Below are positions 1-55,722 of a DNA stretch of 55,722 nt, in pieces (within the stretch, counting starts at the first letter, position 1; every line of letters starts with the position of its first letter). The notes beneath the pieces are model-generated. The model searched no databases. It saw only the letters and a list, made by a program, of their open reading frames with translations, and was not told where the DNA came from. The DNA is from a virus (lineage: Duplodnaviria; Caudoviricetes). The translations under genes and the position numbers were made by a program. The stretch covers positions 1 to 55,722 of the IMG/VR virus record IMGVR_UViG_3300025065_000003; one strand, given 5' to 3'.

Positions 1-24
1 CGCCCTTTTTTGACGCCTAGAAAC

Positions 25-58
25 AAAAAAAGGAACCAGCCAAGTAGCTGATTCCCTT
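25..58 (-). terminator. Intrinsic terminator downstream of the tRNA-Ser 3' end
   Basis: Minus strand reads GGAATCAGC-tacttg-GCTGGTTCC followed by a T run. Confidence 0.75.
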
Positions 59-65
59 AATGTTT

Positions 66-127
66 TGGCGGAGGGACAGGGATTCGAACCCTGGATAGGC
101 TATTAACCTATGCCGGTTTTCAAGACC
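66..127 (-). pseudogene. 3' fragment of tRNA-Ser(UGA), from anticodon arm to CCA
   Basis: Minus strand: GGT-CTTGAAA-ACCGG, long variable arm, GGTTCGAATCC T-loop, CCA end. Sequence beyond 127 does not continue the tRNA 5' half. Confidence 0.9.
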
Positions 128-309
128 AGAGAGCTAGCCTATATTTTCCCCTATATAACAGCAGCTTAGAATACAGCAGTATAACGATACTCGGTTATAC
201 TCGTGTGTTTTAGCTCTGTTCCCGCCTCAATACCCTGCCTTCCCGTTCCCCTATATTAACGGCTATAACCTCCCTACTGCTATCCTGAAAAAAATATCAG
301 GAGCTGCCC

Positions 310-486
310 ATGGAAACCCCCGCCGAATACTTTGATCGAAAGCTCACCGATGAAGAACTGGTCACCAAACTGCGCAAGCTGCCCGCTAAACGCGCATGCC
401 GTGAGGCGGCTGATAGGATCGAGGAGCTAACGGGGCATCGCTACCCGAAGCCATCCAGTGACCAAGCACCAAAAAGCCGCCCGTAG
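310..486 (+). CDS. Small hypothetical phage protein, 58 aa (not in the ORF track)
   Basis: CAGGAG RBS, ATG at 310, METPAEYFDRKLTDEELVTKLRKLPAKRACREAADRIEEL..., TAG at 484-486. Confidence 0.6.
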   Translation: METPAEYFDRKLTDEELVTKLRKLPAKRACREAADRIEELTGHRYPKPSSDQAPKSRP

Positions 487-493
487 GCGGCTT
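471..493 (-). terminator. Intrinsic terminator after the antirepressor gene, possibly bidirectional
   Basis: AAAAAGCCGCC-cgta-GGCGGCTT. Confidence 0.75.
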
Positions 494-520
494 GAGTGAT
501 CTTCTTAATATAGCTGGCGT

Positions 521-1483
521 TCAGCGTGCAAAGCTAACCGCCTGAATGTTGACGCCTTGCGCCATTGATATGACATGCTCAAGTTTTGCCACTGCGCTTT
601 CTAAGTGGTGTCGCAAACTGGCGATCTCTAGGCGGCAAGCGTCCAAGTTATGCCCTTCTGCTTCTAGCTCTTTCACCAAACGCATACAGGGTGAGCGGTA
701 TTCCGAATCCAGCAAGAATTTAGCGGTCACCAAGAGTCGCCCTGAATTTTGCTGGCGAGACTTCATGTAGTAATTCATGTTCAGCCATTCGTCGATATCC
801 AGCACCTTAACCGGCTTGGCTTGCGGCAGCGTTTCAGCTTCCAGAAAATCGCCATTGAACGTGTAAGATTCCACCGCACCAAGCGCCTCGGTGTAGAGTT
901 CGTCCGGTATCTGATCGTACTTGGCCACGCCGAAGCGGTCTTTCAGGTAGGAATAGATGCGCTTGTAGGCTTTAGGGCGTGCCGCTTCTGGCATATTGAA
1001 GCAGCGGCGACCAACGGCTTTTTGGATGCCGCGCTGATGTGCTGGGGTAAGAGGGTTTGGCAGGGCCTCATAAGCGGGCTTTGTTTCGACTTGCTGCAGC
1101 TTACCCATGCGGTAGTCGAGGAACACCTGATTCACTTGAAGCTGAAACTTGGGGCTGATCCATCCGGCGTAGCTAATGGCTAGTAGTTCGTGGGCGAAGG
1201 TGCCAGGCGTGGCCCCGCCATGGTATGCATGAATTGGGGCAAGACAAGAATTCTTGTCTTGGTCTACACCCTCAAAGTGTAAATCGGCACTTTGGGATTT
1301 TACCTCGCTGATTAGCTCTTGCGCTTGCTTGGTAGCTATCCAGTAAGAAGGCCGCTTCTGCCTTCCTGTCTTGCTTGCACGGTGGATAGCGTTTAGGTTG
1401 AAGCGCCCATGCTCGTCGGTTGTGATCTCATGGCCTGCGATGACGGGTAGATGCGAGCTTTGGTCGGTGATGCTATCATTCAT
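521..1483 (-). CDS. ant: Antirepressor-like protein (KilA-N domain plus ORF6C/P22-AR-like domain)
   Basis: N-terminal GRFNLNAIHRAS...HELLAISYAGWISPKF is KilA-N-like; LKDRFGVAKYDQIP is ORF6C-like. Start at 1483 or 1513, both with an AAAGGT RBS; the ORF track start at 1612 overlaps arc. Confidence 0.85.
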   Translation of the reverse strand: MNDSITDQSSHLPVIAGHEITTDEHGRFNLNAIHRASKTGRQKRPSYWIATKQAQELISEVKSQSADLHFEGVDQDKNSCLAPIHAYHGGATPGTFAHELLAISYAGWISPKFQLQVNQVFLDYRMGKLQQVETKPAYEALPNPLTPAHQRGIQKAVGRRCFNMPEAARPKAYKRIYSYLKDRFGVAKYDQIPDELYTEALGAVESYTFNGDFLEAETLPQAKPVKVLDIDEWLNMNYYMKSRQQNSGRLLVTAKFLLDSEYRSPCMRLVKELEAEGHNLDACRLEIASLRHHLESAVAKLEHVISMAQGVNIQAVSFAR

Positions 1484-1485
1484 TT

Positions 1486-1588
1486 GAGCGTTACCTTTTC
1501 TGGTTGCGTTCATGTTGTCACCTTTCGTAGATGGCTGGTGGTAATCCGAAGCCCTGGCGTCCCTCAACGCTGGGGCTTCTTCGTTTTT
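1486..1588 (+). ncRNA. Putative sar-like antisense RNA to the ant leader
   Basis: Extended -10 TGcTATCAT at 1471-1479; 13-bp hairpin at 1548-1579 that pairs fully (two G-U) only on the + strand, followed by a T-rich tail. Confidence 0.5.
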
Positions 1589-1745
1589 AGGCTGCTGAGT
1601 GTTTGGATTCATGGCGCATTGCCTTCTCTAAGTAATGATTGATAATCCAGGTCTGACTTCTATCCTCCTTTCTCGCCTTCTCTTCAATCCAAGCTTTTAC
1701 GTCCGCGTTGAATCGTGCTTTGAACTGCTGCCCGTTTCGTTTCAT
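1587..1745 (-). CDS. arc: Arc-like ribbon-helix-helix repressor, 52 aa (not in the ORF track)
   Basis: MKRNGQQFKARFNADVKAWIEEKARKEDRSQTWIINHYLEKAMRHESKHSAA; AAGGAG RBS; lies upstream of ant as in P22 immI. Confidence 0.8.
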   Translation of the reverse strand: MKRNGQQFKARFNADVKAWIEEKARKEDRSQTWIINHYLEKAMRHESKHSAA

Positions 1746-1765
1746 TAGTGATTCTCCTTTTTGCT

Positions 1766-1799
1766 AAGGTACCTTGTAGGTACCGTTAAAAGGTACCTG
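1766..1799. promoter_or_regulatory. Putative Arc/Mnt operator array
   Basis: AGGTACC at 1767, 1778 and 1791, between the divergent RHH genes. Confidence 0.65.
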
Positions 1800-1844
1800 T
1801 TAGGTTTATTGCCGTCAACACCTATCTGGTTCATTATTTACACT

Positions 1845-2120
1845 ATGCAAACAGACCCTCAGTACAAATTGCGCTTGCCCGCTGATTTGAAAGAAAAAAT
1901 CAAGCAAGCCTCAGAAGAAAATCACCGCTCCATGAATGCGGAGATAGTGGCTCGCTTGCAAGAAAGCTTCGACGAAGAAAACACCTACACATCTTCTGTT
2001 GAAAGTCCTGATCTGACCGAAGAAGTACGCCGGGAGCTGCTGGCCTCGATGATCGCCGAGATGGTTGAGGAGAGGCTTTTGAAGCAGATGGAGGAAAGGG
2101 AAAAGAGGAAGGCGCAATAG
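1845..2120 (+). CDS. Arc/Mnt-family DNA-binding protein (mnt position)
   Basis: MQTDPQYKLRLPADLKEKIKQASEENHRSMNAEIVARLQESF is a classic Arc motif; divergent from arc-ant. Confidence 0.9.
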   Translation: MQTDPQYKLRLPADLKEKIKQASEENHRSMNAEIVARLQESFDEENTYTSSVESPDLTEEVRRELLASMIAEMVEERLLKQMEEREKRKAQ

Positions 2121-2143
2121 CAGGCCCTCGCTGCCAATCACGA

Positions 2144-2164
2144 AGCCACCTACGGGTGGTTTTT
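2144..2164 (+). terminator. Intrinsic terminator
   Basis: GCCACC-tacg-GGTGGT followed by TTTT. Confidence 0.8.
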
Positions 2165-2242
2165 ATTGGGCGTCCGTCTGGGTGGCGCTCGCTACGCTAG
2201 AGCGGTAGTATTTCTACATAAAATTAACATTAAGGGGCCATT

Positions 2243-2530
2243 GTGCTTAGAGTCCAGCGCTTTTTACGCGCCATAGTCGGCGTGCTTTCAGGTATCGCTA
2301 TCTATTCAGCTTGCCCGCCTGACTGGCACCCGGCTTTAGTAGCATTAGCAACTGGGTTAGGAGCCGCTTTTTGCATGCAATCATTGCTCGGCCTACCACT
2401 TGCAGCTTGGGCGGCTCATGTTGGACTAGGTATTCCATGGTACTTGGCATCCTTGATTTATATATCCCCAGCTATCCTTTTTTGGATTGCTGCATGGCTG
2501 CCTGAAAAGAAAGAAGGACAATACAAATGA
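2243..2530 (+). CDS. Small multi-pass membrane protein (moron)
   Basis: 95 aa, almost entirely hydrophobic; oriented opposite to the late genes. Confidence 0.65.
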   Translation: MLRVQRFLRAIVGVLSGIAIYSACPPDWHPALVALATGLGAAFCMQSLLGLPLAAWAAHVGLGIPWYLASLIYISPAILFWIAAWLPEKKEGQYK

Positions 2531-2733
2531 AGTGGCTGATTGGATTCGGGGGTTTAGTGGTTGGCGTTTTTCTGGGAATCTATATCGCAGCATGGCATAG
2601 CCCATCGAGCAGCAACGAGTGTGTAATGGAAAAGCTCGATGATATGCAAAACTCAGAGGCTGTAACGGCTCTATTCCAGCTATGCCGCTGGAGGCATGGC
2701 GACTTTGACCGGGGTGAAGATGCAAGGTACTAA
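2527..2733 (+). CDS. Small membrane-anchored protein with two Cys (moron)
   Basis: N-terminal hydrophobic helix; ATGA overlap with the upstream gene. Confidence 0.65.
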   Translation: MKWLIGFGGLVVGVFLGIYIAAWHSPSSSNECVMEKLDDMQNSEAVTALFQLCRWRHGDFDRGEDARY

Positions 2734-2818
2734 ACAATTCTCGCAATTGCCTACCATAATATTTAATTATCCGACGCAATAGGAAAGCTTGCACACAGGC
2801 TCTAATCAGAGAAAAGTC

Positions 2819-3067
2819 ATGCTTAATACAGTGAAATTTATCTTATTAGCCCAATCCTATATTGGCGCTTTTTTCGCAATGTCATGGTGGCATGATGATT
2901 TACAGTTCGCGCCTTGGTGGCTTAAAACGCCCGTGTTTATTGTGGTATGCGTCTTCCTGGTAGCGCCGGTGGTTTGGATGATATTAGAAAATGAAGAATA
3001 TAAGGCAAACAGCCGCCGGTTAGAGCGGCTGCAATACCTCGAAAAGAAGCACTACTTCTCAGACTGA
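2819..3067 (+). CDS. Two-TM membrane protein (moron)
   Basis: Two hydrophobic segments and a charged tail; converges on the giant gene. Confidence 0.6.
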   Translation: MLNTVKFILLAQSYIGAFFAMSWWHDDLQFAPWWLKTPVFIVVCVFLVAPVVWMILENEEYKANSRRLERLQYLEKKHYFSD

Positions 3068-6000
3068 ACCGTTCCCTCTGCCTGGTTATAAAGCAGGTTA
3101 AAAAAGTCCACCTCGCTATCCATCGCGTCTTCAATCTCGTCGAGCTGTTCGTCGCGCTCGGCGGAAGTTAAGCGCTCATCGGCTTCGATGGCATCGCGCA
3201 CTTTGCGTAGTTCTCTCAGCGTTTTTTCAAGATCTTTCGCCATATCAAACAGCGCTATCTTGCCGCCATGTTCGTCATAGAAACTGCGCGCTTCCTCTCT
3301 GGGTAGATTGATAAACTCCTCATGCAGTTGCCCAACTTCCGTGCGGCGCTCGTAGAACGTTTGAATATCGCCGTACTCATTGACCTCAGACTTGAAGCGG
3401 CCCACAAACGGAATGCGGTGGGCATCGATGGTCTCGCCAGTCGCTGTGCGCTTAATGCTGTCCGCCACCTTTTCAGTAAATGACCAAGCACCACCGCCGT
3501 AATAGTTGACCACATGCTGCAGTACGTCAGGGCTAACATCGATACCGCCTGACCGGTATTCGCTGCCGCCTGTCAGCTCATTAATAAACTGGGCAAAGCT
3601 TTGGTAAGCCGATGGCGTAGAGCGGAAGGCAAGTGAGCTATCTGGCTTGGGCGTGCCGGAGGGGAAATTGTCTTTAAAGATCACGCGGCCTGCAAAGTCT
3701 TCGTTAACGGCTACCTGGGTCACCGAGCCTAACAGTGTAGGCGTGAGGTTTTTCATCACCAAGTTGGATGTATCCTCTGAATCTTGGAAGCCGATGGGTG
3801 AGAAGCTACCAAGAATAGCCAGCGTCATATCTTTACCCGCCTCTGTCAGCGATGATTTGCCCGACATAACGGATTCAGCGTGCGTGCCGATGTTTGAGAA
3901 TACGTTGTATCCATAAGGCAAAGGAATGCGCACATAGTCCTTGCCGCCTGTCATGATGATCAGATTGCGCTCTTTAACGTGGCCGGGAATCTTGTCATAA
4001 AACAGCTCACCATCATCATCCTCATCTGACATCATGCGGTTGAACATGGCCATAGCGTAACTGCCTACAGCCATGCCTACCGCTAACTTTTGCGCGGCGT
4101 TCATGCGGCCCCAGATGTTCATGCGGTTGCCACCGACTGGCGTGTCTTTCACTGTAGCCATGGTGCGAGCAACGTTCATGGTGCCCTGGATAGATGCGTT
4201 GGCAAACATGTAAGCTGCATTAAGTGCAGTTCCCGCTTCCCCTCTGCGGTTAAAGTTGACCGTCAGGTTTTTAGCCAAGCTTGCGGCCTTCTTGCGGCTA
4301 ATGCCTGCCCTGCGCGCATTCACATAAGCTGATAGGCGCACCGCGTTTTCAACGGAGCCGTTCATGTTCTCAACGAAGTCGGCTACGGTCTTCTTCGCCT
4401 TCAGCATATTGCCCATAGTGCCGCCGTTCTCACGGCCAATAATGCTTTTGATCTCTTTGGCTTGACCAGCCAAATCCTTCATATCGAAGTAGCCTGTCTT
4501 GGCCCCATCCTCGATAAACTCATCGAACCAACGATCCCACTCAGTGTTTCGTGATGCGTCAGGGTCAGCAAGCCCTCGATAGGCTGCCTTCATGGCGCGG
4601 GGAATATCTCTCGCCGTCTGCCTGGCAATCTTCTGGCCTTTTATCTTGCCGTCATCCCTGGTCTGCTCTGCCGCCACGTTCAGAAGCGCCGTCTGCACGT
4701 CTCGGGTAAAGTTGGACAGCATGAACTCAGGGTTATAGCTGGTCATCATAGCGGATAGAGCGCGTGTGCCAGCTGCGGCAGTACGTACCAGCAGGTTGTT
4801 CTGCTCTGGCCCTACATTGCGCATTGCGTTCAGCAGGCGCTGGTCGTTGATCTTAATGTAGTATGTCCGGCCCGCCTTCTTGGTTTTGAAGTAACGCTCG
4901 TTCATTTCCATGGCTACCGAGCGCTCTTCTACTTCAATGCGTTTGGTGCCGTCTGGGTTAGTGCGCTCGACCTGAGTACGCTGAGTATCCGGGTCGTTGT
5001 TGGTGAACACCTGCCACAAATCGGGGTTGGGGTTATCCGTGATCAGTGATAGCAAGGCATTGCCAACTTCGTTTTTGCGCTTGCGAATAACAGACTCAGT
5101 GGTATCGACAATCGCTTGCGTAGAAGGTGAAGCCGCTTTTGATAGGCGACCAAGCGCCGTTTTAGTTTCTCGCCCACCGATCTCATAGCCGCGACCAGAA
5201 CGCATCCGGCCACTGCCGTCCTGGCCCACAGGAACATCTTCATCATTTGCCCAACCTTTCAACGGTACGTAGTAGTCATAGCTGGCATCCCAAGCATCTA
5301 GCACCTCATCCGTCTCCAGTCCGCCTTCGCGGATGATCTCGCGGCGATGTGCCAGCATGTCATCCACGATAGCGGCCAAGCGCTCAAGCCGGAGCTTCTT
5401 GCCGCTGCTTTCGGCCTCTTGCATGATGGCGGCCGCTTCGGCATTCGTCATGCCTGAGCCGCCATCTGCGTACTTGGGATCATTAGGATTGCGTTCAGCT
5501 ATTCGGGCATTTCGCTCTGGCGCATGACGAGCATAAAGGTAGGCGTCCAACTCTTCTTGCTGAATGCCGCGCGCAGCCATGCCTTTGGCTAGCTTCTCGA
5601 CGTAGTTGCGGCTTAGCTCATTCAAGTCACGCTCTGTTTTACCGTGGAAAAGCTCCTCCGCTAGGTACACATCATTGTCTTCATTGATGTTGCCACCGGC
5701 TTTCTTGATGGCTTCTTGCGTGACCTTGAGTCGGTTCATTTTGTCTGCCATTTTGCGCAGTGCGGTTTGGCTTAGTGACTCATCAGGTAGCGCAAAGTTA
5801 GTGCTGTCGTTGGCGTAGTCGCCGCCAGGGGGGGATGAAAGGCTAAACAGCAGGTCATTACTATCAACGCCATCAGGATCGAAAGCCGCCTGAGCTGAGC
5901 GGATATCTTCCGTATTAAACAGCACAATCTCTTGCGAGCCATCCCTATCTTTTAGCTGAGTAACAACACCATCAAACCCCATGCTGCGCAACTTTTCCGT

Positions 6001-9000
6001 AAGCGCCCTTGAGTCTTCTGGCGTTGCGTTCATCATGGATTTCTTTTTATCAACTGGCACTCGCAGAAGGGATGACGGCTTAATGAATAGCGGCATGACA
6101 TTTGGTTCAGCCATGCCTGACTTCATGTTGGAATAGCTGCTGGCGAAATCAGGATTATCAATAACGTAGACACCCTGTCCCAACCACCCTGCGTCCTTTT
6201 GGCTCCAGTGGCCAATCTCAAATGCGCTTATGTCTTCAGCTGTTCCGTGGTAGAAATTCTGCGGTACTCCTCTGGATAATCCCGCTTCATTGCTTCCTCG
6301 GTCATTCCGTAGATCGCCTCGAAATCCGTCACCTGGTCCGGTGGGTACTTCTGAGAGAGATCCCGAAACATCGCTTCCAGTTCTTTCCGCTCTTTCTCGG
6401 AAGGTAATTTGCCCGTCATCATTCATCTCCGCTGCGATTGCTTCATCGATAGAGGCAATGTAACCCATGTCTCGGGCGCGTTGCATCCGGCCTTCCTGGC
6501 TCATGTCCAAGCCTTTGGCTTCAGCCCGCTGCCAGGCTGTGCTTTCTGAGCTGCGATTATTCAAGCTGAATAGTGGCGCGTCTGAATCGCTGGCCTGCTG
6601 TTGGCGGCGCAGGTATTCCCGCGACCGCTCAGACAACTGCATAACGTCCGCATCCGTCCAGTTCATGCTGGGGAAGTAGCGACGCAGGAGTTCACGGATT
6701 TTGGCAACAGCGCGACGCAGCACATTGGGCTGCCAGCCTTTTTCTGTGAGGTGGGCAACCATTTCTTCAGCGATGGTTATTTGATGCTCGGGGTTAGATT
6801 GATCAAGGAACGGGTAGCTTTCTAGCACTTCGTTCAGCGCCTCACGTCCACGCGGGTCCAGCGGCAGCGAGTTATAGACTTGCCGCATCACTGGCTCTAG
6901 CTCAGCGCCTAGCACGCCGCGAATGCCCTTATGGCCTACCGCTTCGTGAACGGCAGTTTGTACACCTTCTTCAATGCTGGCGACATTATCAGCAACGACA
7001 TACAGCTCTTCGCCAATAAACATGCCACGCACGTCGCGAGGGTTAACGCCGCGCAGCATCATACCCAGCAGCGCTTCAGGCGGTAGTTCTTTTGTTGATT
7101 GTATGATTCGAGTATTGGAAAGCTCTGGGGTTTCTGCTAAGGCAGCGGTAATGTCGGCAGCGCTAGGGACATCATTAGGCTGACGTGAAGCTGTCTCTGG
7201 CTGCGTACTAAATAGCGCATCTTGCTCTGTCGATGCTTCGGTTTGATCTGTGCCGCTTAGCACTTCTGCAACAGGGCCTTGCCCCCTTCTGCTGGCCTGC
7301 GTCCACTCTCCCTGGCTGATAAGCACAGAACTGCCACGCTCTTCGCTGGTCGCTTGAAGCGTACCGTCTTTATTGATTGAATCGACGGTATAGGAATCGC
7401 CTGCTTTGGCGTAGCCCACATCGGTTGCCAGCTTGATCGTGTCTCCTACCATTGCGCCGCCAAAGGCATCGCTAACCAACTGCTGACGCGGCGTTAACTT
7501 TTTAGGCTTGCGCTGCTTAGATACTGGCGATGTAGCCTGCGTGATAGGCTCAGAGGAAGACGGCGTGCTGAATATGTCGTTCTGCCCGCGTGATTCGGCA
7601 ATATCGTTAGGCCGGTTACTGCCACTTAATACAAAGTCACCTGCCTCACGGTCTGCCTGGGCGCGCAGCGCTTCTTGGATACGCTGATCGGCTTCGGCTT
7701 GCTCAGCTTGTTGAACTTGCTGTTCGCGCTGAGCAAGACTTTCTTCTGTTTGGGTTTCGAGCAAGGGCTCTTGCTGCCGCGCTGCCTGACGCTGCGCTGT
7801 TCGCCTTTCAATGATGCGCTCTCGCGCTTGCGCTCTTTCTTGCGCCGCGCTAGGGAGTGACAGTATCAATTCATGACGGCGCGCCTGCTCTGCATCTGTC
7901 GCAAAATCTAGCACGCTCAATTGATCGTTGGGGTCTGCGTTTTTAAGCGCCTCGGCATAGCGCTGCTCTATCGGCTCCATAACGCGATTGAGCTCACTGC
8001 GTATTTCGTCAGGCGTCCTTTCTTGAGCGATATCAGACGCCTGCCGTTCACTGGCGGGCTGGCTATCACTAAGCGCATCCGGGCGCTCAGCGGATAATGC
8101 CAACTGCTTAGCCTCAGTCAGTGTTTTACCAGTCGTGAAATTATTGCCCTGGTCATAGGCTTTCTTATCAGCGAACACCATAAACATGGGAATACGGCTT
8201 CCACCGCTCCCCATAGAATGATCAGCGATAACAGTGCCGTCGCTGCCTTCCCATACACGACTGCCGTTGGAGCGTCGTCGCCAAGCAATAGATGAAGGCT
8301 GTGAAGTCTGTTGCTCAGTTATGGCGGCATCAGCGTCACCTTGAGCAGCATCCTGCACAGCAAAGCCCCATCCACCCTCTACCTCAACGGGCTGGGCGTT
8401 GGGCGTATCACGGAAGCGCTTGGATAGCTCGACGGCTTTGCGCGTCTGAAACGGCTTGCCGTCGGCCTTGAGGGTTACCGCTGGCTCTGCTTGCGCTCCT
8501 GCTCTAGTGCGTGGGCGTTGTTCTCCTGCACGCGCTGTTCGTGCGTCGTTGACTGCAGGTACTGGTTCACTTCTTCCAGCGTCTTGCCCTGCTTGATTAG
8601 CCTGTCCGCTGCTAGGTGCTGGTGTACGTCCTTCGCTCGCTGCTGTGCTGTTAGGGCCATTCAGTAATGCCTCTTTAAGTTCTCGCGTCACGCTGGCCAG
8701 TGTTTCGCCATCCTTCACACGGCGCGCGGCGTCGTTGATCTGCTGGTTAATTTCTGGCGTGGTTGTTGCTCGCTCAAGTAGCGCAATGGCGTCTGCCGAG
8801 GTTTCCTGTAGGGCGTTATTGCGATCCTTGGCGATGCGGTTGCCTGCCTGCTCAGCCGTTTGGGCGTTATCGTTCAGCGTAGCGAATAAGCGCTTGTCGC
8901 GCACCAGGGTTTGGCGAAGGTTATCCATGACCTTCACGCGCTCACCAATAAGCGACTCTGCCGGATCATCACCAAACAAACCGCCTTGCTCGCCTTGGCT

Positions 9001-11877
9001 TTCGGCAAAGCCTGCTTGGCGCACTTCGTTAGCCAGTAATTCGCGTTGATTGTCGTTGGTCGGCTTCACGCGCTGGAAAACACCGACGGCGGCAAGCTGC
9101 TGGTCGGGGTCGGCAAAAGAACGACCGATAACCGCGCCGTCCTTCTCAGTGATTACCTTGTTAAGCACCGCACCAAACGGCTCAGTGTCCAGTTTGGCAA
9201 TGTCGGCACCGTCGCGCACAAGCTGAGTACGCGGCAGGTTGCTCTCGCGTATCACCGTATCGATATCGCCTTCGCTATTGCGGAACACCTTGGCGGCATC
9301 CATTGCGGTGGCGCTACCTGCAGCAATGTTCGCCTCAGCGGCAGCGCGGCGCGCATCCTCAACGGTAACGCCATCGGCTTCACGCAGCACAATCGCGTTC
9401 ACGTCTGGCTGTTGTAGCTGGCGAGCTAGGTTAATGCGGTGGTGGCCATCAGCTGCGTACACGCTGCCATCGGTGCGCTCATGCAGAATTAGGTTGCCCG
9501 CACGCAAGTCATCCCATTTCTCGATGCCTTCAAGGCGGCTATCTACGCCTTGCTCATTCACCTCTGTACGGAACTGATAGGCTTCGGGGTCTACTTGAAT
9601 GCTCTCAACGGGTACGCGACGCGGTGTTTTTGTGTCTGGGTCTGCAGAAGGCTGATCGGGGGCAATGGCAGGAGTCGCTTCTTCTGCCATCTCCCTATTG
9701 GCTGTAGGCACATTGCCGAAAGGCAGCTCCATAGCGCCTTTACTAACCCACTGCTTCAGGTTTTCAACGGACGTTTCAGAAATATCACCCAGCCCCTGCC
9801 AACCGTCTTCATAATTATCTAGGTAACCTTGGCGTGCCTGCTCTAATGAATCAAAGCCAAGTAGCACCTTGTGCTCATCAAAGGTGCCATCAGGGTTGAT
9901 TTGATCAACTACATAGGCACGCTGGGAGCTAGGGTTATCACCTACAAAAACATCGAGATTGTCGCCGTCTGCCGCCTTCGTGCCCTTAATATCACCATAG
10001 TGGTGTGCCATCAGGCTTTCCCACTGAGCACCTTCTGGTGTGGTACCACGACGTGTTGAGCCTTTAGGGTTCTCGATGGCAATATCAAATCCGTTTAGCC
10101 TTATGCGCCCCTTTCGATAGTTGCCCGCCTCGGCTTGAGCGGGGGTAGGCTCGGTGTTTGTCTCGCGGGCTGCTTGTTCAATTTGCGTAGCAGAATCTTG
10201 CAGCTGTAAGCCACCTGCTTGCGCTGCGTCGTCGCCGTTAATCGTGATTGTGGTATCGGGAAGATCAGCATTAGGGTCGTAGTCTGCAATGCCGTCTTGT
10301 GCGGCTTGCTCGCGCCATGCTTCCTCCCAACGGCGCTGGGCATCCATATCCAGGCCTGCTGCTTGCTCTTGAGTGCCATCATTATTGTCAGTGCTATTTA
10401 AGCGATCCATTACTCGAGCGAAGCGCTCAGAGACGCTTTGTAGCTGCTCACGAACAGGCATTAAAGCATCGCTATCGTTGCGGGACCGCGCCATAGTTTC
10501 AGCCTCAAGTGCGGCGGATATCTCGCTACTAATGGCGTCCATTTCAGCAACGGCATCGTTATCGCCACGCTCCTCAGCAGTAGTGCGCAGGGCTTTAAAG
10601 GCGTCACCGTAGCTGATGGAGTCACGCACCTCGCGCTCGGCGGATGACAACTCAAAGCGGGGTCTGGCGATTAATTCGGCGGCGGTACCGACAGCCTCAG
10701 CATTGGCGGTTTCGGCTTCTGGAGTCAGCGCCTCCTCTGGAGCGGGGGAAGATTGCTCAGTAGGGGATTCGCTAGGCTCTGGCTGCTCACTTCCCTGCTG
10801 ATTATTTCCGCGCAACTCCATGGCGGCGGTACCAGCTCGCACAGCGCCCCCGGTGGGGCCGCCAACAATCACGCCACCTGCCGCACGGCGCGCAGCGGTT
10901 GTGGCATTCCAGCCTGTCTCTGTGCCCACAGACTCCCCAGCGTACTCAATACCGCCTTCTTGAATCGCCTCAGTCACACTTTCTGTAACGGCGGCGCGAC
11001 CAACAGCCCCGGGTATTTGTCGTGCGCTAGTTACCGCATTTCCACTACCTGGGAGTAATCGGCCAAGAGCAAAGCGGTCCAACAGCACGGAAGCAGCGGC
11101 GGTAGGCCCGGACACAGCATAGTCGCGACCTTCCGGCATTCCTTCGCGGTTGTCGTTCTCAACACGGCCTTCGCCTACCTCCTGTGTTCGCGCCGCCAGG
11201 TAGGCAGGCAGGCTTACCACTAGGCCTGCCATATCGGCCAGTGCTGCTGGCCCTTGCTCGGCAGCAGCGCCCGCGATGGTTCTAATGCTTGGCTCATCAA
11301 GGGCGCGGTCAATCGTGTAGTTAGGCTGGTAGCCTAGGCTAATGTCTTCAACCGCCTGCCCAGTGTCGATAAGCCCGGTGCTGGTATCCTCTGGCTTGGC
11401 GCGCATCGTGAAGTCTAGGCCAAAGCCGCCTAGCGCCACATCCGGTTCGTAGCCCCGCTCGCGCATCTCATCAACGCTGCCGCCAATTACACCTGGGTTA
11501 ATGCCTCCAAGCGCGTCGGTAATCGCCTTTTCTCCCCTGTCCGCTACGTTGCCGACGAACTGCAGCGCGTTACCTGCTAGATCAAGTCCGCGTTCGCCAG
11601 CGTTGCGCAAGGCATTGCTGGCTAAGCCGGGCGCTTCAGGCTGGCCCTCGTCAGTGCTGGGCTGATTTTCGCGCTCACCAAACACGTCAGATGCCGTACG
11701 GGTAAAGAACTGGCCTTGCACATCTTCGCGCAGCGATGCTGGCGTATTGGGCTCAATGACGCGGCGGTAGAACTCGCCTCGCACGCGTTGTTTGGTCTGC
11801 CAGTCAGCGGCCTTAAAGTCTGGATCGTTGGCGATGTCTGTCCATCTAGGGGGAGTTTGATTATTGGCGGCGTTCAC
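3052..11877 (-). CDS. Giant polyvalent virion/ejection protein (InPase-like, ParB-like, zincin metallopeptidase, ADP-ribosyltransferase and LPD38-like C-terminal domains)
   Basis: GNYRKG..IENPKGS..HYGDIKGT..DGDNLDVF..DEHK (InPase, ~9735-10140); ADGHHR (ParB-like, ~9440); HEAVGH (6931-6948); FYHGT..GVY..GFDGV..EIVLF (ART, ~5850-6260); IPLPYG/SFSP region (LPD38-like). GTG at 11877 follows AAGGAG. Confidence 0.88.
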   Translation of the reverse strand: MNAANNQTPPRWTDIANDPDFKAADWQTKQRVRGEFYRRVIEPNTPASLREDVQGQFFTRTASDVFGERENQPSTDEGQPEAPGLASNALRNAGERGLDLAGNALQFVGNVADRGEKAITDALGGINPGVIGGSVDEMRERGYEPDVALGGFGLDFTMRAKPEDTSTGLIDTGQAVEDISLGYQPNYTIDRALDEPSIRTIAGAAAEQGPAALADMAGLVVSLPAYLAARTQEVGEGRVENDNREGMPEGRDYAVSGPTAAASVLLDRFALGRLLPGSGNAVTSARQIPGAVGRAAVTESVTEAIQEGGIEYAGESVGTETGWNATTAARRAAGGVIVGGPTGGAVRAGTAAMELRGNNQQGSEQPEPSESPTEQSSPAPEEALTPEAETANAEAVGTAAELIARPRFELSSAEREVRDSISYGDAFKALRTTAEERGDNDAVAEMDAISSEISAALEAETMARSRNDSDALMPVREQLQSVSERFARVMDRLNSTDNNDGTQEQAAGLDMDAQRRWEEAWREQAAQDGIADYDPNADLPDTTITINGDDAAQAGGLQLQDSATQIEQAARETNTEPTPAQAEAGNYRKGRIRLNGFDIAIENPKGSTRRGTTPEGAQWESLMAHHYGDIKGTKAADGDNLDVFVGDNPSSQRAYVVDQINPDGTFDEHKVLLGFDSLEQARQGYLDNYEDGWQGLGDISETSVENLKQWVSKGAMELPFGNVPTANREMAEEATPAIAPDQPSADPDTKTPRRVPVESIQVDPEAYQFRTEVNEQGVDSRLEGIEKWDDLRAGNLILHERTDGSVYAADGHHRINLARQLQQPDVNAIVLREADGVTVEDARRAAAEANIAAGSATAMDAAKVFRNSEGDIDTVIRESNLPRTQLVRDGADIAKLDTEPFGAVLNKVITEKDGAVIGRSFADPDQQLAAVGVFQRVKPTNDNQRELLANEVRQAGFAESQGEQGGLFGDDPAESLIGERVKVMDNLRQTLVRDKRLFATLNDNAQTAEQAGNRIAKDRNNALQETSADAIALLERATTTPEINQQINDAARRVKDGETLASVTRELKEALLNGPNSTAASEGRTPAPSSGQANQAGQDAGRSEPVPAVNDARTARAGEQRPRTRAGAQAEPAVTLKADGKPFQTRKAVELSKRFRDTPNAQPVEVEGGWGFAVQDAAQGDADAAITEQQTSQPSSIAWRRRSNGSRVWEGSDGTVIADHSMGSGGSRIPMFMVFADKKAYDQGNNFTTGKTLTEAKQLALSAERPDALSDSQPASERQASDIAQERTPDEIRSELNRVMEPIEQRYAEALKNADPNDQLSVLDFATDAEQARRHELILSLPSAAQERAQARERIIERRTAQRQAARQQEPLLETQTEESLAQREQQVQQAEQAEADQRIQEALRAQADREAGDFVLSGSNRPNDIAESRGQNDIFSTPSSSEPITQATSPVSKQRKPKKLTPRQQLVSDAFGGAMVGDTIKLATDVGYAKAGDSYTVDSINKDGTLQATSEERGSSVLISQGEWTQASRRGQGPVAEVLSGTDQTEASTEQDALFSTQPETASRQPNDVPSAADITAALAETPELSNTRIIQSTKELPPEALLGMMLRGVNPRDVRGMFIGEELYVVADNVASIEEGVQTAVHEAVGHKGIRGVLGAELEPVMRQVYNSLPLDPRGREALNEVLESYPFLDQSNPEHQITIAEEMVAHLTEKGWQPNVLRRAVAKIRELLRRYFPSMNWTDADVMQLSERSREYLRRQQQASDSDAPLFSLNNRSSESTAWQRAEAKGLDMSQEGRMQRARDMGYIASIDEAIAAEMNDDGQITFRERAERTGSDVSGSLSEVPTGPGDGFRGDLRNDRGSNEAGLSRGVPQNFYHGTAEDISAFEIGHWSQKDAGWLGQGVYVIDNPDFASSYSNMKSGMAEPNVMPLFIKPSSLLRVPVDKKKSMMNATPEDSRALTEKLRSMGFDGVVTQLKDRDGSQEIVLFNTEDIRSAQAAFDPDGVDSNDLLFSLSSPPGGDYANDSTNFALPDESLSQTALRKMADKMNRLKVTQEAIKKAGGNINEDNDVYLAEELFHGKTERDLNELSRNYVEKLAKGMAARGIQQEELDAYLYARHAPERNARIAERNPNDPKYADGGSGMTNAEAAAIMQEAESSGKKLRLERLAAIVDDMLAHRREIIREGGLETDEVLDAWDASYDYYVPLKGWANDEDVPVGQDGSGRMRSGRGYEIGGRETKTALGRLSKAASPSTQAIVDTTESVIRKRKNEVGNALLSLITDNPNPDLWQVFTNNDPDTQRTQVERTNPDGTKRIEVEERSVAMEMNERYFKTKKAGRTYYIKINDQRLLNAMRNVGPEQNNLLVRTAAAGTRALSAMMTSYNPEFMLSNFTRDVQTALLNVAAEQTRDDGKIKGQKIARQTARDIPRAMKAAYRGLADPDASRNTEWDRWFDEFIEDGAKTGYFDMKDLAGQAKEIKSIIGRENGGTMGNMLKAKKTVADFVENMNGSVENAVRLSAYVNARRAGISRKKAASLAKNLTVNFNRRGEAGTALNAAYMFANASIQGTMNVARTMATVKDTPVGGNRMNIWGRMNAAQKLAVGMAVGSYAMAMFNRMMSDEDDDGELFYDKIPGHVKERNLIIMTGGKDYVRIPLPYGYNVFSNIGTHAESVMSGKSSLTEAGKDMTLAILGSFSPIGFQDSEDTSNLVMKNLTPTLLGSVTQVAVNEDFAGRVIFKDNFPSGTPKPDSSLAFRSTPSAYQSFAQFINELTGGSEYRSGGIDVSPDVLQHVVNYYGGGAWSFTEKVADSIKRTATGETIDAHRIPFVGRFKSEVNEYGDIQTFYERRTEVGQLHEEFINLPREEARSFYDEHGGKIALFDMAKDLEKTLRELRKVRDAIEADERLTSAERDEQLDEIEDAMDSEVDFFNLLYNQAEGTVQSEK
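6228..6422 (-). CDS. Putative overprinted (+1 frame) small protein nested in the giant gene, just upstream of the ART core
   Basis: GGAG RBS then ATGATG; 64-aa helical, globular-looking sequence; the host frame here is a G/R/S/D-rich linker using AGA/CGA/GGA codons. Confidence 0.6.
   Translation of the reverse strand: MMTGKLPSEKERKELEAMFRDLSQKYPPDQVTDFEAIYGMTEEAMKRDYPEEYRRISTTEQLKT
8475..8660 (-). CDS. Putative overprinted (+1 frame) small protein nested in the giant gene, after the ParB-like region
   Basis: AAAGAGG RBS then ATG; 61-aa helical sequence with genome-typical CAG/AAG/GAG/CTG codons; the host frame is a low-complexity linker. Confidence 0.6.
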   Translation of the reverse strand: MALTAQQRAKDVHQHLAADRLIKQGKTLEEVNQYLQSTTHEQRVQENNAHALEQERKQSQR

Positions 11878-11894
11878 ACGCGGCTCCTTCAAGG

Positions 11895-13157
11895 CTAGAA
11901 ATATTTGTTCAAGATGGCAGCAGCAGGATCTTCGTCAGTTTCTTCGTCAGGTGCTGGGCCAGGCCTTAAGCCGCGCTCACGTTCAGGCTGTGGCTGTGGC
12001 TGTGGAGAGGCGCTCGGGGCAGGCGTTCGCTGACCGGCTGGCTCGGCGCTTCTATTAAAGGCCTGCTGCTCAAGGTTGGGTATGCGCTCCTGAATAGCCG
12101 CCGCTCTTTGCTCGTAGCGCTGAAGGTCCTCTTCGCTCAATCGGTTCCGAGCGACAGGGTCATTAAGTACGCTCATAATGCTTTCTAGCTGATTAAGCTC
12201 GTAGTCCAGTTCGTCACGAGCATTAGCTGCAGGGTTATTTTGCCCAGCTCGGGCGCGCACCGCCTCGTAGGCTTCTGCAAACGTGCCGTAAACGCCACGG
12301 TCAACCAGCGCCTGCGCTTCCTGAATGCGGCTTGGCGTGCTGCCGCTGCCACCGCTTGAGGCACGTGGCGCACGCCCTAGCACCTGCTTAGTTTCACCAG
12401 TCACCGTATTCCGCTGCAGGATAGAGCCGCCCGGCCCTTGCACTTGCTCCCAGCGTTCGTTGCTATCACCACGCAATAGGCCAAGCACTTGAGTTGCCCG
12501 CTGCTGGGCTTCTGGCGTGCGCATGGTGTTGCGTAGTAAGCGCATACCTTGCACCTGCTCCACCAGCGCTTCCACCGGCACGTATTTCACCAGGTCATCG
12601 TCAGCGGTACCGCGCCCTTCGGTCATCGGTGCGCGGTAGGTGTTGCCGTCTTCACCTACCACCTCTAGCTCAAGCGCAACACTTTGGCCGTCGGGTGCCG
12701 GATACATGCCCACCACACGTTTTTGCCCACCCTCGCCGCGGTTAATCTCAGCGCCAAACATTTGATTTAGCGCTGCCAGGCTTTCGGGGTCGTTGGCGTC
12801 GACAGTGGTATTAGGGTCGATCACTGCCATAGCCTGATTGATCGACGCGTCTGTCTGCGGGTCTAACGCGGCCCAAAACTTCGGGTACCGGCGCAGGGTT
12901 TCCAGCTCGTCCTCAGCCACGTCCATGCCCGAGCCGATCTTGCCGAGCGTGAACTGTATCTCTTCCATGTCGCGCTGACGCTGCGCATCTTCCTGTTGGG
13001 CGCTGAACTGTTGCTTCTGCATATCGAAGCGCTCCGCCTGCATCGCATCCTGCTTTTCAGCGCGTTCGTTCTGGAATTGCTGTTGCTGATACTGGTTCAT
13101 CAGCCCAAAGCCTTGCGCAAAGCCACTGACTAAGCCGCGCGTATCTAATCCCGCCAT
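11895..13157 (-). CDS. Putative DNA ejection (internal virion) protein
   Basis: 420 aa; N-terminal GLVSGFAQGFG then a Q-rich coiled coil; position between the small ejection proteins and the giant protein. Confidence 0.7.
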   Translation of the reverse strand: MAGLDTRGLVSGFAQGFGLMNQYQQQQFQNERAEKQDAMQAERFDMQKQQFSAQQEDAQRQRDMEEIQFTLGKIGSGMDVAEDELETLRRYPKFWAALDPQTDASINQAMAVIDPNTTVDANDPESLAALNQMFGAEINRGEGGQKRVVGMYPAPDGQSVALELEVVGEDGNTYRAPMTEGRGTADDDLVKYVPVEALVEQVQGMRLLRNTMRTPEAQQRATQVLGLLRGDSNERWEQVQGPGGSILQRNTVTGETKQVLGRAPRASSGGSGSTPSRIQEAQALVDRGVYGTFAEAYEAVRARAGQNNPAANARDELDYELNQLESIMSVLNDPVARNRLSEEDLQRYEQRAAAIQERIPNLEQQAFNRSAEPAGQRTPAPSASPQPQPQPERERGLRPGPAPDEETDEDPAAAILNKYF

Positions 13158-13166
13158 GGTGACCTC

Positions 13167-13427
13167 CTAGAAAATTGAGCTAGCCAGCAGGCCAATACCC
13201 GCGCCAATGGCCATGCCCATGGGGCCGCCTACTGAGCCTATCTTGGCCCCTGCCATCGCCCCCATACCTGCCCCCATGCCAACCGCCTGCATTTTCTGAG
13301 TCCTTTCGGCCTGCTTCATTTGGTCTTCCTGCATTTTGGCCTGACGCTGCTGACCTGCGAGGTCGCCTAACCCCTGCATGGCCTGGCCTTCCATTTTTTG
13401 ACGCAGCCCTAGTAACCCGTAGCTCAT
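13167..13427 (-). CDS. Small glycine-zipper virion/ejection protein
   Basis: C-terminal GMGAGMGAMAG..GAGIGLLA membrane-active motif; lies in the ejection cluster. Confidence 0.7.
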   Translation of the reverse strand: MSYGLLGLRQKMEGQAMQGLGDLAGQQRQAKMQEDQMKQAERTQKMQAVGMGAGMGAMAGAKIGSVGGPMGMAIGAGIGLLASSIF

Positions 13428-13900
13428 TGGTTCATCACTCTGTCTGGAATATTGGAAAGGCCCATGCCGCCGGCGAGAATTGCTTGTTGTCGATCCTGGG
13501 CAGAGATGCGCGCCTCGTTGCCTGCGCTCACCATTGACGCGCTGCGCTCTATCTGGGTGCGGCGCTCCTCGGCGGCTTGTTGCTGAGGCGTTTGGCTTAT
13601 GCCGTACCCTTGGCGCTGCTGGGCAAGCCCTTGCTGGCTACTGTCGAACGCCAAGCCCACCGCGTTACTAGCATTAGCAGCGGCAGTGCCTGGGGCATTG
13701 TTATCTTGAGCCACGCGGGCCAGCTCATCGACGTAGGGAGCAAAGCGGTTTTTCCAGTCTGCCCATTGCGCGCGGTTAAGCTGGCCAAGTAGCTGAGAAG
13801 CGCCCTGGTCACCGCGCATGGCTTGGCCTGGGTCTACTCGCTGTTGCGCAGTTTCAGAAGGGGCGTAGTTAATTTGCCCTAGCGTGGGTTGGTATTGCAT
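13424..13900 (-). CDS. Putative ejection protein (Q/A-rich)
   Basis: 158 aa, AGGAGG RBS, ATGA coupling. Confidence 0.65.
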   Translation of the reverse strand: MQYQPTLGQINYAPSETAQQRVDPGQAMRGDQGASQLLGQLNRAQWADWKNRFAPYVDELARVAQDNNAPGTAAANASNAVGLAFDSSQQGLAQQRQGYGISQTPQQQAAEERRTQIERSASMVSAGNEARISAQDRQQAILAGGMGLSNIPDRVMNQ

Positions 13901-13909
13901 GGTGCCTCC

Positions 13910-14560
13910 TTACCCATTCCACAATTGGTTAGACACGTCGATAGCGGTCTGGCTAATGCCGCCATCCATACCTAATCCAGAATTGGGGGCACTTAACTTA
14001 TCTAGGCCGTAAGCAGTACCAGCGCCCGCCACTTGTCCGAGTAGCTGCAAGTTGGCGCTGCGGCGGTTAAACCGATTCGCAGCGGCTTGCTGGGCATCGG
14101 CTGCAGACTGACTAGCAATGCTCGATAAGCCTTGCTGTGCCTGCCCCGCTTGGCCCTGACCAATGGCAACGATATTTTGAAGGCCGCGCACCTGCTGGCT
14201 CTCTTGCTCAAACTGAGCGCGCCCGAGGGTTTCGCCGCCTGCGCTGGCACCGCCTAGCGCGATGCCGCTCATAGCAGACTGCGCCCGACCGCTAGAGGGA
14301 TCGATACCGGCCTGGCTTAACTGCAAACCTGCTTGGTTGCTTGCCTCGCTTACGGCCTGCTGCTGGCTTTGTAGTGTGCGGCCAGCGATATAGCTCATAT
14401 TGGCGTCGCTGGTCATATCACCTACGGATTCCATGTAAGCGTTTTCAAGCGGTGCCAGCTTCTCTTGAGCGAAGTTCCACTTTTCGGCGGCTACTTGGGC
14501 AAGCTGGCGTTGTTCGGGCGTGTCTTTAACTGTGGTATCGCCGCCACCACCGCCGCTCAT
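13910..14560 (-). CDS. Putative ejection protein (P22 gp7-like position)
   Basis: MSGGGGG start, Q/A/G-rich body, hydrophobic GAGTAYG near the C-terminus. Confidence 0.7.
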   Translation of the reverse strand: MSGGGGGDTTVKDTPEQRQLAQVAAEKWNFAQEKLAPLENAYMESVGDMTSDANMSYIAGRTLQSQQQAVSEASNQAGLQLSQAGIDPSSGRAQSAMSGIALGGASAGGETLGRAQFEQESQQVRGLQNIVAIGQGQAGQAQQGLSSIASQSAADAQQAAANRFNRRSANLQLLGQVAGAGTAYGLDKLSAPNSGLGMDGGISQTAIDVSNQLWNG

Positions 14561-15069
14561 AGGTCATCACCATTTAGCGATTCATCGACATCTTGCTGGC
14601 ACTCTTCGTCTTGCGTGGGGTCGAGTCCAGTCAAGTAGTCATCAAGGCCGTCTTCATGGAAATGGTCACGAATCGACAGGCTGACTTTGTTCATCCAGTC
14701 GTAACCACCTATCAGATAGGCGCACTGCGTCACTACTGCGGTAAGCTGGTCACGCAGTACAAAGGCAAGGGTTTTGTAATGGCGGCTGTCAGAGCGCTCA
14801 AGGTATGCGCTATCACGCCAGTCTTGTAGTGCACTGGCCATCAGCGGGCGTAGGTAAGGTTCATGCTCTCGGTAAAACGGGTTAGCGGGCAACTCAATTA
14901 GCGCTTCCCAGAACGTGCGGATCAGCGTTGTATCGGCTACTGGGTTATCTTTATCAACGAGGTCGTCGAGGGTTTGAGAAATACGGAACAGCATCTCGCA
15001 AAATTGCGCAGCCGCTTCGTTATTGCGGAGTACGCCACGTAAAAACGTAGCTTCATTCTGGCGGGGCAT
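14557..15069 (-). CDS. Helical phage protein with a DDxxD motif
   Basis: ISQTLDDLVDKD; translationally coupled to the first ejection gene. Confidence 0.7.
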   Translation of the reverse strand: MPRQNEATFLRGVLRNNEAAAQFCEMLFRISQTLDDLVDKDNPVADTTLIRTFWEALIELPANPFYREHEPYLRPLMASALQDWRDSAYLERSDSRHYKTLAFVLRDQLTAVVTQCAYLIGGYDWMNKVSLSIRDHFHEDGLDDYLTGLDPTQDEECQQDVDESLNGDDL

Positions 15070-15113
15070 GCAGCACCTCACGGTGGGGCAATTTAAAGGG
15101 TTATTGTAGCAGT

Positions 15114-15482
15114 TTACGGTGCTACTAACTGACGCTGCAGCCTGTCAGCGATGCGATGCATCTCGGCAGCAGTCTGAGCTTCACGGATTTCTTTTTTAGC
15201 TTTGATTCGTAGTAACTCCATTTGACTGATACGTTGCTGTCGTTCGTTATGCTGTATGAGCACGCTGTCGATTAGCTCATTTATGGGTTTATCGAGTAGC
15301 GCGGCTTCCGCTTCCAGCAGTTCACCTCCTCCTGCAACCGCCTCCTCTACTTTCTGTCGATAGATCAACTCCTGTGAGGCGTTTGTGTGTCTCGCTACTG
15401 CAATTGCATGGTCAACCAACGTTAAATGATGCTGCTCAGCAAGCTCGCGGTTGGCGTAAGTAGAAGCTTTCAAATTAGCCAA
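15114..15482 (-). CDS. Tail fibre-associated hypothetical protein
   Basis: 122 aa helical; directly downstream of the fibre accessory gene. Confidence 0.65.
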   Translation of the reverse strand: MANLKASTYANRELAEQHHLTLVDHAIAVARHTNASQELIYRQKVEEAVAGGGELLEAEAALLDKPINELIDSVLIQHNERQQRISQMELLRIKAKKEIREAQTAAEMHRIADRLQRQLVAP

Positions 15483-15849
15483 CAGTCACCTCCTCTGTGT
15501 AGTCTAAATATTCAACTAGACCACTTAGCCGGATTTGATATGTACCTGGCACGTCATAGCTTATCGACAAAGGCTCAGAATCGGTCACTGTACTAAATCC
15601 ATTTGTTTCAACGGTTAGACCATTTGGAAGCCCCGTAATTTCAACGACAAAGCCATCTACAGACATCTGATAAGCTAGTGGTTCTTTGGCTCTTACTTGC
15701 TTATCAGTCATATCAACAAAATGCGTCACTGGCGAAACATCCTCGGGTGCGATTGAATAGTCGCCAGATTGCGCATCCGCGTAGCGTTGACTTGGCGCGT
15801 CAAAAATCAGCGTAATTCCGCCCTTATCATCATAAAAAGCGAATCGCAT
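15475..15849 (-). CDS. Tail fibre-associated hypothetical protein
   Basis: 124 aa beta-rich; AAGGAG RBS; follows the long fibre gene. Confidence 0.65.
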   Translation of the reverse strand: MRFAFYDDKGGITLIFDAPSQRYADAQSGDYSIAPEDVSPVTHFVDMTDKQVRAKEPLAYQMSVDGFVVEITGLPNGLTVETNGFSTVTDSEPLSISYDVPGTYQIRLSGLVEYLDYTEEVTVG

Positions 15850-15861
15850 CTCGTCTCCTTG

Positions 15862-18800
15862 CTAGCGTTTTGTTACGAGCAGTACCAAGTTCCCTGCTTT
15901 TATTTGAACATTCGACGGGTCGTGTAACGTCGAGCTACCCGATGACCCCGAGGTTTTGCCCAGACGATACTGAAAATCAATGTGAGTCCCTGCGACTGGA
16001 AACCACGTAGTATCAATTTCCAGTAGCTTAGTCTCCCAATCCCCGACACCTTTGATAATCTGAGTACGATCCGAGCGCAACACGGAACCAGTTGCACGAT
16101 TCACTACACGTACTTCAATCGCAAAGCTGTCGGTGTTTGATGAACTCATCGCAGCAAATACGTCATAAGAGCTAAACACCACGCCATTAACATTACCCGT
16201 CCCAGGAGCTACTCGTCCCGTAGCGATACTGAAAAGCGTTGACCAGCTCACGTCGGACATGAAGGGGAGAGATATGCCGTGATCTGAGCTACCGAACTGA
16301 CGCTGTTGGAAATATGCCGATAGAGGTACTGTAACTGCCTCCCCCTTGATCTGCAGGGTGTCAACGTATGCGTCACCAGTAAAAATCTTATTTCCGTCGA
16401 TACGGGTGGAGTCGGGCCGCGTCCAGTCATCGGTGCGATTTTTTGCAGCTGCGCCGCTATTAGCGCGCGTAAGCACTAGGCCAGCTGTCGAGCCAGTTAG
16501 ATCCTCATAGACAATCGCGTCCTTGCCCGCTAACGCCCCTGCGCCCTGTACGTTTCCGATATTAACAACGCCATTAAACTGGCCTTGGTTAAACTCAACG
16601 TTTCCGTTTTGCCTGATACGCCAACCACTTTGGCCAGGAATGTAGTTACCTGACTGCACATCAGCATAGAAGCGCGCGGCTTCTGCCACGCTCAGGTTGG
16701 CAACGTCAATGGAATCAGCGCGGATCAGGCCGCCAACCGTGGTGACCGGCTCTTTAATGCCCGTGATGGGGTTCTCGAAAAAGAACTTACCGATGGATAT
16801 GGGGCCTAGCTGGCCTTCCTGAATAGAGGCGTCGCGGATCATGGCGTTGTCGATATAGACAGTGCCATCGTCAATAATGAACGGCTTTACTCTGTAGCCT
16901 GTTGCGTTGGTATCGGTGCGCCCCACCCAGAAGCGGTCTACATCAAAACCGGCATCTACAATTTCACCGTCGTTGAACAAACCAAAGCCACCAATCAGCC
17001 CATTTTCCTCAACCTTGGCAGTGAACAATGTTCCAATAGTATCTTCGACGGTGCCGATTTTAATCTCTACTTGCCCGGTCTGTGTTTCCACGCCTATCAG
17101 CCGCTGTAGCAGTGGCGGCTTATCGCCGGTTATATTGACGTTGGCTAAGTCGTAAACAAATTCTTCTGCCGTTCCCAGCGCTTCCAGCCGTTGACCCAGC
17201 GCTGTGTTGCCATCAATCGTCAGCTCAACAATGTTTTGGTAGCTGGTCGACAGATCACCGAGGCTCGCATCAATCGTATTGAATTGTTGAGCAATCGTAC
17301 TGCCGTCGCTCAGCTCAATGTTGGTGATGTTCTTAATATCCGCTTCGGCATCGCCCAGGCTGCCAGACAGCCGGTTAAGCTCTGTCAAAAGCGCGTCATC
17401 TTCGGTCAGATTAAGCGTCTTGATATTGATGATTTCGCCGGACGCATCGCCAATGCTGCCTTCCAGTGTTGTTAGCTTGGATAGCAGCACTGAGTCTGGG
17501 CTGATATCCAGGTTCTCAAGGTTGGTAATACGACCGTTGGCGTCCCCAACCTCTCCAGTCAGCTCAATAAGTCGGGAGCTGACAACCCTATCCTTTTCCA
17601 CCACCACATCGGTGATAGAGCGATACGCTGCCGATGACACATCGGTAGACGCCGCAATCACATCGTTGATAAACCCGTTAATCCGGTCATTCTCAACAAT
17701 CAAATCCGCTGCTTGGGTAATATCGCCCTCAGCACTGCCCACGCGACCCTCAAGCTGTGTAAGTGTGGTGGCCAGCACCGAATCAGGCTCAATGTTCAGT
17801 GTCTTAATATCCGTGATGCCGCCAGCCGCATCATCAACGTCGCCGCGTAACTCTGTTAGTGTGGTGGCCAGCACTGAATCCGAGGTGATGTTCAAATCCT
17901 GAAGGTCGACAATGCCGCCCTCAACATCGCCGATCTTGCCTTCAATCTCGCTGAGGCGCGACGCCAGTACGGAATCCTCGGCAATATCCAAGTTTTCGAT
18001 GTTGGTGATCTTGCCTTCGGCGTCTGTAACACTCGCCTCAATGCTACTGAACCGTGTTGCCAGCACTGATTCCGGATCAATATTGAGCTGCATAATATCC
18101 GTGACAGCGCCTTCGGCATCTTCGACGCGGCCTTCAATCGCCTCAACGTTGCGGGCCATTACCGCGTCTTTCTCGACCACCACTTCTTTGATCGACGTGA
18201 TCGTTGCAGCCGATGTGTCCACGTTGGCCTGCATTACCGTTTGAAGTAGGCCACGGAAATAGTCTTCCTCGGCGCGAGTTTCTGCCTCCTGCGTAATGCG
18301 GCCCTCGGTGTCGCCAACACCCGCCCACAAGTCAGTCACATCCTGAGCAAGCGCTTCCGTTTCATTGGCGCGCACCGTGCTCTCAAGCTGAATATCGGCT
18401 GCCAAGTCGCCCGTAGTTGCCGTCAGCGTCTGCACGTCCTTAGCAAGCGCCTGTGTATCCGTGGAAAGCGTCGTCTGCGTGTTCTGGATGTCGCTGATCT
18501 GCGTGTCGTACACCGATTGCAGATTGGTAATGTCTTCAGTCAGAGACTGTTCTGCATCGACAACCGCTTGCTGAATGTTCTCAATCTGCGCCGTAATCTC
18601 TGGAATCTCGGTGTTAGCCACCTCAACCAATAGACGATCCACTTTGACCGTGCCGCCGCCACCCGACGTATCGCCCCAAAGGACGATGTAATGATCCAGC
18701 CCCGGCGTATCTGGAACGTCAACAAGCGCTTCTTGGATAGCCCAAAGCGGTGGCGGAGTTTGCGTCTGCCAGCCAGAAAACCAGCCATCGGACGTTGCAT

Positions 18801-20373
18801 AACCCACAGCATATTCCGCGCTGCCGCCACTCACCGCCTTGGCACCAAGACCGATACGCAGACGACGACCGACAAAGGCGTCACCCGTGCCGGTGGCCAA
18901 TGCAATGGAAACGCCAAATGGCACCGTGCCGGTCGCCACGCTAGCTTCAGTCGAACCCAATAACGCCGACTGGTCACCCGAAAATGCGTCGCTCGAATCT
19001 TCAACCAGCGTATGCCCACTCGGCACCGTCCAGCGACCAAACTCAACACCAGCCTCGAAACCGTTCGCAAACGTCGGCAGCGCATCCAGCTTTGCGGACA
19101 ACACACTGAGCTGCGACGCCAACGCGCCGGTTTCACTCGCCCGCACCGTCTGCTCTTCGATCAAGCTGGCTTTGTTGTCCTCGACGTCAACTTCCAACCC
19201 GTTAATGCGCGTGGCCGTTGCCTCTTTGTCCGTAATACGGACTTCTTCAAGGCTATAGATAGTCGCTACGTTGGTGTCATACGCCGCCGCAATAGCTTCA
19301 AGCTGTGACGTAACTAGACCATATTCGTTTTGGATTTGCGTCTGAATATCAAGAAACTGCTCACCGCGTGCCTGCGCCTCAGCCTGAATCGCATCGGCAC
19401 GAGCATCGGCTTCAAACTGAATAGCCGTGATACGCTCATCACGCTCAGCATCCAGCGCGTTAATGCGCTGTGCTCTCTCATCCGCAATCCGACTAGCGAC
19501 CGTTCCGTCTACGTTTTCTGGGCCAAGCAAGTTGTCTTCAACGGTATCAAGCCGCTGAATTTCAGCATCAAGACGCGCTTTCTCGTCGTCAATGCGAGTA
19601 TTTATGTTGTCTGATTTAGTGATCAGATCATCACGCACCCCATCCAGGCGGATAACCTCATCGTCGACACGCCCTTCCACCACGTCCAGCTTTTCTTGGA
19701 GGTCATCACGGATAGGAATAATGGAGTCAATTTCCTGACGCAGCTCCGTCGCCAGCACGTCCTTATCAATGCGCTCAGTGATTAACTCCATCACATAACC
19801 AATGTCTGCGATGGGCGCTGCGTAGGTGCCAGCCGTATCGTTGGGCGGGCCTTCTACGTCATAAACAGAAGTGAAGGTGATCCAGTAGTAGTAGCCCTTG
19901 AGTTGTGTCGGGTCGTCAGGATCAATCGCGTCATCACGCACATAGTCGGTGTAGAAAGCACCGGCCTCGCGGGCGACAATCTCCGCATTGGCAAAGTTGT
20001 CGACCTCGCTGCGATAGATATTGGTGGCCGCGTGAATCCGGTACTGCTGGCCGGGTATCTGCCAGCTGAGGTTGATCATGCCGTAAAAGCTGCCCTGGGC
20101 AGTGAATCCTGCAGGCGCTGGCGGTGTAGAAAGGTCGGGGGCTGGTGGCAATGCCGGATTGATCAGCGCGCCGTCACCAGGCCGCATGCCATCACGCAGC
20201 CTGCCGATACCGCTATCTAGAATATCCCGCCAGGTAATCTTTCGGTCGAGCGGGTCACCGCGCACACCTTCTCCGACTTCCATGATCTCCGTCATTGCGG
20301 CAATAAGGGGCTTTAGCTCCGGCGGCGTCTTAGGGGATACCGGCGGGAGCGTTCTACGGCGGCGCAGCGTCAT
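15862..20373 (-). CDS. Long tail fibre / host-specificity protein (FN3-like N-terminus, coiled coil, CBM-like insert, DUF1983-like region)
   Basis: GGFGL..DRFWVG..PFIIDDGTVYIDNAMIRDASI and NYIPGQSGWRI are typical tail-tip motifs; very acidic. Confidence 0.85.
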   Translation of the reverse strand: MTLRRRRTLPPVSPKTPPELKPLIAAMTEIMEVGEGVRGDPLDRKITWRDILDSGIGRLRDGMRPGDGALINPALPPAPDLSTPPAPAGFTAQGSFYGMINLSWQIPGQQYRIHAATNIYRSEVDNFANAEIVAREAGAFYTDYVRDDAIDPDDPTQLKGYYYWITFTSVYDVEGPPNDTAGTYAAPIADIGYVMELITERIDKDVLATELRQEIDSIIPIRDDLQEKLDVVEGRVDDEVIRLDGVRDDLITKSDNINTRIDDEKARLDAEIQRLDTVEDNLLGPENVDGTVASRIADERAQRINALDAERDERITAIQFEADARADAIQAEAQARGEQFLDIQTQIQNEYGLVTSQLEAIAAAYDTNVATIYSLEEVRITDKEATATRINGLEVDVEDNKASLIEEQTVRASETGALASQLSVLSAKLDALPTFANGFEAGVEFGRWTVPSGHTLVEDSSDAFSGDQSALLGSTEASVATGTVPFGVSIALATGTGDAFVGRRLRIGLGAKAVSGGSAEYAVGYATSDGWFSGWQTQTPPPLWAIQEALVDVPDTPGLDHYIVLWGDTSGGGGTVKVDRLLVEVANTEIPEITAQIENIQQAVVDAEQSLTEDITNLQSVYDTQISDIQNTQTTLSTDTQALAKDVQTLTATTGDLAADIQLESTVRANETEALAQDVTDLWAGVGDTEGRITQEAETRAEEDYFRGLLQTVMQANVDTSAATITSIKEVVVEKDAVMARNVEAIEGRVEDAEGAVTDIMQLNIDPESVLATRFSSIEASVTDAEGKITNIENLDIAEDSVLASRLSEIEGKIGDVEGGIVDLQDLNITSDSVLATTLTELRGDVDDAAGGITDIKTLNIEPDSVLATTLTQLEGRVGSAEGDITQAADLIVENDRINGFINDVIAASTDVSSAAYRSITDVVVEKDRVVSSRLIELTGEVGDANGRITNLENLDISPDSVLLSKLTTLEGSIGDASGEIINIKTLNLTEDDALLTELNRLSGSLGDAEADIKNITNIELSDGSTIAQQFNTIDASLGDLSTSYQNIVELTIDGNTALGQRLEALGTAEEFVYDLANVNITGDKPPLLQRLIGVETQTGQVEIKIGTVEDTIGTLFTAKVEENGLIGGFGLFNDGEIVDAGFDVDRFWVGRTDTNATGYRVKPFIIDDGTVYIDNAMIRDASIQEGQLGPISIGKFFFENPITGIKEPVTTVGGLIRADSIDVANLSVAEAARFYADVQSGNYIPGQSGWRIRQNGNVEFNQGQFNGVVNIGNVQGAGALAGKDAIVYEDLTGSTAGLVLTRANSGAAAKNRTDDWTRPDSTRIDGNKIFTGDAYVDTLQIKGEAVTVPLSAYFQQRQFGSSDHGISLPFMSDVSWSTLFSIATGRVAPGTGNVNGVVFSSYDVFAAMSSSNTDSFAIEVRVVNRATGSVLRSDRTQIIKGVGDWETKLLEIDTTWFPVAGTHIDFQYRLGKTSGSSGSSTLHDPSNVQIKAGNLVLLVTKR
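17190..18130 (-). repeat. Degenerate 96-bp (32-aa) tandem repeats in the tail fibre
   Basis: (D/E)SVL(A/L) codons at 18060, 17964, 17868, 17772 and 17484, an exact 96-nt phase. Confidence 0.85.
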
Positions 20374-20383
20374 AATGTGTTTC

Positions 20384-22000
20384 CTAGATCAACTCGGCGG
20401 GGCTGGTGGCAATTTGCACAGAGTTCAGTTCGTGCGTGCCTTCCAATTCAATTTCCCAATCACGGCTTAGCGTGTAACCGGCAGGCAGGCGGATCATGTC
20501 GGGGCCTTGGATAGCCTGGCTAATGACCTGCTGACCATCGGCAAAAAGGCGTAGCGTTACCGGGTAGCCATAGGCAATGACTTTGGCGCAGGTGAATCCG
20601 GCAGCACCTGGTGGTATTTCGTGTATGCGGGAACGCCAGCGGTACGTCAGCTCGCTGCCTTCGTTCCACATTACGATGTTGTTACCTTGGATGAGGTAAA
20701 GCCGACCGTCAGCGATATCGTAATAACCGGCGTCAGCCTGTGTATCGAGAAACTCGACGCCTTCGCCTGGCGTGAAGATGAAGCAGCCGCCGTTATAAAA
20801 CGCCAGATACTTGCTCTCGAACCGGTATGCATGGATGCTTTTCGGGTTCAGCGCCTGCCACTGCTGCTTGTTCAGGACGTTTTGTGTCACCACGCGGGCA
20901 TCACGCCCGCCCACAGCAACAAGCCCTTCATGACCTGCATACAGCGCATAATCCCCCATATCCACAAACGAGCGCGGCGCAATACAGGGCTGATTCACAT
21001 CAAGCTGCATCGGTGCCATGGCTTCGGGACTACTGCCGCTGACAAGATACGGCTGGCCTGTTGTAGCCACCACTAGGCCGGATGACGTGGCGCCAATCGC
21101 GACAATGTCATCGGCAAACGCTTGCTGGTACATGACCGGCCATGCGTGAGGCAAATATGCCTCAGAGAAGCACAGAGTATTACCGAAAAAGCCAGCCATG
21201 ATGCCGCCGGGCAGCGCCGTCAGGCCCTGCATGCGCGAATCCGGCATATCCCATTCAACCGATGGCAACGCCCTTCCAAGCTGCTGACTGAGGATGCTAT
21301 CGGTGTATTCCGCTGCTGTTGAGCTGACTTCCGCGACATACTGATAAACGCCGCTGGATTCAGCGCGATAAATGCGCTTGGCGATGAAGTCATAGTTGCC
21401 GCCTACCAGGCCGGGAAGCGTCAGAATGATCTCGCCACCGCCACCATCCCAGCGCGTCACGATCTCCGATGGCAGGCTTGGCGCGCTCTCTTCGCCAAAA
21501 CGGGTGACCAGAGTAACCACATAAGAGGTTTCCAATGCGGTTGGTGGCAGCTCTTCGGCAACGGGTCTACCTGCTGGCTCAGAAGCCACGGGCCTACCAG
21601 GTGACGGCACGCCCAGCCGAAAAGAGACGCCAGGGTAAGGAGGCGTACCCGCTGTAATATCACTGATACCGCCCATCTTCGGAAAGCCATCGCCTGTCCA
21701 GTACACGCGGGCAAAATCATCATTGGCCAGCGGGGACTTCACTACATGCACACGTTTTCCCATGCCCCAGGTCAGCCAGAACCCATTACCATTATTCCCG
21801 TTCGGATAGCGGTAAAGCGTGGTCGGGTTCGCAGTGGCAGTAACGGCGGACGTGGCAGCGGTCGAACGGAAGGGCTTAAGCGTGCCGCGTGAGAGGTCTA
21901 CATTTTTTGCAGCTTGGGCGTTGTTTTCTGGCAGTAGCCGCGCGTCTAAGATTGGTAACTCGCCACGAAAGGCGCTGTGTTGGATTTTCAATATGTCCAC
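20384..22000 (-). CDS. Tail hub/nozzle (packaged-DNA stabilisation) protein
   Basis: 538 aa; FRGELP..LLPENNAQAAKN start, LCFSEAYLPHAWP; podovirus tail position. Confidence 0.75.
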   Translation of the reverse strand: MDILKIQHSAFRGELPILDARLLPENNAQAAKNVDLSRGTLKPFRSTAATSAVTATANPTTLYRYPNGNNGNGFWLTWGMGKRVHVVKSPLANDDFARVYWTGDGFPKMGGISDITAGTPPYPGVSFRLGVPSPGRPVASEPAGRPVAEELPPTALETSYVVTLVTRFGEESAPSLPSEIVTRWDGGGGEIILTLPGLVGGNYDFIAKRIYRAESSGVYQYVAEVSSTAAEYTDSILSQQLGRALPSVEWDMPDSRMQGLTALPGGIMAGFFGNTLCFSEAYLPHAWPVMYQQAFADDIVAIGATSSGLVVATTGQPYLVSGSSPEAMAPMQLDVNQPCIAPRSFVDMGDYALYAGHEGLVAVGGRDARVVTQNVLNKQQWQALNPKSIHAYRFESKYLAFYNGGCFIFTPGEGVEFLDTQADAGYYDIADGRLYLIQGNNIVMWNEGSELTYRWRSRIHEIPPGAAGFTCAKVIAYGYPVTLRLFADGQQVISQAIQGPDMIRLPAGYTLSRDWEIELEGTHELNSVQIATSPAELI

Positions 22001-22011
22001 CTTTCAGGCAT

Positions 22012-22032
22012 AAAAAAACCGCTCAAGGCGGT
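22012..22032 (-). terminator. Intrinsic terminator inside the late operon
   Basis: Minus strand ACCGC-cttga-GCGGT followed by a T run. Confidence 0.7.
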
Positions 22033-22058
22033 ATCGGGAGCAATGATTGCTGAACTGT

Positions 22059-22355
22059 CTAACTGAGGTATTTAGCCAGCCACCATGCTACTGCAGCACT
22101 CGCAACAGCCGGTGCCACCATATCCATCACCAAACTTTTAAATGACCACACGCGCGGATCAAAGCCACCCCACCACGGCATACTTGCCCTAGTGCCATTA
22201 CCTAGTGACTCAATCCAGCGGTACTCCGCCTGTGTCCATTCTCGGCTAGCCCATAGTGTTGCCATCACGGCCCAGGCCAGCACAGCATCGCCACCAGAGA
22301 ACAGAACCAGCATCACGACCAAACAACTGATAGGGAGGTGGGTGTATTTCACCAC
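22059..22355 (-). CDS. Small membrane protein in the fibre module
   Basis: 98 aa hydrophobic, Trp-rich (REWTQAEYRWI..MPWWGGFD). Confidence 0.65.
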   Translation of the reverse strand: MVKYTHLPISCLVVMLVLFSGGDAVLAWAVMATLWASREWTQAEYRWIESLGNGTRASMPWWGGFDPRVWSFKSLVMDMVAPAVASAAVAWWLAKYLS

Positions 22356-22735
22356 GTAAGCTCCGACGCATCTGTTAGCGTGCCGTCATCTACCTGCGAC
22401 TGATACTGTGCTTCAAGCGAGATTAACGCACCACGACGATGAGCAATGGCTTGTAACGCCTGCTCTACATCTACGAGCGGATGATTTGCGTGAAACTGGT
22501 CGTCACTATCTTTCCAGCTTTCGAACGACTCGATACTCGCTTCACGGGCAAACTGCACTACTTCTAACAACGCTTGTCTGTTAGAGGGGTCGCCGCTGTA
22601 GCGCACGTCGTTGACAACGACGCCTTCAGCTTCTGCCACTTTGCGCTGCGACTCAATAGCCGTTTTTAGTGATGCTTTCCGCGCAGCATCGCGCATCTCG
22701 ATAGTTGTAACCTCTGCGTCGTTTAGCCAGCTCAT
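22349..22735 (-). CDS. DUF4376-like tail fibre assembly protein
   Basis: IESQRKVAEAEGVVVND..DPSNRQAL..WKDSDD pattern. Confidence 0.65.
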   Translation of the reverse strand: MSWLNDAEVTTIEMRDAARKASLKTAIESQRKVAEAEGVVVNDVRYSGDPSNRQALLEVVQFAREASIESFESWKDSDDQFHANHPLVDVEQALQAIAHRRGALISLEAQYQSQVDDGTLTDASELTW

Positions 22736-23055
22736 TCGATTACCTCTTCGGCTTCAGGAACCACGTCGTATAGCGGTAGCTCTATAGGGCCGTTATGGTT
22801 TTCCAGGACAATTGGCTCCGGAAACAGTGTTTCATCCGGCGCGTTGGAGCCATGGCCTAGGTGAATCGTACATTCGTACTCATCACCATTACGTTTGACT
22901 GTTCCAAGTTCTGGGTGCTGAGCTGTTGCGCCGTCAGGTAGTTCAGATAGGTCATACCCCCTGTGGTTAACTGTCAGTACAGTACCTACGAGAGACGCTC
23001 TCGTGGGTTGGTCGTCACTGCGGACAGGGGATAGATTGAGTGCCAATTTCATCAT
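22732..23055 (-). CDS. Tail fibre chaperone-like protein
   Basis: LNLSPVRSD..LTVN..YDLSELPDGAT; follows the fibre gene. Confidence 0.65.
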   Translation of the reverse strand: MMKLALNLSPVRSDDQPTRASLVGTVLTVNHRGYDLSELPDGATAQHPELGTVKRNGDEYECTIHLGHGSNAPDETLFPEPIVLENHNGPIELPLYDVVPEAEEVIE

Positions 23056-23062
23056 TCGCTCC

Positions 23063-24073
23063 TTAGTTATACCAACGTCCGATTGCAAGAACGCTTAACC
23101 AAACGTCGTGATCTGTTGCGTCATTGTTGTTTCTCGTAACACGAACGATGCCTAAACCTTTCCCATCATTTGAGGGGCGTGAGGATGCCACTCTAACGTC
23201 ACCCTCAGTCGTACTCGCCGTAAAAATTTGAGGATGCAACGCCACTTGTGGGCGCATATCACCGACGACGGAGAAGGTGGCGGGAAAGTCAATCGTAACT
23301 GACCCCGTTCTATACGGGCTAGAAGTTGTGCCAGAACCTACTGCCACAATGGAGCCAAGATTTCTCTGAGTACGGCAAATCAGTGACCCGTCAGCGAACT
23401 TCACATATTCGCCGTTAGCATTACTTCCCCTCTCAATGATTGCTCCTGTAGGAACACCGTCGGATTGCGAGACGGTGCCGAGGATATTGCGGGAATGGTA
23501 AATTTTTTGCCATTCCCTCCAGGTACCAAATCTACAGGGTCGTGCATGTAATTCAAGCGGAGACGCATCAGATATATGAATTTGGGCACCCGCAGACCCG
23601 GCCGTGCGATGCAATAACACTCCTCTCGGAGAACTAGACGGCGGCTGCTCGGTAGCACCTTCAACATAGTATAAGCCTCCCCCAATATTAGCTGCATCTA
23701 ATGAGCTTTCTGGCCACGTCTCTATACCAATAGAACCTATCCCATAAGCCCCCTCCGCCAACAAGTCCCCAGAACCTCCCACAACCCCACGCCCAAGCAG
23801 CGGGCCAAGCTGAGTGATCACATCACCAAGCTGGTCTTTGTCAGGATACTCAGCGATCAGCGAAGCGCTACCACCACTGCGCTGGTAGAGGCGCTGGTAG
23901 ACACCGCCACCCGGCACGACAAAATATTCCCCGTCCTGCACCGCCGCAACACCGGCTGACGTGCTTGAGTACATTCGGTTCATACCCATTGCCGCGTCGC
24001 GGACGCGGTTCACGGCCTTGACCAGCTCGGCATTCGTTTCCTGTAGGTTCACTACAGCCTGTTCGTATGACAT
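23063..24073 (-). CDS. Short tail fibre protein
   Basis: WQKIYHSRNILGTVSQSDGVPTGAIIERGSNANGEYVKFADGSLIC...AIGRW is a fibre/pyocin-type C-terminus. Confidence 0.8.
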   Translation of the reverse strand: MSYEQAVVNLQETNAELVKAVNRVRDAAMGMNRMYSSTSAGVAAVQDGEYFVVPGGGVYQRLYQRSGGSASLIAEYPDKDQLGDVITQLGPLLGRGVVGGSGDLLAEGAYGIGSIGIETWPESSLDAANIGGGLYYVEGATEQPPSSSPRGVLLHRTAGSAGAQIHISDASPLELHARPCRFGTWREWQKIYHSRNILGTVSQSDGVPTGAIIERGSNANGEYVKFADGSLICRTQRNLGSIVAVGSGTTSSPYRTGSVTIDFPATFSVVGDMRPQVALHPQIFTASTTEGDVRVASSRPSNDGKGLGIVRVTRNNNDATDHDVWLSVLAIGRWYN

Positions 24074-24083
24074 ATCTCAACCT

Positions 24084-24617
24084 CTATACAAAGCGGCGCT
24101 GTTTGACGCGGGCGTTGCGGTGCTGGCCGTAAATGGAAAAGCGGTAAGCATCGTTCATCCCCGCCTTGAAGTGCTTTTCGTGGTACATGGCCTGCTCGAC
24201 GTTTCGCCACGGCTGGGGAAGCATCAGCAAGCGGAACACGGCGCCATGACGCAGGACTTCAAAGTGCTGTTCTTTAAGGGCTTCGGGGAAAGGGTCAGTG
24301 TCGGTAGGCTTTACCGCCACGCGAGCGGTTACAACGTCAGTAGCGGATGCGCTGAACACGTCCACAACTGACGGCGAAACTTGCTCATAATCAATGCCAG
24401 GCATCATAACGCGGCCATTGCGCAGCACTTCCAGTACACGGATGGGTTCACCAGCGGGCACAGCAATCGTGCCCGTGTCGGTGATTTCCGCATCGTCTAC
24501 GATCCAGGCATTGCCGTCGTCGCAAAGACGCACCTCAGCCCATGCAAGCATGTCCCGAACGGTCATCAGCGGTGCCTCGGGCACGTCTTGTACCACCGCC
24601 TGAACGAGACGATCCAT
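24084..24617 (-). CDS. Head-tail adaptor / tail tubular protein
   Basis: 177 aa; position and LRHGAVFRLLMLPQPW motif. Confidence 0.6.
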   Translation of the reverse strand: MDRLVQAVVQDVPEAPLMTVRDMLAWAEVRLCDDGNAWIVDDAEITDTGTIAVPAGEPIRVLEVLRNGRVMMPGIDYEQVSPSVVDVFSASATDVVTARVAVKPTDTDPFPEALKEQHFEVLRHGAVFRLLMLPQPWRNVEQAMYHEKHFKAGMNDAYRFSIYGQHRNARVKQRRFV

Positions 24618-25318
24618 TACTGGCGAGTGCGTTGCGGATTGGAAGAATTGTCAGGTGCGTTGGGTGAGTTGTAGCGGTCAACCTCGACCTTCTGCCCCAA
24701 GGCACCCATGTAACTCTGCATGTGCATCTGCGCTCGGTTCAGGTTCGCAGCGTGCTCCGCGTCCTTGCTGTAGGCGCGATACAGAATGTAGTCAGTGATT
24801 ACCGGCGCATAGCTGTCATTCAACCGGATGCTTTCATTTTGCAGTCCGGTCAGTCCCAAACTGACATCATGCGGCGTTGGTGTGGATGAGTAGATCACCT
24901 CAACCTCGGCCAGCGCATCAGCAGGCGGATACACATAGAACCGCGTCGGGTCTTGGTCATCGAACACATACTGCTCGATATTCACGCTGGTTTCGTCAGC
25001 GTGCCAGCCCCGGCGAGTGGTATCCAGCGCACGGCGAGTCGTCACCAGGATGCCCAACTTGTCACTCGTTGCGGCTGTGTTGCGCACAACGTCGATCAGG
25101 CGCAAACCATCCTGCGGGATTTCTTGCCGCGTCCCCTCCACAAGCTGCATGGTGGCGTTGATGGAGCTGGCATCCGGCTTGATCTGAACAATGGCCTGAT
25201 ACGACTCGTTCAGCCAGCCAATCAGCTCTTCGTTTGTCCAGCGCGTACCGGCTGCAGTAACTTCCTGCAAAACCAGTTTAGCGTTGTTGATTACCGTACC
25301 GACGGTCGTAACGGCCAT
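24617..25318 (-). CDS. Head-tail adaptor protein (DUF6682-like)
   Basis: RWTNEELIGWLNE..FYVYPP..DYILYRAYSKD. Confidence 0.7.
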   Translation of the reverse strand: MAVTTVGTVINNAKLVLQEVTAAGTRWTNEELIGWLNESYQAIVQIKPDASSINATMQLVEGTRQEIPQDGLRLIDVVRNTAATSDKLGILVTTRRALDTTRRGWHADETSVNIEQYVFDDQDPTRFYVYPPADALAEVEVIYSSTPTPHDVSLGLTGLQNESIRLNDSYAPVITDYILYRAYSKDAEHAANLNRAQMHMQSYMGALGQKVEVDRYNSPNAPDNSSNPQRTRQ

Positions 25319-25321
25319 GGC

Positions 25322-25642
25322 TTATACCTCCTGCATGTAACGGTTTTTAGCCAAGGCAGCCGTCCACGGGAAGATTCGCCCGTTCTTTAAGTGCTTGAGC
25401 ATTCGGCCCTTGTACTTCGGTTTTTCAGGCTCGACAGCTTCGCTCGGCGCTTCACCAGTGCCTAGCTCGCCCTCTTCCGTTACGCCTTGCTCTGCCAGAG
25501 TTTCAGCAGATTCGAGAAGCTCGGCGCGAATCGTCTCAACGCCTTGGCGCTTATTGATCTCAACGCCTAGCTTCTCGGCAATTGGTTCCAGGTCGTCTTT
25601 GGTAACCGCTTCTTCGATCTGATCAATTAGTGTCTTGGTCAT
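25322..25642 (-). CDS. Small acidic protein downstream of the capsid gene
   Basis: TKDDLEPIAEKLGVEINKR resembles a Rho-N/HeH-type helical motif. Confidence 0.7.
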   Translation of the reverse strand: MTKTLIDQIEEAVTKDDLEPIAEKLGVEINKRQGVETIRAELLESAETLAEQGVTEEGELGTGEAPSEAVEPEKPKYKGRMLKHLKNGRIFPWTAALAKNRYMQEV

Positions 25643-25663
25643 GCGTGTTTCCTCACGGAAAGT

Positions 25664-25688
25664 AAAACGCCACCCCGAAAGGTGGCGT
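25664..25688 (-). terminator. Terminator after the major capsid gene
   Basis: Minus strand ACGCCACCT-TTCG-GGGTGGCGT followed by TTT. Confidence 0.8.
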
Positions 25689-25699
25689 AGATAGCGAGC

Positions 25700-26641
25700 T
25701 TAGCCGCGCTCGGCGTACAGATGGCCCATGGCGTTGGGGTCAATGACCTCATAGCCAAAGACGTTGAGCCCGCGCACCAGCTGGCCGAAATCAGTCGGGT
25801 TAGGCAGGTTCTCCATCTTGGTCATCTGCGACGCAAAAGTGAGCGCCTTCTTGTGACCAAAGATCGCGTTCGTAGCCTGCCGCGTGGTGGTGGCGTCAGT
25901 CACTTTCGACATGTTGTTGCTGATATACACGTCGAAGCGGTCGAGCATGCCGACTTTGCCGTTACGAAATACCGAGGTGTTATCACCCATGGCACTCGCG
26001 TCTCGCAGGTCGGACTTTTTGAGCATGCCGTTCATCCACGCAGGGAGAACGATCCAGCGGCCGTCATCGGGCACGTTCTGCTCATCGAGTACCGAACCAC
26101 AATCCACCAGCACATCGAGGATGTTGGTTTTGTCCACGGATACCGGCGCTCCCGCCTCGCCCATGTTGTACCCGCCAGACTCACGGCCAGCGGCAGCACC
26201 TGCGTTCTCTGCGGCTGCATCGGCAAACACGTCGCCGAGAATCACCTTGTCGATGGCGATCTTCATCTGCTGACCAGCATCGTCCGACCAGTTATCCATC
26301 AACTTGATATCGGCTTGATACTCGTCAACGTCGTTCACCTCGAAGGCAAAATACTTCGCCTTGTCGATGTGCAGCTCGACCTTGTCGCTGGTCGGCTTCT
26401 CGTAGTTGAGACCGCCGCCAACTTCATAGTCGCGGATGGTGATAGACGGCGTAGTGCGGATCATCACCGTGTCGCCTTGCGACTTGATCTCACCCTCGTA
26501 GTCAGTGTTCGAGATTTCAGCGAAACAGGTTCGCTGATACAGCTTTTCGACCATCTTTCCCGACCAGACCTGTGGGATGAACCCAGAGGCGGACGTGCTG
26601 GAATAGTCGGGATGTGATGCGTCGCGTGTTGGACCTGCCAT
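25700..26641 (-). CDS. Major capsid protein (HK97 fold, P22-coat-like family)
   Basis: FIPQVWSGK..YEGEIKSQGDTVMI..G(K)VGMLDRFDVYISNN; follows the scaffold gene. Confidence 0.9.
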   Translation of the reverse strand: MAGPTRDASHPDYSSTSASGFIPQVWSGKMVEKLYQRTCFAEISNTDYEGEIKSQGDTVMIRTTPSITIRDYEVGGGLNYEKPTSDKVELHIDKAKYFAFEVNDVDEYQADIKLMDNWSDDAGQQMKIAIDKVILGDVFADAAAENAGAAAGRESGGYNMGEAGAPVSVDKTNILDVLVDCGSVLDEQNVPDDGRWIVLPAWMNGMLKKSDLRDASAMGDNTSVFRNGKVGMLDRFDVYISNNMSKVTDATTTRQATNAIFGHKKALTFASQMTKMENLPNPTDFGQLVRGLNVFGYEVIDPNAMGHLYAERG

Positions 26642-26692
26642 TGGAATAACCTCTTATCGCCTCACGGCGAGGAATCGGAACCGCCAGCCGGG

Positions 26693-27613
26693 TTATCGAA
26701 CCCGGCCTTCACGTTGGGCGGCGAATATGTCGGCTTCCAGGCGTTGCGCTTCGTCAGCGGAGTAGCGGCCAGCGGTCTTGTCACGATAGAACTGGGTAAT
26801 GTCGGCACCCGTCCACAGCCGCCCGCCTTGTGCTTGCGGCGTTGGGGCTGCTTTCGTGGTGCGCGGTTCTACTTGCTCATCGGGGACTTGGCGCTGCTGC
26901 TGCGTTGGCTTCGCTTGGTTCAGATAGAGCTTGAAAACGTCAGCCACCCCTTTCGCGTCTAGCGACTGCTGCGCCTGACTGAGTGCCTGTTGGTACTGCT
27001 TGCCCGTTTGTGGATTGAACGTGCTAAGGAATTGCAGGAACGCCGGTTCGCTATTGATCTGCTCGTAGTTGGGCACCGCTTGCTCTAACCCGATCCAGAA
27101 CCGCGCTTCTGCATCCTCTTGCTTCTCGGATTCGAGACGCTCAAGGCGTTGCGCAATCTCTGTATTGGGCTGCTGCTGGGAGCCACTTAACCGCATCATT
27201 AGCGATACAAGGTCGTCGCCATACTCTTCTTTGTAGCGAGCTAGCTCTTCATCGCTTACACCTGGCAGCGATTGCTTAGGCGCGTCGGGTGCTTTGCTGG
27301 CATCGGCTAGCTGCTGCTTTAGCTGTTCGTTCTCTTTACGCAGTGCCGGAACTTCGGTGTCGTACTTTCCGCGAATGACGTTAAAGCGGTGTTCCCAATA
27401 CAGAGCATCTTTTGCCTCTGTTTTGGGTTCGACTTTCGGCGGCTCGGCGGATTGCGTATCGGGTTTGTCAGTGTCCGGCTTCTCAGCGTCGCGTGGCGGG
27501 TTTTGCTCGCTGTCAGGAGCCTTCGCTTTGTCGGCGTCGGGATTCTCTGGTTCGCGGTCAAAGTGCTGTGCGGCGGCGGCAACTTGCGCCTGAACGGACT
27601 GGGGTAATGACAT
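26693..27613 (-). CDS. Capsid scaffolding protein
   Basis: Charged, helical; GKYDTEVPAL; C-terminal IFAAQREGRVR; lies between portal and capsid. Confidence 0.8.
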   Translation of the reverse strand: MSLPQSVQAQVAAAAQHFDREPENPDADKAKAPDSEQNPPRDAEKPDTDKPDTQSAEPPKVEPKTEAKDALYWEHRFNVIRGKYDTEVPALRKENEQLKQQLADASKAPDAPKQSLPGVSDEELARYKEEYGDDLVSLMMRLSGSQQQPNTEIAQRLERLESEKQEDAEARFWIGLEQAVPNYEQINSEPAFLQFLSTFNPQTGKQYQQALSQAQQSLDAKGVADVFKLYLNQAKPTQQQRQVPDEQVEPRTTKAAPTPQAQGGRLWTGADITQFYRDKTAGRYSADEAQRLEADIFAAQREGRVR

Positions 27614-27714
27614 TTCAACTCCTATGACGCCTCACGGCGTGTCTGTGAGCCGGACTTAGCCGGGGTTCACGATTCGGGTAACGGGTTCAACCTGCAGTGC
27701 TGAGCGTTGCCCAC

Positions 27715-27742
27715 AAAAAAGCCGCCTCCGGAGAAGCGGCTT
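27715..27742 (-). terminator. Intrinsic terminator
   Basis: Minus strand AAGCCGCTTC-tccg-GAGGCGGC followed by TTTTTT. Confidence 0.75.
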
Positions 27743-27766
27743 GCTTGTGAGGCCGGACGCATCCGG

Positions 27767-27991
27767 CTATTTAAAGCGCGTGTCGATAACATCACGCGCG
27801 GTTTCTAACTTTTCGATAAGGCCCGCTAGTGCAGTGGCCTCGCCCTGCTTACGCGCTAACTCTGTGCTATCGCGGCATTGCTCCAAGTGGTTGCGACAAT
27901 CCTCGCGCAGGAACTTGAGCATTTCCAATAGGTGCTTGCCGTCCTGACTGCTGTTGATTCGCGACAGGGCTTTCCACTGCTGCTCGTTCAT
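27767..27991 (-). CDS. Small portal-adjacent protein (Bbp19-like)
   Basis: GAGG RBS; RKQGEATALAGLIE motif; overlaps the portal 3' end by 125 nt. Confidence 0.75.
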   Translation of the reverse strand: MNEQQWKALSRINSSQDGKHLLEMLKFLREDCRNHLEQCRDSTELARKQGEATALAGLIEKLETARDVIDTRFK

Positions 27992-30122
27992 TTGCACCTC
28001 TCTGGGTTTCGGCTATCAACTTGGCAATCTGTGCTAGCAAGTGTTGGGCATCCAGCGGTGCCATTTGCTGAGCTATCTGGGTTTCGGCTTGGGTTTCAGC
28101 AGCGTCGGCACCGTACTTCTGTGCCTGCGCCTGCTTAACTGCCACGTCGGCTTGGGCCTTGGCTTGCTCGATCTGTTGCTGGGCTTCTAGCTGCGCTTGT
28201 TGGGCCTGCTGCTGCTTGGCCAGGTTCTGCTCCATTTGCTCTTGCGTGGGGATCAGGCCGGGCATATCCAGCTTCTCGGCAACGCTATCCAGCAGCTTGC
28301 GTCGACCTTCCATGCCCACGATGCCCATATCCATTTCATTCTGAGTGAGCTGTAAGAACTGCTGGCGTAGCATGTTGGTCTGTTCGCGTATCAGCATGGC
28401 TGAGCTACCGCGCGCGACGACATTACAGTCACCCTTGATGCTTGGGTCTTCGCTGTACTGCATGTTGTAAAGCCAAAGCGCCTCAATCACGCGGCGCATC
28501 ACACCACGGTCAATGTGCCGGATGGCGTCTTTAATCCCCTTATTTGCGGATTCCATGAGCATCGATAGGCCGCTCGCCGTATTACCAGCGCCGCCTACGT
28601 TCTCATTGCCATAGGTGTAGCGCGGAATATTGGTCGCATCATCGGCGCGGCGCTCGAACTGCTCATAAACGGACAACAATTCAGCCGCGTTACTACTCGG
28701 CTGATAAAAGCGGATCGCGGGATTGTTACCAGTGACCTGACTGTCTTTAGTACGCCAGATTTTCCAGGGGTAGATGTTGGTCGGGTCTTCTTGCGGCTGC
28801 AGGCGGTCTTCGTAGACCTCCACCTGCGGGCCGGATGAAATAGCGAGGTTGTTCACCAGGCTGCGCGCCGTGGCGTTGCACACGTCCTGAACATCCGCCA
28901 TCAGCTCAGGGATACTCTGCCCCCAGAAGCTGCCCGGCACCGGCTGGTAGCTCGCCTTGTGGTATGGCCGACGCTCCAACGGATCACGGTTAATGCGCAC
29001 GCGGATAACGTGCTGACCAATCAAGATGGCCTCAATCTCATACTCTGCCAGCGGGTCTTCAATATCGTCAGGGTTAACGCCCCACTGCAGCAGCGTCACG
29101 CCTTGTGCACCACCAGAATAAATAAGGCCATCGATGGTTTCGCCGTGGGTCAGCCATTCATGGCCACGCCCTTCTAGCTCGGCACGCTCGCCATCTGTCC
29201 ATAGCCAGTCGCGTAAGCCGCCTTGGCCATACTGCTCCAGCACCCGGCGGATGGCTTCTTCGTCGAACGACGGCACTCCGACCAGCTGGTTGAGCTGCAT
29301 GCGCGTGAAGCGTGCGCGCTCGATGATGAACGCGCCGTCATCCACGTTGGTGGCGTCAGGGCTGGGGTACATATCGAACGGCGACACGCGCTCAAACTCA
29401 GGCCGAATAGTCGTGCTCTTGACCGGCTGCCAGCCTTCTAGCCACTCCAGTGTAGGCACGCGTCGCAGGATGGGTGCGCGCACAAACGCAGCGGGATAGG
29501 TGACAAAATCGTCAACGAACTGCTCAAACGCCTCACTCCAGCCGCCCTCGGCTAGCTGGTCGGCAATCACGTCTTCATGGCGTTCGGCGGCCTCTTCGGC
29601 CTTCTCTTGCGCCATTTGCCGGACTTGTTCACGCGCCTGCTCAATCAGTGCCGCCATATCCACCTGCTGGCCCTGCTGCTGCGCCTGCATGGCTTGCTGC
29701 TGCATCTGCTGGAATACAGGGGCAACGTACTCGTCGGGCACGTCTGCCACTGGTGTAGGTTGCAAGCCCCACGGCTGCTCATTGGCAGGCATCATAATGT
29801 CGCGAATCCAAGCACCGGCGGCGCGGCACTTGGTGGCCGTCAACATCATGTAAATCTCGGCACCGCCTTCCTTACGAATTGCAGCCAGCTTGTTAGGGTC
29901 GTACTCACCTTTGCGACGACGCAGACAATCCAACAGTCGGTATTCAACCTCTTGCTTGGCTGTCTTTGCGGATTCCCACGACCGGCGAATGTGCGCGCCC
30001 AGCGACGACTCCATGAGCTGACGACGGCGCTCCTCCTCGGCCTGCATTTGTTGTGCTTCAGCCGCTTGCTCAGCGTGCATCTCAGTCGCCGACTTGTACT
30101 GCAGCAGTCCCAAACTAGCCAT
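27867..30122 (-). CDS. Portal protein (P22-like, long Q-rich barrel)
   Basis: About 750 aa following the terminases; RVSPFDMYP, GSFWGQSI, TASGLSML motifs. Confidence 0.9.
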   Translation of the reverse strand: MASLGLLQYKSATEMHAEQAAEAQQMQAEEERRRQLMESSLGAHIRRSWESAKTAKQEVEYRLLDCLRRRKGEYDPNKLAAIRKEGGAEIYMMLTATKCRAAGAWIRDIMMPANEQPWGLQPTPVADVPDEYVAPVFQQMQQQAMQAQQQGQQVDMAALIEQAREQVRQMAQEKAEEAAERHEDVIADQLAEGGWSEAFEQFVDDFVTYPAAFVRAPILRRVPTLEWLEGWQPVKSTTIRPEFERVSPFDMYPSPDATNVDDGAFIIERARFTRMQLNQLVGVPSFDEEAIRRVLEQYGQGGLRDWLWTDGERAELEGRGHEWLTHGETIDGLIYSGGAQGVTLLQWGVNPDDIEDPLAEYEIEAILIGQHVIRVRINRDPLERRPYHKASYQPVPGSFWGQSIPELMADVQDVCNATARSLVNNLAISSGPQVEVYEDRLQPQEDPTNIYPWKIWRTKDSQVTGNNPAIRFYQPSSNAAELLSVYEQFERRADDATNIPRYTYGNENVGGAGNTASGLSMLMESANKGIKDAIRHIDRGVMRRVIEALWLYNMQYSEDPSIKGDCNVVARGSSAMLIREQTNMLRQQFLQLTQNEMDMGIVGMEGRRKLLDSVAEKLDMPGLIPTQEQMEQNLAKQQQAQQAQLEAQQQIEQAKAQADVAVKQAQAQKYGADAAETQAETQIAQQMAPLDAQHLLAQIAKLIAETQRGANERAAVESPVANQQQSGRQAPIGNAQVPARGLSQPLGAMPR

Positions 30123-30564
30123 TAGCAGCACCCTGCGTTAGCGCGCGGTAGATAGCGGCATCGGCAGCGCGCTTATGGGTGCGCATCCGCTGCACGTTTC
30201 GGCGCATCGGGCCTAGCTGCTTAAAGAGATCGGTCACGTAGCCAGCGGGATCGTCTAAGAACTCAAGCAGCTTGACGTTAAATGTCACGCCCATATTGCC
30301 CTCAACTTCAAACTGCAGGCGCATGCCTGGCTCTGGCGTCGTAACCTTCTCCTCGATAATGATCATATCGATTTGCACGTTGCCAACGTCGGGACGGAAA
30401 CGCTTTGAGGGAATTGGGATGCCGTGCTTCATCAACTCCTGCGCCATGCCCATGGCGGCATCGCGCGCGAACTTTTCAATCTCACGGCTTTGCAGGCCTG
30501 CTAGGCGCAATGCTGCCGTTCGGGCGCGCTGCTGCTGCGAGCCGTTCGGGGTGGTGTGAATCAT
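30115..30564 (-). CDS. Hypothetical protein between terL and portal
   Basis: 149 aa; GGAGG RBS inside a hairpin; overlaps the portal start. Confidence 0.7.
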   Translation of the reverse strand: MIHTTPNGSQQQRARTAALRLAGLQSREIEKFARDAAMGMAQELMKHGIPIPSKRFRPDVGNVQIDMIIIEEKVTTPEPGMRLQFEVEGNMGVTFNVKLLEFLDDPAGYVTDLFKQLGPMRRNVQRMRTHKRAADAAIYRALTQGAANG

Positions 30565-30584
30565 AGCGCCTCCCGGCGGGGTGA

Positions 30585-32180
30585 TTAGGTGTGTGCGCTC
30601 CAGCCACCGCGTGACGAGCGGTTAGCGGGTGTGGCGGGCAGTTGCGCCCTTGCAAACAGTGATGAGCGAGCGAGGGTTTCAAGCGCCTTGGCACCGTGAG
30701 ACGCCCAGTCATGTCGAGGTGTTGACTTGTACACGCCGCGTTTGTCGTCCCATTCCTTGCGGTAGTTATCGAGGCATAGCACGCCCTGGTGGCAGGCTTC
30801 CTCGTCTATCCAGCACATCGGCAGGAACTGGCGCGTGGCCTGCACGCCCTCGGCGTGGTTACTAATGCGTGGCACCGTCTCAAAATTGATGCCAAAGCCC
30901 TTGGCAACATCGGAACGACTCAGGCCAGTGCCTAGCTCTCTAACCGCCAGATCGTGCGGGCCAAAGTGGCCACCGTAGCGATAGCCTTTCTTGTTGAGCA
31001 GGTCGGCGTAGTATTCGATGCCCTCGCCCTCGCCTTCCAGATAGTCGACAAGATGCACTTCACGCCCAACGACTTGAGCAAACCAAATCGCCATGGTGTC
31101 GTTCATGCCCAAGTCCCAGCCGGTATAAACCGGCAGGCTTGGATTAACCTGCACCTCACTGGTAAGCCGCTTATTCTTGCGCAGGTGCTGCATTTGTGTA
31201 GCGAAGTACGCGCCTTCTACTGACTGACTGAACGCCTCCTCTGGTGTGCTGGGGTACTCGCGCTGCATGTCATCCTGCAGCACCTCAGACTTCTTGGCAT
31301 ACCAGGCGCGCTGGCCGTCAGTCGTCTGAATGCGGTGCTTATGCTCTAGCTGCTCAAAATATTCGTTTAGCCGCTGCGGTATCACCACGCCTTTAGGATC
31401 GAGCGTATACGCTGACTCTTGCCACCAAGGGAAGAAATGAAACTGGAAGTCCATCGAAGTGGGGTTTCGGCCTTGATCCTGCAGTTGGCGGGCTGACTCG
31501 CAATAGCTGAAAAAATAGCCTTCACGTCCTTCGGCTGTTGATTCCAGCGTTATCTGATTACCCAGCCCAACAGCTTCAAACGCGCCGGTGACGATCTCTT
31601 GTGCTTTGTGTGGGAACTGGCGGCATATCTTGCCGAACTCCGATACGTGCAGGCGCTGCAGCGTGCCGCCACGATAAGACGTGCTGACCCGAATGCTTGA
31701 GCCATTATCGAAGACGTAAGCACCGCTGCCGCTTTTATCGCTCGACGGCTTAGGAAACCTCAAGCCGATCATGTCGAAGATGGCGAGCCATGCATCGCTG
31801 ACATTTTGGTATGCAAACGTGATCTTGTTCCTGAATATATCCTGTGCGTCATCGAGCTTGTGACAGATGCAGCCAGCGCTGAAATTATCGATGAACAAGC
31901 AGTCATCCAGGGCGTCGATCATTTCAAAGGTCGTGAAGCCAAGCTGCCGGGCTTTCAGGATAATGTCGCGGCAATGCCGGTTGATATAACGCTCTCTCTG
32001 CGCATCGTTCGGTGTGAACACCTGAACGCGACCATCCTTATCTTTGATCTTGTACAGCGCGCAGATACGAAACCACTTGAGCGCCAAGGCCTCGACCAAA
32101 TCAGCCTTTTCAGTCAGGCGGCCTTTCTCAAGTGCTCGCAAGTACGCATTAGCGCGCTTAATTTCTTCTGCTCGCGTCAT
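30585..32180 (-). CDS. terL: Terminase large subunit
   Basis: Walker A ILKARQLGFTT, Walker B LHVSE, coupling motif ESTAEG, nuclease GWDLG. Confidence 0.95.
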   Translation of the reverse strand: MTRAEEIKRANAYLRALEKGRLTEKADLVEALALKWFRICALYKIKDKDGRVQVFTPNDAQRERYINRHCRDIILKARQLGFTTFEMIDALDDCLFIDNFSAGCICHKLDDAQDIFRNKITFAYQNVSDAWLAIFDMIGLRFPKPSSDKSGSGAYVFDNGSSIRVSTSYRGGTLQRLHVSEFGKICRQFPHKAQEIVTGAFEAVGLGNQITLESTAEGREGYFFSYCESARQLQDQGRNPTSMDFQFHFFPWWQESAYTLDPKGVVIPQRLNEYFEQLEHKHRIQTTDGQRAWYAKKSEVLQDDMQREYPSTPEEAFSQSVEGAYFATQMQHLRKNKRLTSEVQVNPSLPVYTGWDLGMNDTMAIWFAQVVGREVHLVDYLEGEGEGIEYYADLLNKKGYRYGGHFGPHDLAVRELGTGLSRSDVAKGFGINFETVPRISNHAEGVQATRQFLPMCWIDEEACHQGVLCLDNYRKEWDDKRGVYKSTPRHDWASHGAKALETLARSSLFARAQLPATPANRSSRGGWSAHT

Positions 32181-32719
32181 CGCTCGGAGCGCACCTCTTT
32201 CAACAGGTCAGCAAGGCTTTTGCCAGCGTTATGCTCATGCTCGTGCTTTTCAGCCCACTGGCCAAGCTGTTTGCCCATGTGCTTACCGATCAACTCTAGC
32301 GGCCTGATCTTGTCAATCATCTTGATCTTGTGCAGGTACTCAACTTCAGGCTCCTCGCCTTCCTGGCCTGGAATCATCTTCGTGACGACTTCAATGCTTT
32401 GCACTGCAGCTGCCGTATCGTCATCCAGATCGTGAACAGCCTTCAATCGTCCGTCAGGCGTGAACAGCTTTCGGACATCAGACATACCCATACGCGCAAG
32501 TTGCAAAACCACTTCGTCAGCAGTGATCTGCGTGCGATTTGAGCGGCCATTCATGCGCTCTTGAATAGCGCTTTGGATTTCAACATTTTTCAACAAGCGC
32601 TGGCCTTGCGAGTATGCTGTTTTCTCGCTGTAGTCAGCCCTTATCGCCGCTTGCGTGGCATTTAGGTCAACGAGGTACTCATCGACGAAGCGAGACTGTT
32701 TTTCTGTTAACTTCGCCAT
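32177..32719 (-). CDS. terS: Terminase small subunit
   Basis: LTEKQSRFVDEYLVDLNATQAAIRADYSEKTA (Terminase_2 family). Confidence 0.95.
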   Translation of the reverse strand: MAKLTEKQSRFVDEYLVDLNATQAAIRADYSEKTAYSQGQRLLKNVEIQSAIQERMNGRSNRTQITADEVVLQLARMGMSDVRKLFTPDGRLKAVHDLDDDTAAAVQSIEVVTKMIPGQEGEEPEVEYLHKIKMIDKIRPLELIGKHMGKQLGQWAEKHEHEHNAGKSLADLLKEVRSER

Positions 32720-32747
32720 AAAAAAACGCCGCCATTACTGGCAGCGT
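32720..32747 (-). terminator. Terminator-like hairpin immediately before the terS ATG
   Basis: Minus strand ACGCTGCCA-gtaa-TGGCGGCGT-TTTTTT-ATG. Confidence 0.7.
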
Positions 32748-32767
32748 CTCCATAGAATAGGGGCCGG

Positions 32768-32932
32768 ACGCTTCACAGCGTGCGGCGGGTGTCGGTAGTG
32801 TCGGCGGTGCTTCACAGCATGGCGTGACTACCTCCCCCATCTAACGGTCAGGGGTATCCGAGATGGATCACCTCCTACGCTGGCGGGGATTCGGTGCAAC
32901 GCTTCACAGCGTGGCGTGTCGCCTCACGGCGA
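32768..32932 (-). repeat. Cluster of four GUGA-tetraloop hairpins in the holin-terS intergenic region
   Basis: Copies at 32768, 32808, 32899 and 32919; stems ACGCT/AGCGT, TGCT/AGCA and TCGCC/GGCGA. Confidence 0.85.
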
Positions 32933-32939
32933 GAACCGG

Positions 32940-33404
32940 TTATTGCTTTGGAATCTGTTGATAGATGCCCTGCTGGGCTTTGGCCTGCTCACGGGCCACT
33001 TGCCCGCTTTGCCACGTTGAAATGCCTCGCTCAGCCGTCTGGCCAGCAATATAGCCACCTACGCCCAACGTCATTAAATTCCAGAGCGCGTCGGGTAATG
33101 GCAAGGTCAAACCCACGCCAAACATGGCTGATAGATACGGCGCAATTAGGTAGTTGTTGGCCACGATAGCCACAATCGTAAGCATGAGAATCGGGCGCCA
33201 GTTGCGTTGCAGCCAGCTTTCTCCAGCCGCTTCTGCCAATATCACCTGCATTTGGCTTTTGAGAGCGCTGTTCTCGGCATCAATCAACTGCGCCTGAATT
33301 TCATGCTTGAGGCGCGCTGCTTCGTCTTTGTCAGTGACTGCCTTGTCGATCACGCTGAACAGCGGACCGGTAATCACCGATAACGCTTTAGCTGCAATGC
33401 TCAC
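32940..33404 (-). CDS. Holin (3TM/GTA-type holin family)
   Basis: EAAGESWLQRNWRPILML..LGVGGYIAGQTAE. Confidence 0.8.
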   Translation of the reverse strand: MSIAAKALSVITGPLFSVIDKAVTDKDEAARLKHEIQAQLIDAENSALKSQMQVILAEAAGESWLQRNWRPILMLTIVAIVANNYLIAPYLSAMFGVGLTLPLPDALWNLMTLGVGGYIAGQTAERGISTWQSGQVAREQAKAQQGIYQQIPKQ

Positions 33405-33706
33405 TGCATAGTCTCCAGCGCCGACACACGGCTGTTCAGGTTGTTGATGCGGCTCTCGATCTCGTCAAGCTCACGGCGTGCATCAGTAGCGCGGTAATAG
33501 GTATCACCCCAGCTTTTAAGCTCCTGGCGCATTTCTTGGAGCATTAAGCCCTGCATGGTTAGCCGCTCTTCTAAAACGACTGACTGCTGCCCCAGCTTCA
33601 CTAATTCAGAGCCAGCCCAAATAATTAGCGCTACCAAGAGCACCTGTATGCCTGTCTGCATATGCCGCTCGAATACGGATGGTTTCACGTCGCGCTCCTG
33701 GGGCAT
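33401..33706 (-). CDS. Lysis-module membrane protein (one TM plus coiled coil)
   Basis: Lies between endolysin and holin; TM IQVLLVALIIWAG. Confidence 0.65.
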   Translation of the reverse strand: MPQERDVKPSVFERHMQTGIQVLLVALIIWAGSELVKLGQQSVVLEERLTMQGLMLQEMRQELKSWGDTYYRATDARRELDEIESRINNLNSRVSALETMQ

Positions 33707-33720
33707 TACGCCGCCTCCCA

Positions 33721-34071
33721 TTACCAGCGTGCCGGGCCATTGGAACGCGTATCAACGTGGGTAAACGTCGAGTAGCGACCGAGGCTAGCGGAGGGAAAGT
33801 TGGCGGCAAGCCAGTCGTAAACGGCATCAGGTTCAACGCCGACAACGCGAATATCAGCAGCGCGGCCAAACGTGTGCTGGCTGTTAGGCGCGCCGCCTAC
33901 ACGGCGGTTGTAATCTGGGCAACGGCAGCCGCTATTGATGATCACCGGTTTGCCGAAGTGAGTGCGCACGGCCTCAAGGATACTCAAGGTATCAGTATCA
34001 ACCGTGTCAAAGCCGCATCCGCAATTACATGCAAACTCGGAACGGCTGAAATGCTCACTAATGCGGCTCAT
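33721..34071 (-). CDS. Endolysin, peptidase M15 family
   Basis: HFSRSEFAC..INSGCRC..N..VGGAPNSQHTFGRAADI..FTHVDTR. Confidence 0.92.
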   Translation of the reverse strand: MSRISEHFSRSEFACNCGCGFDTVDTDTLSILEAVRTHFGKPVIINSGCRCPDYNRRVGGAPNSQHTFGRAADIRVVGVEPDAVYDWLAANFPSASLGRYSTFTHVDTRSNGPARW

Positions 34072-34103
34072 ATAGGACTCCGACGCTTCACAGCGTGAGA
34101 AAG

Positions 34104-34180
34104 TGGTAGCGGGCGATGGATTCGAACCATCCGGTATCTAGGTTATGAGCCTAGCGAGACGCCATTTCTCAATGCCCGCT
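34104..34180 (-). tRNA. Phage tRNA with CAU anticodon (Met/fMet/Ile2-type), slightly atypical
   Basis: AGCGGGC/GCCCGCT acceptor stem, GAGA/TCTC D-stem, CTAGG-CTCATAA-CCTAG anticodon arm, GATGG-TTCGAAT-CCATC T-arm, encoded CCA. Confidence 0.85.
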
Positions 34181-34224
34181 ATAAACACGGAGGCCCCGCC
34201 AGAGGCTGGCAGGGCCTTAAATGG

Positions 34225-34251
34225 AAACGCCCCGGCTCGGAAGCCAGGGCG
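34225..34251 (-). terminator. tR'-like hairpin downstream of the late promoter
   Basis: Minus strand CGCCCTGGCT-tccg-AGCCGGGGCG followed by TTT. Confidence 0.55.
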
Positions 34252-34271
34252 CAGAATCTGATAGTGGAGTC

Positions 34272-34300
34272 AGTATGGCAGGCTCGTGCCCACTGGTCAA
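34272..34300 (-). promoter_or_regulatory. Putative late promoter (pR'-like)
   Basis: TTGACC-17 nt-CATACT upstream of the hairpins, tRNA and lysis genes. Confidence 0.65.
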
Positions 34301-34311
34301 TTTTTAAACAA

Positions 34312-34635
34312 TCAACGCCACTGCTTGAACTCTCCGCCTGTGCATTCCAGCGTAGATAAATCTAGCTCCTCATCGTGAAAGCTCTCGACGGCACGCTTTG
34401 CGTGCGGACGCCACTCACAATCCGAATAGCAATGCTCAACATATTCGCGGATAAGATCCGGGTGATTATTGATCAAAAAGGTATGGATCATCATGCCTTC
34501 GTAGTCAGCAGACTCAAGTGCTTTTTCGAGGGTATTAATGCGATCGTCTAGAATAGAGACGAAGGCGTCGTGCGCTCTCTTTTGCTCTCGCAGAGCCTCG
34601 CATACGGTTCGGTTCATGATCTCGATTGATGGCAT
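34312..34635 (-). CDS. Hypothetical protein (moron)
   Basis: 107 aa; AGGAGG RBS; third gene of a small operon. Confidence 0.65.
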   Translation of the reverse strand: MPSIEIMNRTVCEALREQKRAHDAFVSILDDRINTLEKALESADYEGMMIHTFLINNHPDLIREYVEHCYSDCEWRPHAKRAVESFHDEELDLSTLECTGGEFKQWR

Positions 34636-34636
34636 A

Positions 34637-34843
34637 TCAGACCTCCTGTCCAGTGATGATCTGTTCTAGCGCTACCTGCATCGTGTAGGACATATCGCGC
34701 TCACGGCGGGATAGCTGGCGAATTGTGCGAGGCGTAACGCCAAGACGCTCAGCCAGCTCTTTTTGCGAGCCTGCTGCCTTGGTTGCCTGCGTGATTAAAC
34801 CCGGCGCGATGGCCGGGTCGTGGTGGATGCGGGCGTCTATCAT
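34637..34843 (-). CDS. XRE/Cro-type HTH protein
   Basis: SQKELAERLGVTPRTIRQL. Confidence 0.8.
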   Translation of the reverse strand: MIDARIHHDPAIAPGLITQATKAAGSQKELAERLGVTPRTIRQLSRRERDMSYTMQVALEQIITGQEV

Positions 34844-35052
34844 TAGCTGAACGCAATTTCAGAAAGACGATCAAGGCCGTGTACTTTTTCAAATGTCTTC
34901 ACCCAGTCAAAGTCGTTGTCGCCGTTAAAAACGTTATTGACCGCTTCGCATTCTTCTTGTGAAGCAAAGGTCTCAATGCTGATCATAATGTCTTCAACAC
35001 TTTCTTCTTTTTGAATGCCAGTCCAAGGGTTAAGCACTGTGATAGTAGTCAT
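34843..35052 (-). CDS. Small acidic hypothetical protein
   Basis: GGAG RBS, MTTITVLNPWTG..., TAATG coupling to the HTH gene. Confidence 0.65.
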   Translation of the reverse strand: MTTITVLNPWTGIQKEESVEDIMISIETFASQEECEAVNNVFNGDNDFDWVKTFEKVHGLDRLSEIAFS

Positions 35053-35097
35053 TTCGGTTACTCCGTTACGCTGTGTGTTTGCTGCTTCGATAACCAC

Positions 35098-35126
35098 AGC
35101 TTAGGGGAAATAATTTCCCCTTGCAA
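35098..35126 (-). promoter_or_regulatory. Sigma70-like promoter with a palindromic operator filling the spacer
   Basis: TTGCAA-GGGGAAATTATTTCCCC-TAAGCT. Confidence 0.7.
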
Positions 35127-35150
35127 GTATTGTTTTAATTAGCCATTAGC

Positions 35151-35948
35151 CTAAGCCGCTTTAACTATCAGCGCCGCTACCGGTGCCAACACCTCACCCT
35201 CCCATCTATCCAGAACATCCAACAGCCGCTCCCATACGCCACCCCAGCACGCTCGGCCTGATCGTGTCCAGCGCCCCACGTCTACCGCTTCGCCGTGCTC
35301 CGTCTCAATCCAGGCCGCAATTCTTCGCGGATTGTGCAACCCTGGCCGGTTATAAGGGTACGTCGTCTCAGCGTGGTGGTGTATCGCAGCCGACACTATC
35401 CAGCGTAGTTGCCGCGCTGCCTCCGCTGTCGGGTATTCGCTCTGACCCTGTCCTGGTAAACGCATTTGCATACCAAAGTGCATCAACGCTGTGTGCAGCC
35501 ACTCCCAATCCTCTGCCAGCTCATCCTTAGTAAATGGCCCGAAACAGTAGCGTGCCAAAGCCTGCAGGTGTTGCGGTTGGTTCTCGACGGCACTGATTAC
35601 TTGGCCAGCCTCCAAGCCATGCACGATTTTCCAATCATTGTCGGGGCAAACGCCCTCATTGCTCGACTTCGAAACGTCCTCAAGTGCGGTGCGCATTTCA
35701 GATAACCGTCGCTCGCTGTTCAAAACTGCCCGCTTCAGTTCATCGAGGTTTGTATCAAAAGGCCCTGCGTTACTGAGCGCCTTCACGTTGCGTTTATGCT
35801 CGGCTATCAAACTGCGCAGCTTGGCACCGTTATCACCCACCTTTTCACGTATCCGTTTGAGGTTGTCGAACAAATCGGCAATAGGGCTGTTCCCGCGTCG
35901 CGTTTGATACGCCTGAAATATCATTGATCGTGCCGAGTCGTAACGCAT
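35151..35948 (-). CDS. Putative late antiterminator (Q position)
   Basis: Last nin-region gene before the late promoter; no canonical Q motif recognised, so the call is mainly positional. Confidence 0.5.
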   Translation of the reverse strand: MRYDSARSMIFQAYQTRRGNSPIADLFDNLKRIREKVGDNGAKLRSLIAEHKRNVKALSNAGPFDTNLDELKRAVLNSERRLSEMRTALEDVSKSSNEGVCPDNDWKIVHGLEAGQVISAVENQPQHLQALARYCFGPFTKDELAEDWEWLHTALMHFGMQMRLPGQGQSEYPTAEAARQLRWIVSAAIHHHAETTYPYNRPGLHNPRRIAAWIETEHGEAVDVGRWTRSGRACWGGVWERLLDVLDRWEGEVLAPVAALIVKAA

Positions 35949-36256
35949 CACTTTCCCCTACCGTTGCGTTTTCGTTGCGTTATTGCGCAACTGTTGCGTT
36001 TTGTTGCCTGCTGCGTTGCGTTTATCTCTGCAACCACTTCATCCCAAACGCTTTTTAGGCGTTGCGTTGTTGCGTGTGGGAATTTCTTTAACCATTTATC
36101 GTGTACAGCTTTTCGGCTCTCCTTTGGCACACTGAGCATTTGCCGTAAGACGAACTTCAGCTCGCATTCCTCGGCCCACTGGTGCCACTCAGGCGGGTAG
36201 CCGTTCTCCCCTCCTAGCTTGCGGCCATCGGGCCATGCGGTTGGGCACTCAATCAC
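35948..36256 (-). CDS. Hypothetical protein (nin region)
   Basis: GTG start coupled to the upstream stop; WAEECELKFVL motif; basic tail. Confidence 0.6.
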   Translation of the reverse strand: MIECPTAWPDGRKLGGENGYPPEWHQWAEECELKFVLRQMLSVPKESRKAVHDKWLKKFPHATTQRLKSVWDEVVAEINATQQATKRNSCAITQRKRNGRGK

Positions 36257-36420
36257 GACATCACCAGCATCACGCCCGCTCCAACAAAATACGCAGCCAC
36301 TACCGAGAGCATCCCCGTGATCCAGCACGCAATCTGAACGTTGTCGCGTAGCCCTATCGCGCCGCCCATGATTATTGGCAAGACAATCATCAGTAGTCCG
36401 AGCCCATTGATTGCACTCAT
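36253..36420 (-). CDS. Two-TM small membrane protein, 55 aa (not in the ORF track)
   Basis: MSAINGLGLLMIVLPIIMGGAIGLRDNVQIACWITGMLSVVAAYFVGAGVMLVMS; 4-nt overlaps at both ends. Confidence 0.65.
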   Translation of the reverse strand: MSAINGLGLLMIVLPIIMGGAIGLRDNVQIACWITGMLSVVAAYFVGAGVMLVMS

Positions 36421-36614
36421 GCGCCTTCACTCCCTTCACCGATATAGCCATTGATAACCGGCACCTCATTGCCGCACTCGGTGCATACCAGAGCAGCCAT
36501 AAATGGGCGCTCGCTCATAATGGCCAGCGGTGTGTAGGTTTCGCCGCAGCCGCATGTAGGGAATGCGGTTTCGCCTTGCTTTGGCTTACCTTGGATATCG
36601 ATGACCTTACCCAT
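36417..36614 (-). CDS. Small zinc-ribbon protein
   Basis: CGCG..CTECG. Confidence 0.65.
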   Translation of the reverse strand: MGKVIDIQGKPKQGETAFPTCGCGETYTPLAIMSERPFMAALVCTECGNEVPVINGYIGEGSEGA

Positions 36615-36966
36615 GGCCCATCTCCTCTATCTGGACTAAGCACCCGCCGCCCTGCACTTTCTCGCCGCGAATGATCGTCAGCTGATCCACTTGCTCATCG
36701 TCTACCCACACGCCAGCAGCAGTGATTGCGTCCAGCGCAGCCTTTGAGTAGTTATCGATGTCGCGTTTCCGGCGGCACGGCGGAATCAGCACGAGCTTGA
36801 CGGACAGGCGAGCTGTTAGCGGCGCGCCATTAAACTGGGCACTGATCTGCCTTACGGCATCTTCGCGATACTGGCGGCCTCTCTTGCTAGTGATCTTGCG
36901 GCCTCGCACCACGGCAGTGATGTTATTGACGGCAGGTGGGAACGGTAGAATTAGCTCAATCATCAT
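36607..36966 (-). CDS. rusA: RusA-family Holliday junction resolvase
   Basis: LPFPPAVN..RKRDIDNYSKAALDAI..VWVDDEQV. Confidence 0.92.
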   Translation of the reverse strand: MMIELILPFPPAVNNITAVVRGRKITSKRGRQYREDAVRQISAQFNGAPLTARLSVKLVLIPPCRRKRDIDNYSKAALDAITAAGVWVDDEQVDQLTIIRGEKVQGGGCLVQIEEMGHG

Positions 36967-37009
36967 TTCACCGCCTTAACTAGCTGTCGCCTAGCTAGTT
37001 GATCCAGTG

Positions 37010-37903
37010 TCATAGTAAGAAGCCTCTTTCCTGCATGTAGCGCACAGGGTCTTTCGCGCTTTTCCTGACGTTACAGGATGGGCACAAAAGCTGAATGTTC
37101 TCGGGCCGGTGCTTGCCGCCGAGCTTTAACGGCATAATGTGATCGACGTGATAACTCCGCTTGATGCCCTTGTTGCAGATTGCACATTTCCATTTCTGCA
37201 ACTTCCCAAGCTTCGGAATAGTCCCGTAAGGAAGCTTTTCACCTTTAGCCATACGGCGGCTCGTTCGCCACTCTTTAACCCTGTGCTTGTTCTTTTTGCG
37301 CCATTTGCGAAGCCTCTCGGCCGACTTGCCTGTCTCGACCTGCCTTCGCCTAGCAGCCTCAGGCCCGCCACGCCAGCTAGGGCTTTCAGGGCCGCGATAG
37401 ATAGTCACTTGCCCAGCTGCGAGCTTGCCCATAAATGTTTTGTGGGCTCGTTCTCTAACCTCGGGTGTATGCGCCGCAGGGTGAAGTGCGTTTTCGATAG
37501 AACACTTGTAACTGCAATACTTTGCTTGGCCAGCGTCTAACTGGCTTTTCTTGGCAAAGAATGAAGCCCCACAGGCAATACATTGTTTTGTTCTAGAGTC
37601 TCGTAATTCTTTCGACTTGATCTCTCTAGCCCGCCTTTTGCATATCGATGAGCAAGAATGCTCTCGCCAGTCACGACAACGCGGAATCAAGAAAGCGTTG
37701 CCGCACCCTTGGCATATCTTCTCGATCAGCTTGCTGGCATCTCGGGGCGGCTTCTTCTTCACGTAACGGGGACTCAACGCCTCTTCGACAGGTATCCCCT
37801 TGCTGATTCGCGCCCATAGGGTCTTCCATTTAACGCCAAGCTCTTCACCCCACTCCTGCAAGGTCTGCTCTTTGCCGTGTGCTGCATAAAGCTTCCTGCT
37901 CAT
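37010..37903 (-). CDS. HNH endonuclease with N-terminal DNA-binding and Cys repeats (homing-type)
   Basis: CAIC..HVDHIMPLKLGGKH..NIQLLCPSCNVRK; CSxxC repeats. Confidence 0.9.
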   Translation of the reverse strand: MSRKLYAAHGKEQTLQEWGEELGVKWKTLWARISKGIPVEEALSPRYVKKKPPRDASKLIEKICQGCGNAFLIPRCRDWREHSCSSICKRRAREIKSKELRDSRTKQCIACGASFFAKKSQLDAGQAKYCSYKCSIENALHPAAHTPEVRERAHKTFMGKLAAGQVTIYRGPESPSWRGGPEAARRRQVETGKSAERLRKWRKKNKHRVKEWRTSRRMAKGEKLPYGTIPKLGKLQKWKCAICNKGIKRSYHVDHIMPLKLGGKHRPENIQLLCPSCNVRKSAKDPVRYMQERGFLL

Positions 37904-38175
37904 ATCACTCCCTCGCTGATTGCTCGGTCTAGTGTCCTTGCCACCCACTCCCACTGCTGATCCCATATCTCAGGCGTGCGATGTATCTCGTCATGGTGCT
38001 GGCGACACACTGGCATCGCCATTGAGTCAGGTGCGGTGGTTCCCATGCCGCTCATATGGCCAACGCCGATAATATGGTGCGGGTCGTCGGCAGGAGCGCC
38101 GCAAATTACGCACGGCTGCCGCTTTACCCAGTCCAAATACTTGCGGTTGCGATAGGGCTTTTGCTTGAGCATCAC
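37900..38175 (-). CDS. DUF968-like His-Cys nuclease-fold protein
   Basis: YLDWVKRQPCVICG..DDPHH..PVCRQHHDEIH. Confidence 0.8.
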   Translation of the reverse strand: MMLKQKPYRNRKYLDWVKRQPCVICGAPADDPHHIIGVGHMSGMGTTAPDSMAMPVCRQHHDEIHRTPEIWDQQWEWVARTLDRAISEGVI

Positions 38176-38675
38176 GCCACCTCCTTGTATTCGTCCGGAC
38201 GGAAGCCACGTAGATTGGGATCAGTCAGCCGCATCCCCAGGCCAGTAAAGTGCTGGTACACAGCATCCAGATAGCGGGTTTTCTGGTCTTTGCTCATCAA
38301 GCGGGTACAGGGGAAGTCCAGCGGCTCTTGCATTAGCTCCAGCTTGGCTTCATACGGCAGCGGCTTAACGATCCGGTCATACTTCTCTTTAAACTCGGGC
38401 AGTTCCCAACGTAGGATGGGTACCGCAAAGTGCAGCTTGCAGAAGCCGCGGTACTCCTCGGCGGTGTGGTCGCCTTGGGCTTCTGCCTCCAGGAGCCATT
38501 TACGTTGGAGCTTGTTTTGATCAGTGCTACGCTTCACCTGGCGTTTACGCACCACGATCTCCACGTCTCCCCATAGCTGGATGGCATCTGTCAGAACGCG
38601 CGGGAGTTTCGCAACCGCTGCTAACGCCTCCTGAACTGACGATGCACGGCTAACAAATGGCTTTTGCTTGTTCAT
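38172..38675 (-). CDS. NinB-like recombination protein
   Basis: KRSTDQN motif; TRLMSKDQKTRYLDAV..GMRL. Confidence 0.7.
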   Translation of the reverse strand: MNKQKPFVSRASSVQEALAAVAKLPRVLTDAIQLWGDVEIVVRKRQVKRSTDQNKLQRKWLLEAEAQGDHTAEEYRGFCKLHFAVPILRWELPEFKEKYDRIVKPLPYEAKLELMQEPLDFPCTRLMSKDQKTRYLDAVYQHFTGLGMRLTDPNLRGFRPDEYKEVA

Positions 38676-38893
38676 GCCGCACCTCGCATGATCCAATTTC
38701 CCACTCGCTCTAAAAGGCTAAGGCTGGCCATTTGGCGAACCTCTGACAGCGTTAACCCGTAAGGCGCGCCGTTATGAGTTAGTAACACCTCGTCAGTGGA
38801 TGGAAAATAGCGGCTTGGCACCCAACCTTTGCGCTTCAAAGTCTCGATTTCAGCGTTGCTAAGTACGTCACTCGCAGGAATGCTCATCGTCAA
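38672..38893 (-). CDS. Hypothetical protein
   Basis: 73 aa; 4-nt overlaps with both neighbours. Confidence 0.55.
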   Translation of the reverse strand: MTMSIPASDVLSNAEIETLKRKGWVPSRYFPSTDEVLLTHNGAPYGLTLSEVRQMASLSLLERVGNWIMRGAA

Positions 38894-40275
38894 AACTCCG
38901 CCATGGCTGATTTTTGTTTGCGCGGCTGTGGCTTTGTGCCTTCGATCATTCGGCTAACGGTTTCATGATCTAAGTCGTCAAAGCGGGCATGCCCTAATCG
39001 TCCATTGGCGTAGACCGTGCCAGTCTCGCCTTCGCGCTGTTTGCCGATAATGATTTCGGCAACGCCTTTGCTTTCGATGTTATCGGGGTGATAAACCTCG
39101 TCGCGGTAAAGAAACAGAATTAGGTCTGCATCTTGTTCCAGGCTGCCGGATTCACGCAGGTCGCTCATCATTGGCCGCTTGTTTGGACGCTGTTCAAGCG
39201 AGCGGTTTAGCTGTGAGAGCGCAACGACCGGACACCCTAGTTCTTTAGCCAAGGTCTTCATTGCGCGGCTCATTTCAGCGACTTCTTGTTCTCGGTTCCC
39301 GTGCTTACCATCTGCTTTCATCAGCTGGAGGTAGTCCACCATCACCACACCCAGTTGGCCGAAATGGTCACGCCACCGCTTTGCGGCACCACGCACCTGA
39401 CTAGGCGTCATAGCTGCGCGGTCATCGACTATAAGTGGTGCATCTTTGAGGCCTTGGATAGCACTAGCCATGCGCGGCCAAAGCTCATCGGTCATGTGCC
39501 CTTTCGGGTCTCTGATAGCCTGTAGAGGAAGATTGCCAACCGCGGCGGCCATGCGATTACGCAAGGCTTGGCGATCCATTTCCATGCTGAAAATCAGCGC
39601 AGGCCGCTTATCGCGTACACAACAAGCGCGCATGATGTTCAGAGCGAAAGCTGTCTTTCCCATTGCAGGACGACCAGCCACTAGAATGAACTGCCCCGGG
39701 TGCATGCCCATCGTTCGGTGGTCTAAGTCATTCAAGCCGAAGCTCAGCCCCATCGCGCTTGTTTCGCCATTCCATTTGCGGTCTATCTCATCAAGCATGT
39801 CAGCAAGATCAGCTGACATTGGGCCAGCCTGATCAGCGTCGGCACGGATCAGGCGAGCCAAACGGCCTTGCGCATCATCCACAATGGTCATTAAGTCTCG
39901 GGCTTTATCACTGGCCATTGACTCAATATTGGAAAGCTCGCCTAGCAATTGCCGTCGGCTACTCAAGTCGGCAACGATGCCCGCATAGGTAAGAGCATTC
40001 GATGTGCTAGGTGTGTGTCGAGCAATTTCAGCTAAATAAGCAAGGCCACCTACTTCGTCATAAGTGTGGTCCGCTTCCAAACGTTCAGAGACGGTTACCA
40101 CGTCACAGGCGTGGCCTGCATTACGAAGCCGTACGATGGCTGACCAAATGATTTGGTTTTCCAGTGCTGAAAAATCGCTGTGGCGGATAATGTCAGTGGC
40201 TTTGTCGATCAATCGATTATCAAGTAAGCAGGCACCAATGACGCTCTGCTCGGCCTCTAGGCTGCGCAGACTCAT
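38890..40275 (-). CDS. dnaB: Replicative DNA helicase, DnaB family
   Basis: EAEQSVIG, AGRPAMGKT, VDYLQL, LSQLNR, DLRESGSLEQDAD. Confidence 0.97.
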   Translation of the reverse strand: MSLRSLEAEQSVIGACLLDNRLIDKATDIIRHSDFSALENQIIWSAIVRLRNAGHACDVVTVSERLEADHTYDEVGGLAYLAEIARHTPSTSNALTYAGIVADLSSRRQLLGELSNIESMASDKARDLMTIVDDAQGRLARLIRADADQAGPMSADLADMLDEIDRKWNGETSAMGLSFGLNDLDHRTMGMHPGQFILVAGRPAMGKTAFALNIMRACCVRDKRPALIFSMEMDRQALRNRMAAAVGNLPLQAIRDPKGHMTDELWPRMASAIQGLKDAPLIVDDRAAMTPSQVRGAAKRWRDHFGQLGVVMVDYLQLMKADGKHGNREQEVAEMSRAMKTLAKELGCPVVALSQLNRSLEQRPNKRPMMSDLRESGSLEQDADLILFLYRDEVYHPDNIESKGVAEIIIGKQREGETGTVYANGRLGHARFDDLDHETVSRMIEGTKPQPRKQKSAMAEF

Positions 40276-41333
40276 GCATCACCCCCGTGGTACTTCAGTT
40301 CAAGGATGGCGTCGAAGTGATTCCGCTCGACAACCCACTCCAGGGATAGCCATGTTGTGCCGTTCATCAGTAGCTCGGACTTGCGCAGAAAAGCGAAGAA
40401 CCGTCCCCACCAAGCGACACCGTCTTCATACGTCGAGTAGAGCGGCTTACCAGTCTTGGCGTGTTTGATCACGAACCCAGCATTCCACCGGTTTTCCAGG
40501 TCAGCAGCTCGCTTGCTCCCAGGCCATAGCTCTTTGGCGTGCTGACGAAATTCCGGCATAACGTCTGCCCACAGGTCGATAATTTCCTCAAAGGGGCAGT
40601 TGCCAGACGCTGCACCAATTTCATCGAGCCAGCGCTGTTGGTTCAGGTAGGTGCTCGGGTGCATGGCATCGAAACCCAGCTCACCGGTACCAAGACGCCC
40701 CTTGATGTTCTCAGCTAACATTTTTCCAAAGGCGAGCGGGTCACCATGCTTCTTGGCTTGAGACCTGAATGCAGTCTCCGCCTTCTTTCGGTTTTTCTTC
40801 GGAAGACCTGCCGAGTAGAACGCTTCGAACCCCTCGTGCAACGCAGTTGCACATATAGGGTTCTTTGACAGGTTCAATGACTGGTTCTTAATGACAGGTT
40901 CTGGGTACAGCGGCTGTAGTACCCCTCCCTCAGCGGTTGTAGGGGGGTACCTCAACGGCTGTAGGGGGGTGGTACAGCCGTTGTAGTACTTCAACGGCTG
41001 TAGGGGGTCGATTTTCCATTTCTGTTTTCCAGGACGCGAAGGCTTGGCACGCTGCACTGGCTTACCCTTGCTGAGGGTAAGTTGATAGAGGTTACTTTGG
41101 TTTAACTCACCGCTACGGCGATGCTTGATAGTCAGAAATCCTGCGTCTGCCAATGCCTTGATGTGAGCTCTCACGGTGCTGACGCCTATCTCGCACTCTC
41201 TAGCGATGTAGCCAATGCTTGGCCAGCACTCGCCATCATCGTTGGCATTGTCAGCCAGCTTGATCAGAACGAGCTTACGCGCAGGGTTCCCGACTTTGAC
41301 CTTAAAGGCTTGGTCCATCATCATCAGGCTCAT
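40272..41333 (-). CDS. Phage replication initiator (N-terminal wHTH) containing the origin
   Basis: KLVLIKLADNANDDGECWPSIGYIA; YLNQQRW; directly upstream of dnaB. Confidence 0.88.
   Translation of the reverse strand: MSLMMMDQAFKVKVGNPARKLVLIKLADNANDDGECWPSIGYIARECEIGVSTVRAHIKALADAGFLTIKHRRSGELNQSNLYQLTLSKGKPVQRAKPSRPGKQKWKIDPLQPLKYYNGCTTPLQPLRYPPTTAEGGVLQPLYPEPVIKNQSLNLSKNPICATALHEGFEAFYSAGLPKKNRKKAETAFRSQAKKHGDPLAFGKMLAENIKGRLGTGELGFDAMHPSTYLNQQRWLDEIGAASGNCPFEEIIDLWADVMPEFRQHAKELWPGSKRAADLENRWNAGFVIKHAKTGKPLYSTYEDGVAWWGRFFAFLRKSELLMNGTTWLSLEWVVERNHFDAILELKYHGGDA
40866..41003. repeat. Replication origin iterons
   Basis: CARCSGYTGTAG at 40908, 40931, 40953, 40975 and 40992; TGACWGGTTC at 40866, 40878 and 40892. 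Confidence 0.85.
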
Positions 41334-41806
41334 TAGAAAGGCACCTCCATACAAGCAGAGTCGCGCTTATTGCGAGCCACTAACGCACCATTAACGCGCT
41401 CTTTGCTCTCTGCCTGACGTCGGCGGATGGTATACAGGTCTACCATTGAGTCGGGAATATTTTCTCCGATGGCTGAGTAGCTCATGAATGCATGCCGAAT
41501 GGCGTTTAGCTCCGCTCCAAAGAACTCTCGGTTAAATCCAATACGCCACTCTTCCAAGTGACGATGGATAAAGCTTTCGGCGGTATGACAGTCGGCAAAC
41601 CACTCAGCAAACATGCAGTCGAAAGGCATCGGCACGCCTGTAGCGAAGAGCTGGTTCATACGAACCCCTACGCTCCCAGTAGTCCTGCCGATTTTGTAAA
41701 TATCGGGCATACACCCATTTTCCAGCACATAAACCCAGCCTGCCTTAGCGAAAAAGCGCTTTGGATCAATTTGGTTGGGAAACTTGTAGATGTTTGACTT
41801 CTGCAT
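41333..41806 (-). CDS. T5orf172/GIY-YIG domain protein
   Basis: GWVYVL..YKIGRT..RMNQL..TGVPMPF..E..IH..NREFF. Confidence 0.88.
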   Translation of the reverse strand: MQKSNIYKFPNQIDPKRFFAKAGWVYVLENGCMPDIYKIGRTTGSVGVRMNQLFATGVPMPFDCMFAEWFADCHTAESFIHRHLEEWRIGFNREFFGAELNAIRHAFMSYSAIGENIPDSMVDLYTIRRRQAESKERVNGALVARNKRDSACMEVPF

Positions 41807-41949
41807 TAATCTTTACCTTACGTTAAGTACTTCAAAGCCCAGCACGCTCCCCAGCGTTTATTGCTGGGCTTTGTCGTTTATGGCTTATCTCAAGACGACC
41901 TGACAGGGCCTCATATCGCCCCTAAAAAGCGGGCGTTAGCCCGCTGGCA

Positions 41950-42147
41950 CTAAACCGCTCGCAACGTTTTTTTACGCCGTAAGCTGTAAAGCTGATCCTT
42001 CAGCGGCCCCGCGATAGCAATCGCGTGATCGAGCATCACGTCTTCTACTGCCACCCCGCGCCGCGATGCTTCCTGTGCAACCACCTCTTGGTGCTGTGGC
42101 GTCATGCGCCGATAAGTGCGCGTTAATGCTGCACGGTTCACAGTCAC
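41950..42147 (-). CDS. Hypothetical protein
   Basis: 65 aa in the cro operon; GAGGAG RBS. Confidence 0.6.
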   Translation of the reverse strand: MTVNRAALTRTYRRMTPQHQEVVAQEASRRGVAVEDVMLDHAIAIAGPLKDQLYSLRRKKTLRAV

Positions 42148-42173
42148 TCCTCGGACCTAATCCGGCCCTTCTG

Positions 42174-42503
42174 CTAGGCGCGTAAGCGCTGCATCATCTG
42201 CTCAGTGATGCGGTTTTCGATGAGGTGCGCCATGAGGGCTTCCACCATGTCGTCTTGTGCGGCTTGCATGCTCTGGCCTTCGGCCAATCGCTTTAGCAGC
42301 ACGTCTTGCCGGAGGTTAATCACCTCCATGCCCACTAAGGCGCACTCCCGTATTGCATGGGAGATAACGCCCCCGTGGCGCATTTCGGCCACCTGTTCCA
42401 GCGCGAGGTATTCCGAATCCTTAAAGCGCACGCGAGCAGGGTTATCCAGGTGCTCGCCTTCCGCCTTGCGGGTAGTGGGAATACGAGGTTCACGGTTCAG
42501 CAT
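42174..42503 (-). CDS. CII-position regulator (RHH-like)
   Basis: ARVRFKDSEYLALEQVA..ISHAIRE; follows cro. Confidence 0.55.
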   Translation of the reverse strand: MLNREPRIPTTRKAEGEHLDNPARVRFKDSEYLALEQVAEMRHGGVISHAIRECALVGMEVINLRQDVLLKRLAEGQSMQAAQDDMVEALMAHLIENRITEQMMQRLRA

Positions 42504-42561
42504 TGAGGCTTCCTTCTTCGTTTTTGCTGAGATCGCGGCCTTCACAGGCAGGCGGTTGGGG

Positions 42562-42789
42562 TTAGGCGACCTGTGTTGCTGGATCGCCAAAAATATCGGG
42601 GCGCAAGCCTTCAATAGTCAGCTCACCATCTGTGGCGTCTTGAAGTCGCTTGGCCATTTCAAGTGATGCTTTCCGGTGTCCACCCGAGAGCTGCCAGAGG
42701 TAAGCCACTGACGTTTCAGCGCTCTCTGCTACCAGCTGTCGTTGATCGGATGATGTTTTGCTAAGCCAAGTTCGTAATTGATGAGACAT
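42562..42789 (-). CDS. cro: Cro-like repressor (YdaS-type HTH)
   Basis: TSVAYLWQLSGGHRKAS..LRPDIF; divergent from cI. Confidence 0.88.
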   Translation of the reverse strand: MSHQLRTWLSKTSSDQRQLVAESAETSVAYLWQLSGGHRKASLEMAKRLQDATDGELTIEGLRPDIFGDPATQVA

Positions 42790-42798
42790 ATGGCATCT

Positions 42799-42882
42799 CC
42801 TGTTTAATGCTAAACAATTTAGCTTTGCGCTAATTTAAAATCAAGCAAGGATTAGCATTTTGCATATTTATCATTCTGCTAA
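42799..42882. promoter_or_regulatory. OR operators and pR promoter
   Basis: TTAGC-N5-GCTAA-like sites at 42819, 42852 and 42868; minus strand TTGATT-17 nt-TAAATT. Confidence 0.75.
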
Positions 42883-42901
42883 ATACTGCGAATATCCAGG
42901 C

Positions 42902-43648
42902 ATGGACGCTTACCAAATTCGCAAAGAAAACTTGCTGAAACTCATGCAGACACGCACAAAAGCGGCGTGTGCTGACAAATGGGATACATCAGCCTCTACG
43001 CTCAGCCAGATAACCTCGAAAAAGTCAGTGAGGAATTTGGGGGATACGCTCGCGCGCAAAATAGAACGCGCGGAAGGTTTGCCTGTTGGCTGGTTGGATA
43101 GGACGCACGCTGATTCCGATATCGATAGCCACAACGCAGGTGCGAGCTTTATCCATAAGCCTCGGGGGCCTAATGAACTAGAGCTTCACGACACGGAAAT
43201 ACTGGATGAGGACACTCCGCTTAGAGATGACGAGGTTGAACTTCCTTGCTTCCGAGAAGTGGAGTTTGCAGCTGGTGATGGCAGCACTCAGGTAATCGAG
43301 AACCATGGGCATACGATGCGCTTCCCGCTGTCAAAGCTTGCCAAGCGCGGTGTATCTCCAGAAAACGCGGCATGTGCCACCGCTACCGGCACCTCAATGG
43401 AACCAACGATTGCCGATGGCTCCCCTATCGCTATCGATAAAGGCACTCGCTATATCATCGATGGCAAAATTTATGCCCTTGATCACGGTGGCATGCTGCG
43501 TATCAAGCGTCTTTACAAAATGCCTTTAGGTCGCGTGCGTCTTGTTAGCGACAACTCAGATGAGTACCCGGAAGAAATGCACAGTCTTATGGGTCCCGAT
43601 GCTCCGAAGATCATCGGACGAGTGTTCTGGTGGGAAGTATTTGACTAG
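42902..43648 (+). CDS. cI: CI-like repressor (HTH plus S24 autopeptidase)
   Basis: ARKIERAEGLPVGWLD; GTSMEPTIADG; IKRL; IIGRVFW. Confidence 0.93.
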   Translation: MDAYQIRKENLLKLMQTRTKAACADKWDTSASTLSQITSKKSVRNLGDTLARKIERAEGLPVGWLDRTHADSDIDSHNAGASFIHKPRGPNELELHDTEILDEDTPLRDDEVELPCFREVEFAAGDGSTQVIENHGHTMRFPLSKLAKRGVSPENAACATATGTSMEPTIADGSPIAIDKGTRYIIDGKIYALDHGGMLRIKRLYKMPLGRVRLVSDNSDEYPEEMHSLMGPDAPKIIGRVFWWEVFD

Positions 43649-43697
43649 CATTAATATATTAAAACTAAGAACATGCATTATTTAAGGGAATAAAATC

Positions 43698-44675
43698 ATG
43701 ATCACCAAAGAAAGAAAAGCTTCTTTTTTTAGCCTTTCTTATCAATTAGTTCACACTTACAAACTAAAAAGCAAAGAAACTTACCCTAAGCCATCATCGG
43801 CCATTATAAGCCGAGCTTCTGATCTTTTAATAAAAGGAATCAGCAAAGGAGAATTTTATGAAACTAAAAATGAAAAATTTGTGATACTAGACTATGACAT
43901 CCAAAAAAAATACATTTTGATATTATTTAATTTCACTACAGACCGCTACTCAGACCCTACTTATTATAATGACAAAGCAGGAACTCGTAACAAAATTTCT
44001 AAAAAACAAGATGAAAAGATGGAGTTTTCATGCCATGTATTAATCAAAAGAGACGTAGTTAACGGCGACAGCGAGATGATCGTCGAAAAAGTAGCTGGAT
44101 TTAGTAAGCTACGCCTGACAAACTTAATTAACAAGGCATTTAGAAGTGCCAAAGTAAAAAACCCTTTAGATTTTGAGTACAATCATCCTGATGGCTCAAA
44201 AGATAGCACTGGAAAACCAAGAAAATGTAAATTTAAATTTATCGTACATGTAGATGGTGTTCCATCGCATCAAATGAAAAACGATATAGAAAATGGCAAA
44301 ATATCTGGCTTAGAATTAATTTCACGTCAAAAATTCAAAAACTGGGATCAAGCTGGATATTTCACTGAAAAGACCACTCATGTTAAAATGGAGTTTAATG
44401 CTCCTCAAGGCTCTAGAATGGGCAGCCTGAAGACTTTTCTTAAGTCATTAAAATCGACCCATCCCGATTTAGATCGGGCGAAATTGCGGTTCAAACCCCC
44501 AGGTCAAACTAAAGGCACTGAGTCAGCGGACTTTGACCTATCAGAGCAAGACCCTACCAACTGCGAATATTACAACAAAACAGCCTCTCTAAACTATAAT
44601 GCTGACAATACTTCATATAGCCAGATTGTCCCCACAATTGTTAATAGTATGAAGTATCATTTGAGGATACGCTGA
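43698..44675 (+). CDS. AT-rich soluble accessory protein (rexA position)
   Basis: 325 aa, Lys-rich, directly downstream of cI. Confidence 0.8.
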   Translation: MITKERKASFFSLSYQLVHTYKLKSKETYPKPSSAIISRASDLLIKGISKGEFYETKNEKFVILDYDIQKKYILILFNFTTDRYSDPTYYNDKAGTRNKISKKQDEKMEFSCHVLIKRDVVNGDSEMIVEKVAGFSKLRLTNLINKAFRSAKVKNPLDFEYNHPDGSKDSTGKPRKCKFKFIVHVDGVPSHQMKNDIENGKISGLELISRQKFKNWDQAGYFTEKTTHVKMEFNAPQGSRMGSLKTFLKSLKSTHPDLDRAKLRFKPPGQTKGTESADFDLSEQDPTNCEYYNKTASLNYNADNTSYSQIVPTIVNSMKYHLRIR

Positions 44676-45238
44676 TGCTATCACAAACTGTTCTGAGACC
44701 ATTTGCTTACTTACGTATTGAGCATCATTCTAAATGGCTGGTTGATTGGGCACTACCTTTTTCTTTAGCTACAATCGTTACTTTAATTAGTGGCCTTGGA
44801 GATCATTATACAGGAGATCTGCTGTCTTGGGGTTTTTTAAAGAACGATATATCAAATTTAGTTAGCATTTTACCTGGTTTTTATATCGCAGCTCTTTCCG
44901 CTATTGTTGTATTTAATAGAAATGACATAGACAAGCATATGCCGGACCCTACTCCGGTTATGAAAGACCCATTAGGTGGCATCATATCCCTCACAAGGAG
45001 AAGGTTTTTAGCATTAACGTTTTCATTTTTAACTGCAGAGTCTATTTTGCTTCTTGTATTAATAGGCCTTGGCCCATCATTAAATGCCATTTCTTTTAAC
45101 CTATTGAGTGAAGACCTATATTTTTTATCGAAGTACACATTCATCTATATTTTATTTTTAATTTTTTCCCAACTGGTAACAGTAACTTTCCTCTGTCTTT
45201 ATTATTTAGGTGAGCGGCTACATCAACCTGATCCATAA
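44675..45238 (+). CDS. AT-rich four-TM membrane protein (rexB position)
   Basis: Four hydrophobic segments; TGATG coupling to the upstream gene. Confidence 0.8.
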   Translation: MLSQTVLRPFAYLRIEHHSKWLVDWALPFSLATIVTLISGLGDHYTGDLLSWGFLKNDISNLVSILPGFYIAALSAIVVFNRNDIDKHMPDPTPVMKDPLGGIISLTRRRFLALTFSFLTAESILLLVLIGLGPSLNAISFNLLSEDLYFLSKYTFIYILFLIFSQLVTVTFLCLYYLGERLHQPDP

Positions 45239-45382
45239 ATGCTAGACCTTACCTCTAATATCTGATGCTAAATATTACATTAGCTTTTGATTCGATCACT
45301 CGAAATATTGGCTTTTTACTCTTCCTTAAACCGCTCTGATGTGGCTAACCTTAAATATCATAAATACTTTGAGGGAATACCG

Positions 45383-45676
45383 ATGGCTAAATTTCTAGCT
45401 ATTATCATTATGGCATTGTTCATAGCTTTGCCAGCTTCTGCAACAAAGCCTACCGCCGCCACGCCCCATCCCGAGCAGCATATACAAGCACTGCCCGATA
45501 CCCCACAGTTTGACGATGCAGCATGCGAACAGTCTCTTGGGAAATTTCCTGAAGAGCTAAATATTGCACAGGGAGGATGCTGCCGCGTATGCCGCAAAGG
45601 AAAAGCCTGCGGTAATTCCTGCATTAGCCGAAGCTACAACTGCACAAGGCCACGCGGTTGCGCATGTGACGGCTAA
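45383..45676 (+). CDS. Secreted Cys-rich small protein
   Basis: Signal peptide MAKFLAIIIMALFIALPASA; C-terminal CCRVCRKGKACGNSCISRSYNCTRPRGCACD. Confidence 0.75.
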   Translation: MAKFLAIIIMALFIALPASATKPTAATPHPEQHIQALPDTPQFDDAACEQSLGKFPEELNIAQGGCCRVCRKGKACGNSCISRSYNCTRPRGCACDG

Positions 45677-45699
45677 TAAGCAAAAAATTGAATATGAAT

Positions 45700-45724
45700 A
45701 ACCGCCCATCGAGGCGGTTTTTTT
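45700..45724 (+). terminator. Terminator ending the immunity transcript
   Basis: AACCGCC-catcga-GGCGGTT followed by a T run. Confidence 0.85.
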
Positions 45725-45742
45725 ATGCGCTAAATAAAAAAA

Positions 45743-45785
45743 TTAGCATTTTGCTATTGACGAATATTTAGCATCAAGCTAATTT
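45743..45785 (+). promoter_or_regulatory. pL promoter with OL operators
   Basis: TTGACG-17 nt-TAATTT; TTAGCATTTTGCTAT and TTAGCATCAAGCTAA match the OR consensus. Confidence 0.8.
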
Positions 45786-45830
45786 TATTAGCACGAACAC
45801 AGCGCAACATGTTCAGGCCCTCACAGGCCA

Positions 45831-45843
45831 CGCTCTTTAACAA
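45831..45843 (+). promoter_or_regulatory. boxA antitermination element (nutL-like)
   Basis: CGCTCTTTAACAA about 45 nt downstream of the pL -10. Confidence 0.8.
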
Positions 45844-46063
45844 CATGATGAGCCTAGCCAGCCGTAGCGGGTAACGCCGCGAGAGTTCGCTAGGAGTACG
45901 CCGCCCAGGGCTGTCGAAAATCTGGGACGAAATGGCCCATTCAAAGAGTGGGCATTCGGAAGCACGCTGAAGCTGTGTGAGCAGAAAAGAATATATCGGT
46001 GAAAGCCGAGAATCCGTGCGGATCGGACTCAGCGTGTTTCACGAATTACAAAGGAGATCGTTT

Positions 46064-46291
46064 ATGAGCAAAGAACTGAAAGAACTCTACCTCGCAGCCC
46101 AACAAAACCAAGAGGCTATACAGCAAAAAGAGATTGAGATTACCAAGCTTAGAAAACAACAGCGAGACCTTGAGCAGGCGCTAATGAATAAGGTGGCCGC
46201 CACCGCAGGCGATGACAGCCAACCTTTTACGAATGCCGCATTATTCGTATTCAGTGGGGTATTTGCCGTCTCGAATAGCAAGTTGTTCTAA
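46064..46291 (+). CDS. Small coiled-coil protein, first pL gene
   Basis: AAGGAG RBS; MSKELKELY... Confidence 0.6.
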   Translation: MSKELKELYLAAQQNQEAIQQKEIEITKLRKQQRDLEQALMNKVAATAGDDSQPFTNAALFVFSGVFAVSNSKLF

Positions 46292-46483
46292 CACTTGCAT
46301 ACGAGCGCTGAGGTTTGAGAGAAGGTTTGTTAGTGCCGAGCTGGCTCTTGTCACATCACTCATTCCTTCTGGACCAGCCTTGAAAGCCAAATCAGTCAAA
46401 CAATTCATTAATTCTTCGTGCTGTTCAGCAAAGTCTACATCTGTCAGAGCCGCAATCCTCGGCTGTTTTGGTGGTTGTTCCAT
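46241..46483 (-). CDS. Small protein antisense to the pL operon
   Basis: AGGAG RBS; 80 aa, helical. Confidence 0.6.
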   Translation of the reverse strand: MEQPPKQPRIAALTDVDFAEQHEELMNCLTDLAFKAGPEGMSDVTRASSALTNLLSNLSARMQVLEQLAIRDGKYPTEYE

Positions 46484-46670
46484 TTTTTAGCTCCTGGTGT
46501 GTGGAAACTTCAGGATAACTAAGACGCGGGAGCTGCGATAGTGCCACTGAATGCCTGCCGCCTGGGATGAGAATACAGGCGGCATCGGTATGCTGCTTGC
46601 CCTGTATCTGCCATGGGCTATGGGGAAGCGCCAGGCAGCATATCGATGCACCCGCATCAACTCCCTGCTT

Positions 46671-46692
46671 GCCCGCTCCCAGCGGGCTTTTT
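46671..46692 (+). terminator. tL1-like terminator
   Basis: GCCCGCT-ccc-AGCGGGC followed by TTTTT. Confidence 0.65.
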
Positions 46693-46801
46693 TAATGGCA
46701 TGGCAGCGCATCGTTGCCATGCCCGCGCTGCTTCCCTACACCGACTCACTGCACTGGCACTGCGAGAGACTCGAGGCAGCGCGCACTACACAGGAGGCTT
46801 T

Positions 46802-46954
46802 ATGGCAAATCTACCCACTAAGGCAATCAGTAAAGAAAAGCTACGGCGCCAAGCGGATGATGACGCCGCCATCCGCTACCGACGGCGCTTGGAGTTAGAT
46901 CAGCGCTTAGCTGATATGCGGCTTGAGAAATCGTTACGTGAGGTTTGGCGGTGA
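46802..46954 (+). CDS. Small Arg-rich protein
   Basis: CAGGAGG RBS; YRRRLELDQRLADMRLEKSLREVW. Confidence 0.65.
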   Translation: MANLPTKAISKEKLRRQADDDAAIRYRRRLELDQRLADMRLEKSLREVWR

Positions 46955-47029
46955 GAGCCGCGTCCACCCTTCGCTAGAAGCCGTAACGCAACACCATCCT
47001 TATTTCACTCATCTTCAAGGTGAAACGAC

Positions 47030-47230
47030 ATGAACGCCGCCCAGATTGAGCAACGCGCCCAGCGACGCGCCAAAGGCTATGCGGTTGGCCAACGGCCAAA
47101 GCTGGCCAGTCGCCCTTTCCAACCAGATTTGAGCAATCCCGCCGACCGCGCCAATGCGGCCCGCATGGAAGCGTATGCCAGTCGGCGTGCTGGTGCAGCC
47201 GCCCCACTCCTTCAGCTTTGGAGCGCCTAA
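47030..47230 (+). CDS. Hypothetical basic protein
   Basis: AAGGTG RBS; TAATG coupling to the next gene. Confidence 0.55.
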   Translation: MNAAQIEQRAQRRAKGYAVGQRPKLASRPFQPDLSNPADRANAARMEAYASRRAGAAAPLLQLWSA

Positions 47231-47526
47231 TGAGACGTGAAACGAAAATTCAGCTTCGCGCTGAAACCATCTCTGAGTCTATACACGACGGCGATCCCGA
47301 AGGCGTAGCTAAGTTTGCCGCTTACCTTGACGAAGTTGGTGATCTGACCAGCGCGATGGATGAGCTCACGCCCACTACCACCGTTGCAGAAATGGTCAAT
47401 GCCTATATCCAGCCGGTCTCTGGACAAAGCGTGCTGTACTCATGGGCAAAAGATGTAGCCGAGGACGAGCTGTTAGGCGAGGAAGAAGACCGCGCCGAAA
47501 TGGAAGCAAGCTGGAGGGCCGCATGA
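47230..47526 (+). CDS. Acidic hypothetical protein
   Basis: 98 aa; translationally coupled on both sides. Confidence 0.6.
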   Translation: MRRETKIQLRAETISESIHDGDPEGVAKFAAYLDEVGDLTSAMDELTPTTTVAEMVNAYIQPVSGQSVLYSWAKDVAEDELLGEEEDRAEMEASWRAA

Positions 47527-47768
47527 GCAAGTGGCGAATTACCGGCGCTGGCTTTTATAACCTTCACGGCGAAGCGGTATACACCGTCACGAATGGCTGT
47601 AAGCGCCTAGACCACCGCGACCATGACGAGTTAGGGAAGTTGCTCAACGATGCCGAGGCTATACGTGAATCCCTGCGCAATTTAGTAGGGCTTGCCAAGA
47701 TGGGAGCTGCCCCCTTAGCCACGTACAAAGCCGCTATCGAGCAAGCAAACCAACTGCTGAACAAATAA
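47523..47768 (+). CDS. Hypothetical protein
   Basis: GGAGG RBS; ATGA overlap. Confidence 0.6.
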   Translation: MSKWRITGAGFYNLHGEAVYTVTNGCKRLDHRDHDELGKLLNDAEAIRESLRNLVGLAKMGAAPLATYKAAIEQANQLLNK

Positions 47769-47841
47769 AAGCCCCTTTCGTGCGCGAACACGTTAGGGGC
47801 CATTGATCAATGTCGAGATAGATCACTGGGGAGTATAAACC

Positions 47842-48684
47842 ATGAACCCAACCAACGAGAAGCCGCGTTTACGCGTGCCTTCCGGACGCTATCGCGTTGT
47901 CGATAGCGCCGACCACTTAGAGCTATGGCGCGATGTAAATACGACGCCGACAACGGCTATCAAGAACAAAGATGTTAAAGGGCAAAAATTAACCGCTCTT
48001 GAACCTATGCATGTCATCGAACAGGCCACGAGAAAGTTTGGCCCGATAGGCATCGGTTGGGGCTATCGAATTGAAGTAGATCGCTTTGATCAAGGCGCGC
48101 CCGTTTACGACACCAAAAAAGAAAAGCTGCTAGGTCATGAGCTAACCCACACGATTCGTCTTGCACTTTGGTACAAGTGGAACGGCCAAGTAGGCGAAAT
48201 CACTCAGTATGGCCACACGCCCGCCGTTTATTACACGAGAGGCAACTACTGGGTAACAGACGAAGACCCGGCTAAAAAATCGGTTACCGATGCCATCAAG
48301 AAATGCTTAAGCCTTCTCGGGTTCTCCGCTGACGTCTATTACGGCAAGTTCGACAACAAGGACTACACCAAGACACAGCAAGCAGCTACCCGCATCGCAG
48401 TAGCTGAGAACCAAGACGCTGAGATAGACAAGCTTCGGCAGGATTATGCCGACTGGCTCAAGCGTGAATGCGACACCCTGCGCAACAAAATCCCACATCC
48501 CAAAAGCATCGAGCTTGCTTCAACGGGCATCCTCAATCGTTTGCCTGATAAAGCCAGCATTGCCCGTGTGGAAGCTGACAAAGGCAGAGACATGATCATC
48601 AAAGCACGCGATGAAGGTATCGCCCGCGTCTATGCCGAGCAAGAAAAAGCCAAACAGCAAAAAGAGGAAGCGACCCATGACTAA
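47842..48684 (+). CDS. Rad52/Sak-like single-strand annealing protein
   Basis: FGPIGIGWGY..KKSVTDAIKKCLSLLGFSADVY. Confidence 0.8.
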   Translation: MNPTNEKPRLRVPSGRYRVVDSADHLELWRDVNTTPTTAIKNKDVKGQKLTALEPMHVIEQATRKFGPIGIGWGYRIEVDRFDQGAPVYDTKKEKLLGHELTHTIRLALWYKWNGQVGEITQYGHTPAVYYTRGNYWVTDEDPAKKSVTDAIKKCLSLLGFSADVYYGKFDNKDYTKTQQAATRIAVAENQDAEIDKLRQDYADWLKRECDTLRNKIPHPKSIELASTGILNRLPDKASIARVEADKGRDMIIKARDEGIARVYAEQEKAKQQKEEATHD

Positions 48685-49627
48685 CGCAGCCCCCAACACC
48701 GACTACAAAGGCGAACTTGTTGAGCTTAATGCCGTAGAGCAGGCCCTTGCAGGGCTGCGTGAGAAGTACGGAACTGTGCCCAATGTGCAGACCAAAGAGG
48801 GTTATGAGCTCTGCAAAAAAGGGATCAAAGAGCTTACCGGCTATCGCACCAAGACAGAAGAACGTCGCAAAAAAATCACTAAGCCACACCGCGACTTTAT
48901 TGACCAAGTTAATAACTACGGCAAGCGGCTAACTGCTGATTTGAAAGAGATTGAGCAGCCGCTGAGAGACGCAAGGCAGCACGAGGACGAGCGCGCTGAG
49001 CGTGAAAAGCAACAGCGCATCGCCAAGCTGCGCGAACGCATCCAGGTCGAAATCCTCAGCTACCGAGATACAGCGGTAGGACTAGGCTCTACCGGCCTAG
49101 CAGAGTTGCATGATGCAGCCGTGAACATCGACACCGACGGCTATTTTGACGTGACCAAAGAGGCCGAGGACGCAAAAGCGGAAGTACTGCAGCACATCAG
49201 CGAAATGCACGGCCGCGCTCTTGAGAAAGAGCGCCTGGCTGCCGAGCAAGCCGAGGTAGAAGCAGAGCGTCGCCGCTTACGCGAAGAAAACGACAAGCGC
49301 GAGGCTGAACAGCGAGAACTTGAAGAGCTGCGCCGTTTCAAGGCAGAGCAGGAAGCCAAACGAAACCCACCTCCTCAACCTCAACCTGAACCAGCTCCCC
49401 TGCCCGCCGCTGCTGAGCATAAGCCGCTTAATACAAGCCGCCTCAGCGCTGCCGCTGATTCCTACTCTAAGCCAGCGCCCACCGCAGCCAAACCCGAAAC
49501 GGTCACCATCAGCCGCGGCGAGTATGACCAGTTGCTAGCCGACCAAGCCAAGCTGCGCGCACTAGAAGCCATGGGCGTCGATAACTGGTCCGGCTATTCC
49601 GCAGCGATGGATCAACTAGCCGCTTAA
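48677..49627 (+). CDS. Long coiled-coil early protein (DUF1351-like)
   Basis: RTKTEERRKKITKP..IEQPL; helical and charged. Confidence 0.65.
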   Translation: MTNAAPNTDYKGELVELNAVEQALAGLREKYGTVPNVQTKEGYELCKKGIKELTGYRTKTEERRKKITKPHRDFIDQVNNYGKRLTADLKEIEQPLRDARQHEDERAEREKQQRIAKLRERIQVEILSYRDTAVGLGSTGLAELHDAAVNIDTDGYFDVTKEAEDAKAEVLQHISEMHGRALEKERLAAEQAEVEAERRRLREENDKREAEQRELEELRRFKAEQEAKRNPPPQPQPEPAPLPAAAEHKPLNTSRLSAAADSYSKPAPTAAKPETVTISRGEYDQLLADQAKLRALEAMGVDNWSGYSAAMDQLAA

Positions 49628-49684
49628 CCAACTAATACTTCCTACCACAAGGGGCCTCAAGGCCCCTTTTCTTTGGAGCCTACT

Positions 49685-50278
49685 ATGAACCCTGTTCTCT
49701 TCTTCGATACTGAAACCACTGGCCTGCCTGACTGGAAATCTCCCAGCGAAAGCGAACACCAGCCACACTTGGTGCAGCTCGCCGCAATCCTTGCAGACAC
49801 CGACACGCGCAAGGAAATCGCCACACTGGATTTGATCATTGCACCGGATGGCTGGGAAATTCCGGTTGAGGTATCTGATATTCACGGCATCACACATGAG
49901 CATGCTGCCGCTGTCGGTGTAGATGAATCCCTCGCTCTCAACCTTTTCTTCCAACTTTGGGGCCGTTACCCACGGGTAGCCCACAACCGCACCTTTGATC
50001 AGCGCATCATTCGCATAGCCGCCAAACGCTATATGAGCGAAGGCGACGCAGAGGCTTGGGCCGATAAAGACGAGTTTGCCGACACTATGCTTCTGGCCAA
50101 GCCCATTATGCAGATGCTTCCCAAAGGCCGGTATGGCTACAAGTCGCCCAAGCTATCTGAAGCCTATGAGTTCTTCACCGATAAGCAATTGGAGAATGCT
50201 CACAGCGCTATGGCCGATACCCGCGCTTGCATGGAAGTTTACTGGCACCTGCTCGACCACGAAGCCAAGGCCGCATGA
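49685..50278 (+). CDS. DEDDh 3'-5' exonuclease (DnaQ-like)
   Basis: FFDTETTG, HGIT, VAHNRTFD, AHSAMAD. Confidence 0.93.
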   Translation: MNPVLFFDTETTGLPDWKSPSESEHQPHLVQLAAILADTDTRKEIATLDLIIAPDGWEIPVEVSDIHGITHEHAAAVGVDESLALNLFFQLWGRYPRVAHNRTFDQRIIRIAAKRYMSEGDAEAWADKDEFADTMLLAKPIMQMLPKGRYGYKSPKLSEAYEFFTDKQLENAHSAMADTRACMEVYWHLLDHEAKAA

Positions 50279-50523
50279 AGTCGATCACTAAAACAGTCAC
50301 TACCACCTACACGCCGGAGTGGATAAGGCAGGAATTCACGGTCTACGGGCCTGAATTTCGAAAGGCGCGTGAAAGACAACGAAAAAAGTATAACCGCTGC
50401 TTTGCCTGTAACACCCCTTTTCAAGATGGCGATGTTATGGCGCTTGGAGGGTTTGGCAAGCACGGCAATAAAGCACTTTGTCAGACGTGCGCCACCGATA
50501 TTGCCCAAGAAGAGGACTCCTAA
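50275..50523 (+). CDS. Small zinc-finger protein
   Basis: CFAC..LCQTC. Confidence 0.6.
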   Translation: MKSITKTVTTTYTPEWIRQEFTVYGPEFRKARERQRKKYNRCFACNTPFQDGDVMALGGFGKHGNKALCQTCATDIAQEEDS

Positions 50524-50769
50524 ATGAAGTTATCCAACACACCAACCACCTTTCATATCCATATTCCTGTGAGCGTGTTGCTCAGTTATGGCGATAAACG
50601 CTTGGGCGATATCGTCACACATCCTGAAGGCGTGGACGGAGCTCGCAAAGAGCTTCGACAAATGCTCGCAGAAGGTAACCAAGTGTTGGTCTGTGATAGC
50701 AGTTGCGACAACCGCAATCCAGATGGCTCATGTGCAGGTCACCCCGCCGCGAAACCGGAAGCCGCTTAA
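50524..50769 (+). CDS. Hypothetical protein with a C-terminal Cys/His motif
   Basis: CDN...GSCAGH; GAGGA RBS. Confidence 0.6.
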   Translation: MKLSNTPTTFHIHIPVSVLLSYGDKRLGDIVTHPEGVDGARKELRQMLAEGNQVLVCDSSCDNRNPDGSCAGHPAAKPEAA

Positions 50770-50829
50770 CTTATCCCATACCTTGGGGCCGCTGGCCCTA
50801 CTCACCACACCTCAATGAGGTAACTCGCA

Positions 50830-51207
50830 ATGGAACTTAACCCGCAGGCATTCACCATGATGCTGGCCAAGCTACGGCGCGGCCAAACACTCGAAGAGCT
50901 CTCCGAAGTGTTGGTAGAAGCACAGGATCGCTGCAAGGAGACCGGCAAGATGGCGGAGATTACCTTGAAGGTGAAGATCAAGCCGGAGAAAGGCATGCCG
51001 GGCATGTACATGATCACGGACGAAATCAAAAAGCGCCTGCCCGAGTTTGATCGCGGCGCAAGCGTCATGTTTGAAGACGCCAACATGCAGCTTCAGCTTG
51101 AAGACCCGCGTCAACAGAAGATGGATTTACGCGAGGTAGAGCTGCAAAAGCGAGAGGCCAAAAAGCTCGCTGAAGAAACCAAGCCCACCCAACTGAAGCA
51201 GGTATAA
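50830..51207 (+). CDS. Conserved phage protein (partner of DUF2303)
   Basis: KMAEITLKVKIKP..LEDPRQQKMDL. Confidence 0.7.
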   Translation: MELNPQAFTMMLAKLRRGQTLEELSEVLVEAQDRCKETGKMAEITLKVKIKPEKGMPGMYMITDEIKKRLPEFDRGASVMFEDANMQLQLEDPRQQKMDLREVELQKREAKKLAEETKPTQLKQV

Positions 51208-51209
51208 CC

Positions 51210-52007
51210 ATGGAACAGTCTTTCGTAGCAGATGCCTTAGCCGCCGGCACAAAACTAGCAGGCTTTAACCCCGAGCAAGATCAAGCCGTCATGGTGCCAG
51301 AAGGCTACCGCATTGAAGACCTTGAACAGTACCGTCTTACCCCGCGTAGGACAGCCCAAACGGTCACCATTCATAACGCCGCCGACTTCACCCGATACGT
51401 TAATCGCTTCAAGAACGAAGCAACGAGCGTATACGCCGACCTATCCCATACGCGCTTTACTGCAGTGATCGACCATCCTGACAAGGATACGCCCGCCTGG
51501 GGTGGCCATCGCGCTACTTACGCTTGCCCTCACTCACGCAGCTGGGAAACGTGGTCGAAAGCAGACGGCAAGAAAATGTCGCAACACGACTTCGCCAAGT
51601 TCATCGAAGACAACTTGCCGGACGTTCAAGAGCCCAACGGCAGCGACATTCTCATGGTTAGCCGGACGCTAGAAGCCAAAAAGAAAGTCGACTTCCAAAG
51701 CGGTGTGCGCCTGGATAACGGAGAGGTACAGATTACCTACAGTGAGGAAATTCAAGGCACAGCTGGCAAAGGCACGATTGAGATTCCCGAAGTGTTCAAG
51801 CTAGGCATTCCTGTATTCGAAGGCGGCGACCACTATGCGCTAGACGCGCGCCTGCGTTATCGCATCGGTGACGGGCAATTAGTGATGTGGTTCGACCTAC
51901 TGCGCCCTGAGCGACTGCTAGAAGATGCATTCGCGCAGACCATGGCCAGCATCAAAGAGACGTTAGGCGATGACGTAATGATCTTGCACGCCGACGCGCC
52001 GCGCTAA
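51210..52007 (+). CDS. DUF2303 (YfdQ-like) protein
   Basis: SQHDFAKFIEDN..IPVFEGG..ARLRYR. Confidence 0.85.
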   Translation: MEQSFVADALAAGTKLAGFNPEQDQAVMVPEGYRIEDLEQYRLTPRRTAQTVTIHNAADFTRYVNRFKNEATSVYADLSHTRFTAVIDHPDKDTPAWGGHRATYACPHSRSWETWSKADGKKMSQHDFAKFIEDNLPDVQEPNGSDILMVSRTLEAKKKVDFQSGVRLDNGEVQITYSEEIQGTAGKGTIEIPEVFKLGIPVFEGGDHYALDARLRYRIGDGQLVMWFDLLRPERLLEDAFAQTMASIKETLGDDVMILHADAPR

Positions 52008-52056
52008 GAGATCACCCACGACTAGGCCCCACGGGGCCTTTTTATTAGGAGGTCAT

Positions 52057-52437
52057 ATGGCTCAAAAATTACGCGACATTGCTGTTAAGACTGGTGAATA
52101 CCAGGATCGGCAATCAGGTCAAACGAAGGGCCGCTGGCAAAATGTCGGCGCTCTGATGAAGAACGACGACGGTAGCGAGTTCATTATCCTGCACCGTTGG
52201 TTTAACCCAGCAGGCCTGCCCAATCCTGAAAACCGCGATAGCGTGGTGATGTCATGTTTCAAGCCGAGCCGGCAGCAAAGTAATGGGCAGGCACCGGCTA
52301 ATAATGGTGGTTACCAACAACCACCCCAGAACCAGCGCCCACCACAGGGACAGCAACCGCAACAAGGGCAGCAGCTCCCCTACGGAGCGCCCAACCCTGC
52401 GCAATATGACGACTTCGACGACGAAATCCCCTTTTAA
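52057..52437 (+). CDS. Single-stranded DNA-binding-like protein
   Basis: Short OB-like core, Q/P linker, acidic tip DDFDDEIPF. Confidence 0.75.
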   Translation: MAQKLRDIAVKTGEYQDRQSGQTKGRWQNVGALMKNDDGSEFIILHRWFNPAGLPNPENRDSVVMSCFKPSRQQSNGQAPANNGGYQQPPQNQRPPQGQQPQQGQQLPYGAPNPAQYDDFDDEIPF

Positions 52438-52657
52438 ATGACTCATCGCGCCTAACCGCTTGCACATCGGCTCGGGAGGCGCGTGGTTTATCTGTACCAA
52501 TAAGCCAGTGCAGCTGAGATATGCCGCCCTCCTTAGCTCTACCCCGCAACCGCTGGCATGGGGTCAGCCTGCGCGGGCCGAGTTGACTGTTAATCAGTAG
52601 GCATAGGCAAAGCCGTAAGCCCCACGATACGGGGTCATTCAAATTTAGGAGGCATCT

Positions 52658-53158
52658 ATGAATGAGCGTCTGAAAGAGTTGGCAGAACGGCTTACAGAGC
52701 CAGGCAGCAAATGCCAGCACCTCAGCATGTCTGAGGTGCACGAACTTAGCGAGGCAGTGCTAGAGCTGCTTGAAAAGCCCGCCATCATTGAAACCAAGCA
52801 AGTGTTTGCCGTCATCCGTAACGCCGATGGCACAGAAGGTCGTGGGCCAAATTATGTGATGGCGGTATGCGAAGCTGAATCAACAGCTCGCCGCTTGGGA
52901 AAAGGCAAAGACGTTCAAGGCTCTGACTGCGGCATTGTGCCGACAGTGGCTATACGGATCGGCAACCAAGACTACGCCACACCCTGCTCGTGGCTTGCCC
53001 CATGCCGCATTCATGAACGCAATTTAGATGATAGAGCAGCAGAGAGGGAGCTTCAGGATAAGCGCGCGTCCGAGCAGAGAAAGCAAAAAGCGCTAAATCG
53101 TGCCAAAGCCGCCGGCCTGAGTGACGACGATATCAAAGCGCTACGAGGTGAAGCGTGA
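52658..53158 (+). CDS. Hypothetical protein
   Basis: AGGAGG RBS; NADGTEGRGP motif. Confidence 0.65.
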   Translation: MNERLKELAERLTEPGSKCQHLSMSEVHELSEAVLELLEKPAIIETKQVFAVIRNADGTEGRGPNYVMAVCEAESTARRLGKGKDVQGSDCGIVPTVAIRIGNQDYATPCSWLAPCRIHERNLDDRAAERELQDKRASEQRKQKALNRAKAAGLSDDDIKALRGEA

Positions 53159-53511
53159 GGATTTTCCAATCGAGTGGTAAAGGCCGAAGCCGCATCACGA
53201 TTGATGGCCGCGACTTTGTGGGCAACAACGTAGTGATCAATAGCGATGGCAAAGTAATTGTTGATGGTGTTGTGCAAAGCAGTTCTCTAGTAGGCCCTGT
53301 CACCGTTGAAATTCATGGTGACACCGACAAAGTAGAGGTTGCCGCTGGCAGTGTCAGCGTTACAGGGAGCTGCAGCAGCGCCAAAACGCAAAGCGGTGAT
53401 ATCACATGCGGTGATGTGACTGGCAGCGTTAGCAGTATGAGCGGAGACATACGCTGTAAGCACGTTGCGGGTAGCTGCAAAACAATGTCAGGCGATATTT
53501 ACAGAGGCTGA
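53155..53511 (+). CDS. Beta-repeat (DUF4097-like) hypothetical protein
   Basis: Repeated (T/S)xSGDI motifs. Confidence 0.65.
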   Translation: MRIFQSSGKGRSRITIDGRDFVGNNVVINSDGKVIVDGVVQSSSLVGPVTVEIHGDTDKVEVAAGSVSVTGSCSSAKTQSGDITCGDVTGSVSSMSGDIRCKHVAGSCKTMSGDIYRG

Positions 53512-53513
53512 TT

Positions 53514-53957
53514 ATGAAACTGAATATCACAACGCACATCATCGGTGATGACGAAAATGATAAACGCCCGTTAATCGCTGGAGGAAAAATCGAAATGGCC
53601 AGTGCCCTGGGTGATCTCAAGGCTGAAGTAACGGAAGGCAAGCATAAGGGCCGCTCAATCGAAGCTTTTGTTTGGTTCGGTTGCGATGACGAGAGTGCTC
53701 GCATCCATATTACAGAAGCATCCACCGGCTACTGCCTAGAAAAAATTGAGGCTGTGGTGATGGTTAACGGCAAGCCATGCAGCGCCAAAAAACTGCCTAA
53801 TGACGCACTGCTGAACATGGTTCCTAGCCTCATGGAAGCTGCCAAGAAAGCAGGGTTCTATCGCTTCGAGAAAGCCGACGATGCAAAGGCCGACACGCTT
53901 TTCGAACGCATCGACGCTTTGCCGAAAATCAAAGCAACTGGATCGCTAGTAGCCTAG
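53514..53957 (+). CDS. Hypothetical protein
   Basis: 147 aa; GAGG RBS. Confidence 0.6.
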   Translation: MKLNITTHIIGDDENDKRPLIAGGKIEMASALGDLKAEVTEGKHKGRSIEAFVWFGCDDESARIHITEASTGYCLEKIEAVVMVNGKPCSAKKLPNDALLNMVPSLMEAAKKAGFYRFEKADDAKADTLFERIDALPKIKATGSLVA

Positions 53958-53964
53958 GAGAGAA

Positions 53965-54171
53965 ATGAGCTATTACCCAAAACCAACGATGTGTATGTCC
54001 TGCCGCCACGCCATTGCCGATTGTGGCCACCTGCACTTTTCGTCAATGCCCATACTAAGCACAAGCAAGCACCGCATTATCGTCAGCTGTAAGGAGTACC
54101 AAGATGCTCGACCAGCTCCCGAACGCCAAGCGAGTCGCCGCAATAGTCCGCAAACGGCGGCTTATTCCTGA
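53965..54171 (+). CDS. Small Cys-containing hypothetical protein
   Basis: MCMSCRH..C..L.FSSMP..IVSC; AGGAG RBS. Confidence 0.6.
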   Translation: MSYYPKPTMCMSCRHAIADCGHLHFSSMPILSTSKHRIIVSCKEYQDARPAPERQASRRNSPQTAAYS

Positions 54172-54212
54172 TACGCCACGCTGGCGATTATCGACCAGAT
54201 TATTCAAAGACT

Positions 54213-54238
54213 ACCGCCGCCAATGAGCGGTTTTTTTT
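54213..54238 (+). terminator. Terminator before xis-int
   Basis: ACCGC..GCGGT followed by a T run. Confidence 0.65.
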
Positions 54239-54289
54239 GTGCCCACAGGCCCTGCTTGGGCCTCGCTGTCCACCAAAGGAGACGCCACC

Positions 54290-54511
54290 ATGGACCTGTT
54301 ATTAACGCTAGGCGAGATAGAGACCCTGACTGGCCGCAAGCGAACCAAGGAGCAATGTGCCTCGCTTGATGCCATGGGAGTGCGCTGGAAGGTTAATGCC
54401 AGTGGCGCACTTATTGTAGGCCGTCGGCATGTTGAGCAAGTGCTGTGCGGCGAAAATCTCAGTCAGGCGACAGAAACCAAACGACCTAATTTTGAGGCCT
54501 TACACGCATGA
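54290..54511 (+). CDS. Excisionase-like protein (DUF4224)
   Basis: LTLGEIETLTGRKR..Q...L..MGV..RPNFEAL; coupled to the integrase. Confidence 0.8.
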   Translation: MDLLLTLGEIETLTGRKRTKEQCASLDAMGVRWKVNASGALIVGRRHVEQVLCGENLSQATETKRPNFEALHA

Positions 54512-55527
54512 CGCAGGAAAACCCAGGCATTCCCAGGGTGTATTGGAAAAGTGGTGCATGGCGCTATAAGTGTAACGCCCGCCAGAAAGCACTGGTGGGC
54601 AAAAGTTGGATACGCCTGGGAGAAACAGCTAAGGAAGCCCAAGCCGCGTATGAACAGTGGCAAGAGCGGCTATTCCCTAAAGCAGGCATGGGCCGCATAT
54701 TCGACCGCTATGAAGCCGAGATAATCCCCGCCAAGCCTGCTGAAGCTACAAGACGCTCCAACCTGCAGGAGCTTAAAAAGCTGCGCGCTGTGTTTGCCGA
54801 TTGTGAGCCAGGCGATATAACGGTTCACGACATTTATCGTTATATGGACGCCCGCGGCGTTCAGTCTAAAACGCAGGCCAACCATGAGTTGGCATTGCTC
54901 AAGCACATATATAGGTACGCCCAGCGCTGGGGAATTGTCGAACACAACCCCGCCGATCCGGTGACCAAGTTCAAGCTCAAGCCGCGTGACCGCTATATCA
55001 CACACGCAGAATTTAGCCGCTTCCTAAAATTCACCTCCCCGTGGGTGCGCCGCTATGCCCTACTTAAATACAAAACCGGATTACGCCAACGCGACCTTCT
55101 CACTCTTCGCCTAGATCAGCTTACGCCGGACGGTATCGTGCTACGCAGCAGTAAGGCAGGTAAGCAGGCGCTGATACCGTGGGACGATGAGCTTAGGCGA
55201 TTAGTGCAGGAGATAAAGGCCGACAATCTAGGCCGTGGCAAGCAAGGCCCCACGCTGTTCTGCAAGCGGGACGGTATGCCCTACAACAAGGATAAGTTTC
55301 ATAGCCGCTGGCAATACGGAATGCGTAAAGCCATGCATGAGGGCCACGTTGAACGGTTCACAGAGCACGATATTCGCGCCAAGCACGCAACTGATGCAGA
55401 TAACCAAGGTTACGACGCAATGACCAACTTGCAGCACAGCGATCGGCGAACAACCGAGGTCTATCTACGTGCTAAACGAGTGTTGACGGTAAGTACGTTA
55501 GGAGCGGAAGAGTTCTTAGAAGATTAG
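54508..55527 (+). CDS. int: Tyrosine integrase
   Basis: Catalytic residues in TGLR, SSK, HDIR, LQH and EVY; adjacent to att. Confidence 0.95.
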   Translation: MTQENPGIPRVYWKSGAWRYKCNARQKALVGKSWIRLGETAKEAQAAYEQWQERLFPKAGMGRIFDRYEAEIIPAKPAEATRRSNLQELKKLRAVFADCEPGDITVHDIYRYMDARGVQSKTQANHELALLKHIYRYAQRWGIVEHNPADPVTKFKLKPRDRYITHAEFSRFLKFTSPWVRRYALLKYKTGLRQRDLLTLRLDQLTPDGIVLRSSKAGKQALIPWDDELRRLVQEIKADNLGRGKQGPTLFCKRDGMPYNKDKFHSRWQYGMRKAMHEGHVERFTEHDIRAKHATDADNQGYDAMTNLQHSDRRTTEVYLRAKRVLTVSTLGAEEFLED

Positions 55528-55595
55528 ACATTAGTCTATTGTGCACTGGTCTAGCGAAAGCAGTATAACGGCAGGTGTTCCCCTCGTTATATTTT

Positions 55596-55722
55596 CGCCC
55601 TTTTTTGACGCCTAGAAACAAAAAAAGGAACCAGCCAAGTAGCTGATTCCCTTAATGTTTTGGCGGAGGGACAGGGATTCGAACCCTGGATAGGCTATTA
55701 ACCTATGCCGGTTTTCAAGACC
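55596..55722. repeat. Right terminal direct repeat containing the tRNA-Ser(UGA) 3' part (55661-55722, minus strand)
   Basis: Identical to 1-127. Confidence 0.95.

Follow-up and report, generated by a model that had tools for sequence, protein, structure and literature searches.

The giant gene and the reading frame nested within it

The window (the whole stretch of DNA analyzed, 55,722 nucleotides of the virus record IMGVR_UViG_3300025065_000003) carries on its minus strand a giant polyvalent-protein gene (3052-11892) encoding 2946 residues, with the Pfam domains InPase (residues 585-716), ART-PolyVal (1874-2001) and LPD38 (2632-2830). The ART-PolyVal domain (PF18760; 5890-6273, minus strand) begins at the FYHGT motif, whose first base is 6255, and was matched with 47.6 bits against a gathering cut-off of 31.2; its main-frame pN/pS relative to locus L001 was 0.12. 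Upstream lies GLDMS..RMQRARDMGY (6460-6513, minus strand), a conserved helix motif found ahead of ART-PolyVal domains. Divergence from L001 fell across 6463, with 46 of 333 bases differing upstream and 36 of 870 downstream. As judged by sequence comparison, the module containing the ART domain is mobile, since it is absent from the related loci L002-L004.

Between the helix motif and the ART domain the giant frame crosses a G/R/S/D-rich spacer (residues 1835-1874; 6271-6390, minus strand), which belongs to a wider linker of 57 residues (1823-1879). The main frame here reads ...EMNDDGQITFRERAERTGSDVSGSLSEVPTGPGDGFRGDLRNDRGSNEAGLSRGVPQNFYHGT, in agreement with the G/R/S/D linker described in the first-pass annotation, and is predicted to be disordered: in the A1 model, the 40 residues 51-90 have a pLDDT below 50. 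The distance from RM.RA to YHGT is 83 residues in the giant protein and 20 in distant loci (L012, L013, L014, L016, L017 and L020) and in the proteins P0018 and P0045. The enlarged spacing claimed in that annotation is therefore real relative to these sequences, but it is not unique to this phage, since Halomonadaceae relatives hold inserts of 58 to 88 residues at the same site; the presence of these other inserts likewise qualifies the description of the small gene as inserted, which is otherwise plausible. A compensated frameshift or sequencing error, with the giant protein truly read in the +1 frame across the spacer, was ruled out because the annotated proteins of relatives show G/R/D/S-rich spacers in the main frame at this place and because phmmer, run against 1.84 billion representatives, found the +1 peptide in no long protein.

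Wholly inside the giant ORF, on the same strand and at a +1 offset, lies an ORF of 64 residues (P0002; 6228-6422, minus strand) with ATG codons at 6422 and 6419 and a TAA stop at 6230-6228. A Shine-Dalgarno-like (SD) GGAG (6427-6430, minus strand) stands 4 nt ahead of the first ATG and 7 nt ahead of the second, and the +1 frame is shut by a TGA (6425-6423) directly ahead of the pair. Residues 5-56 (6255-6410, minus strand) form a conserved core common to free-standing and nested homologues, and the tail, residues 57-64 with the stop (6228-6254, minus strand), lies out of frame over FYHGTAEDI, the stop falling 8 codons beyond the start of FYHGT. The same-strand +1 ORF of 64 residues, its own ribosome-binding site and its end across FYHGT, all reported in the first-pass annotation, were thus recovered at the sequence level, and the first 56 residues of the peptide are those quoted there. 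The AlphaFold2 model of the nested protein has four helices and a mean pLDDT of 78.

SD-like sequences followed by ATG occur at 13 sites across the giant gene, 11 of them out of frame, and two of these 11 open an ORF of at least 30 residues (the nested ORF and one at 8660). The SD and ATG of the nested ORF lie within the main-frame residues A-E-M-N-D-D, A-E-M overlying the GGAG. This stretch is conserved and confidently folded (pLDDT 76-91 in the main-frame model), so that the start signals could be by-products of the main frame. No sigma-70-like promoter was found just upstream of the nested ORF on the minus strand, and RNA structure at its start was unremarkable, folding being no better than that of shuffled sequence (z -0.17); because of these two results, internal initiation on the mRNA of the giant gene was assumed.

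The length of the nested ORF is unremarkable by itself, since the same gene holds 13 +1-frame ORFs of at least 45 residues, and its longest open +1 stretch runs for 105 codons. These ORFs, together with the open +1 frames of the G/R/D-rich spacers of relatives, fit the view that a hydrophilic spacer with few T-centred codons could by chance leave the +1 frame open and produce a charged, natural-looking peptide. Composition, however, leaves unexplained the homologues found at E values of 1e-13 to 4e-6 among 1.84 billion proteins, as well as the shared motifs and the phase switch described below, and we regard a chance ORF as scarcely credible. Codon usage, the SD with its start codon, substitution phase and homologues exceed what is expected by chance for the nested ORF. 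Four lines of evidence beyond length point to a live coding frame: codon usage, substitution phase, homologues, and a main-frame spacer that is predicted to be disordered and is similar to the -1 frame of a free-standing homologue.

Codon usage, substitution phase and homologues

Codon usage was scored in 413 windows along the giant gene. An alternative frame outscored the main frame in 12, of which 7 lie on 6453-6159 and 5 on 8679-8427, with no other place represented. GC3 over the nested region was 0.34 in the main frame and 0.64 in the +1 frame, the value for the long genes of the phage being 0.59. An open frame with typical codon usage is also what one would expect soon after the capture of a gene fragment.

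The phase of substitutions was determined by comparing the window with a 92%-identical relative (G343/L035) over 4286 aligned bases containing 355 substitutions. The distribution over main-frame codon positions was 45:27:279 outside the spacer versus 4:0:0 within 6255-6425 (Fisher p=3.3e-4), and all four spacer substitutions were silent in the +1 frame and residue-changing in the main frame. Position 1 exceeded position 3 in 2 of 98 sliding windows, both on the nested ORF. A comparison of selection in both frames, as proposed in the first-pass annotation, gave Nei-Gojobori counts for the spacer of 0 synonymous (sd) and 4 nonsynonymous (nd) differences in the main frame and of sd 4 and nd 0 in the +1 frame, the pattern of purifying selection on the embedded frame, although on a small number of events.

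A Halomonas metagenome-assembled genome (MAG) encodes a partial protein, P0043, with 7 main-frame residue changes in the 57-residue linker and none in the preceding 123 residues. As inferred from the protein alone, 5 of these 7 would be silent in +1, and the inferred changes M40I and Y53H alter positions at which the small family is invariant. These results suggest that selection in the spacer acts on the small frame, the phase test comprising few events, namely four substitutions in one DNA pair and the changes inferred for P0043. Against L001, likewise from G343, the core (6255-6410) has four substitutions, all silent in the nested frame. The tail of the nested ORF has two substitutions against L001, both silent in the main frame and both changing the nested frame (T>M and L>P), and this tail appears to be unconstrained. 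Public-run contigs matching this stretch are listed in 20 rows from 14 studies, and a 20,273-base contig of X14 covers all of it with 96 differences. In contigs of four public runs (80% likeness) 136 differences were found, and among the 40 listed none lies between 6239 and 6468.

A phmmer search with the nested peptide against 1.84 billion representatives gave four matches, all of 34-116 residues and none a long protein, among them P0034 (E 1e-13), P0036 (4e-9) and P0037 (4e-6). The homologues overall are P0034, P0040 and P0036-P0039. NCBI lists P0036 as a hypothetical protein of its own, and P0039 is an ORF on contig L024 without a surrounding giant ORF. P0034 ends in a tail that resembles ART domains read in +1, and the tail of P0040 is near-identical, so these two, which like P0043 are known at the protein level, would also be nested beside an ART domain. 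Two homologues look free-standing, and two look as if they run out of frame into an ART domain. An alignment of six sequences including P0034 (A2) has 13 invariant columns; P0034 and P0040 (57-61% identical) keep the open frame, the same start place and all 13 invariant positions, and the free-standing homologues begin near the same protein point as the nested ORF.

A search of 342 Halomonadaceae genomes with A2 yielded no convincing match and one marginal one (E 0.0098), located inside an open frame of 1415 residues; the ART alignment found matches in 4 of these genomes. Scans of viral and metagenome contigs with A2 detected the G343 contig and L024 only, and the GenBank phage collection (blastn and tblastn) and the plasmid collection gave no match. 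Across the collections searched, the small-protein family is very rare.

Since its codon usage is genome-typical and it has free-standing homologues, the small frame is apparently the older one, and the giant frame over the spacer looks like the derived frame. This fits the capture of an existing gene rather than de novo overprinting, in which the nested frame would be younger, with atypical codons and no relatives outside. The term overprinted, used in the first-pass annotation, was accordingly not upheld. Its proposal that a small gene is carried without breaking the giant frame, on the other hand, agrees with the substitution phase, the codon usage, the SD with ATG and the homologues.

We consider it fairly probable that a pre-existing small gene is live in the +1 frame within the spacer and that the giant frame crosses this gene as linker. 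The gene, for a four-helix protein of about 56 residues, would sit between the GLDMS..MGY..DGQIT element and the ART-PolyVal domain. Out-of-frame read-through by the giant frame would produce the disordered G/R/S/D spacer, whose exact sequence would matter little. We infer that the nested ORF is translated; ribosomes probably initiate internally on the mRNA of the giant gene, at GGAG-N4/N7-ATG, and the small protein would end a few codons into the ART domain.

Selection on the +1 frame would likewise arise if ribosomes shifted to +1 and gave the giant protein an alternative C-terminus, that is, a truncated protein ending in the helical peptide, without ART and LPD38. Given the TGA at 6425-6423, which closes the +1 frame just before the ATG pair and beyond which the shifted frame would have to begin, the entry point must lie within a few codons of DGQIT, and this region is conserved among relatives. 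Inspection of that sequence revealed neither a slippery heptamer nor an established +1 shift site, however, and RNA folding around it does not exceed that of shuffled sequence. Moreover, an ATG or TTG with an SD-like stretch occurs at the aligned position in three spacer types, and the free-standing homologues start near the same protein point, making a frameshift very improbable.

A more substantial alternative, though still an unlikely one, is that joining of the ART module to the giant gene brought in a piece of a small gene out of frame, which now serves as disordered linker only, with no small protein made and the +1 features as leftovers. The main frame of the spacer shares 36% identity over 42 residues with the L024 homologue, which is free-standing, when the latter is read in its -1 frame, and the spacer is short and predicted to be disordered. 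Passages of Watson, Lopez and Bapteste 2021 (PMC8788219) describe this pattern, of gene parts that resemble the alternative frame of another family and are short and disordered. The mobility of the module, the change in divergence from L001 across 6463, the coincidence of SD and ATG with conserved main-frame codons and the two family-invariant residues altered in P0043 are also compatible with a relic. A dead frame, however, should gain changes at all codon positions, whereas those observed were 4:0:0 and all +1-silent, as were 5 of the 7 inferred for P0043. Retention of the open frame, the start place and the 13 invariant positions in P0034 and P0040 argues against a relic, as does a second nested ORF, for which distant relatives show stronger conservation of the +1 frame than of the main frame. 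Unlike the out-of-frame remodelled families, the donor frame here seems to be alive in place, one stretch of DNA serving both genes.

A second nested ORF and the spacers of relatives

The second nested +1 ORF (8660-8475, minus strand) has the same signature as the first. Its +1-frame identity is 93-95% with L002-L004 and 42-46% with L007 and L010, and its substitution phase counts were 7:1:2 and 8:2:2 versus 0:1:15 in the flanks.

The first-pass annotation proposed testing in homologues whether the insert goes together with an open +1 frame; the G/R/D-rich spacers of relatives do have open +1 frames. In the long spacers of L007, L010 and L011 the +1 pN/pS was 0.28-0.44, versus 1.5-2.0 for the +1 frame within their own ART domains, and L007 has AAGGAG-N6-TTG at the aligned start position. 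An SD-like start is found in three spacer types. No relationship was detected between the A2 family and the +1 peptides (A3) encoded by the spacers of L007, L010 and L011 (hhalign probability 0.2, E 0.37).

A broader reading, which we regard as quite improbable, is that spacers of polyvalent genes are slots with a conserved start region into which live +1 cassettes acting on the adjoining enzyme domain are swapped. The start region, an SD with ATG or TTG within ..GE..DG.., would lie at the edge of the folded part. The cassettes would be of the P0002 type in this phage, of a 62-residue type unrelated to it in L007, L010 and L011, and of a shorter type in Kushneria, and a further slot would follow the ParB-like domain. 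Every cassette would be crossed by the giant frame as disordered linker, and the small product might, for example, keep the ART domain silent in the producing cell.

Possible role beside the ART domain and comparison with known systems

Structure prediction of a complex between the nested protein and the ART domain gave a score of 0.54, the best of three controls scoring 0.01; the runs agreed in at least 72% of contacts and the partner pLDDT was at least 77. Among 80 solved complexes, 58 pass the mark applied to such scores, as do 2 among 110 mismatched pairs; these counts apply only roughly here, since custom alignments were used. The passers scoring at or below 0.60 comprise only 7 of the 80 solved complexes together with both passing mismatches, and by the tool's own rating a score of 0.54 is wrong in more cases than it is right unless there is a strong prior. 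The prediction thus lends weak support to binding of the ART domain.

No family match for the nested protein was found in Pfam, NCBIfam, PADLOC (antitoxin and defence families included) or PHROGs, and searches of PDB sequences, Foldseek comparisons with PDB and BFVD, and the ESM Atlas gave no usable fold or structure match. Copies directly ahead of ART sequence are those of the window and G343/L001, joined by P0034 and P0040 as judged from their tails; P0039 on L024, the free-standing homologue whose DNA was compared, has no ART neighbour. That the nested gene encodes an embedded antitoxin of the ART domain, as the first-pass annotation proposed, is a guess. If the gene is live, it is possible, though rather doubtful, that in the producing cell the small protein binds the adjoining ART domain and either inhibits it or assists its folding or packaging. 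Alternatively, it may be an unrelated small accessory gene using dispensable linker space.

Type II toxin-antitoxin systems usually have the order antitoxin then toxin. Like the antitoxins and immunity proteins of ART toxins, the nested product would be a small helical protein encoded directly 5' of an ART domain and overlapping its start; unlike them, the ORF is not a separate cistron, and it resembles no Pfam, NCBIfam or PADLOC family.

In the dsDNA phage lambda, the spanin gene Rz1 is embedded within Rz in the +1 frame. The two arrangements are alike in that a longer gene encloses, on the same strand but in a different frame, a small gene with its own start. Rz and Rz1, however, are both structured lysis proteins acting in one complex, whereas the host frame in the present case encodes a disordered spacer of a multi-enzyme protein of 2946 residues and the nested product matches none of the families searched. 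For the spanin genes, compare PMC5295617 and PMC6139136. The comS gene in srfAB of Bacillus subtilis is similar as a small out-of-frame gene nested in a giant multidomain gene and expressed by internal initiation, and in passages of bioRxiv 10.1101/520783 comS/srfAB and rpmH/rnpA are the only two bacterial cases described earlier. It differs in being chromosomal and encoding a competence regulator, whereas the present ORF lies in a phage gene beside an effector domain and is a candidate at the sequence level.

The giant protein, with its InPase, ART-PolyVal and LPD38 domains, is a member of the polyvalent proteins with ART domains described by Iyer et al 2017 (PMC5512222). Nested genes are absent from that description to the extent that its main text contains no occurrence of 'overlapping', 'linker' or 'immunity protein'. 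Our literature search found no report of a nested gene inside a polyvalent-protein gene, and the one paper found to mention both polyvalent proteins and overlapping genes describes the genome of a Sinorhizobium podovirus. Small nested proteins are invisible in phage annotation because gene callers forbid genes inside genes.

If the nested gene is live, giant injected multi-enzyme proteins would harbour hidden cistrons in their linkers, and some sequence regarded as disordered linker would reflect another gene instead of having been shaped in its own right. The locus would also offer a cheap and concrete test case, as stops in the nested frame can be silent in the host frame, and such a test bears on how the phage deals, prior to packaging, with an ART domain that may be toxic.

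The nested ORF and its codon usage

The window is a complete virus record of 55,722 bases with direct terminal repeats. Its giant ORF (11892 to 3052, minus strand) encodes a polyvalent protein of 2946 aa with Pfam matches to InPase (residues 585-716), ART-PolyVal (residues 1874-2001; 47.6 bits, cut-off 31.2) and LPD38 (residues 2632-2830). Inside it, on the minus strand and in the +1 frame relative to the giant's own (main) frame, lies a nested ORF of 64 aa (6422 to 6228) with GGAG at 6430-6427 (minus strand), 4 nt upstream of the ATG at 6422 and 7 nt upstream of a second ATG at 6419. This Shine-Dalgarno (SD) sequence and the ATG coincide with conserved main-frame codons. Read in the main frame, this DNA gives EMNDDGQITFRERAERTGSDVSGSLSEVPTGPGDGFRGDLRNDRGSNEAGLSRGVPQN, a spacer followed by FYHGT at 6255, and the nested stop falls 8 codons beyond the start of that motif. 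The first-pass annotation had described a +1-frame ORF with a ribosome-binding site inside the giant gene, ending across FYHGT, and residues 1-56 are the peptide that it gave; since ORF, GGAG-ATG, spacer reading and stop position are as described, that observation was correct.

The length of the nested ORF is unremarkable, the giant gene having 13 +1-frame ORFs of at least 45 aa and open +1 stretches that reach 105 codons. A codon-usage score trained on 22 long ORFs of the phage was applied in 413 sliding windows of the giant gene, and an alternative frame outscored the main frame in just 12 of them, 7 on 6453-6159 and 5 on 8679-8427. For the phage's long genes GC3 was 0.59; in the spacer the +1 frame came to 0.64 and the main frame to 0.34. 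Thirteen SD-like sites with an ATG were found in the giant gene, 11 of them out of frame, and only 2 of these 11 open an ORF of at least 30 aa: the nested ORF and the one at 8660. By codon usage, SD-ATG start and the relatives of its peptide, not by its length, the nested ORF is unusual.

Selection on the two frames

The first-pass annotation had proposed a dN/dS comparison of both frames, and the frames were compared using IMG/VR contig G343 (loci L001 and L035; 92% identity, 4286 aligned bases, 355 substitutions). Those that fall outside the spacer were distributed 45:27:279 over main-frame codon positions 1, 2 and 3, as is usual for a coding gene. Within 6255-6425 the distribution was 4:0:0 (Fisher p=3.3e-4, from 4 substitutions in one DNA pair), and all four are silent in +1 and alter a main-frame residue (A>T, G>R, G>R and F>L). 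Nei-Gojobori counts for the spacer were 0 synonymous and 4 nonsynonymous differences in the main frame, and 4 and 0 in +1; the pN/pS of the ART domain was 0.12 in the main frame and 1.24 in +1. Position-1 changes exceeded position-3 changes in only 2 of 98 sliding windows, both on the nested ORF. Beyond FYHGT the pattern reverses, both changes in the nested tail being silent in the main frame and altering a nested residue.

In P0043, a partial Halomonas MAG protein, the 57-aa linker (1823-1879) carries 7 residue changes, whereas the preceding 123 residues have none and the following 131 have 6. By single-base routes, five of these linker changes would leave the +1 residue as it is, in a protein-level comparison where changes silent in the main frame are not visible. 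The remaining two would alter family-invariant residues (M40I and Y53H), which counts against strict constraint on the nested frame.

The only other place in the giant gene where codon usage prefers +1 is a second nested ORF of 61 aa (8660-8475, minus strand; GAGG-N9-ATG), in the spacer that follows the ParB-like region. Its +1 identity was 93-95% to the close relatives L002-L004 and 42-46% to the relatives L007 and L010 (E about 1e-12), with 89-95% and 33-34%, respectively, for the main frame over the same DNA, so that this ORF appears better conserved in +1 than in the main frame. Substitutions by main-frame position were 7:1:2 and 8:2:2, those of the upstream flank being 0:1:15 and 4:1:29.

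The first-pass annotation had also proposed looking for an open +1 frame alongside the insert in ART-PolyVal relatives, and one was found where the spacer is long, in L007 (Halomonas sp. I1), L010 and L011. Their 88-aa RM.RA-to-YHGT segments (L007 1604-1900, L010 1616-1912, L011 1613-1909) carry a +1 ORF in the same slot. Substitutions between L007 and L010 were 20:6:10 over main-frame positions in the spacer and 14:15:59 in the ART domain. Across the three loci the spacer had a pN/pS of 0.28-0.44 in +1 and 0.56-1.35 in the main frame, and the +1 value in the ART domain was 1.5-2.0. Aligned with the second ATG of the window, all three have TTG, preceded in L007 by AAGGAG-N6, and Kushneria has ATG. 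No similarity was detectable between these +1 peptides and the window's peptide family. The parallel signatures in these spacers and at 8660-8475 raise the prior for real nested genes in this gene family.

Just upstream of its spacer, at about 1500-1620, the IMG/VR contig of L011 has the conserved GLDMS..MGYISAIEDAI element split over three reading frames, which could be a decaying copy or the product of sequencing errors. In one Halomonadaceae genome the ART-PolyVal match is short and broken, with one TGA and one TAG inside it, and looks like a remnant (L034, G186:C4:7959-8336).

Relatives and probable origin of the small gene

With the nested peptide as query, phmmer gave 4 matches among 1.84 billion representative proteins: P0034 (83 aa, E 1e-13, 60% identity), P0035 (a 34-aa fragment, identical), P0036 (99 aa, E 4e-9) and P0037 (116 aa, E 4e-6). 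Two more proteins came from a profile search, P0040 (83 aa) and P0042, the latter having only the N-terminal part in common with P0036; no long protein was among the matches of either search. The six-sequence alignment of the family has 13 invariant columns over the core, and conservation ends directly after ..YR. P0036 has an NCBI accession of its own, as a hypothetical protein from an uncultured Halomonas, and P0039, which is sister to P0037, is encoded on L024, a contig of 1271 bases, by an ORF that no long ORF overlaps on the same strand. The tail of P0034 beyond ..EEYRR aligns with the +1 frame of the ART-PolyVal domains in four relatives (L006, L009, L010 and L011) and that of P0040 is near-identical to it, suggesting that both are nested copies adjoining an ART, like the window's. 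The family is rare: 342 Halomonadaceae genomes gave no convincing match and one marginal one, and the GenBank phage collection and the plasmid collection gave none. P0042 is a 147-aa paralogue on the same 12,863-base contig as P0036; the first 40 residues or so are in common, followed by a helix-turn-helix match too weak for the cut-off (HTH_3, E 0.03).

As the first-pass annotation had noted, extra residues stand before YHGT compared with other ART-PolyVal domains. The distance from RM.RA to YHGT is 83 residues in the window and 20 in distant modules (six loci and proteins P0018 and P0045); the Halomonadaceae relatives also have 58-88. The first part of the window's segment (..MGYIASIDEAIAAEMNDDGQIT) is common to the Halomonadaceae relatives and was confidently folded (pLDDT 76-91) in an AlphaFold2 model on the main-frame alignment, in which residues 51-90 (giant residues 1835-1874) fell below pLDDT 50.

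The main-frame spacer matched the -1 frame of the free-standing L024 gene (36% over 42 aa), and the nested frame matched that gene in frame (47% over 55 aa). Because of this -1 match and the codon usage, the reading frame of the small gene appears to be the older of the two, and the giant's spacer would be its out-of-frame shadow. 'Overprinted', the annotation's term, taken to mean a new frame born in an old gene, is therefore the wrong word for the small ORF. The available part of Watson et al. (PMC8788219) describes a similar out-of-frame remodelling, in that the giant's spacer resembles another gene's alternative frame; the window differs in that the donor frame still appears maintained.

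The whole ART module including the spacer (window 5593-6795) is absent from the otherwise close relatives L002-L004, in which query residues 108-296 or 78-274 are missing and both flanks match at 71-83%. Divergence from L001 falls sharply at about 6463 (46/333 bases upstream, 36/870 downstream). The absence and this drop suggest that the module was exchanged by recombination. All or part of 5900-6800 was present in 20 public-run rows from 14 studies (2 rows possibly the source sample), labelled as marine, seawater, freshwater and food-fermentation metagenomes. Among four runs compared, X14 had one 20,273-base contig across 5600-6995 with 96 differences.

Possible role and setting

The AlphaFold2 model of the nested peptide, built on the six-sequence alignment, has four helices (mean pLDDT 78, pTM 0.41), and Foldseek found nothing at E <=0.001 in PDB or BFVD. 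The peptide had no match in Pfam, NCBIfam, PADLOC, PHROGs or PDB sequences and no usable one in the ESM Atlas. On L024 the free-standing gene does not adjoin an ART, and its neighbours match nothing in Pfam. Complex prediction with peptide residues 1-58 and the ART domain scored 0.54, the best of 3 controls scoring 0.01, with at least 72% contact agreement between runs and partner pLDDT of at least 77. Of 80 solved complexes, 58 reached the mark for this score, as did 2 of 110 mismatched pairs; at scores <=0.60 those passing were 7 of the 80 and both mismatches, own alignments being used and the counts approximate. Because this prediction gave weak support, binding to the ART domain is kept as the leading guess for the role of the putative nested protein, a doubtful one even if the gene is live.

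Rz1 in Rz of lambda is an embedded same-strand gene, small and within a longer gene as the nested ORF is. The same holds for comS in srfAB, and the available part of a preprint (bioRxiv 10.1101/520783) gives comS/srfAB and rpmH/rnpA as the only two bacterial out-of-frame internal starts described before. Within the portions of the literature available, a search on polyvalent proteins and overlapping genes found no case like the window's, the paper that it brought up apparently reporting the genome of a Sinorhizobium podovirus, and 'overlapping', 'linker' and 'immunity protein' do not occur in the main text of Iyer et al. (PMC5512222); on these grounds we take it not to be in print. What appears to be new is the setting: a live-looking captured gene sits immediately ahead of an effector domain, where a giant polyvalent protein of a phage has a disordered spacer; a putative second nested gene in the same giant ORF, and apparently different cassettes in one slot among relatives, would also be new.

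Follow-up and report, generated by a model that had tools for sequence, protein, structure and literature searches.

Does a 186-nt segment in the linker of a giant phage gene encode a second protein in another frame, and if so does that protein serve the domain encoded immediately upstream? The question is raised by a viral sequence of 55,722 nt that was analysed over its whole length (the window), in which a first-pass annotation had described an AAAGAGG-cattactga-ATG start opening a 61-aa ORF directly after a ParB-like domain of a polyvalent protein. Both the start region and the peptide proved to be exactly as described. The reading that we consider probable is that the nested gene is real and independently initiated, that its product binds or regulates the adjacent ParB-like module, and that its frame is the older of the two.

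The giant gene and the start of the nested ORF

The giant gene (Table 1) lies at the end of a block of virion genes (internal virion protein, tail fibre, portal-like protein and TerL), and its product contains InPase (residues 585-716, Pfam E value 6.9e-55), ART-PolyVal (residues 1874-2001, 3.9e-12) and LPD38 (residues 2632-2830, 2.5e-42) domains. With several effector domains and an LPD domain near virion genes, it is a polyvalent protein. The nested ORF runs on the minus strand from an ATG at 8660-8658 to a TAA at 8477-8475 and is read in the +1 frame relative to the giant ORF, so that position 1 of a +1-frame codon is position 2 of a main-frame codon. The main-frame residues that it overlaps (1078-1140) are rich in P, A, G, S and R.

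Table 1. Features of the nested-gene locus, with positions given in the window
Feature	Position	Strand	Description
Giant polyvalent-protein gene	3052..11892	-	2946 codons; InPase, ParB-like module, ART-PolyVal, LPD38
ParB/Noc-like module, giant protein residues 760-1077	8662..9615	-	Foldseek; motif ADGHHR
Shine-Dalgarno-like AAAGAGG	8670..8676	-	Precedes the nested ATG; encodes part of LKEAL when read in the main frame
Main-frame linker, giant protein residues 1078-1140	8473..8661	-	Low complexity; dual-coded with the nested gene
Nested +1-frame gene	8475..8660	-	61 codons + TAA; encodes a predicted three-helix protein, MALTAQQRAKDVHQHLAADRLIKQGKTLEEVNQYLQSTTHEQRVQENNAHALEQERKQSQR
Conserved small domain, VTLKADGKPFQTRKAVELSKRF...GGWGFAV	8350..8472	-	Straight after the nested stop; from alignments

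The Shine-Dalgarno-like sequence is separated from the nested ATG by a spacer of 9 nt (cattactga), and in strength and spacing it resembles the signal upstream of another ORF of the same genome (25700-26641), which consists of taagagg followed by 8 nt. Relatives carry AAAGAGG, AAGGAGA, AAGGAGG or AAGGAAG at identical spacing, and an ATG or GTG preceded by a purine-rich Shine-Dalgarno sequence at this fixed distance is found in 14 of the 14 intact distinct copies, which on sequence evidence points to a start of its own. We propose that on the late mRNA ribosomes would start the nested gene independently, from its own Shine-Dalgarno sequence and ATG, and that ribosomes translating the giant ORF would read the identical 186 nt as a disordered linker. 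A scan for an internal promoter returned 0 sigma-70-like sites within 8200-9300 on both strands. The same region contains four terminator-like sites, on the strand opposite the nested gene.

The +1 frame could instead be entered by a programmed frameshift from the giant ORF, yielding a truncated product made of residues 1 to ~1077 and a helical tail. The Shine-Dalgarno-like sequence could in principle act as a stimulator of such a shift, and in one relative (locus L040, protein P0015) the C-terminal two thirds of the small protein are joined to the ParB-like part by a frame swap at the DNA level, so that a fusion of the two is encodable. However, a second frameshift before the ART domain gives the giant gene of this relative the look of a broken or mis-assembled copy. 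A +1-frame TGA or TAA stands immediately before the ATG in 5 of the 14 distinct intact copies, which leaves only the start codon itself as the place of any shift, and the site offers no slippery run, main-frame stop or rare codon. The 9-nt spacing also suits initiation and the start codon co-varies between ATG and GTG. Independent initiation fits these features of the ORF better than a frameshift, which we regard as improbable.

Contigs from RNA libraries of four runs (X19, X21, X23 and X24) align to the window at a likeness of at least 85%. Those of X19 (8362-9700) and X23 (8356-8832) cover the nested ORF, that of X21 (8361-8565) covers it in part and that of X24 (8201-8351) falls outside it. 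As these contigs belong to relatives (the X19 contig differs from the window at 128 letters) and DNA can be present in such libraries, they do not count as evidence of expression. The contigs of three runs diverge from the window sequence at 8356-8362, within the small domain that follows the nested stop; this domain, which matches no Pfam family, is the downstream limit of the conserved cassette.

Conservation and selection in the two frames

The comparison set comprises 19 related loci, four of them duplicates, giving 15 distinct sequences from IMG/VR contigs and genomes (the named genomes being Vreelandella, two Halomonas and Bisbaumannia). Loss of the ORF among homologues, which the first-pass annotation had set down as grounds for abandoning its proposal, is not what we observe in this set: the ORF is intact in 14 of the 15 distinct sequences (18 of the 19 loci, which do not represent independent events since they are related and partly duplicates), and a single copy is broken by an indel. 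Intact copies span 56-91 codons and begin at an identical alignment column, 12 with ATG and 2 with GTG, while indels among the nested copies are multiples of three and the short forms have a common stop codon. In the course of a main-frame Asn change (AAT to CGT) the nested start passes from ATG to GTG and so stays valid. The ORF is retained in relatives at 40-57% peptide identity, the +1 peptide is more conserved than the main-frame linker in 12 of 13 comparisons, and conservation in the +1 frame begins at codon 2 of the nested ORF. The main frame is likewise open across the linker in 14 of the 15 distinct sequences.

Secondly, the substitutions follow the frame of the nested ORF. Differences from seven relatives are distributed over main-frame positions 1:2:3 as 76:21:23 within the ORF and as 4006:3397:7183 in the rest of the gene, so that within the ORF they concentrate at the third codon position of the +1 frame. 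When the ratio of position-1 to position-3 differences is followed through 2679 sliding windows of 61 codons, the twelve highest values listed (up to 3.26) all overlap the ORF and the highest value outside it is 0.96, making this the only such region in the gene. The limits of the +1-frame three-base periodicity coincide exactly with the ATG and TAA, and the flanks show normal main-frame periodicity, high synonymous divergence (pS 0.16-0.76) and a main-frame pN/pS of 0.00-0.43. Within the ORF, Nei-Gojobori pN/pS in the +1 frame is 0.05-0.12 in five moderately diverged pairs and 0.45-0.70 in three more distant pairs, and main-frame pN/pS is 1.26-3.95 in eight of nine pairs. The pair with L002, which has only 7 differences, is contrary (+1 frame 0.92, main frame 0.48). 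Read together across the relatives, the substitution pattern shows the nested ORF to be a real coding frame under purifying selection.

By its length the ORF is ordinary. On its own strand the giant gene contains 17 alternative ORFs of 40 aa or more, and among the 10936 windows of 62 codons taken from the long ORFs of this genome, 686 (6.3%) have no stop in the +1 frame. Ordinary length and a peptide without an annotated family would suit a chance ORF that only appeared conserved, because the genomes are close relatives or because an RNA or DNA element constrains the nucleotides. The conservation pattern, unlike the length, exceeds chance, and it is on conservation that this explanation is rejected: the position counts and pN/pS values contradict it, the periodicity is bounded exactly by the start and stop codons between flanks periodic in the main frame, the more distant relatives (40-57% identity) retain the ORF, and members of the family occur outside phages. 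Nor does the 281-nt region fold better than its shuffles (z = 0.64), of which 146 in 200 equalled or bettered it. We attach next to no likelihood to a chance ORF. In the +2 frame of the genome's genes, a stretch of 62 codons is stop-free in only 48 of 10936 windows (0.4%), and on these counts the main frame of the giant gene is actively kept open across the nested ORF. Comparison of the relatives shows that both frames of the 186 nt are kept by selection, and by this evidence 8475-8660 is a real dual-coding segment.

Codon usage bears out the earlier observation that genome-typical codons lie in the nested ORF and atypical ones in the main-frame linker. Read in the +1 frame, the segment has a GC content of 0.72/0.31/0.77 at codon positions 1/2/3; read in the main frame, it has 0.77/0.72/0.31. 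The values for the whole giant gene are 0.64/0.46/0.56. Scored with a codon table that draws on 9788 codons in 28 other ORFs of the window, the nested ORF reaches 0.317, the best of 2885 +1-frame windows and on par with the main-frame mean (0.291), and the main-frame linker scores -0.155, the 38th lowest of 2885.

Two nested ORFs, each beside an enzymatic domain, had initially been taken to suggest a general design rule. In the seven-relative comparison, selection in the +1 frame is absent from 16 of the 17 same-strand alternative ORFs of the giant gene, so that a general rule finds no support here, with the qualification that ORF 6228-6422 is barely covered (71 comparisons). This ORF, which lies before the ART domain and is probably the second one meant, shows a comparable signal that is suggestive and comes from one close relative only.

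The small protein and the ParB-like module

The AF2 model of the 61-aa protein (pLDDT 86.2) consists of helices at residues 5-23, 28-37 and 40-59, and modelling together with profile comparison shows the product as a small protein of ~60 aa with three predicted helices and an HTH-like pattern, belonging to a small unnamed family. An exhaustive profile search returned 13 proteins at E<=1e-3, eight of them proteins of 57-91 aa from other sources. P0006, which looks chimeric when its sequence is judged by eye, was dropped, and P0010 (an HTH repeat protein) and P0013 (a TPR protein), which match the motif only, were set aside. Among longer proteins, 432 candidates for fused in-frame forms included none at E<=1, the exception to this absence being the frame-swapped P0015 of L040. 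The nested form of the family is seen only in prophages and viral contigs, with named hosts that are all Halomonadaceae. Scans for distant members in viral contigs, metagenome contigs and INPHARED gave no true relative; in INPHARED phages, blastn with a 1901-nt region gave no match and tblastn with the nested peptide only noise (E 4). Locus L038 is a false match inside a 1102-codon ORF of a GVMAG-labelled contig (putatively a topoisomerase, by reading of the sequence), and two matches from the class sample, L052 and L053, are likewise spurious (L052 being putatively HemA-like on the same basis).

Searches with the 61-aa form gave 0 families in Pfam, no match in NCBIfam, no usable match in the ESM Atlas and, for the model, no Foldseek match at E<=0.001 in PDB and BFVD. 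The sole match in PHROGs is phrog_17698 ('transposase', E 0.015), and a PDB profile search returned motif-level matches only, including a designed 'CAP repeat'. The case for an HTH protein is made up of this motif-level resemblance and the three-helix model.

These resemblances bear on another possible reading, in which the gene is real and independently translated and its function is unrelated to the ParB-like module, the product being, for instance, an anti-defence protein or a small DNA-binding regulator of HTH type. Classical HTH units begin much like the motif RLIKQGKTLEEVNQYL (with matches to P0010, the 'CAP repeat' and phrog_17698), and a long form of the family (P0008) exceeds the Pfam cutoffs for RepB_primase_C (26.3 bits, cutoff 26.1) and DUF7626 (31 bits, cutoff 27). 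A free-standing relative, a 118-aa CDS on a Marinobacter plasmid that carries the domain (hhalign probability 96%, E 4.7e-9), adjoins genes of restriction-modification type (a DNA methylase, a ResIII/DEAD helicase and cpYpsA) and has no Pfam-detectable ParB gene beside it, and linkers are in any case the easiest, mutation-tolerant place for dual coding. On the other hand, no HTH family reaches threshold for the 61-aa protein, the gene follows the ParB-like module in all of the loci found, and the complex prediction described below lies far above its controls and uses conserved residues of the small protein. We consider an unrelated function to be unlikely, though by no means far-fetched.

The identification of the module as ParB-like finds support at the level of fold only. 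In a Foldseek search with residues 760-1077 (model pLDDT 67.9), ParB, Noc, KorB and PadC occupy ranks 1-22 among the matches listed (prob 0.96-1.00), with a best E of 1.1e-3 and TM of 0.3-0.47, and the motif ADGHHR is invariant in the alignment of the module. Sequence searches gave no match in Pfam (no ParBc) or PDB. The original placement of the ORF directly after a ParB-like domain is thus correct as to position, and as to the identity of the domain it is supported by fold and not by sequence searches. The nested ORF directly follows the module in 19 of the 19 loci found (related and partly duplicated, as noted above), but co-occurrence does not extend to distant homologues of the module in Ruegeria phage 45A6 and in a record named Dunaliella viridis virus SI2, neither of which has a homologue of the small peptide. 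A small ORF after the split ParB-like gene of the latter record is unrelated (hhalign probability 1%). The module and its nested gene are found together in giant proteins of varied architecture, whose open frames of 2496 to 3743 codons match the window's giant gene in parts only, in support of the idea that domain and partner move as one cassette.

The proposal that the nested gene encodes a partner of the ParB-like domain gains support from complex prediction. The small protein with residues 760-1077 scored 0.70 (runs 0.70/0.71/0.69) in a single in-silico prediction that used our own 14-row alignments in matched order, and the best of three controls scored 0.01. A score of 0.70 is reached by 58 of 80 solved complexes and by 2 of 110 mismatched pairs, counts that are only approximate here because our own alignments were used. 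The runs share at least 96% of contacts and the partner has a pLDDT of at least 85. The predicted interface comprises residues 795-802, 832-836, 841-859 and 880-891 of the giant protein and residues 11-16, 18-19, 44 and 47-48 of the small protein. Contact residues V12, H13, Q14, H15, L16, A18, D19, V44, N47 and N48 are invariant in a 12-row alignment (A2), and H13, L16 and N47 are also invariant in the wider 14-row alignment.

On this modelling the nested product is most likely an independently initiated partner of the ParB-like domain. The small protein would bind the ParB/Noc-like N-terminal module encoded immediately upstream, with helices 1 and 3 packing against giant-protein residues ~795-891. 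It may act in the producing cell as an inhibitor that silences a nuclease/NTPase-type domain or as a chaperone that helps such a domain to fold correctly; alternatively it may be a cofactor delivered with the ParB-like module. If the predicted binding holds, polyvalent 'injected' proteins carry built-in regulators, which would account for the tolerance of producers towards nuclease- or toxin-like domains and would open a route to the partners of uncharacterised effector domains. The KorB structure (PDB 8qa9) stands at rank 14 in the Foldseek list for the module, and in plasmid RK2 KorB is a ParB-family protein regulated by a small helical partner, KorA, that binds it directly. The present pair is comparable, by analogy only, in joining a ParB-type protein (here one that is ParB-like by fold) with a small helical partner (here a predicted one), whereas KorA is encoded by a separate, non-overlapping gene.

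Precedents and the age of the two frames

In Rz/Rz1 of phage lambda and many other phages, a small gene with its own start is embedded in the +1 frame of a larger late gene, and the two products act as a complex in which Rz1 is a lipoprotein of the lysis machinery. The nested gene described here is similar in that a late gene of a tailed dsDNA phage encloses it completely, on the same strand and with the small gene in the +1 frame, and in its apparent own start. Unlike in Rz/Rz1, the host gene encodes a virion-associated polyvalent protein and the overlap is limited to an inter-domain linker; unlike Rz1, the nested product is predicted to be soluble and helical and has no sequence or fold match to spanins. 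A cellular counterpart is GndA within E. coli gnd, described as a same-strand nested small ORF (PMC11230408), which resembles our case in that a longer gene on the same strand contains the out-of-frame coding sequence of a short protein, and which differs in being cellular, with no sign of a family or function in common.

Iyer et al. 2017 describe polyvalent proteins with DdrB-like ParB domains, and the giant protein resembles theirs in combining InPase, ART-PolyVal, LPD38 and a putative ParB/Srx-type module beside virion genes (PMC5512222). It departs from their description in its nested gene: the main text of that paper gives no account of nested genes, using 'overlapping' and 'frameshift' 0 times and 'nested' only of a hairpin (PMC5512222). 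No account of a polyvalent-protein gene with another gene nested in it turned up in our search of the literature on polyvalent proteins and overlapping genes. Genes wholly contained in a longer gene of the same strand are beyond what gene callers can report, and nested proteins are therefore invisible in phage annotation. The locus provides a clean case of dual coding that comparative evidence backs, and it does so in a large dsDNA phage and not in a small virus limited in size; at 55.7 kb the genome is under no strong size pressure.

Finally, the composition of the two frames bears on their relative age. In overprinted genes of small viruses such as phiX174 B/K/E, codon-usage asymmetry is reported to indicate the older frame (PMC8227390, PMC3494269). 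As in those genes, two frames of one stretch code for protein and one product is disordered or compositionally odd. Unlike in those genes, it is the large host gene whose frame has the odd composition, and relatives of the small gene occur elsewhere, so that de novo birth of the small gene is not favoured. The term 'overprinted' in the first-pass annotation, taken as de novo birth, is thus doubtful, given a free-standing family member and a nested frame with the codon usage of the genome. We disfavour a de novo overprinted gene on both counts: family members exist elsewhere, including the Marinobacter plasmid CDS, and it is the linker frame (-0.155), not the small ORF (0.317), that scores as foreign to the genome's codon usage.

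From these sequence features we infer that the frame of the small gene is older than that of the linker. The linker would have arisen when the giant gene came to be read across the small gene in another frame, through fusion of modules or insertion of the small gene; in this concrete case the younger reading frame seems to be that of the fusion protein's linker and not that of the small gene. Extended to other polyvalent proteins, the rule would be that their genes grow by fusing modules across small genes already present, the other frame becoming a flexible linker and the swallowed protein a regulator (inhibitor, chaperone or cofactor) of the enzymatic domain beside it, with 8475-8660 and 6228-6422 as such cassettes; we find this generalization rather doubtful. 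Were it true, a domain and its partner would travel together as one dual-coded cassette. The availability of ORFs, taken by itself, favours the opposite order of origin, as +1-frame ORFs arise easily (6.3%) and an open +2 frame is rare (0.4%).

A small gene nested in the linker behind the ParB-like module

The viral record is complete, spans 55,722 bases and carries direct terminal repeats. In it, the giant polyvalent-protein gene closes a virion-gene block (internal virion protein, tail fibre, portal/adaptor-like protein and TerL). The first-pass annotation had placed an overlapping +1-frame ORF directly behind the ParB-like module of this gene, and its frame, ATG, TAA, length, SD-like sequence and spacer are all confirmed.

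Features of the giant gene and of the ORFs nested in it (nucleotide positions in the window; residues numbered on the giant protein)
Feature	Position	Strand	Description
Giant polyvalent-protein ORF	3052-11892	-	2946 codons; terminal member of virion-gene block
InPase	residues 585-716	-	
ParB-like module	residues 760-1077		directly upstream of nested ORF
SD-like AAAGAGG	8676-8670	-	9-nt spacer to nested ATG
Nested ORF	8475-8660	-	+1 frame, 61 codons; ATG 8660-8658, TAA 8477-8475
Main-frame linker over nested ORF	residues 1078-1140	-	P/A/G/S/R-rich
ART-PolyVal	residues 1874-2001	-	
Second +1-frame ORF	6228-6422	-	64 aa, GGAG before ATGATG; linker ahead of ART-PolyVal
LPD38	residues 2632-2830	-	

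The length of the nested ORF is by itself not beyond chance, since the giant gene holds, on the same strand, 17 alternative-frame ORFs of 40 aa or more, and 686 of 10936 62-codon windows in this genome's genes (6.3%) are stop-free in the +1 frame. All 17 lie in the +1 frame and none in the +2 frame, which fits the genome-wide scarcity of open +2 frames (48/10936 windows, 0.4%). GC at codon positions 1/2/3 is 0.72/0.31/0.77 when the nested ORF is read in the +1 frame and 0.77/0.72/0.31 when the same stretch is read in the main frame (whole giant gene, 0.64/0.46/0.56). Scored with a codon-usage table built from 28 other ORFs, the nested ORF reaches 0.317, the top of 2885 +1-frame windows (main-frame mean, 0.291), whereas the linker scores -0.155 in the main frame, within the bottom 38 windows of that frame, so that the earlier claim of genome-typical codons in the nested frame set against an atypical linker holds.

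Conservation and selection in the two frames

Seven IMG/VR contigs share the nested-ORF region at 78-91% protein identity. It is also present in the named genomes Vreelandella sedimenti, Halomonas sp. DWK9, Halomonas sp. H2 and Bisbaumannia pacifica, in additional genomes of their family (9 positives among 342 species genomes) and in two other viral contigs; the comparative set comprises 19 loci, 15 of them distinct over this stretch. An intact +1 ORF of 56-91 codons is found in 14 of the 15, starting with ATG in 12 and GTG in 2. Each of these 14 has a purine-rich SD sequence at constant spacing and an open main frame (14/14), and indels in the nested region of the relatives are multiples of three.

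Compared with seven relatives, differences at main-frame positions 1:2:3 number 76:21:23 inside the nested ORF and 4006:3397:7183 in the remainder of the giant gene. When a 61-codon window is slid along the gene (2679 windows), the top twelve position-1/position-3 ratios listed (up to 3.26) all overlap the nested ORF, the maximum outside it being 0.96, and the switch in periodicity coincides with the nested ATG and TAA. When the window is paired with single relatives (Nei-Gojobori), pN/pS of the nested region in the +1 frame is 0.05-0.12 for five loci (L003, L006, L007, L032, L033) and 0.45-0.70 for three (L008, L034, L035), with 1.26-3.95 in the main frame for these eight; in the flanks it is 0.00-0.43 in the main frame for all pairs and at least 1.0 in the +1 frame where defined. 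The exception is L002, a relative with only 7 differences, at 0.92 in the +1 frame versus 0.48 in the main frame. In 12 of 13 comparisons conservation is higher for the +1 peptide than for the linker. Seen from the nested gene the giant frame is the +2 frame, and since open +2 frames are so rare, its being open in 14 of 15 distinct copies reflects selection on this frame also. Both frames of the nested stretch are functional; it is a real dual-coding segment, a variant within the known phenomenon of nested phage genes. The literature searched, including passages of Iyer et al. 2017 (PMC5512222), did not describe polyvalent-protein genes with other genes nested in them.

Translation of the +1 frame is best read as starting independently. 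This is favoured by the +1-frame stop (TGA or TAA) that 5 of the 14 distinct intact copies have immediately 5' of the ATG, by conservation that starts at codon 2 of this frame, by an SD spacing that is appropriate for initiation and similar to what lies upstream of another ORF in this genome, and by Bisbaumannia, where the main-frame codon AAT has become CGT yet the +1 start remains valid as GTG. Inspection of the sequence gave no slippery site at the nested start, and neither a promoter-like site nor, by RNA folding, an unusual RNA structure was found in the nested region.

In one record (loci L040, 3918-4461, and L057, IMGVR_UViG_2648501858_000003; protein P0015 of the profile search) an indel midway through the overlap exchanges the two frames. 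There the ParB-like part continues as the C-terminal two thirds of the small protein, and the start of the small protein continues as the remainder of the giant protein. We read this gene as broken, in a prophage, or as misassembled, because the same record has a second frameshift, ahead of the ART domain.

The small protein, its family and its predicted partner

The AF2 model of the small protein (12-row alignment A2, pLDDT 86.2) consists of three helices (5-23, 28-37 and 40-59), and fold and family searches returned no significant match. Searched exhaustively with a profile, 1.84 billion representatives gave 13 proteins at E<=1e-3, eight of which are small (P0005, P0007, P0008, P0009, P0011, P0012, P0014 and P0016; 57-91 aa) and have in common the pattern h-H-x-x-L-A-x-(D/N)-R-L ... 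G ... (Y/H)-L-x-x-T-x-x-E ... N; the likeness of the motif to the start of HTH units is at motif level only. Three loci (L039 at 4001-4273, L049 and L050) encode a longer form of the nested protein, 90-91 aa, in which a 'QGYS..Q..HL' unit is repeated internally. This form has a Lys/Pro-rich tail, with a main-frame linker longer to match, and it alone has Pfam matches (DUF7626, 31 bits, cutoff 27; RepB_primase_C, 26.3 bits, cutoff 26.1). A conjugative Marinobacter plasmid carries a free-standing 118-aa CDS in which the small-protein domain (hhalign probability 96%, E 4.7e-9) is followed by a Cys-rich tail, next to a DNA methylase, a ResIII/DEAD helicase and cpYpsA.

Codon usage and these relatives outside the overlap favour the small-gene frame as the older one, and we lean modestly towards a linker that came to read across an existing small gene; the opposite order of origin is favoured by the far greater ease with which +1 ORFs arise than open +2 frames. 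A distant homologue of the ParB-like module lies within a giant ORF of Ruegeria phage 45A6, and the record named Dunaliella viridis virus SI2 (HQ332136.1) has it split over three genes (792 aa, 49 aa and 830 aa); each of the two shows a similar low-complexity tail without a small-protein homologue. The 49-aa ORF of SI2 (locus L037, 4284-4433) overlaps the ends of both neighbours and is unrelated to the small-protein family, and the ParB-like module is the separate 792-aa gene, an arrangement that is the split counterpart of the fused giant gene.

In the ParB-like module the ADGHHR motif is invariant. Its model is moderate (pLDDT 67.9), and the top Foldseek matches are all ParB, Noc, KorB or PadC (probability 0.96-1.00, best E 1.1e-3); the likeness is at the level of the fold, sequence searches (Pfam, PDB) having given no match. 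The complex prediction for the module (14-row alignment) and the small protein (14 rows, matching genome order) 'supports binding', with a score of 0.70 (runs 0.70, 0.71, 0.69; best of three controls, 0.01). Of 80 solved complexes 58 attain this mark, as do 2 of 110 mismatched pairs, counts that are approximate here, as our own alignments were used. The runs have at least 96% of contacts in common, with a partner pLDDT of at least 85. On the small protein the predicted contacts lie in helices 1 and 3 and include the A2-invariant residues V12, H13, Q14, H15, L16, A18, D19, V44, N47 and N48; on the giant protein they lie at approximately residues 795-802, 832-836, 841-859 and 880-891. That the small protein is a partner of the adjacent ParB-like domain is computationally supported, by the model's confidence and not by measurement, and the nested segment brings with it a testable predicted link.

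A second candidate and the ends of the giant-gene modules

The first-pass annotation had also proposed two nested genes and, from them, a general rule by which polyvalent proteins carry partner genes in their linkers. In the seven-relative comparison, +1-frame selection appears in only one of the 17 alternative ORFs, that behind the ParB-like module; the second ORF is barely covered (71 comparisons). Its GC at +1-frame positions 1/2/3 is 0.53/0.36/0.64, and its windows rank next after the first nested ORF in +1-frame codon usage. Against L055, the single close relative, 4/4 substitutions in the linker part are silent in the +1 frame and change the main-frame residue, and 14/19 outside the ORF fall on main-frame position 3. 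Its peptide has no homologue in L056, a relative at 44% identity, and the linker that carries it is absent from more divergent ART modules. Two nested genes are plausible, the signal for the second coming from one close relative, and the design rule is still hypothetical.

The first possible start listed for the giant ORF is a TTG (11892), 3 bases past the upstream gene's stop and without an SD-like sequence, and the frame in relatives stays open further upstream than this candidate. Finally, at 8350-8362 (-), just past a conserved GGWGFAV domain, the window diverges from contigs of three different runs and from the giant genes of relatives, apparently a boundary at which modules of the polyvalent gene are shuffled.

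What the first reader, a model, noticed from the sequence alone, without database searches (positions are those of the whole stretch)
15074..34096. Dispersed GNRA (GUGA) tetraloop hairpin family at late-gene starts: candidate RNA-level late regulon
Seen in sequence (late, minus strand): ten hairpins share the loop GUGA (one has GGGA) on different but fully paired stems. ACGCT/AGCGT at 34083, 32899, 32768; TCGCC/GGCGA at 32919, 26657; ACGCC/GGCGT at 27627; TGCT/AGCA at 32808; TTTCC/GGAAA at 25648; CACC/GGTG at 15074; CGCC/GGCG at 30567. All are intergenic. Six lie 2-15 nt before the start codons of the endolysin, the terL-portal gene, scaffold, capsid, the post-capsid gene and the DDxxD gene, and in three of these the GAGG RBS is inside the hairpin. 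Stem covariation with a fixed loop points to selection on RNA structure. Inference: binding sites for a phage translational regulator or boxB-like antiterminator (lambda boxB adopts a GNRA-like fold), or mRNA processing/stability signals.
Basis: partly seen in the sequence, partly recalled or inferred. Interest (0 to 1): 0.8.

Follow-up and report, generated by a model that had tools for sequence, protein, structure and literature searches.

The report
GNGA-tetraloop hairpins before phage late genes
A temperate phage of salt-loving bacteria places a small RNA hairpin with an almost fixed four-base loop just upstream of the ribosome-binding sites of many late genes; related and unrelated prophages do the same, which resembles the tetraloop hairpins between phage T4 genes, but what reads the hairpin is unknown.

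Summary
The 55.7-kb phage genome has 13 perfect GTGA-loop hairpins on the minus strand and none on the plus strand (shuffles: mean 0.92, maximum 4). Ten of 12 in the minus-strand gene block are intergenic. Eleven form a family: 5'-C, 4-5 bp variable stem, Y-GNGA-R.

In 95 related loci the hairpins lie on the coding strand (182 against 12 distinct contexts). They keep their place before the same genes, change stems by compensation, and vary only loop position 2 (66 GNGA, 1 AAGA, 0 GNAA). The sampled Halomonas chromosome is not enriched. Prophages with unrelated head genes also carry the family, and no protein is shared by all carriers.

So this is a transcription-oriented RNA element, mostly in late genes. 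I read it as a start-associated intercistronic hairpin acting on translation initiation or mRNA stability, read by host machinery. It is a GNGA counterpart of the T4 C(UUCG)G hairpins and a structural counterpart of mycobacteriophage SAS. The boxB reading fails on boxA and on position.

The parts
42538..42549 (-). Hairpin GCCU.GUGA.AGGC, between the cro-like gene (42562-42789) and an RHH-like gene (ATG about 42500).
   Evidence: 16.5 bits. The same hairpin is at the same place in G306, and the word CCGTGAGG is there in G305 and G307.
34083..34096 (-). Hairpin ACGCU.GUGA.AGCGU, 7 nt after tRNA-Met and 11 nt before the ATG of the Peptidase_M15 endolysin gene, the first late gene.
   Evidence: 22 bits; -9.1 kcal/mol. 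Relatives carry CGCC.GUGA.GGCG or CUGUC.GUGA.GACAG in front of a first lysis-region gene.
32919..32932 (-). Hairpin UCGCC.GUGA.GGCGA, first of four in the 220-nt leader before terS.
   Evidence: Clusters of 2-5 such hairpins occur in relatives and in unrelated prophages.
32899..32912 (-). Hairpin ACGCU.GUGA.AGCGU, second of the terS-leader cluster.
32808..32819 (-). Hairpin UGCU.GUGA.AGCA, third of the cluster.
32768..32781 (-). Hairpin ACGCU.GUGA.AGCGU, fourth of the cluster, followed by a terminator-like hairpin that abuts the terS ATG.
30567..30578 (-). Hairpin CGCC.GGGA.GGCG, 2 nt before the ATG of the 149-aa gene between terL and portal. The SD-like GGGAGG lies inside the hairpin.
   Evidence: 18 bits. 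A GGGA hairpin is found before this gene in 8 of 15 distinct orthologous upstream sequences.
27627..27640 (-).
   Evidence: Orthologous position in 35 distinct upstream sequences: GUGA 11, GAGA 9, AAGA 1, with stems ACGCC and GCGCC exchanged by compensation.
26657..26670 (-). Hairpin UCGCC.GUGA.GGCGA, 15 nt before the major capsid gene ATG.
   Evidence: Orthologous position in 46 distinct upstream sequences: GUGA 13, GCGA 6, GAGA 4. The Pseudomonas-prophage clade has ACGCC/GGCGU.
25648..25661 (-). Hairpin UUUCC.GUGA.GGAAA, 5 nt after the post-capsid terminator-like hairpin and 5 nt before the next ATG. The SD-like GAGGA lies inside the hairpin.
   Evidence: Orthologous position in 38 distinct upstream sequences: GUGA 11, GCGA 4, with stems UUUCC and UUACC exchanged by compensation.
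15074..15085 (-). Hairpin CACC.GUGA.GGUG, 4 nt before ATG 15069. The SD-like GAGGUG lies inside the hairpin.
   Evidence: Relatives have CACC, AGCC or UACC stems before similar tail-region genes.
34191..34300 (-). Context: late promoter-like boxes TTGACC-17-CATACT, then two terminator-like hairpins upstream of tRNA-Met. This is a Q-type late-operon layout.
   Evidence: These are consensus matches only.
32730..32746 (-). Context: terminator-like hairpin with a U-run abutting the terS start.
25667..25688 (-). Context: terminator-like hairpin after the capsid gene. In the window its loop is read as UUCG or, with a G-U pair, UUUCGG; relatives have UUCG or UCCG tetraloops. This is a different loop class from the start-associated hairpins.

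Best explanation
The hairpins are transcribed, cis-acting RNA elements. Each has a variable 4-5 bp stem, a Y-R closing pair, a GNGA tetraloop (usually GUGA) and a conserved unpaired C on the 5' side.

They stand at the 5' edge of the translation-initiation regions of selected, mostly late, cistrons, and in a cluster in the leader of the packaging and head operon.

I think they most likely act after transcription on the downstream cistron. They would fix the local fold around the Shine-Dalgarno sequence. After cleavage of the long late transcript in the pyrimidine-rich single-stranded spacer upstream, they would also give the downstream mRNA a 5'-proximal hairpin that slows decay.

Shown: the family, its strand, its positions, its covariation, its loop rule, and that it is specific to phages. 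Inferred: every step of function.
For: 1. The enrichment is real and intergenic.

2. Orientation follows transcription. Covariance-model hits split 208 on the coding strand against 13 on the other in 50 loci, 982 kb. Distinct GTGA contexts split 182 against 12. The lone opposite-strand hairpin in G303 and G304 precedes a gene of that strand.

3. Base pairing is selected. In 24 distinct rows, pairs 2-5 are paired in 100% of cells, 4 of 5 pairs show changes on both sides, and 26 cells carry double changes against 6.7 in shuffles (0 of 500 shuffles as high). That alignment was fitted to the structure. Gene-anchored sets, which were not fitted, show the same: ACGCC to GCGCC, UUUCC to UUACC, UCGCC to ACGCC.

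4. Placement is tied to starts. Of 254 distinct GNGA hairpins outside long frames, 135 end 0-20 nt before the start of an ORF of 50 codons or more. The hairpin usually lies 1-4 nt before the SD or contains it.

5. More distant relatives keep a hairpin at the pre-scaffold position with other loops of 5-6 nt, so the fold there is older than the loop.

6. Two late gaps pair an upstream hairpin (over a stop codon, or a terminator) with a short pyrimidine-rich spacer and then the GNGA hairpin. This is the layout expected for intercistronic processing. That expectation is from recalled general knowledge and was not tested.

7. No protein is shared by all hairpin-bearing phages, and the sampled host DNA does not use the element.

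8. Precedent: short C(UUCG)G-capped hairpins are common in intergenic regions of T4 and other phages, and one at the 5' end stabilises T4 gene 32 mRNA (passages of PMC8948821, which cites Tuerk 1988 and Gorski 1985).
Against: Stability alone does not explain the sequence rules. At four gene-anchored sites the loops are 66 GNGA, 1 AAGA and 0 GNAA, although the third base may be A in a GNRA fold (recalled). The closing pair is Y-R in 172 of 182 contexts. An unpaired C six bases before the loop is present at 11 of 11 window sites and in 78% of 247 distinct contexts. Terminator-like hairpins of relatives carry UUCG or UCCG tetraloops instead. These rules point to a specific reader of some kind.

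Stems of 4-5 bp (-4.4 to -9.3 kcal/mol) are weak for blocking nucleases.

No 5' ends, half-lives or translation data exist. The RNA runs found hold only assembled contigs of relatives.

The cluster of four hairpins in one leader is not explained by a role at a single start codon.
Confidence: 0.42

Rival explanations
1. The hairpins are binding sites for a dedicated sequence- and structure-specific RNA-binding protein, or a specific endoribonuclease, encoded by the phage or the host. It sets translation or decay of the marked cistrons. This would be a true post-transcriptional regulon, in the manner of coat-protein operators or T4 RegA.
For: The loop rule is G-N-G-A, with 0 GNAA among 67 gene-anchored hairpins. 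The closing pair is Y-R in 172 of 182 contexts. There is a conserved 5' unpaired C. In three window sites the SD lies inside the hairpin, so a binder would block initiation. The loop class differs from that of the terminators of relatives. The same element occurs in phages with unrelated head genes.
Against: No candidate was found. No ORF of G303 has a tblastn hit (E<=1e-3) in more than two of G305, G306, G307 and the window. No window protein has a hit in all five genomes G303-G307. Within 10 kb either side of the capsid gene, no gene is present only in hairpin-rich loci. Pfam and PHROGs show no RNA-binding family among the proteins scanned, which were 40 submissions covering 39 distinct ORFs and not the whole proteome. 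The sampled host chromosome has no matching set of sites. Small, fast-evolving peptides would escape these searches.
Confidence: 0.27
2. The hairpins are boxB-like recruitment sites for an N-type processive antiterminator, or they modulate Rho loading on the C-rich leader. Either would let RNA polymerase read through the internal terminators of the long minus-strand operon.
For: The hairpin has a 5-bp stem and a GNRA-type loop. One conserved hairpin sits exactly between cro and the next gene, the nutR position. A cluster of four lies just upstream of the terS terminator-like hairpin, and others lie near internal terminators. The spacers in the cluster are C-rich and G-poor. The phage does carry an exact boxA-type word in its pL-like transcript.
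Against: No boxA-type word with 3 or fewer mismatches lies near any hairpin, and the pL-side boxA has no GNGA hairpin beside it. Ten of 11 sites lie in a late operon that has a Q-type promoter-terminator layout. One or two sites per operon should suffice for a processive factor, yet the sites keep a tight distance to start codons. One hairpin lies downstream of its nearest terminator (25648). No N-like protein was found: the arginine-rich ORF 47030-47230 has no homologue even in the close relative G306.
Confidence: 0.1
3. The element works at the DNA level. It would form a hairpin in the non-template strand of the transcription bubble (ops/RfaH-like) or in single-stranded DNA during replication or packaging, and be read by a DNA-binding factor.
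For: At 12-14 nt it would fit a transcription bubble. A non-template-strand hairpin has the same sequence and orientation as the RNA, so all the strand and covariation data fit equally well.
Against: Duplex-DNA recognition is excluded, because the arms differ completely between sites while staying complementary. The loop varies as an RNA GNRA loop does at position 2. The position is tied to the SD and start codon rather than to promoters. Pfam found no polymerase domain in the 2941-aa virion protein (InPase, ART, LPD38 only) or in the other proteins scanned. The 216-nt leader is kept next to an unrelated terS in another prophage, so it is not a terS-specific packaging site.
Confidence: 0.06
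4. The family is a by-product with little function: a short stable palindrome that spreads by duplication and recombination between prophages and is tolerated only in untranslated gaps.
For: Three window copies are identical (ACGCU.GUGA.AGCGU). The cluster travels as a mosaic module: there are 5 differences in 216 nt next to replaced flanking genes. The same first two cluster hairpins occur in L128 and L189.
Against: Orthologous sites persist down to about 72% capsid identity with compensatory changes and a conserved loop rule. Spacing to the SD and start codon is constrained. Strand bias is extreme. Three other gene junctions in the same loci never acquire a hairpin: 0 GNGA among 59, 48 and 37 distinct upstream sequences of the adaptor, portal and terL genes.
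Confidence: 0.07

Closest known systems
Intercistronic C(UUCG)G hairpins of phage T4 and other phages (Tuerk et al. 1988, seen only as cited and summarised in passages of PMC8948821; the original is not held)
   Same: Many copies of a short, perfectly paired stem of variable sequence, capped by one fixed, very stable tetraloop with a C-G closing pair. They lie mainly in intergenic regions on the sense strand. One such hairpin at a 5' end stabilises T4 gene 32 mRNA.
   Different: The loop class here is GNGA, not UUCG; in this lineage UUCG or UCCG loops cap the terminator-like hairpins of relatives instead. The host phage is temperate and lambdoid/P22-like, in Halomonadaceae. Placement is tight, 1-15 nt before the SD or start. 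There is a conserved 5' unpaired C. A cluster of 2-5 copies lies in the packaging-operon leader.
Start-associated sequences (SAS/ESAS) of Cluster K mycobacteriophages (PMC3203893, passages read)
   Same: A phage-specific, one-orientation, dispersed element a few bases upstream of the start codons of a subset of genes. It is kept across subclusters before genes of different families and is essentially absent from the host genome. Its function and reader are unknown, and a role in translation initiation was proposed.
   Different: SAS is a 13-nt conserved sequence that contains the SD. Its authors found little support for RNA hairpins, and it marks non-structural genes. The present element is defined by structure plus loop, its stems vary, and it marks mainly late and structural genes.
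boxB of lambdoid nut sites (recalled knowledge; no paper read)
   Same: A 5-bp stem capped by a GNRA-type fold in an untranslated stretch. One copy here occupies the nutR position after cro.
   Different: The loop is a true tetraloop with G at position 3, not a purine pentaloop. There is no adjacent boxA. There are 10 copies in the late operon and none in the pL-like transcript. No N-like protein was found.
RNA-phage coat-protein operators and T4 RegA or gene 32 operators (recalled; the T4 review PMC3014915 was searched for five hairpin terms and gave nothing relevant)
   Same: A small hairpin or site at or overlapping the SD and start codon, through which a protein could repress translation. 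In three window sites the SD lies inside the hairpin.
   Different: Those operators are single sites with a known binder. Here there are 11 sites per genome and no binder is known.

Membership tests
lambdoid nut-site boxB | Short (about 5 bp) stem capped by a loop with a GNRA-type fold, in untranslated RNA | tested here: met
   Stems are 4-5 bp with GNGA tetraloops and are intergenic. The loop is a tetraloop, not the pentaloop of known boxB (the pentaloop is recalled).
lambdoid nut-site boxB | boxA element a few bases upstream in the same transcript | tested here: not met
   Of the 15 matches to the boxA-type 13-mer with 3 or fewer mismatches, none lies beside a hairpin. The only exact copy is at 45831-45843 on the plus strand.
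lambdoid nut-site boxB | One site each just downstream of the two early promoters | tested here: not met
   One site follows cro (42538). There is no GNGA hairpin in the pL-like leader. Ten of 11 sites lie in the late operon.
lambdoid nut-site boxB | Cognate small N protein with an arginine-rich motif | tested here: inconclusive
   No family hit. The ORF 47030-47230 has an arginine-rich N-terminus but no homologue in G303-G307. Small peptides can escape BLAST.
T4-type intercistronic extra-stable tetraloop hairpins | Short perfect stem of variable sequence with a fixed stable tetraloop and a C-G closing pair, in many copies | tested here: met
   Eleven copies in the window. The closing pair is C-G in 139 and U-A in 33 of 182 contexts. 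Folding energy is -4.4 to -9.3 kcal/mol.
T4-type intercistronic extra-stable tetraloop hairpins | Loop UUCG | tested here: not met
   Loops are GNGA: 66 of 67 at gene-anchored sites. UUCG and UCCG tetraloops occur on the terminator-like hairpins of relatives.
T4-type intercistronic extra-stable tetraloop hairpins | Predominantly intergenic, on the sense strand | tested here: met
   Ten of 12 in the minus block are intergenic. Model hits split 208 against 13 by strand. Of 200 distinct GTGA hairpins, 174 lie outside long open frames.
Cluster K start-associated sequences (SAS) | Conserved 13-nt asymmetric sequence that includes the SD core | tested here: not met
   Stems differ completely between sites. 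Only the loop, the closing pair and a 5' C are conserved.
Cluster K start-associated sequences (SAS) | Lies a few bases upstream of start codons, in one orientation, and is rare in the host genome | tested here: met
   Distances are mostly 3-15 nt. The host sample is not enriched.
Cluster K start-associated sequences (SAS) | Restricted to the non-structural half of the genome | tested here: not met
   Here 10 of 11 sites lie in the lysis, packaging, head and tail region.
Any Rfam family | Match at the family's gathering score | tested here: not met
   Only tRNA-Met matched in the whole window. Elements of 14 nt are below what most models can score.
REP/BIME-type host repeats | Many copies spread through the host chromosome's intergenic regions | tested here: not met
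   In 400 kb of the genome held as Halomonas sp. H2 there are 17 GTGA hairpins on both strands, rank 84 of 256 loops. Of 11 perfectly paired CGCYGTGARGCG words in that genome, 5 lie in its 21-kb prophage locus; 5 of the other 6 are antisense inside long ORFs.
ops/JUMPstart (RfaH) non-template-strand hairpin | Read as DNA in the paused transcription bubble by a NusG paralogue | not testable with these tools
   Sequence alone cannot separate an RNA hairpin from a non-template DNA hairpin. No NusG-like family was seen among the proteins scanned.

The most novel reading that the evidence does not exclude
The GNGA hairpin with its 5' C is an address tag on late mRNAs, read by a specific partner that is not yet known.

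The partner could be a small protein of the host or the phage. It could also be an RNA receptor, for example a helix of 16S rRNA on the 30S platform into which the tetraloop docks.

Docking rules for GNRA loops depend on the third and fourth loop bases and little on the second (recalled). That is exactly the pattern of conservation seen here.

Such a tag would give unrelated temperate phages of Halomonadaceae, Pseudomonas and relatives a shared, portable way to load ribosomes on chosen cistrons or to time their translation. That would be a new kind of translation-initiation signal.
Probability: 0.2. Interest if true: 0.85.

Novelty: new variant of a known kind. Interest (0 to 1): 0.55.

Why it matters
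Dispersed short elements next to start codons are among the least understood features of phage genomes. For both T4 UUCG hairpins and mycobacteriophage SAS, function and reader are still largely unknown.

This family is unusually clean. It has a simple rule (C, 4-5 bp, Y-GNGA-R) and strict orientation. Its orthologous positions stretch over wide divergence, and it is present in prophages with unrelated structural genes.

This makes it a good system for asking how long late transcripts are divided into units of different expression, for example scaffold and capsid against portal and terminase.

If a specific reader exists, it would be a new post-transcriptional control layer of temperate phages. 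The hairpin would then be a compact, portable part for tuning expression in Halomonas, which is used as an industrial chassis (that use is my own knowledge, not checked here).

Tried and rejected
Nucleotide searches of GenBank phages gave no match: megablast with 25300-34400 and blastn with the terS leader. The capsid's nearest cultured relative, Rhizobium phage RHph_TM3_14A (47% identity), has no such family and no pre-capsid hairpin in the 18.8 kb read.

Rfam found only tRNA-Met.

Candidate binders by co-occurrence: none.

An N-like reading of ORF 47030-47230 was dropped, because the ORF has no homologue even in G306.

An N4-like idea, hairpin promoters read by a virion polymerase, was dropped. 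The 2941-aa protein shows InPase, ART-PolyVal and LPD38 domains only, the sites precede late rather than early genes, and the phage has cI/cro and a host-type late promoter.

An attenuator idea was dropped. It held that the 3' arm of the last cluster hairpin pairs with the 5' arm of the terS terminator. That pairing is absent in relatives whose last hairpin has CGUC/GACG arms, such as L010 (reading).

I guessed that the one host site outside long ORFs (L263) was rRNA. Rfam at E<=0.001 gave no match, so I withdrew the guess.

Most of its 80 listed loci were chance matches: 17 of 80 held two or more GTGA hairpins on either strand, and about ten of these were clear carriers.

The same pattern matched 12 of 301 genomes of the family of G001, against 2 for the control pattern. 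Only about half of those matches look like true clusters.

RNA evidence was not obtained. All runs found hold assembled contigs only, with a 5-11% share of sampled words. They represent relatives mostly below 90% identity, and may contain DNA. One metatranscriptome contig (X10, record 4) begins at 27617, which is 10 nt after the pre-scaffold hairpin and 4 nt before the ATG. A contig end from a single study shows no RNA end, so I do not count it.

Literature: four searches found no description of GNGA or GUGA hairpin families in phage late operons. PMC2864571 was seen only in the search listing. Supplementary files were not opened, and none bears on a claim made here.

I did not use structure prediction, complex prediction, the protein-atlas search or the large protein searches, because no candidate protein justified them.

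Full report
**What the window is.** The window is a whole virus record of 55,722 bases.
- It has a lambdoid layout. A cI-like repressor lies on the plus strand (42860-43648). A cro-like gene (42562-42789) heads a long minus-strand block with an O-like initiator, DnaB, NinB, an HNH gene and RusA.
- Next come promoter-like boxes TTGACC-17-CATACT with two terminator-like hairpins (34191-34300) and tRNA-Met (34104-34180).
- A 2941-aa polyvalent protein follows further on.
- Relatives found through the capsid protein are prophages of Halomonas, Vreelandella, Chromohalobacter, Salinicola and Bisbaumannia. At 66-73% capsid identity they are prophages of Pseudomonas and Neptuniibacter.

**The observation.**
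- Among 236 perfect tetraloop hairpins with stems of 4 bp or more, 13 have loop GTGA on the minus strand and none on the plus strand. No other loop exceeds 5. Dinucleotide shuffles give 0.92 on average and at most 4 in 300 trials.
- With my own gene model, 5.7% of the minus-strand block is intergenic. Ten of 14 intergenic sense GTGA words are in hairpins, against 2 of 193 coding ones and 0 of 116 antisense ones (p = 2e-12).
- An eleventh member, 42538-42549, lies between cro and the next gene.
- A covariance model built from the 11 sites ranks them first in the window. The next hit scores 16.1 bits, on the other strand inside a gene.
- Late gaps of 20 nt or more carry a hairpin in 7 of 9 cases, early gaps in 1 of 8.

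**Anatomy.**
- The stem has 4 or 5 pairs of variable sequence. The pair next to the loop is C-G (139) or U-A (33) in 182 distinct contexts.
- The loop is GUGA, and once GGGA.
It is present at 11 of 11 window sites (reading) and in 78% of 247 distinct contexts. The opposite position is G in only 11%, so this C is not part of the helix.
- Predicted energies are -4.4 to -9.3 kcal/mol.
- The hairpin ends 2-15 nt before a start codon at six window sites. An SD follows within 1-4 nt, or the only SD-like GAGG is formed by the last two loop bases and the 3' arm.

**Relatives.**
- Eighty viral contigs and 15 named genome contigs encode a capsid at 52-99% identity.
- On their coding strand there are 182 distinct GTGA hairpin contexts against 12 on the other strand. 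GAGA (46 against 6) and GGGA (36 against 13) are also biased. GNAA loops are not clearly enriched (GCAA 49:18 and GAAA 37:14, perhaps terminators; GTAA 12:19, GGAA 12:14).
- The covariance model finds 221 hits at E<=10 in 50 loci (982 kb), 208 of them on the coding strand.
- On the 24 distinct rows of the 150 best hits, pairs 2 to 5 are always paired and four of five pairs show changes on both sides. There are 26 double-change cells against 6.7 in shuffles (0 of 500 as high). This alignment was fitted to the structure.

**Gene-anchored test, not fitted to any structure.** I took the sequence upstream of each orthologous start codon.
- Before the scaffold gene, 21 of 35 distinct sequences have the hairpin 12-14 nt from the ATG. 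Loops are GUGA 11, GAGA 9 and AAGA 1. Stems are ACGCC or GCGCC.
- Before the post-capsid gene, 15 of 38 have it. Loops are GUGA 11 and GCGA 4. Stems are UUUCC or UUACC.
- Before the 149-aa gene, 8 of 15 have it, all with GGGA.
- Before the capsid gene, 23 of 46 have it. Loops are GUGA 13, GCGA 6 and GAGA 4. The stem is UCGCC in the Halomonadaceae clade and ACGCC in the Pseudomonas clade.
- In sum there are 66 GNGA loops, 1 AAGA and no GNAA.
- As controls, the junctions before the adaptor, portal and terL genes have no GNGA hairpin in 59, 48 and 37 distinct sequences.
- More distant relatives keep a hairpin before the scaffold gene with loops of five or six bases, so the fold at that site is older than the GNGA loop.

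**Phage or host?**
- In the genome held as Halomonas sp. H2, 5 of the 11 perfectly paired CGCYGTGARGCG words lie in the 21-kb prophage locus. Five of the other six are antisense inside long ORFs.
- In 400 kb of that chromosome, GTGA ranks 84th of 256 loops.
- The element therefore belongs to the phages, not to the host's own messages, as far as sampled.

**Not tied to one gene set.**
- A pattern scan turned up hairpin clusters and start-associated hairpins in contigs whose portal is only 27-28% identical (L128, G305). It also found them in contigs with no homologue of any window late protein (G303, G304).
- In G303 and G304 one hairpin lies on the other strand, directly before a gene of that strand. 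Orientation therefore follows transcription, not the genome.
- No ORF of G303 has a tblastn hit in more than two of G305, G306, G307 and the window. No window protein has hits in all five. Within 10 kb of the capsid gene, no gene tracks hairpin presence.
It argues against a conserved phage-encoded reader, though small peptides could be missed.

**What it is.** The arms differ completely between sites while staying complementary, so recognition of duplex DNA is excluded. The hairpin forms within one strand, and that strand is always the sense strand. An RNA hairpin is the simplest reading. A non-template DNA hairpin in the transcription bubble cannot be excluded from sequence.

**How it may work.** Three facts favour a role at the start of the downstream cistron:
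- the tight spacing to the SD and start codon;
- the choice of cistrons, namely the first gene after the tRNA, the genes after internal terminator-like hairpins, and scaffold and capsid;
- the two-hairpin gaps, in which an upstream hairpin over a stop codon or a terminator is followed by a short pyrimidine-rich spacer and then the GNGA hairpin.

By analogy with the short C(UUCG)G hairpins of T4, I take the most likely function to be punctuation of the late transcript. One of those T4 hairpins stabilises gene 32 mRNA from its 5' end (passages of PMC8948821). The hairpin would fix the fold around the SD and protect the 5' end of a processed downstream message.

The weakness of this reading is the sequence rule. 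Position 3 of the loop is never A, the closing pair is Y-R, and the 5' C is conserved. In relatives the terminator-like hairpins carry UUCG or UCCG tetraloops. These facts suggest that something reads the hairpin specifically. I therefore give the intrinsic or host-machinery reading 0.42 and a dedicated binder or nuclease 0.27.

**boxB.**
- The resemblance is real: a 5-bp stem, a GNRA-type fold, and one copy at the nutR position, conserved in G306 and partly in G305 and G307.
- Membership fails, however. No boxA lies near any hairpin, while the one exact boxA-type word (45831-45843, plus strand) has no GNGA hairpin beside it.
- Ten of 11 sites lie in an operon with a Q-type layout. Their spacing to start codons is also not expected of a recruitment site for a processive factor.
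- I keep antitermination or Rho modulation at 0.1, mainly because of the unexplained four-hairpin cluster in a C-rich leader just before a terminator-like hairpin.

**Comparison and novelty.** The closest known things are the T4-type intercistronic tetraloop hairpins and the start-associated sequences of Cluster K mycobacteriophages. The first shares the kind of object but has a different loop and looser placement. The second shares the placement, orientation, phage-specificity and open question, but is a conserved sequence and not a hairpin (PMC3203893). Four literature searches, Rfam and two nucleotide searches of GenBank phages gave no description or match. I class the finding as a new variant of a known kind.

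**Limits.**
- Gene models are my own ORF choices.
- Distinct contexts in relatives are not independent events.
- The host background is one genome, 400 kb of it in detail.
- No experimental RNA data could be used: the runs found hold contigs of relatives only.
- Function is inferred throughout.

Noticed in passing
window 45831-45843 (+), with promoter-like boxes at about 45758-45790: There is an exact 13-nt boxA-type word (the only exact copy; 15 matches at 3 or fewer mismatches against 16.9 expected) in the leader of the plus-strand, pL-like operon. It is followed by a larger hairpin but by no GNGA hairpin. This suggests a Nus-dependent antitermination site unrelated to the hairpin family.
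   Followed up: partly
window 32721-32936: Contigs of runs X5 and X7 keep the terS leader, with its four hairpins and a 13-nt complement of the 16S 3' end, almost unchanged (5 differences and 1 gap in 216 nt). On either side, terS (766 letters) and, in X5, the holin-side gene (564 letters) are replaced by unrelated DNA (in X7 the contig diverges at that point). The leader behaves as a mosaic module independent of terS identity.
   Followed up: partly
window about 27645-27662 and 26675-26700; relatives: A second hairpin class lies upstream of the GNGA hairpins, and the hairpin loops hold stop codons. The forms are CCGGC-N4/5-GCCGG before the scaffold gene and CCGGGUU-CGAU-AACCCGG at the scaffold stop. 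Relatives show compensatory changes, for example G to A with C to T in L028.
   Followed up: partly
window 25667-25688, 27719-27742, 22018-22032, 32730-32746: There are internal terminator-like hairpins inside the late operon. In relatives, the one after the capsid gene carries UUCG or UCCG tetraloops, a loop class kept separate from the GNGA hairpins.
   Followed up: partly
window about 26672-26680 and orthologous gaps: The word GATTC in the pre-capsid gap is kept even in relatives that lack the GNGA hairpin. It resembles the recalled RNase E preference (R-A-U-U-W), but this was not tested.
   Followed up: no
window 42174-42500 (-): The gene after cro encodes a 108-aa protein. Judged by eye it looks ribbon-helix-helix-like, with a basic N-terminus; PHROGs gave no hit. 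It has homologues of 38-46% identity at the same place in G305, G306 and G307, each preceded by the hairpin or by the word CCGTGAGG.
   Followed up: partly
window 34104-34180 (-) and 66-154 (-): tRNA-Met lies between the late terminators and the first late gene, 7 nt before a GNGA hairpin. tRNA-Ser lies at the left end beside the integrase gene (521-1612) and is possibly the attachment site.
   Followed up: no
L263 (G001:C1:151456-152467): This is the one perfect CGCCGTGAGGCG hairpin of the sampled Halomonas chromosome that is not inside a long ORF. It has no Rfam match and its nature is unknown.
   Followed up: partly
L011:8975-8990 (approximately, pre-scaffold site): This is the single exception to the loop rule: ACGCC.AAGA.GGCGU, with the first loop base changed, in a close relative (94% scaffold identity).
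   Followed up: no
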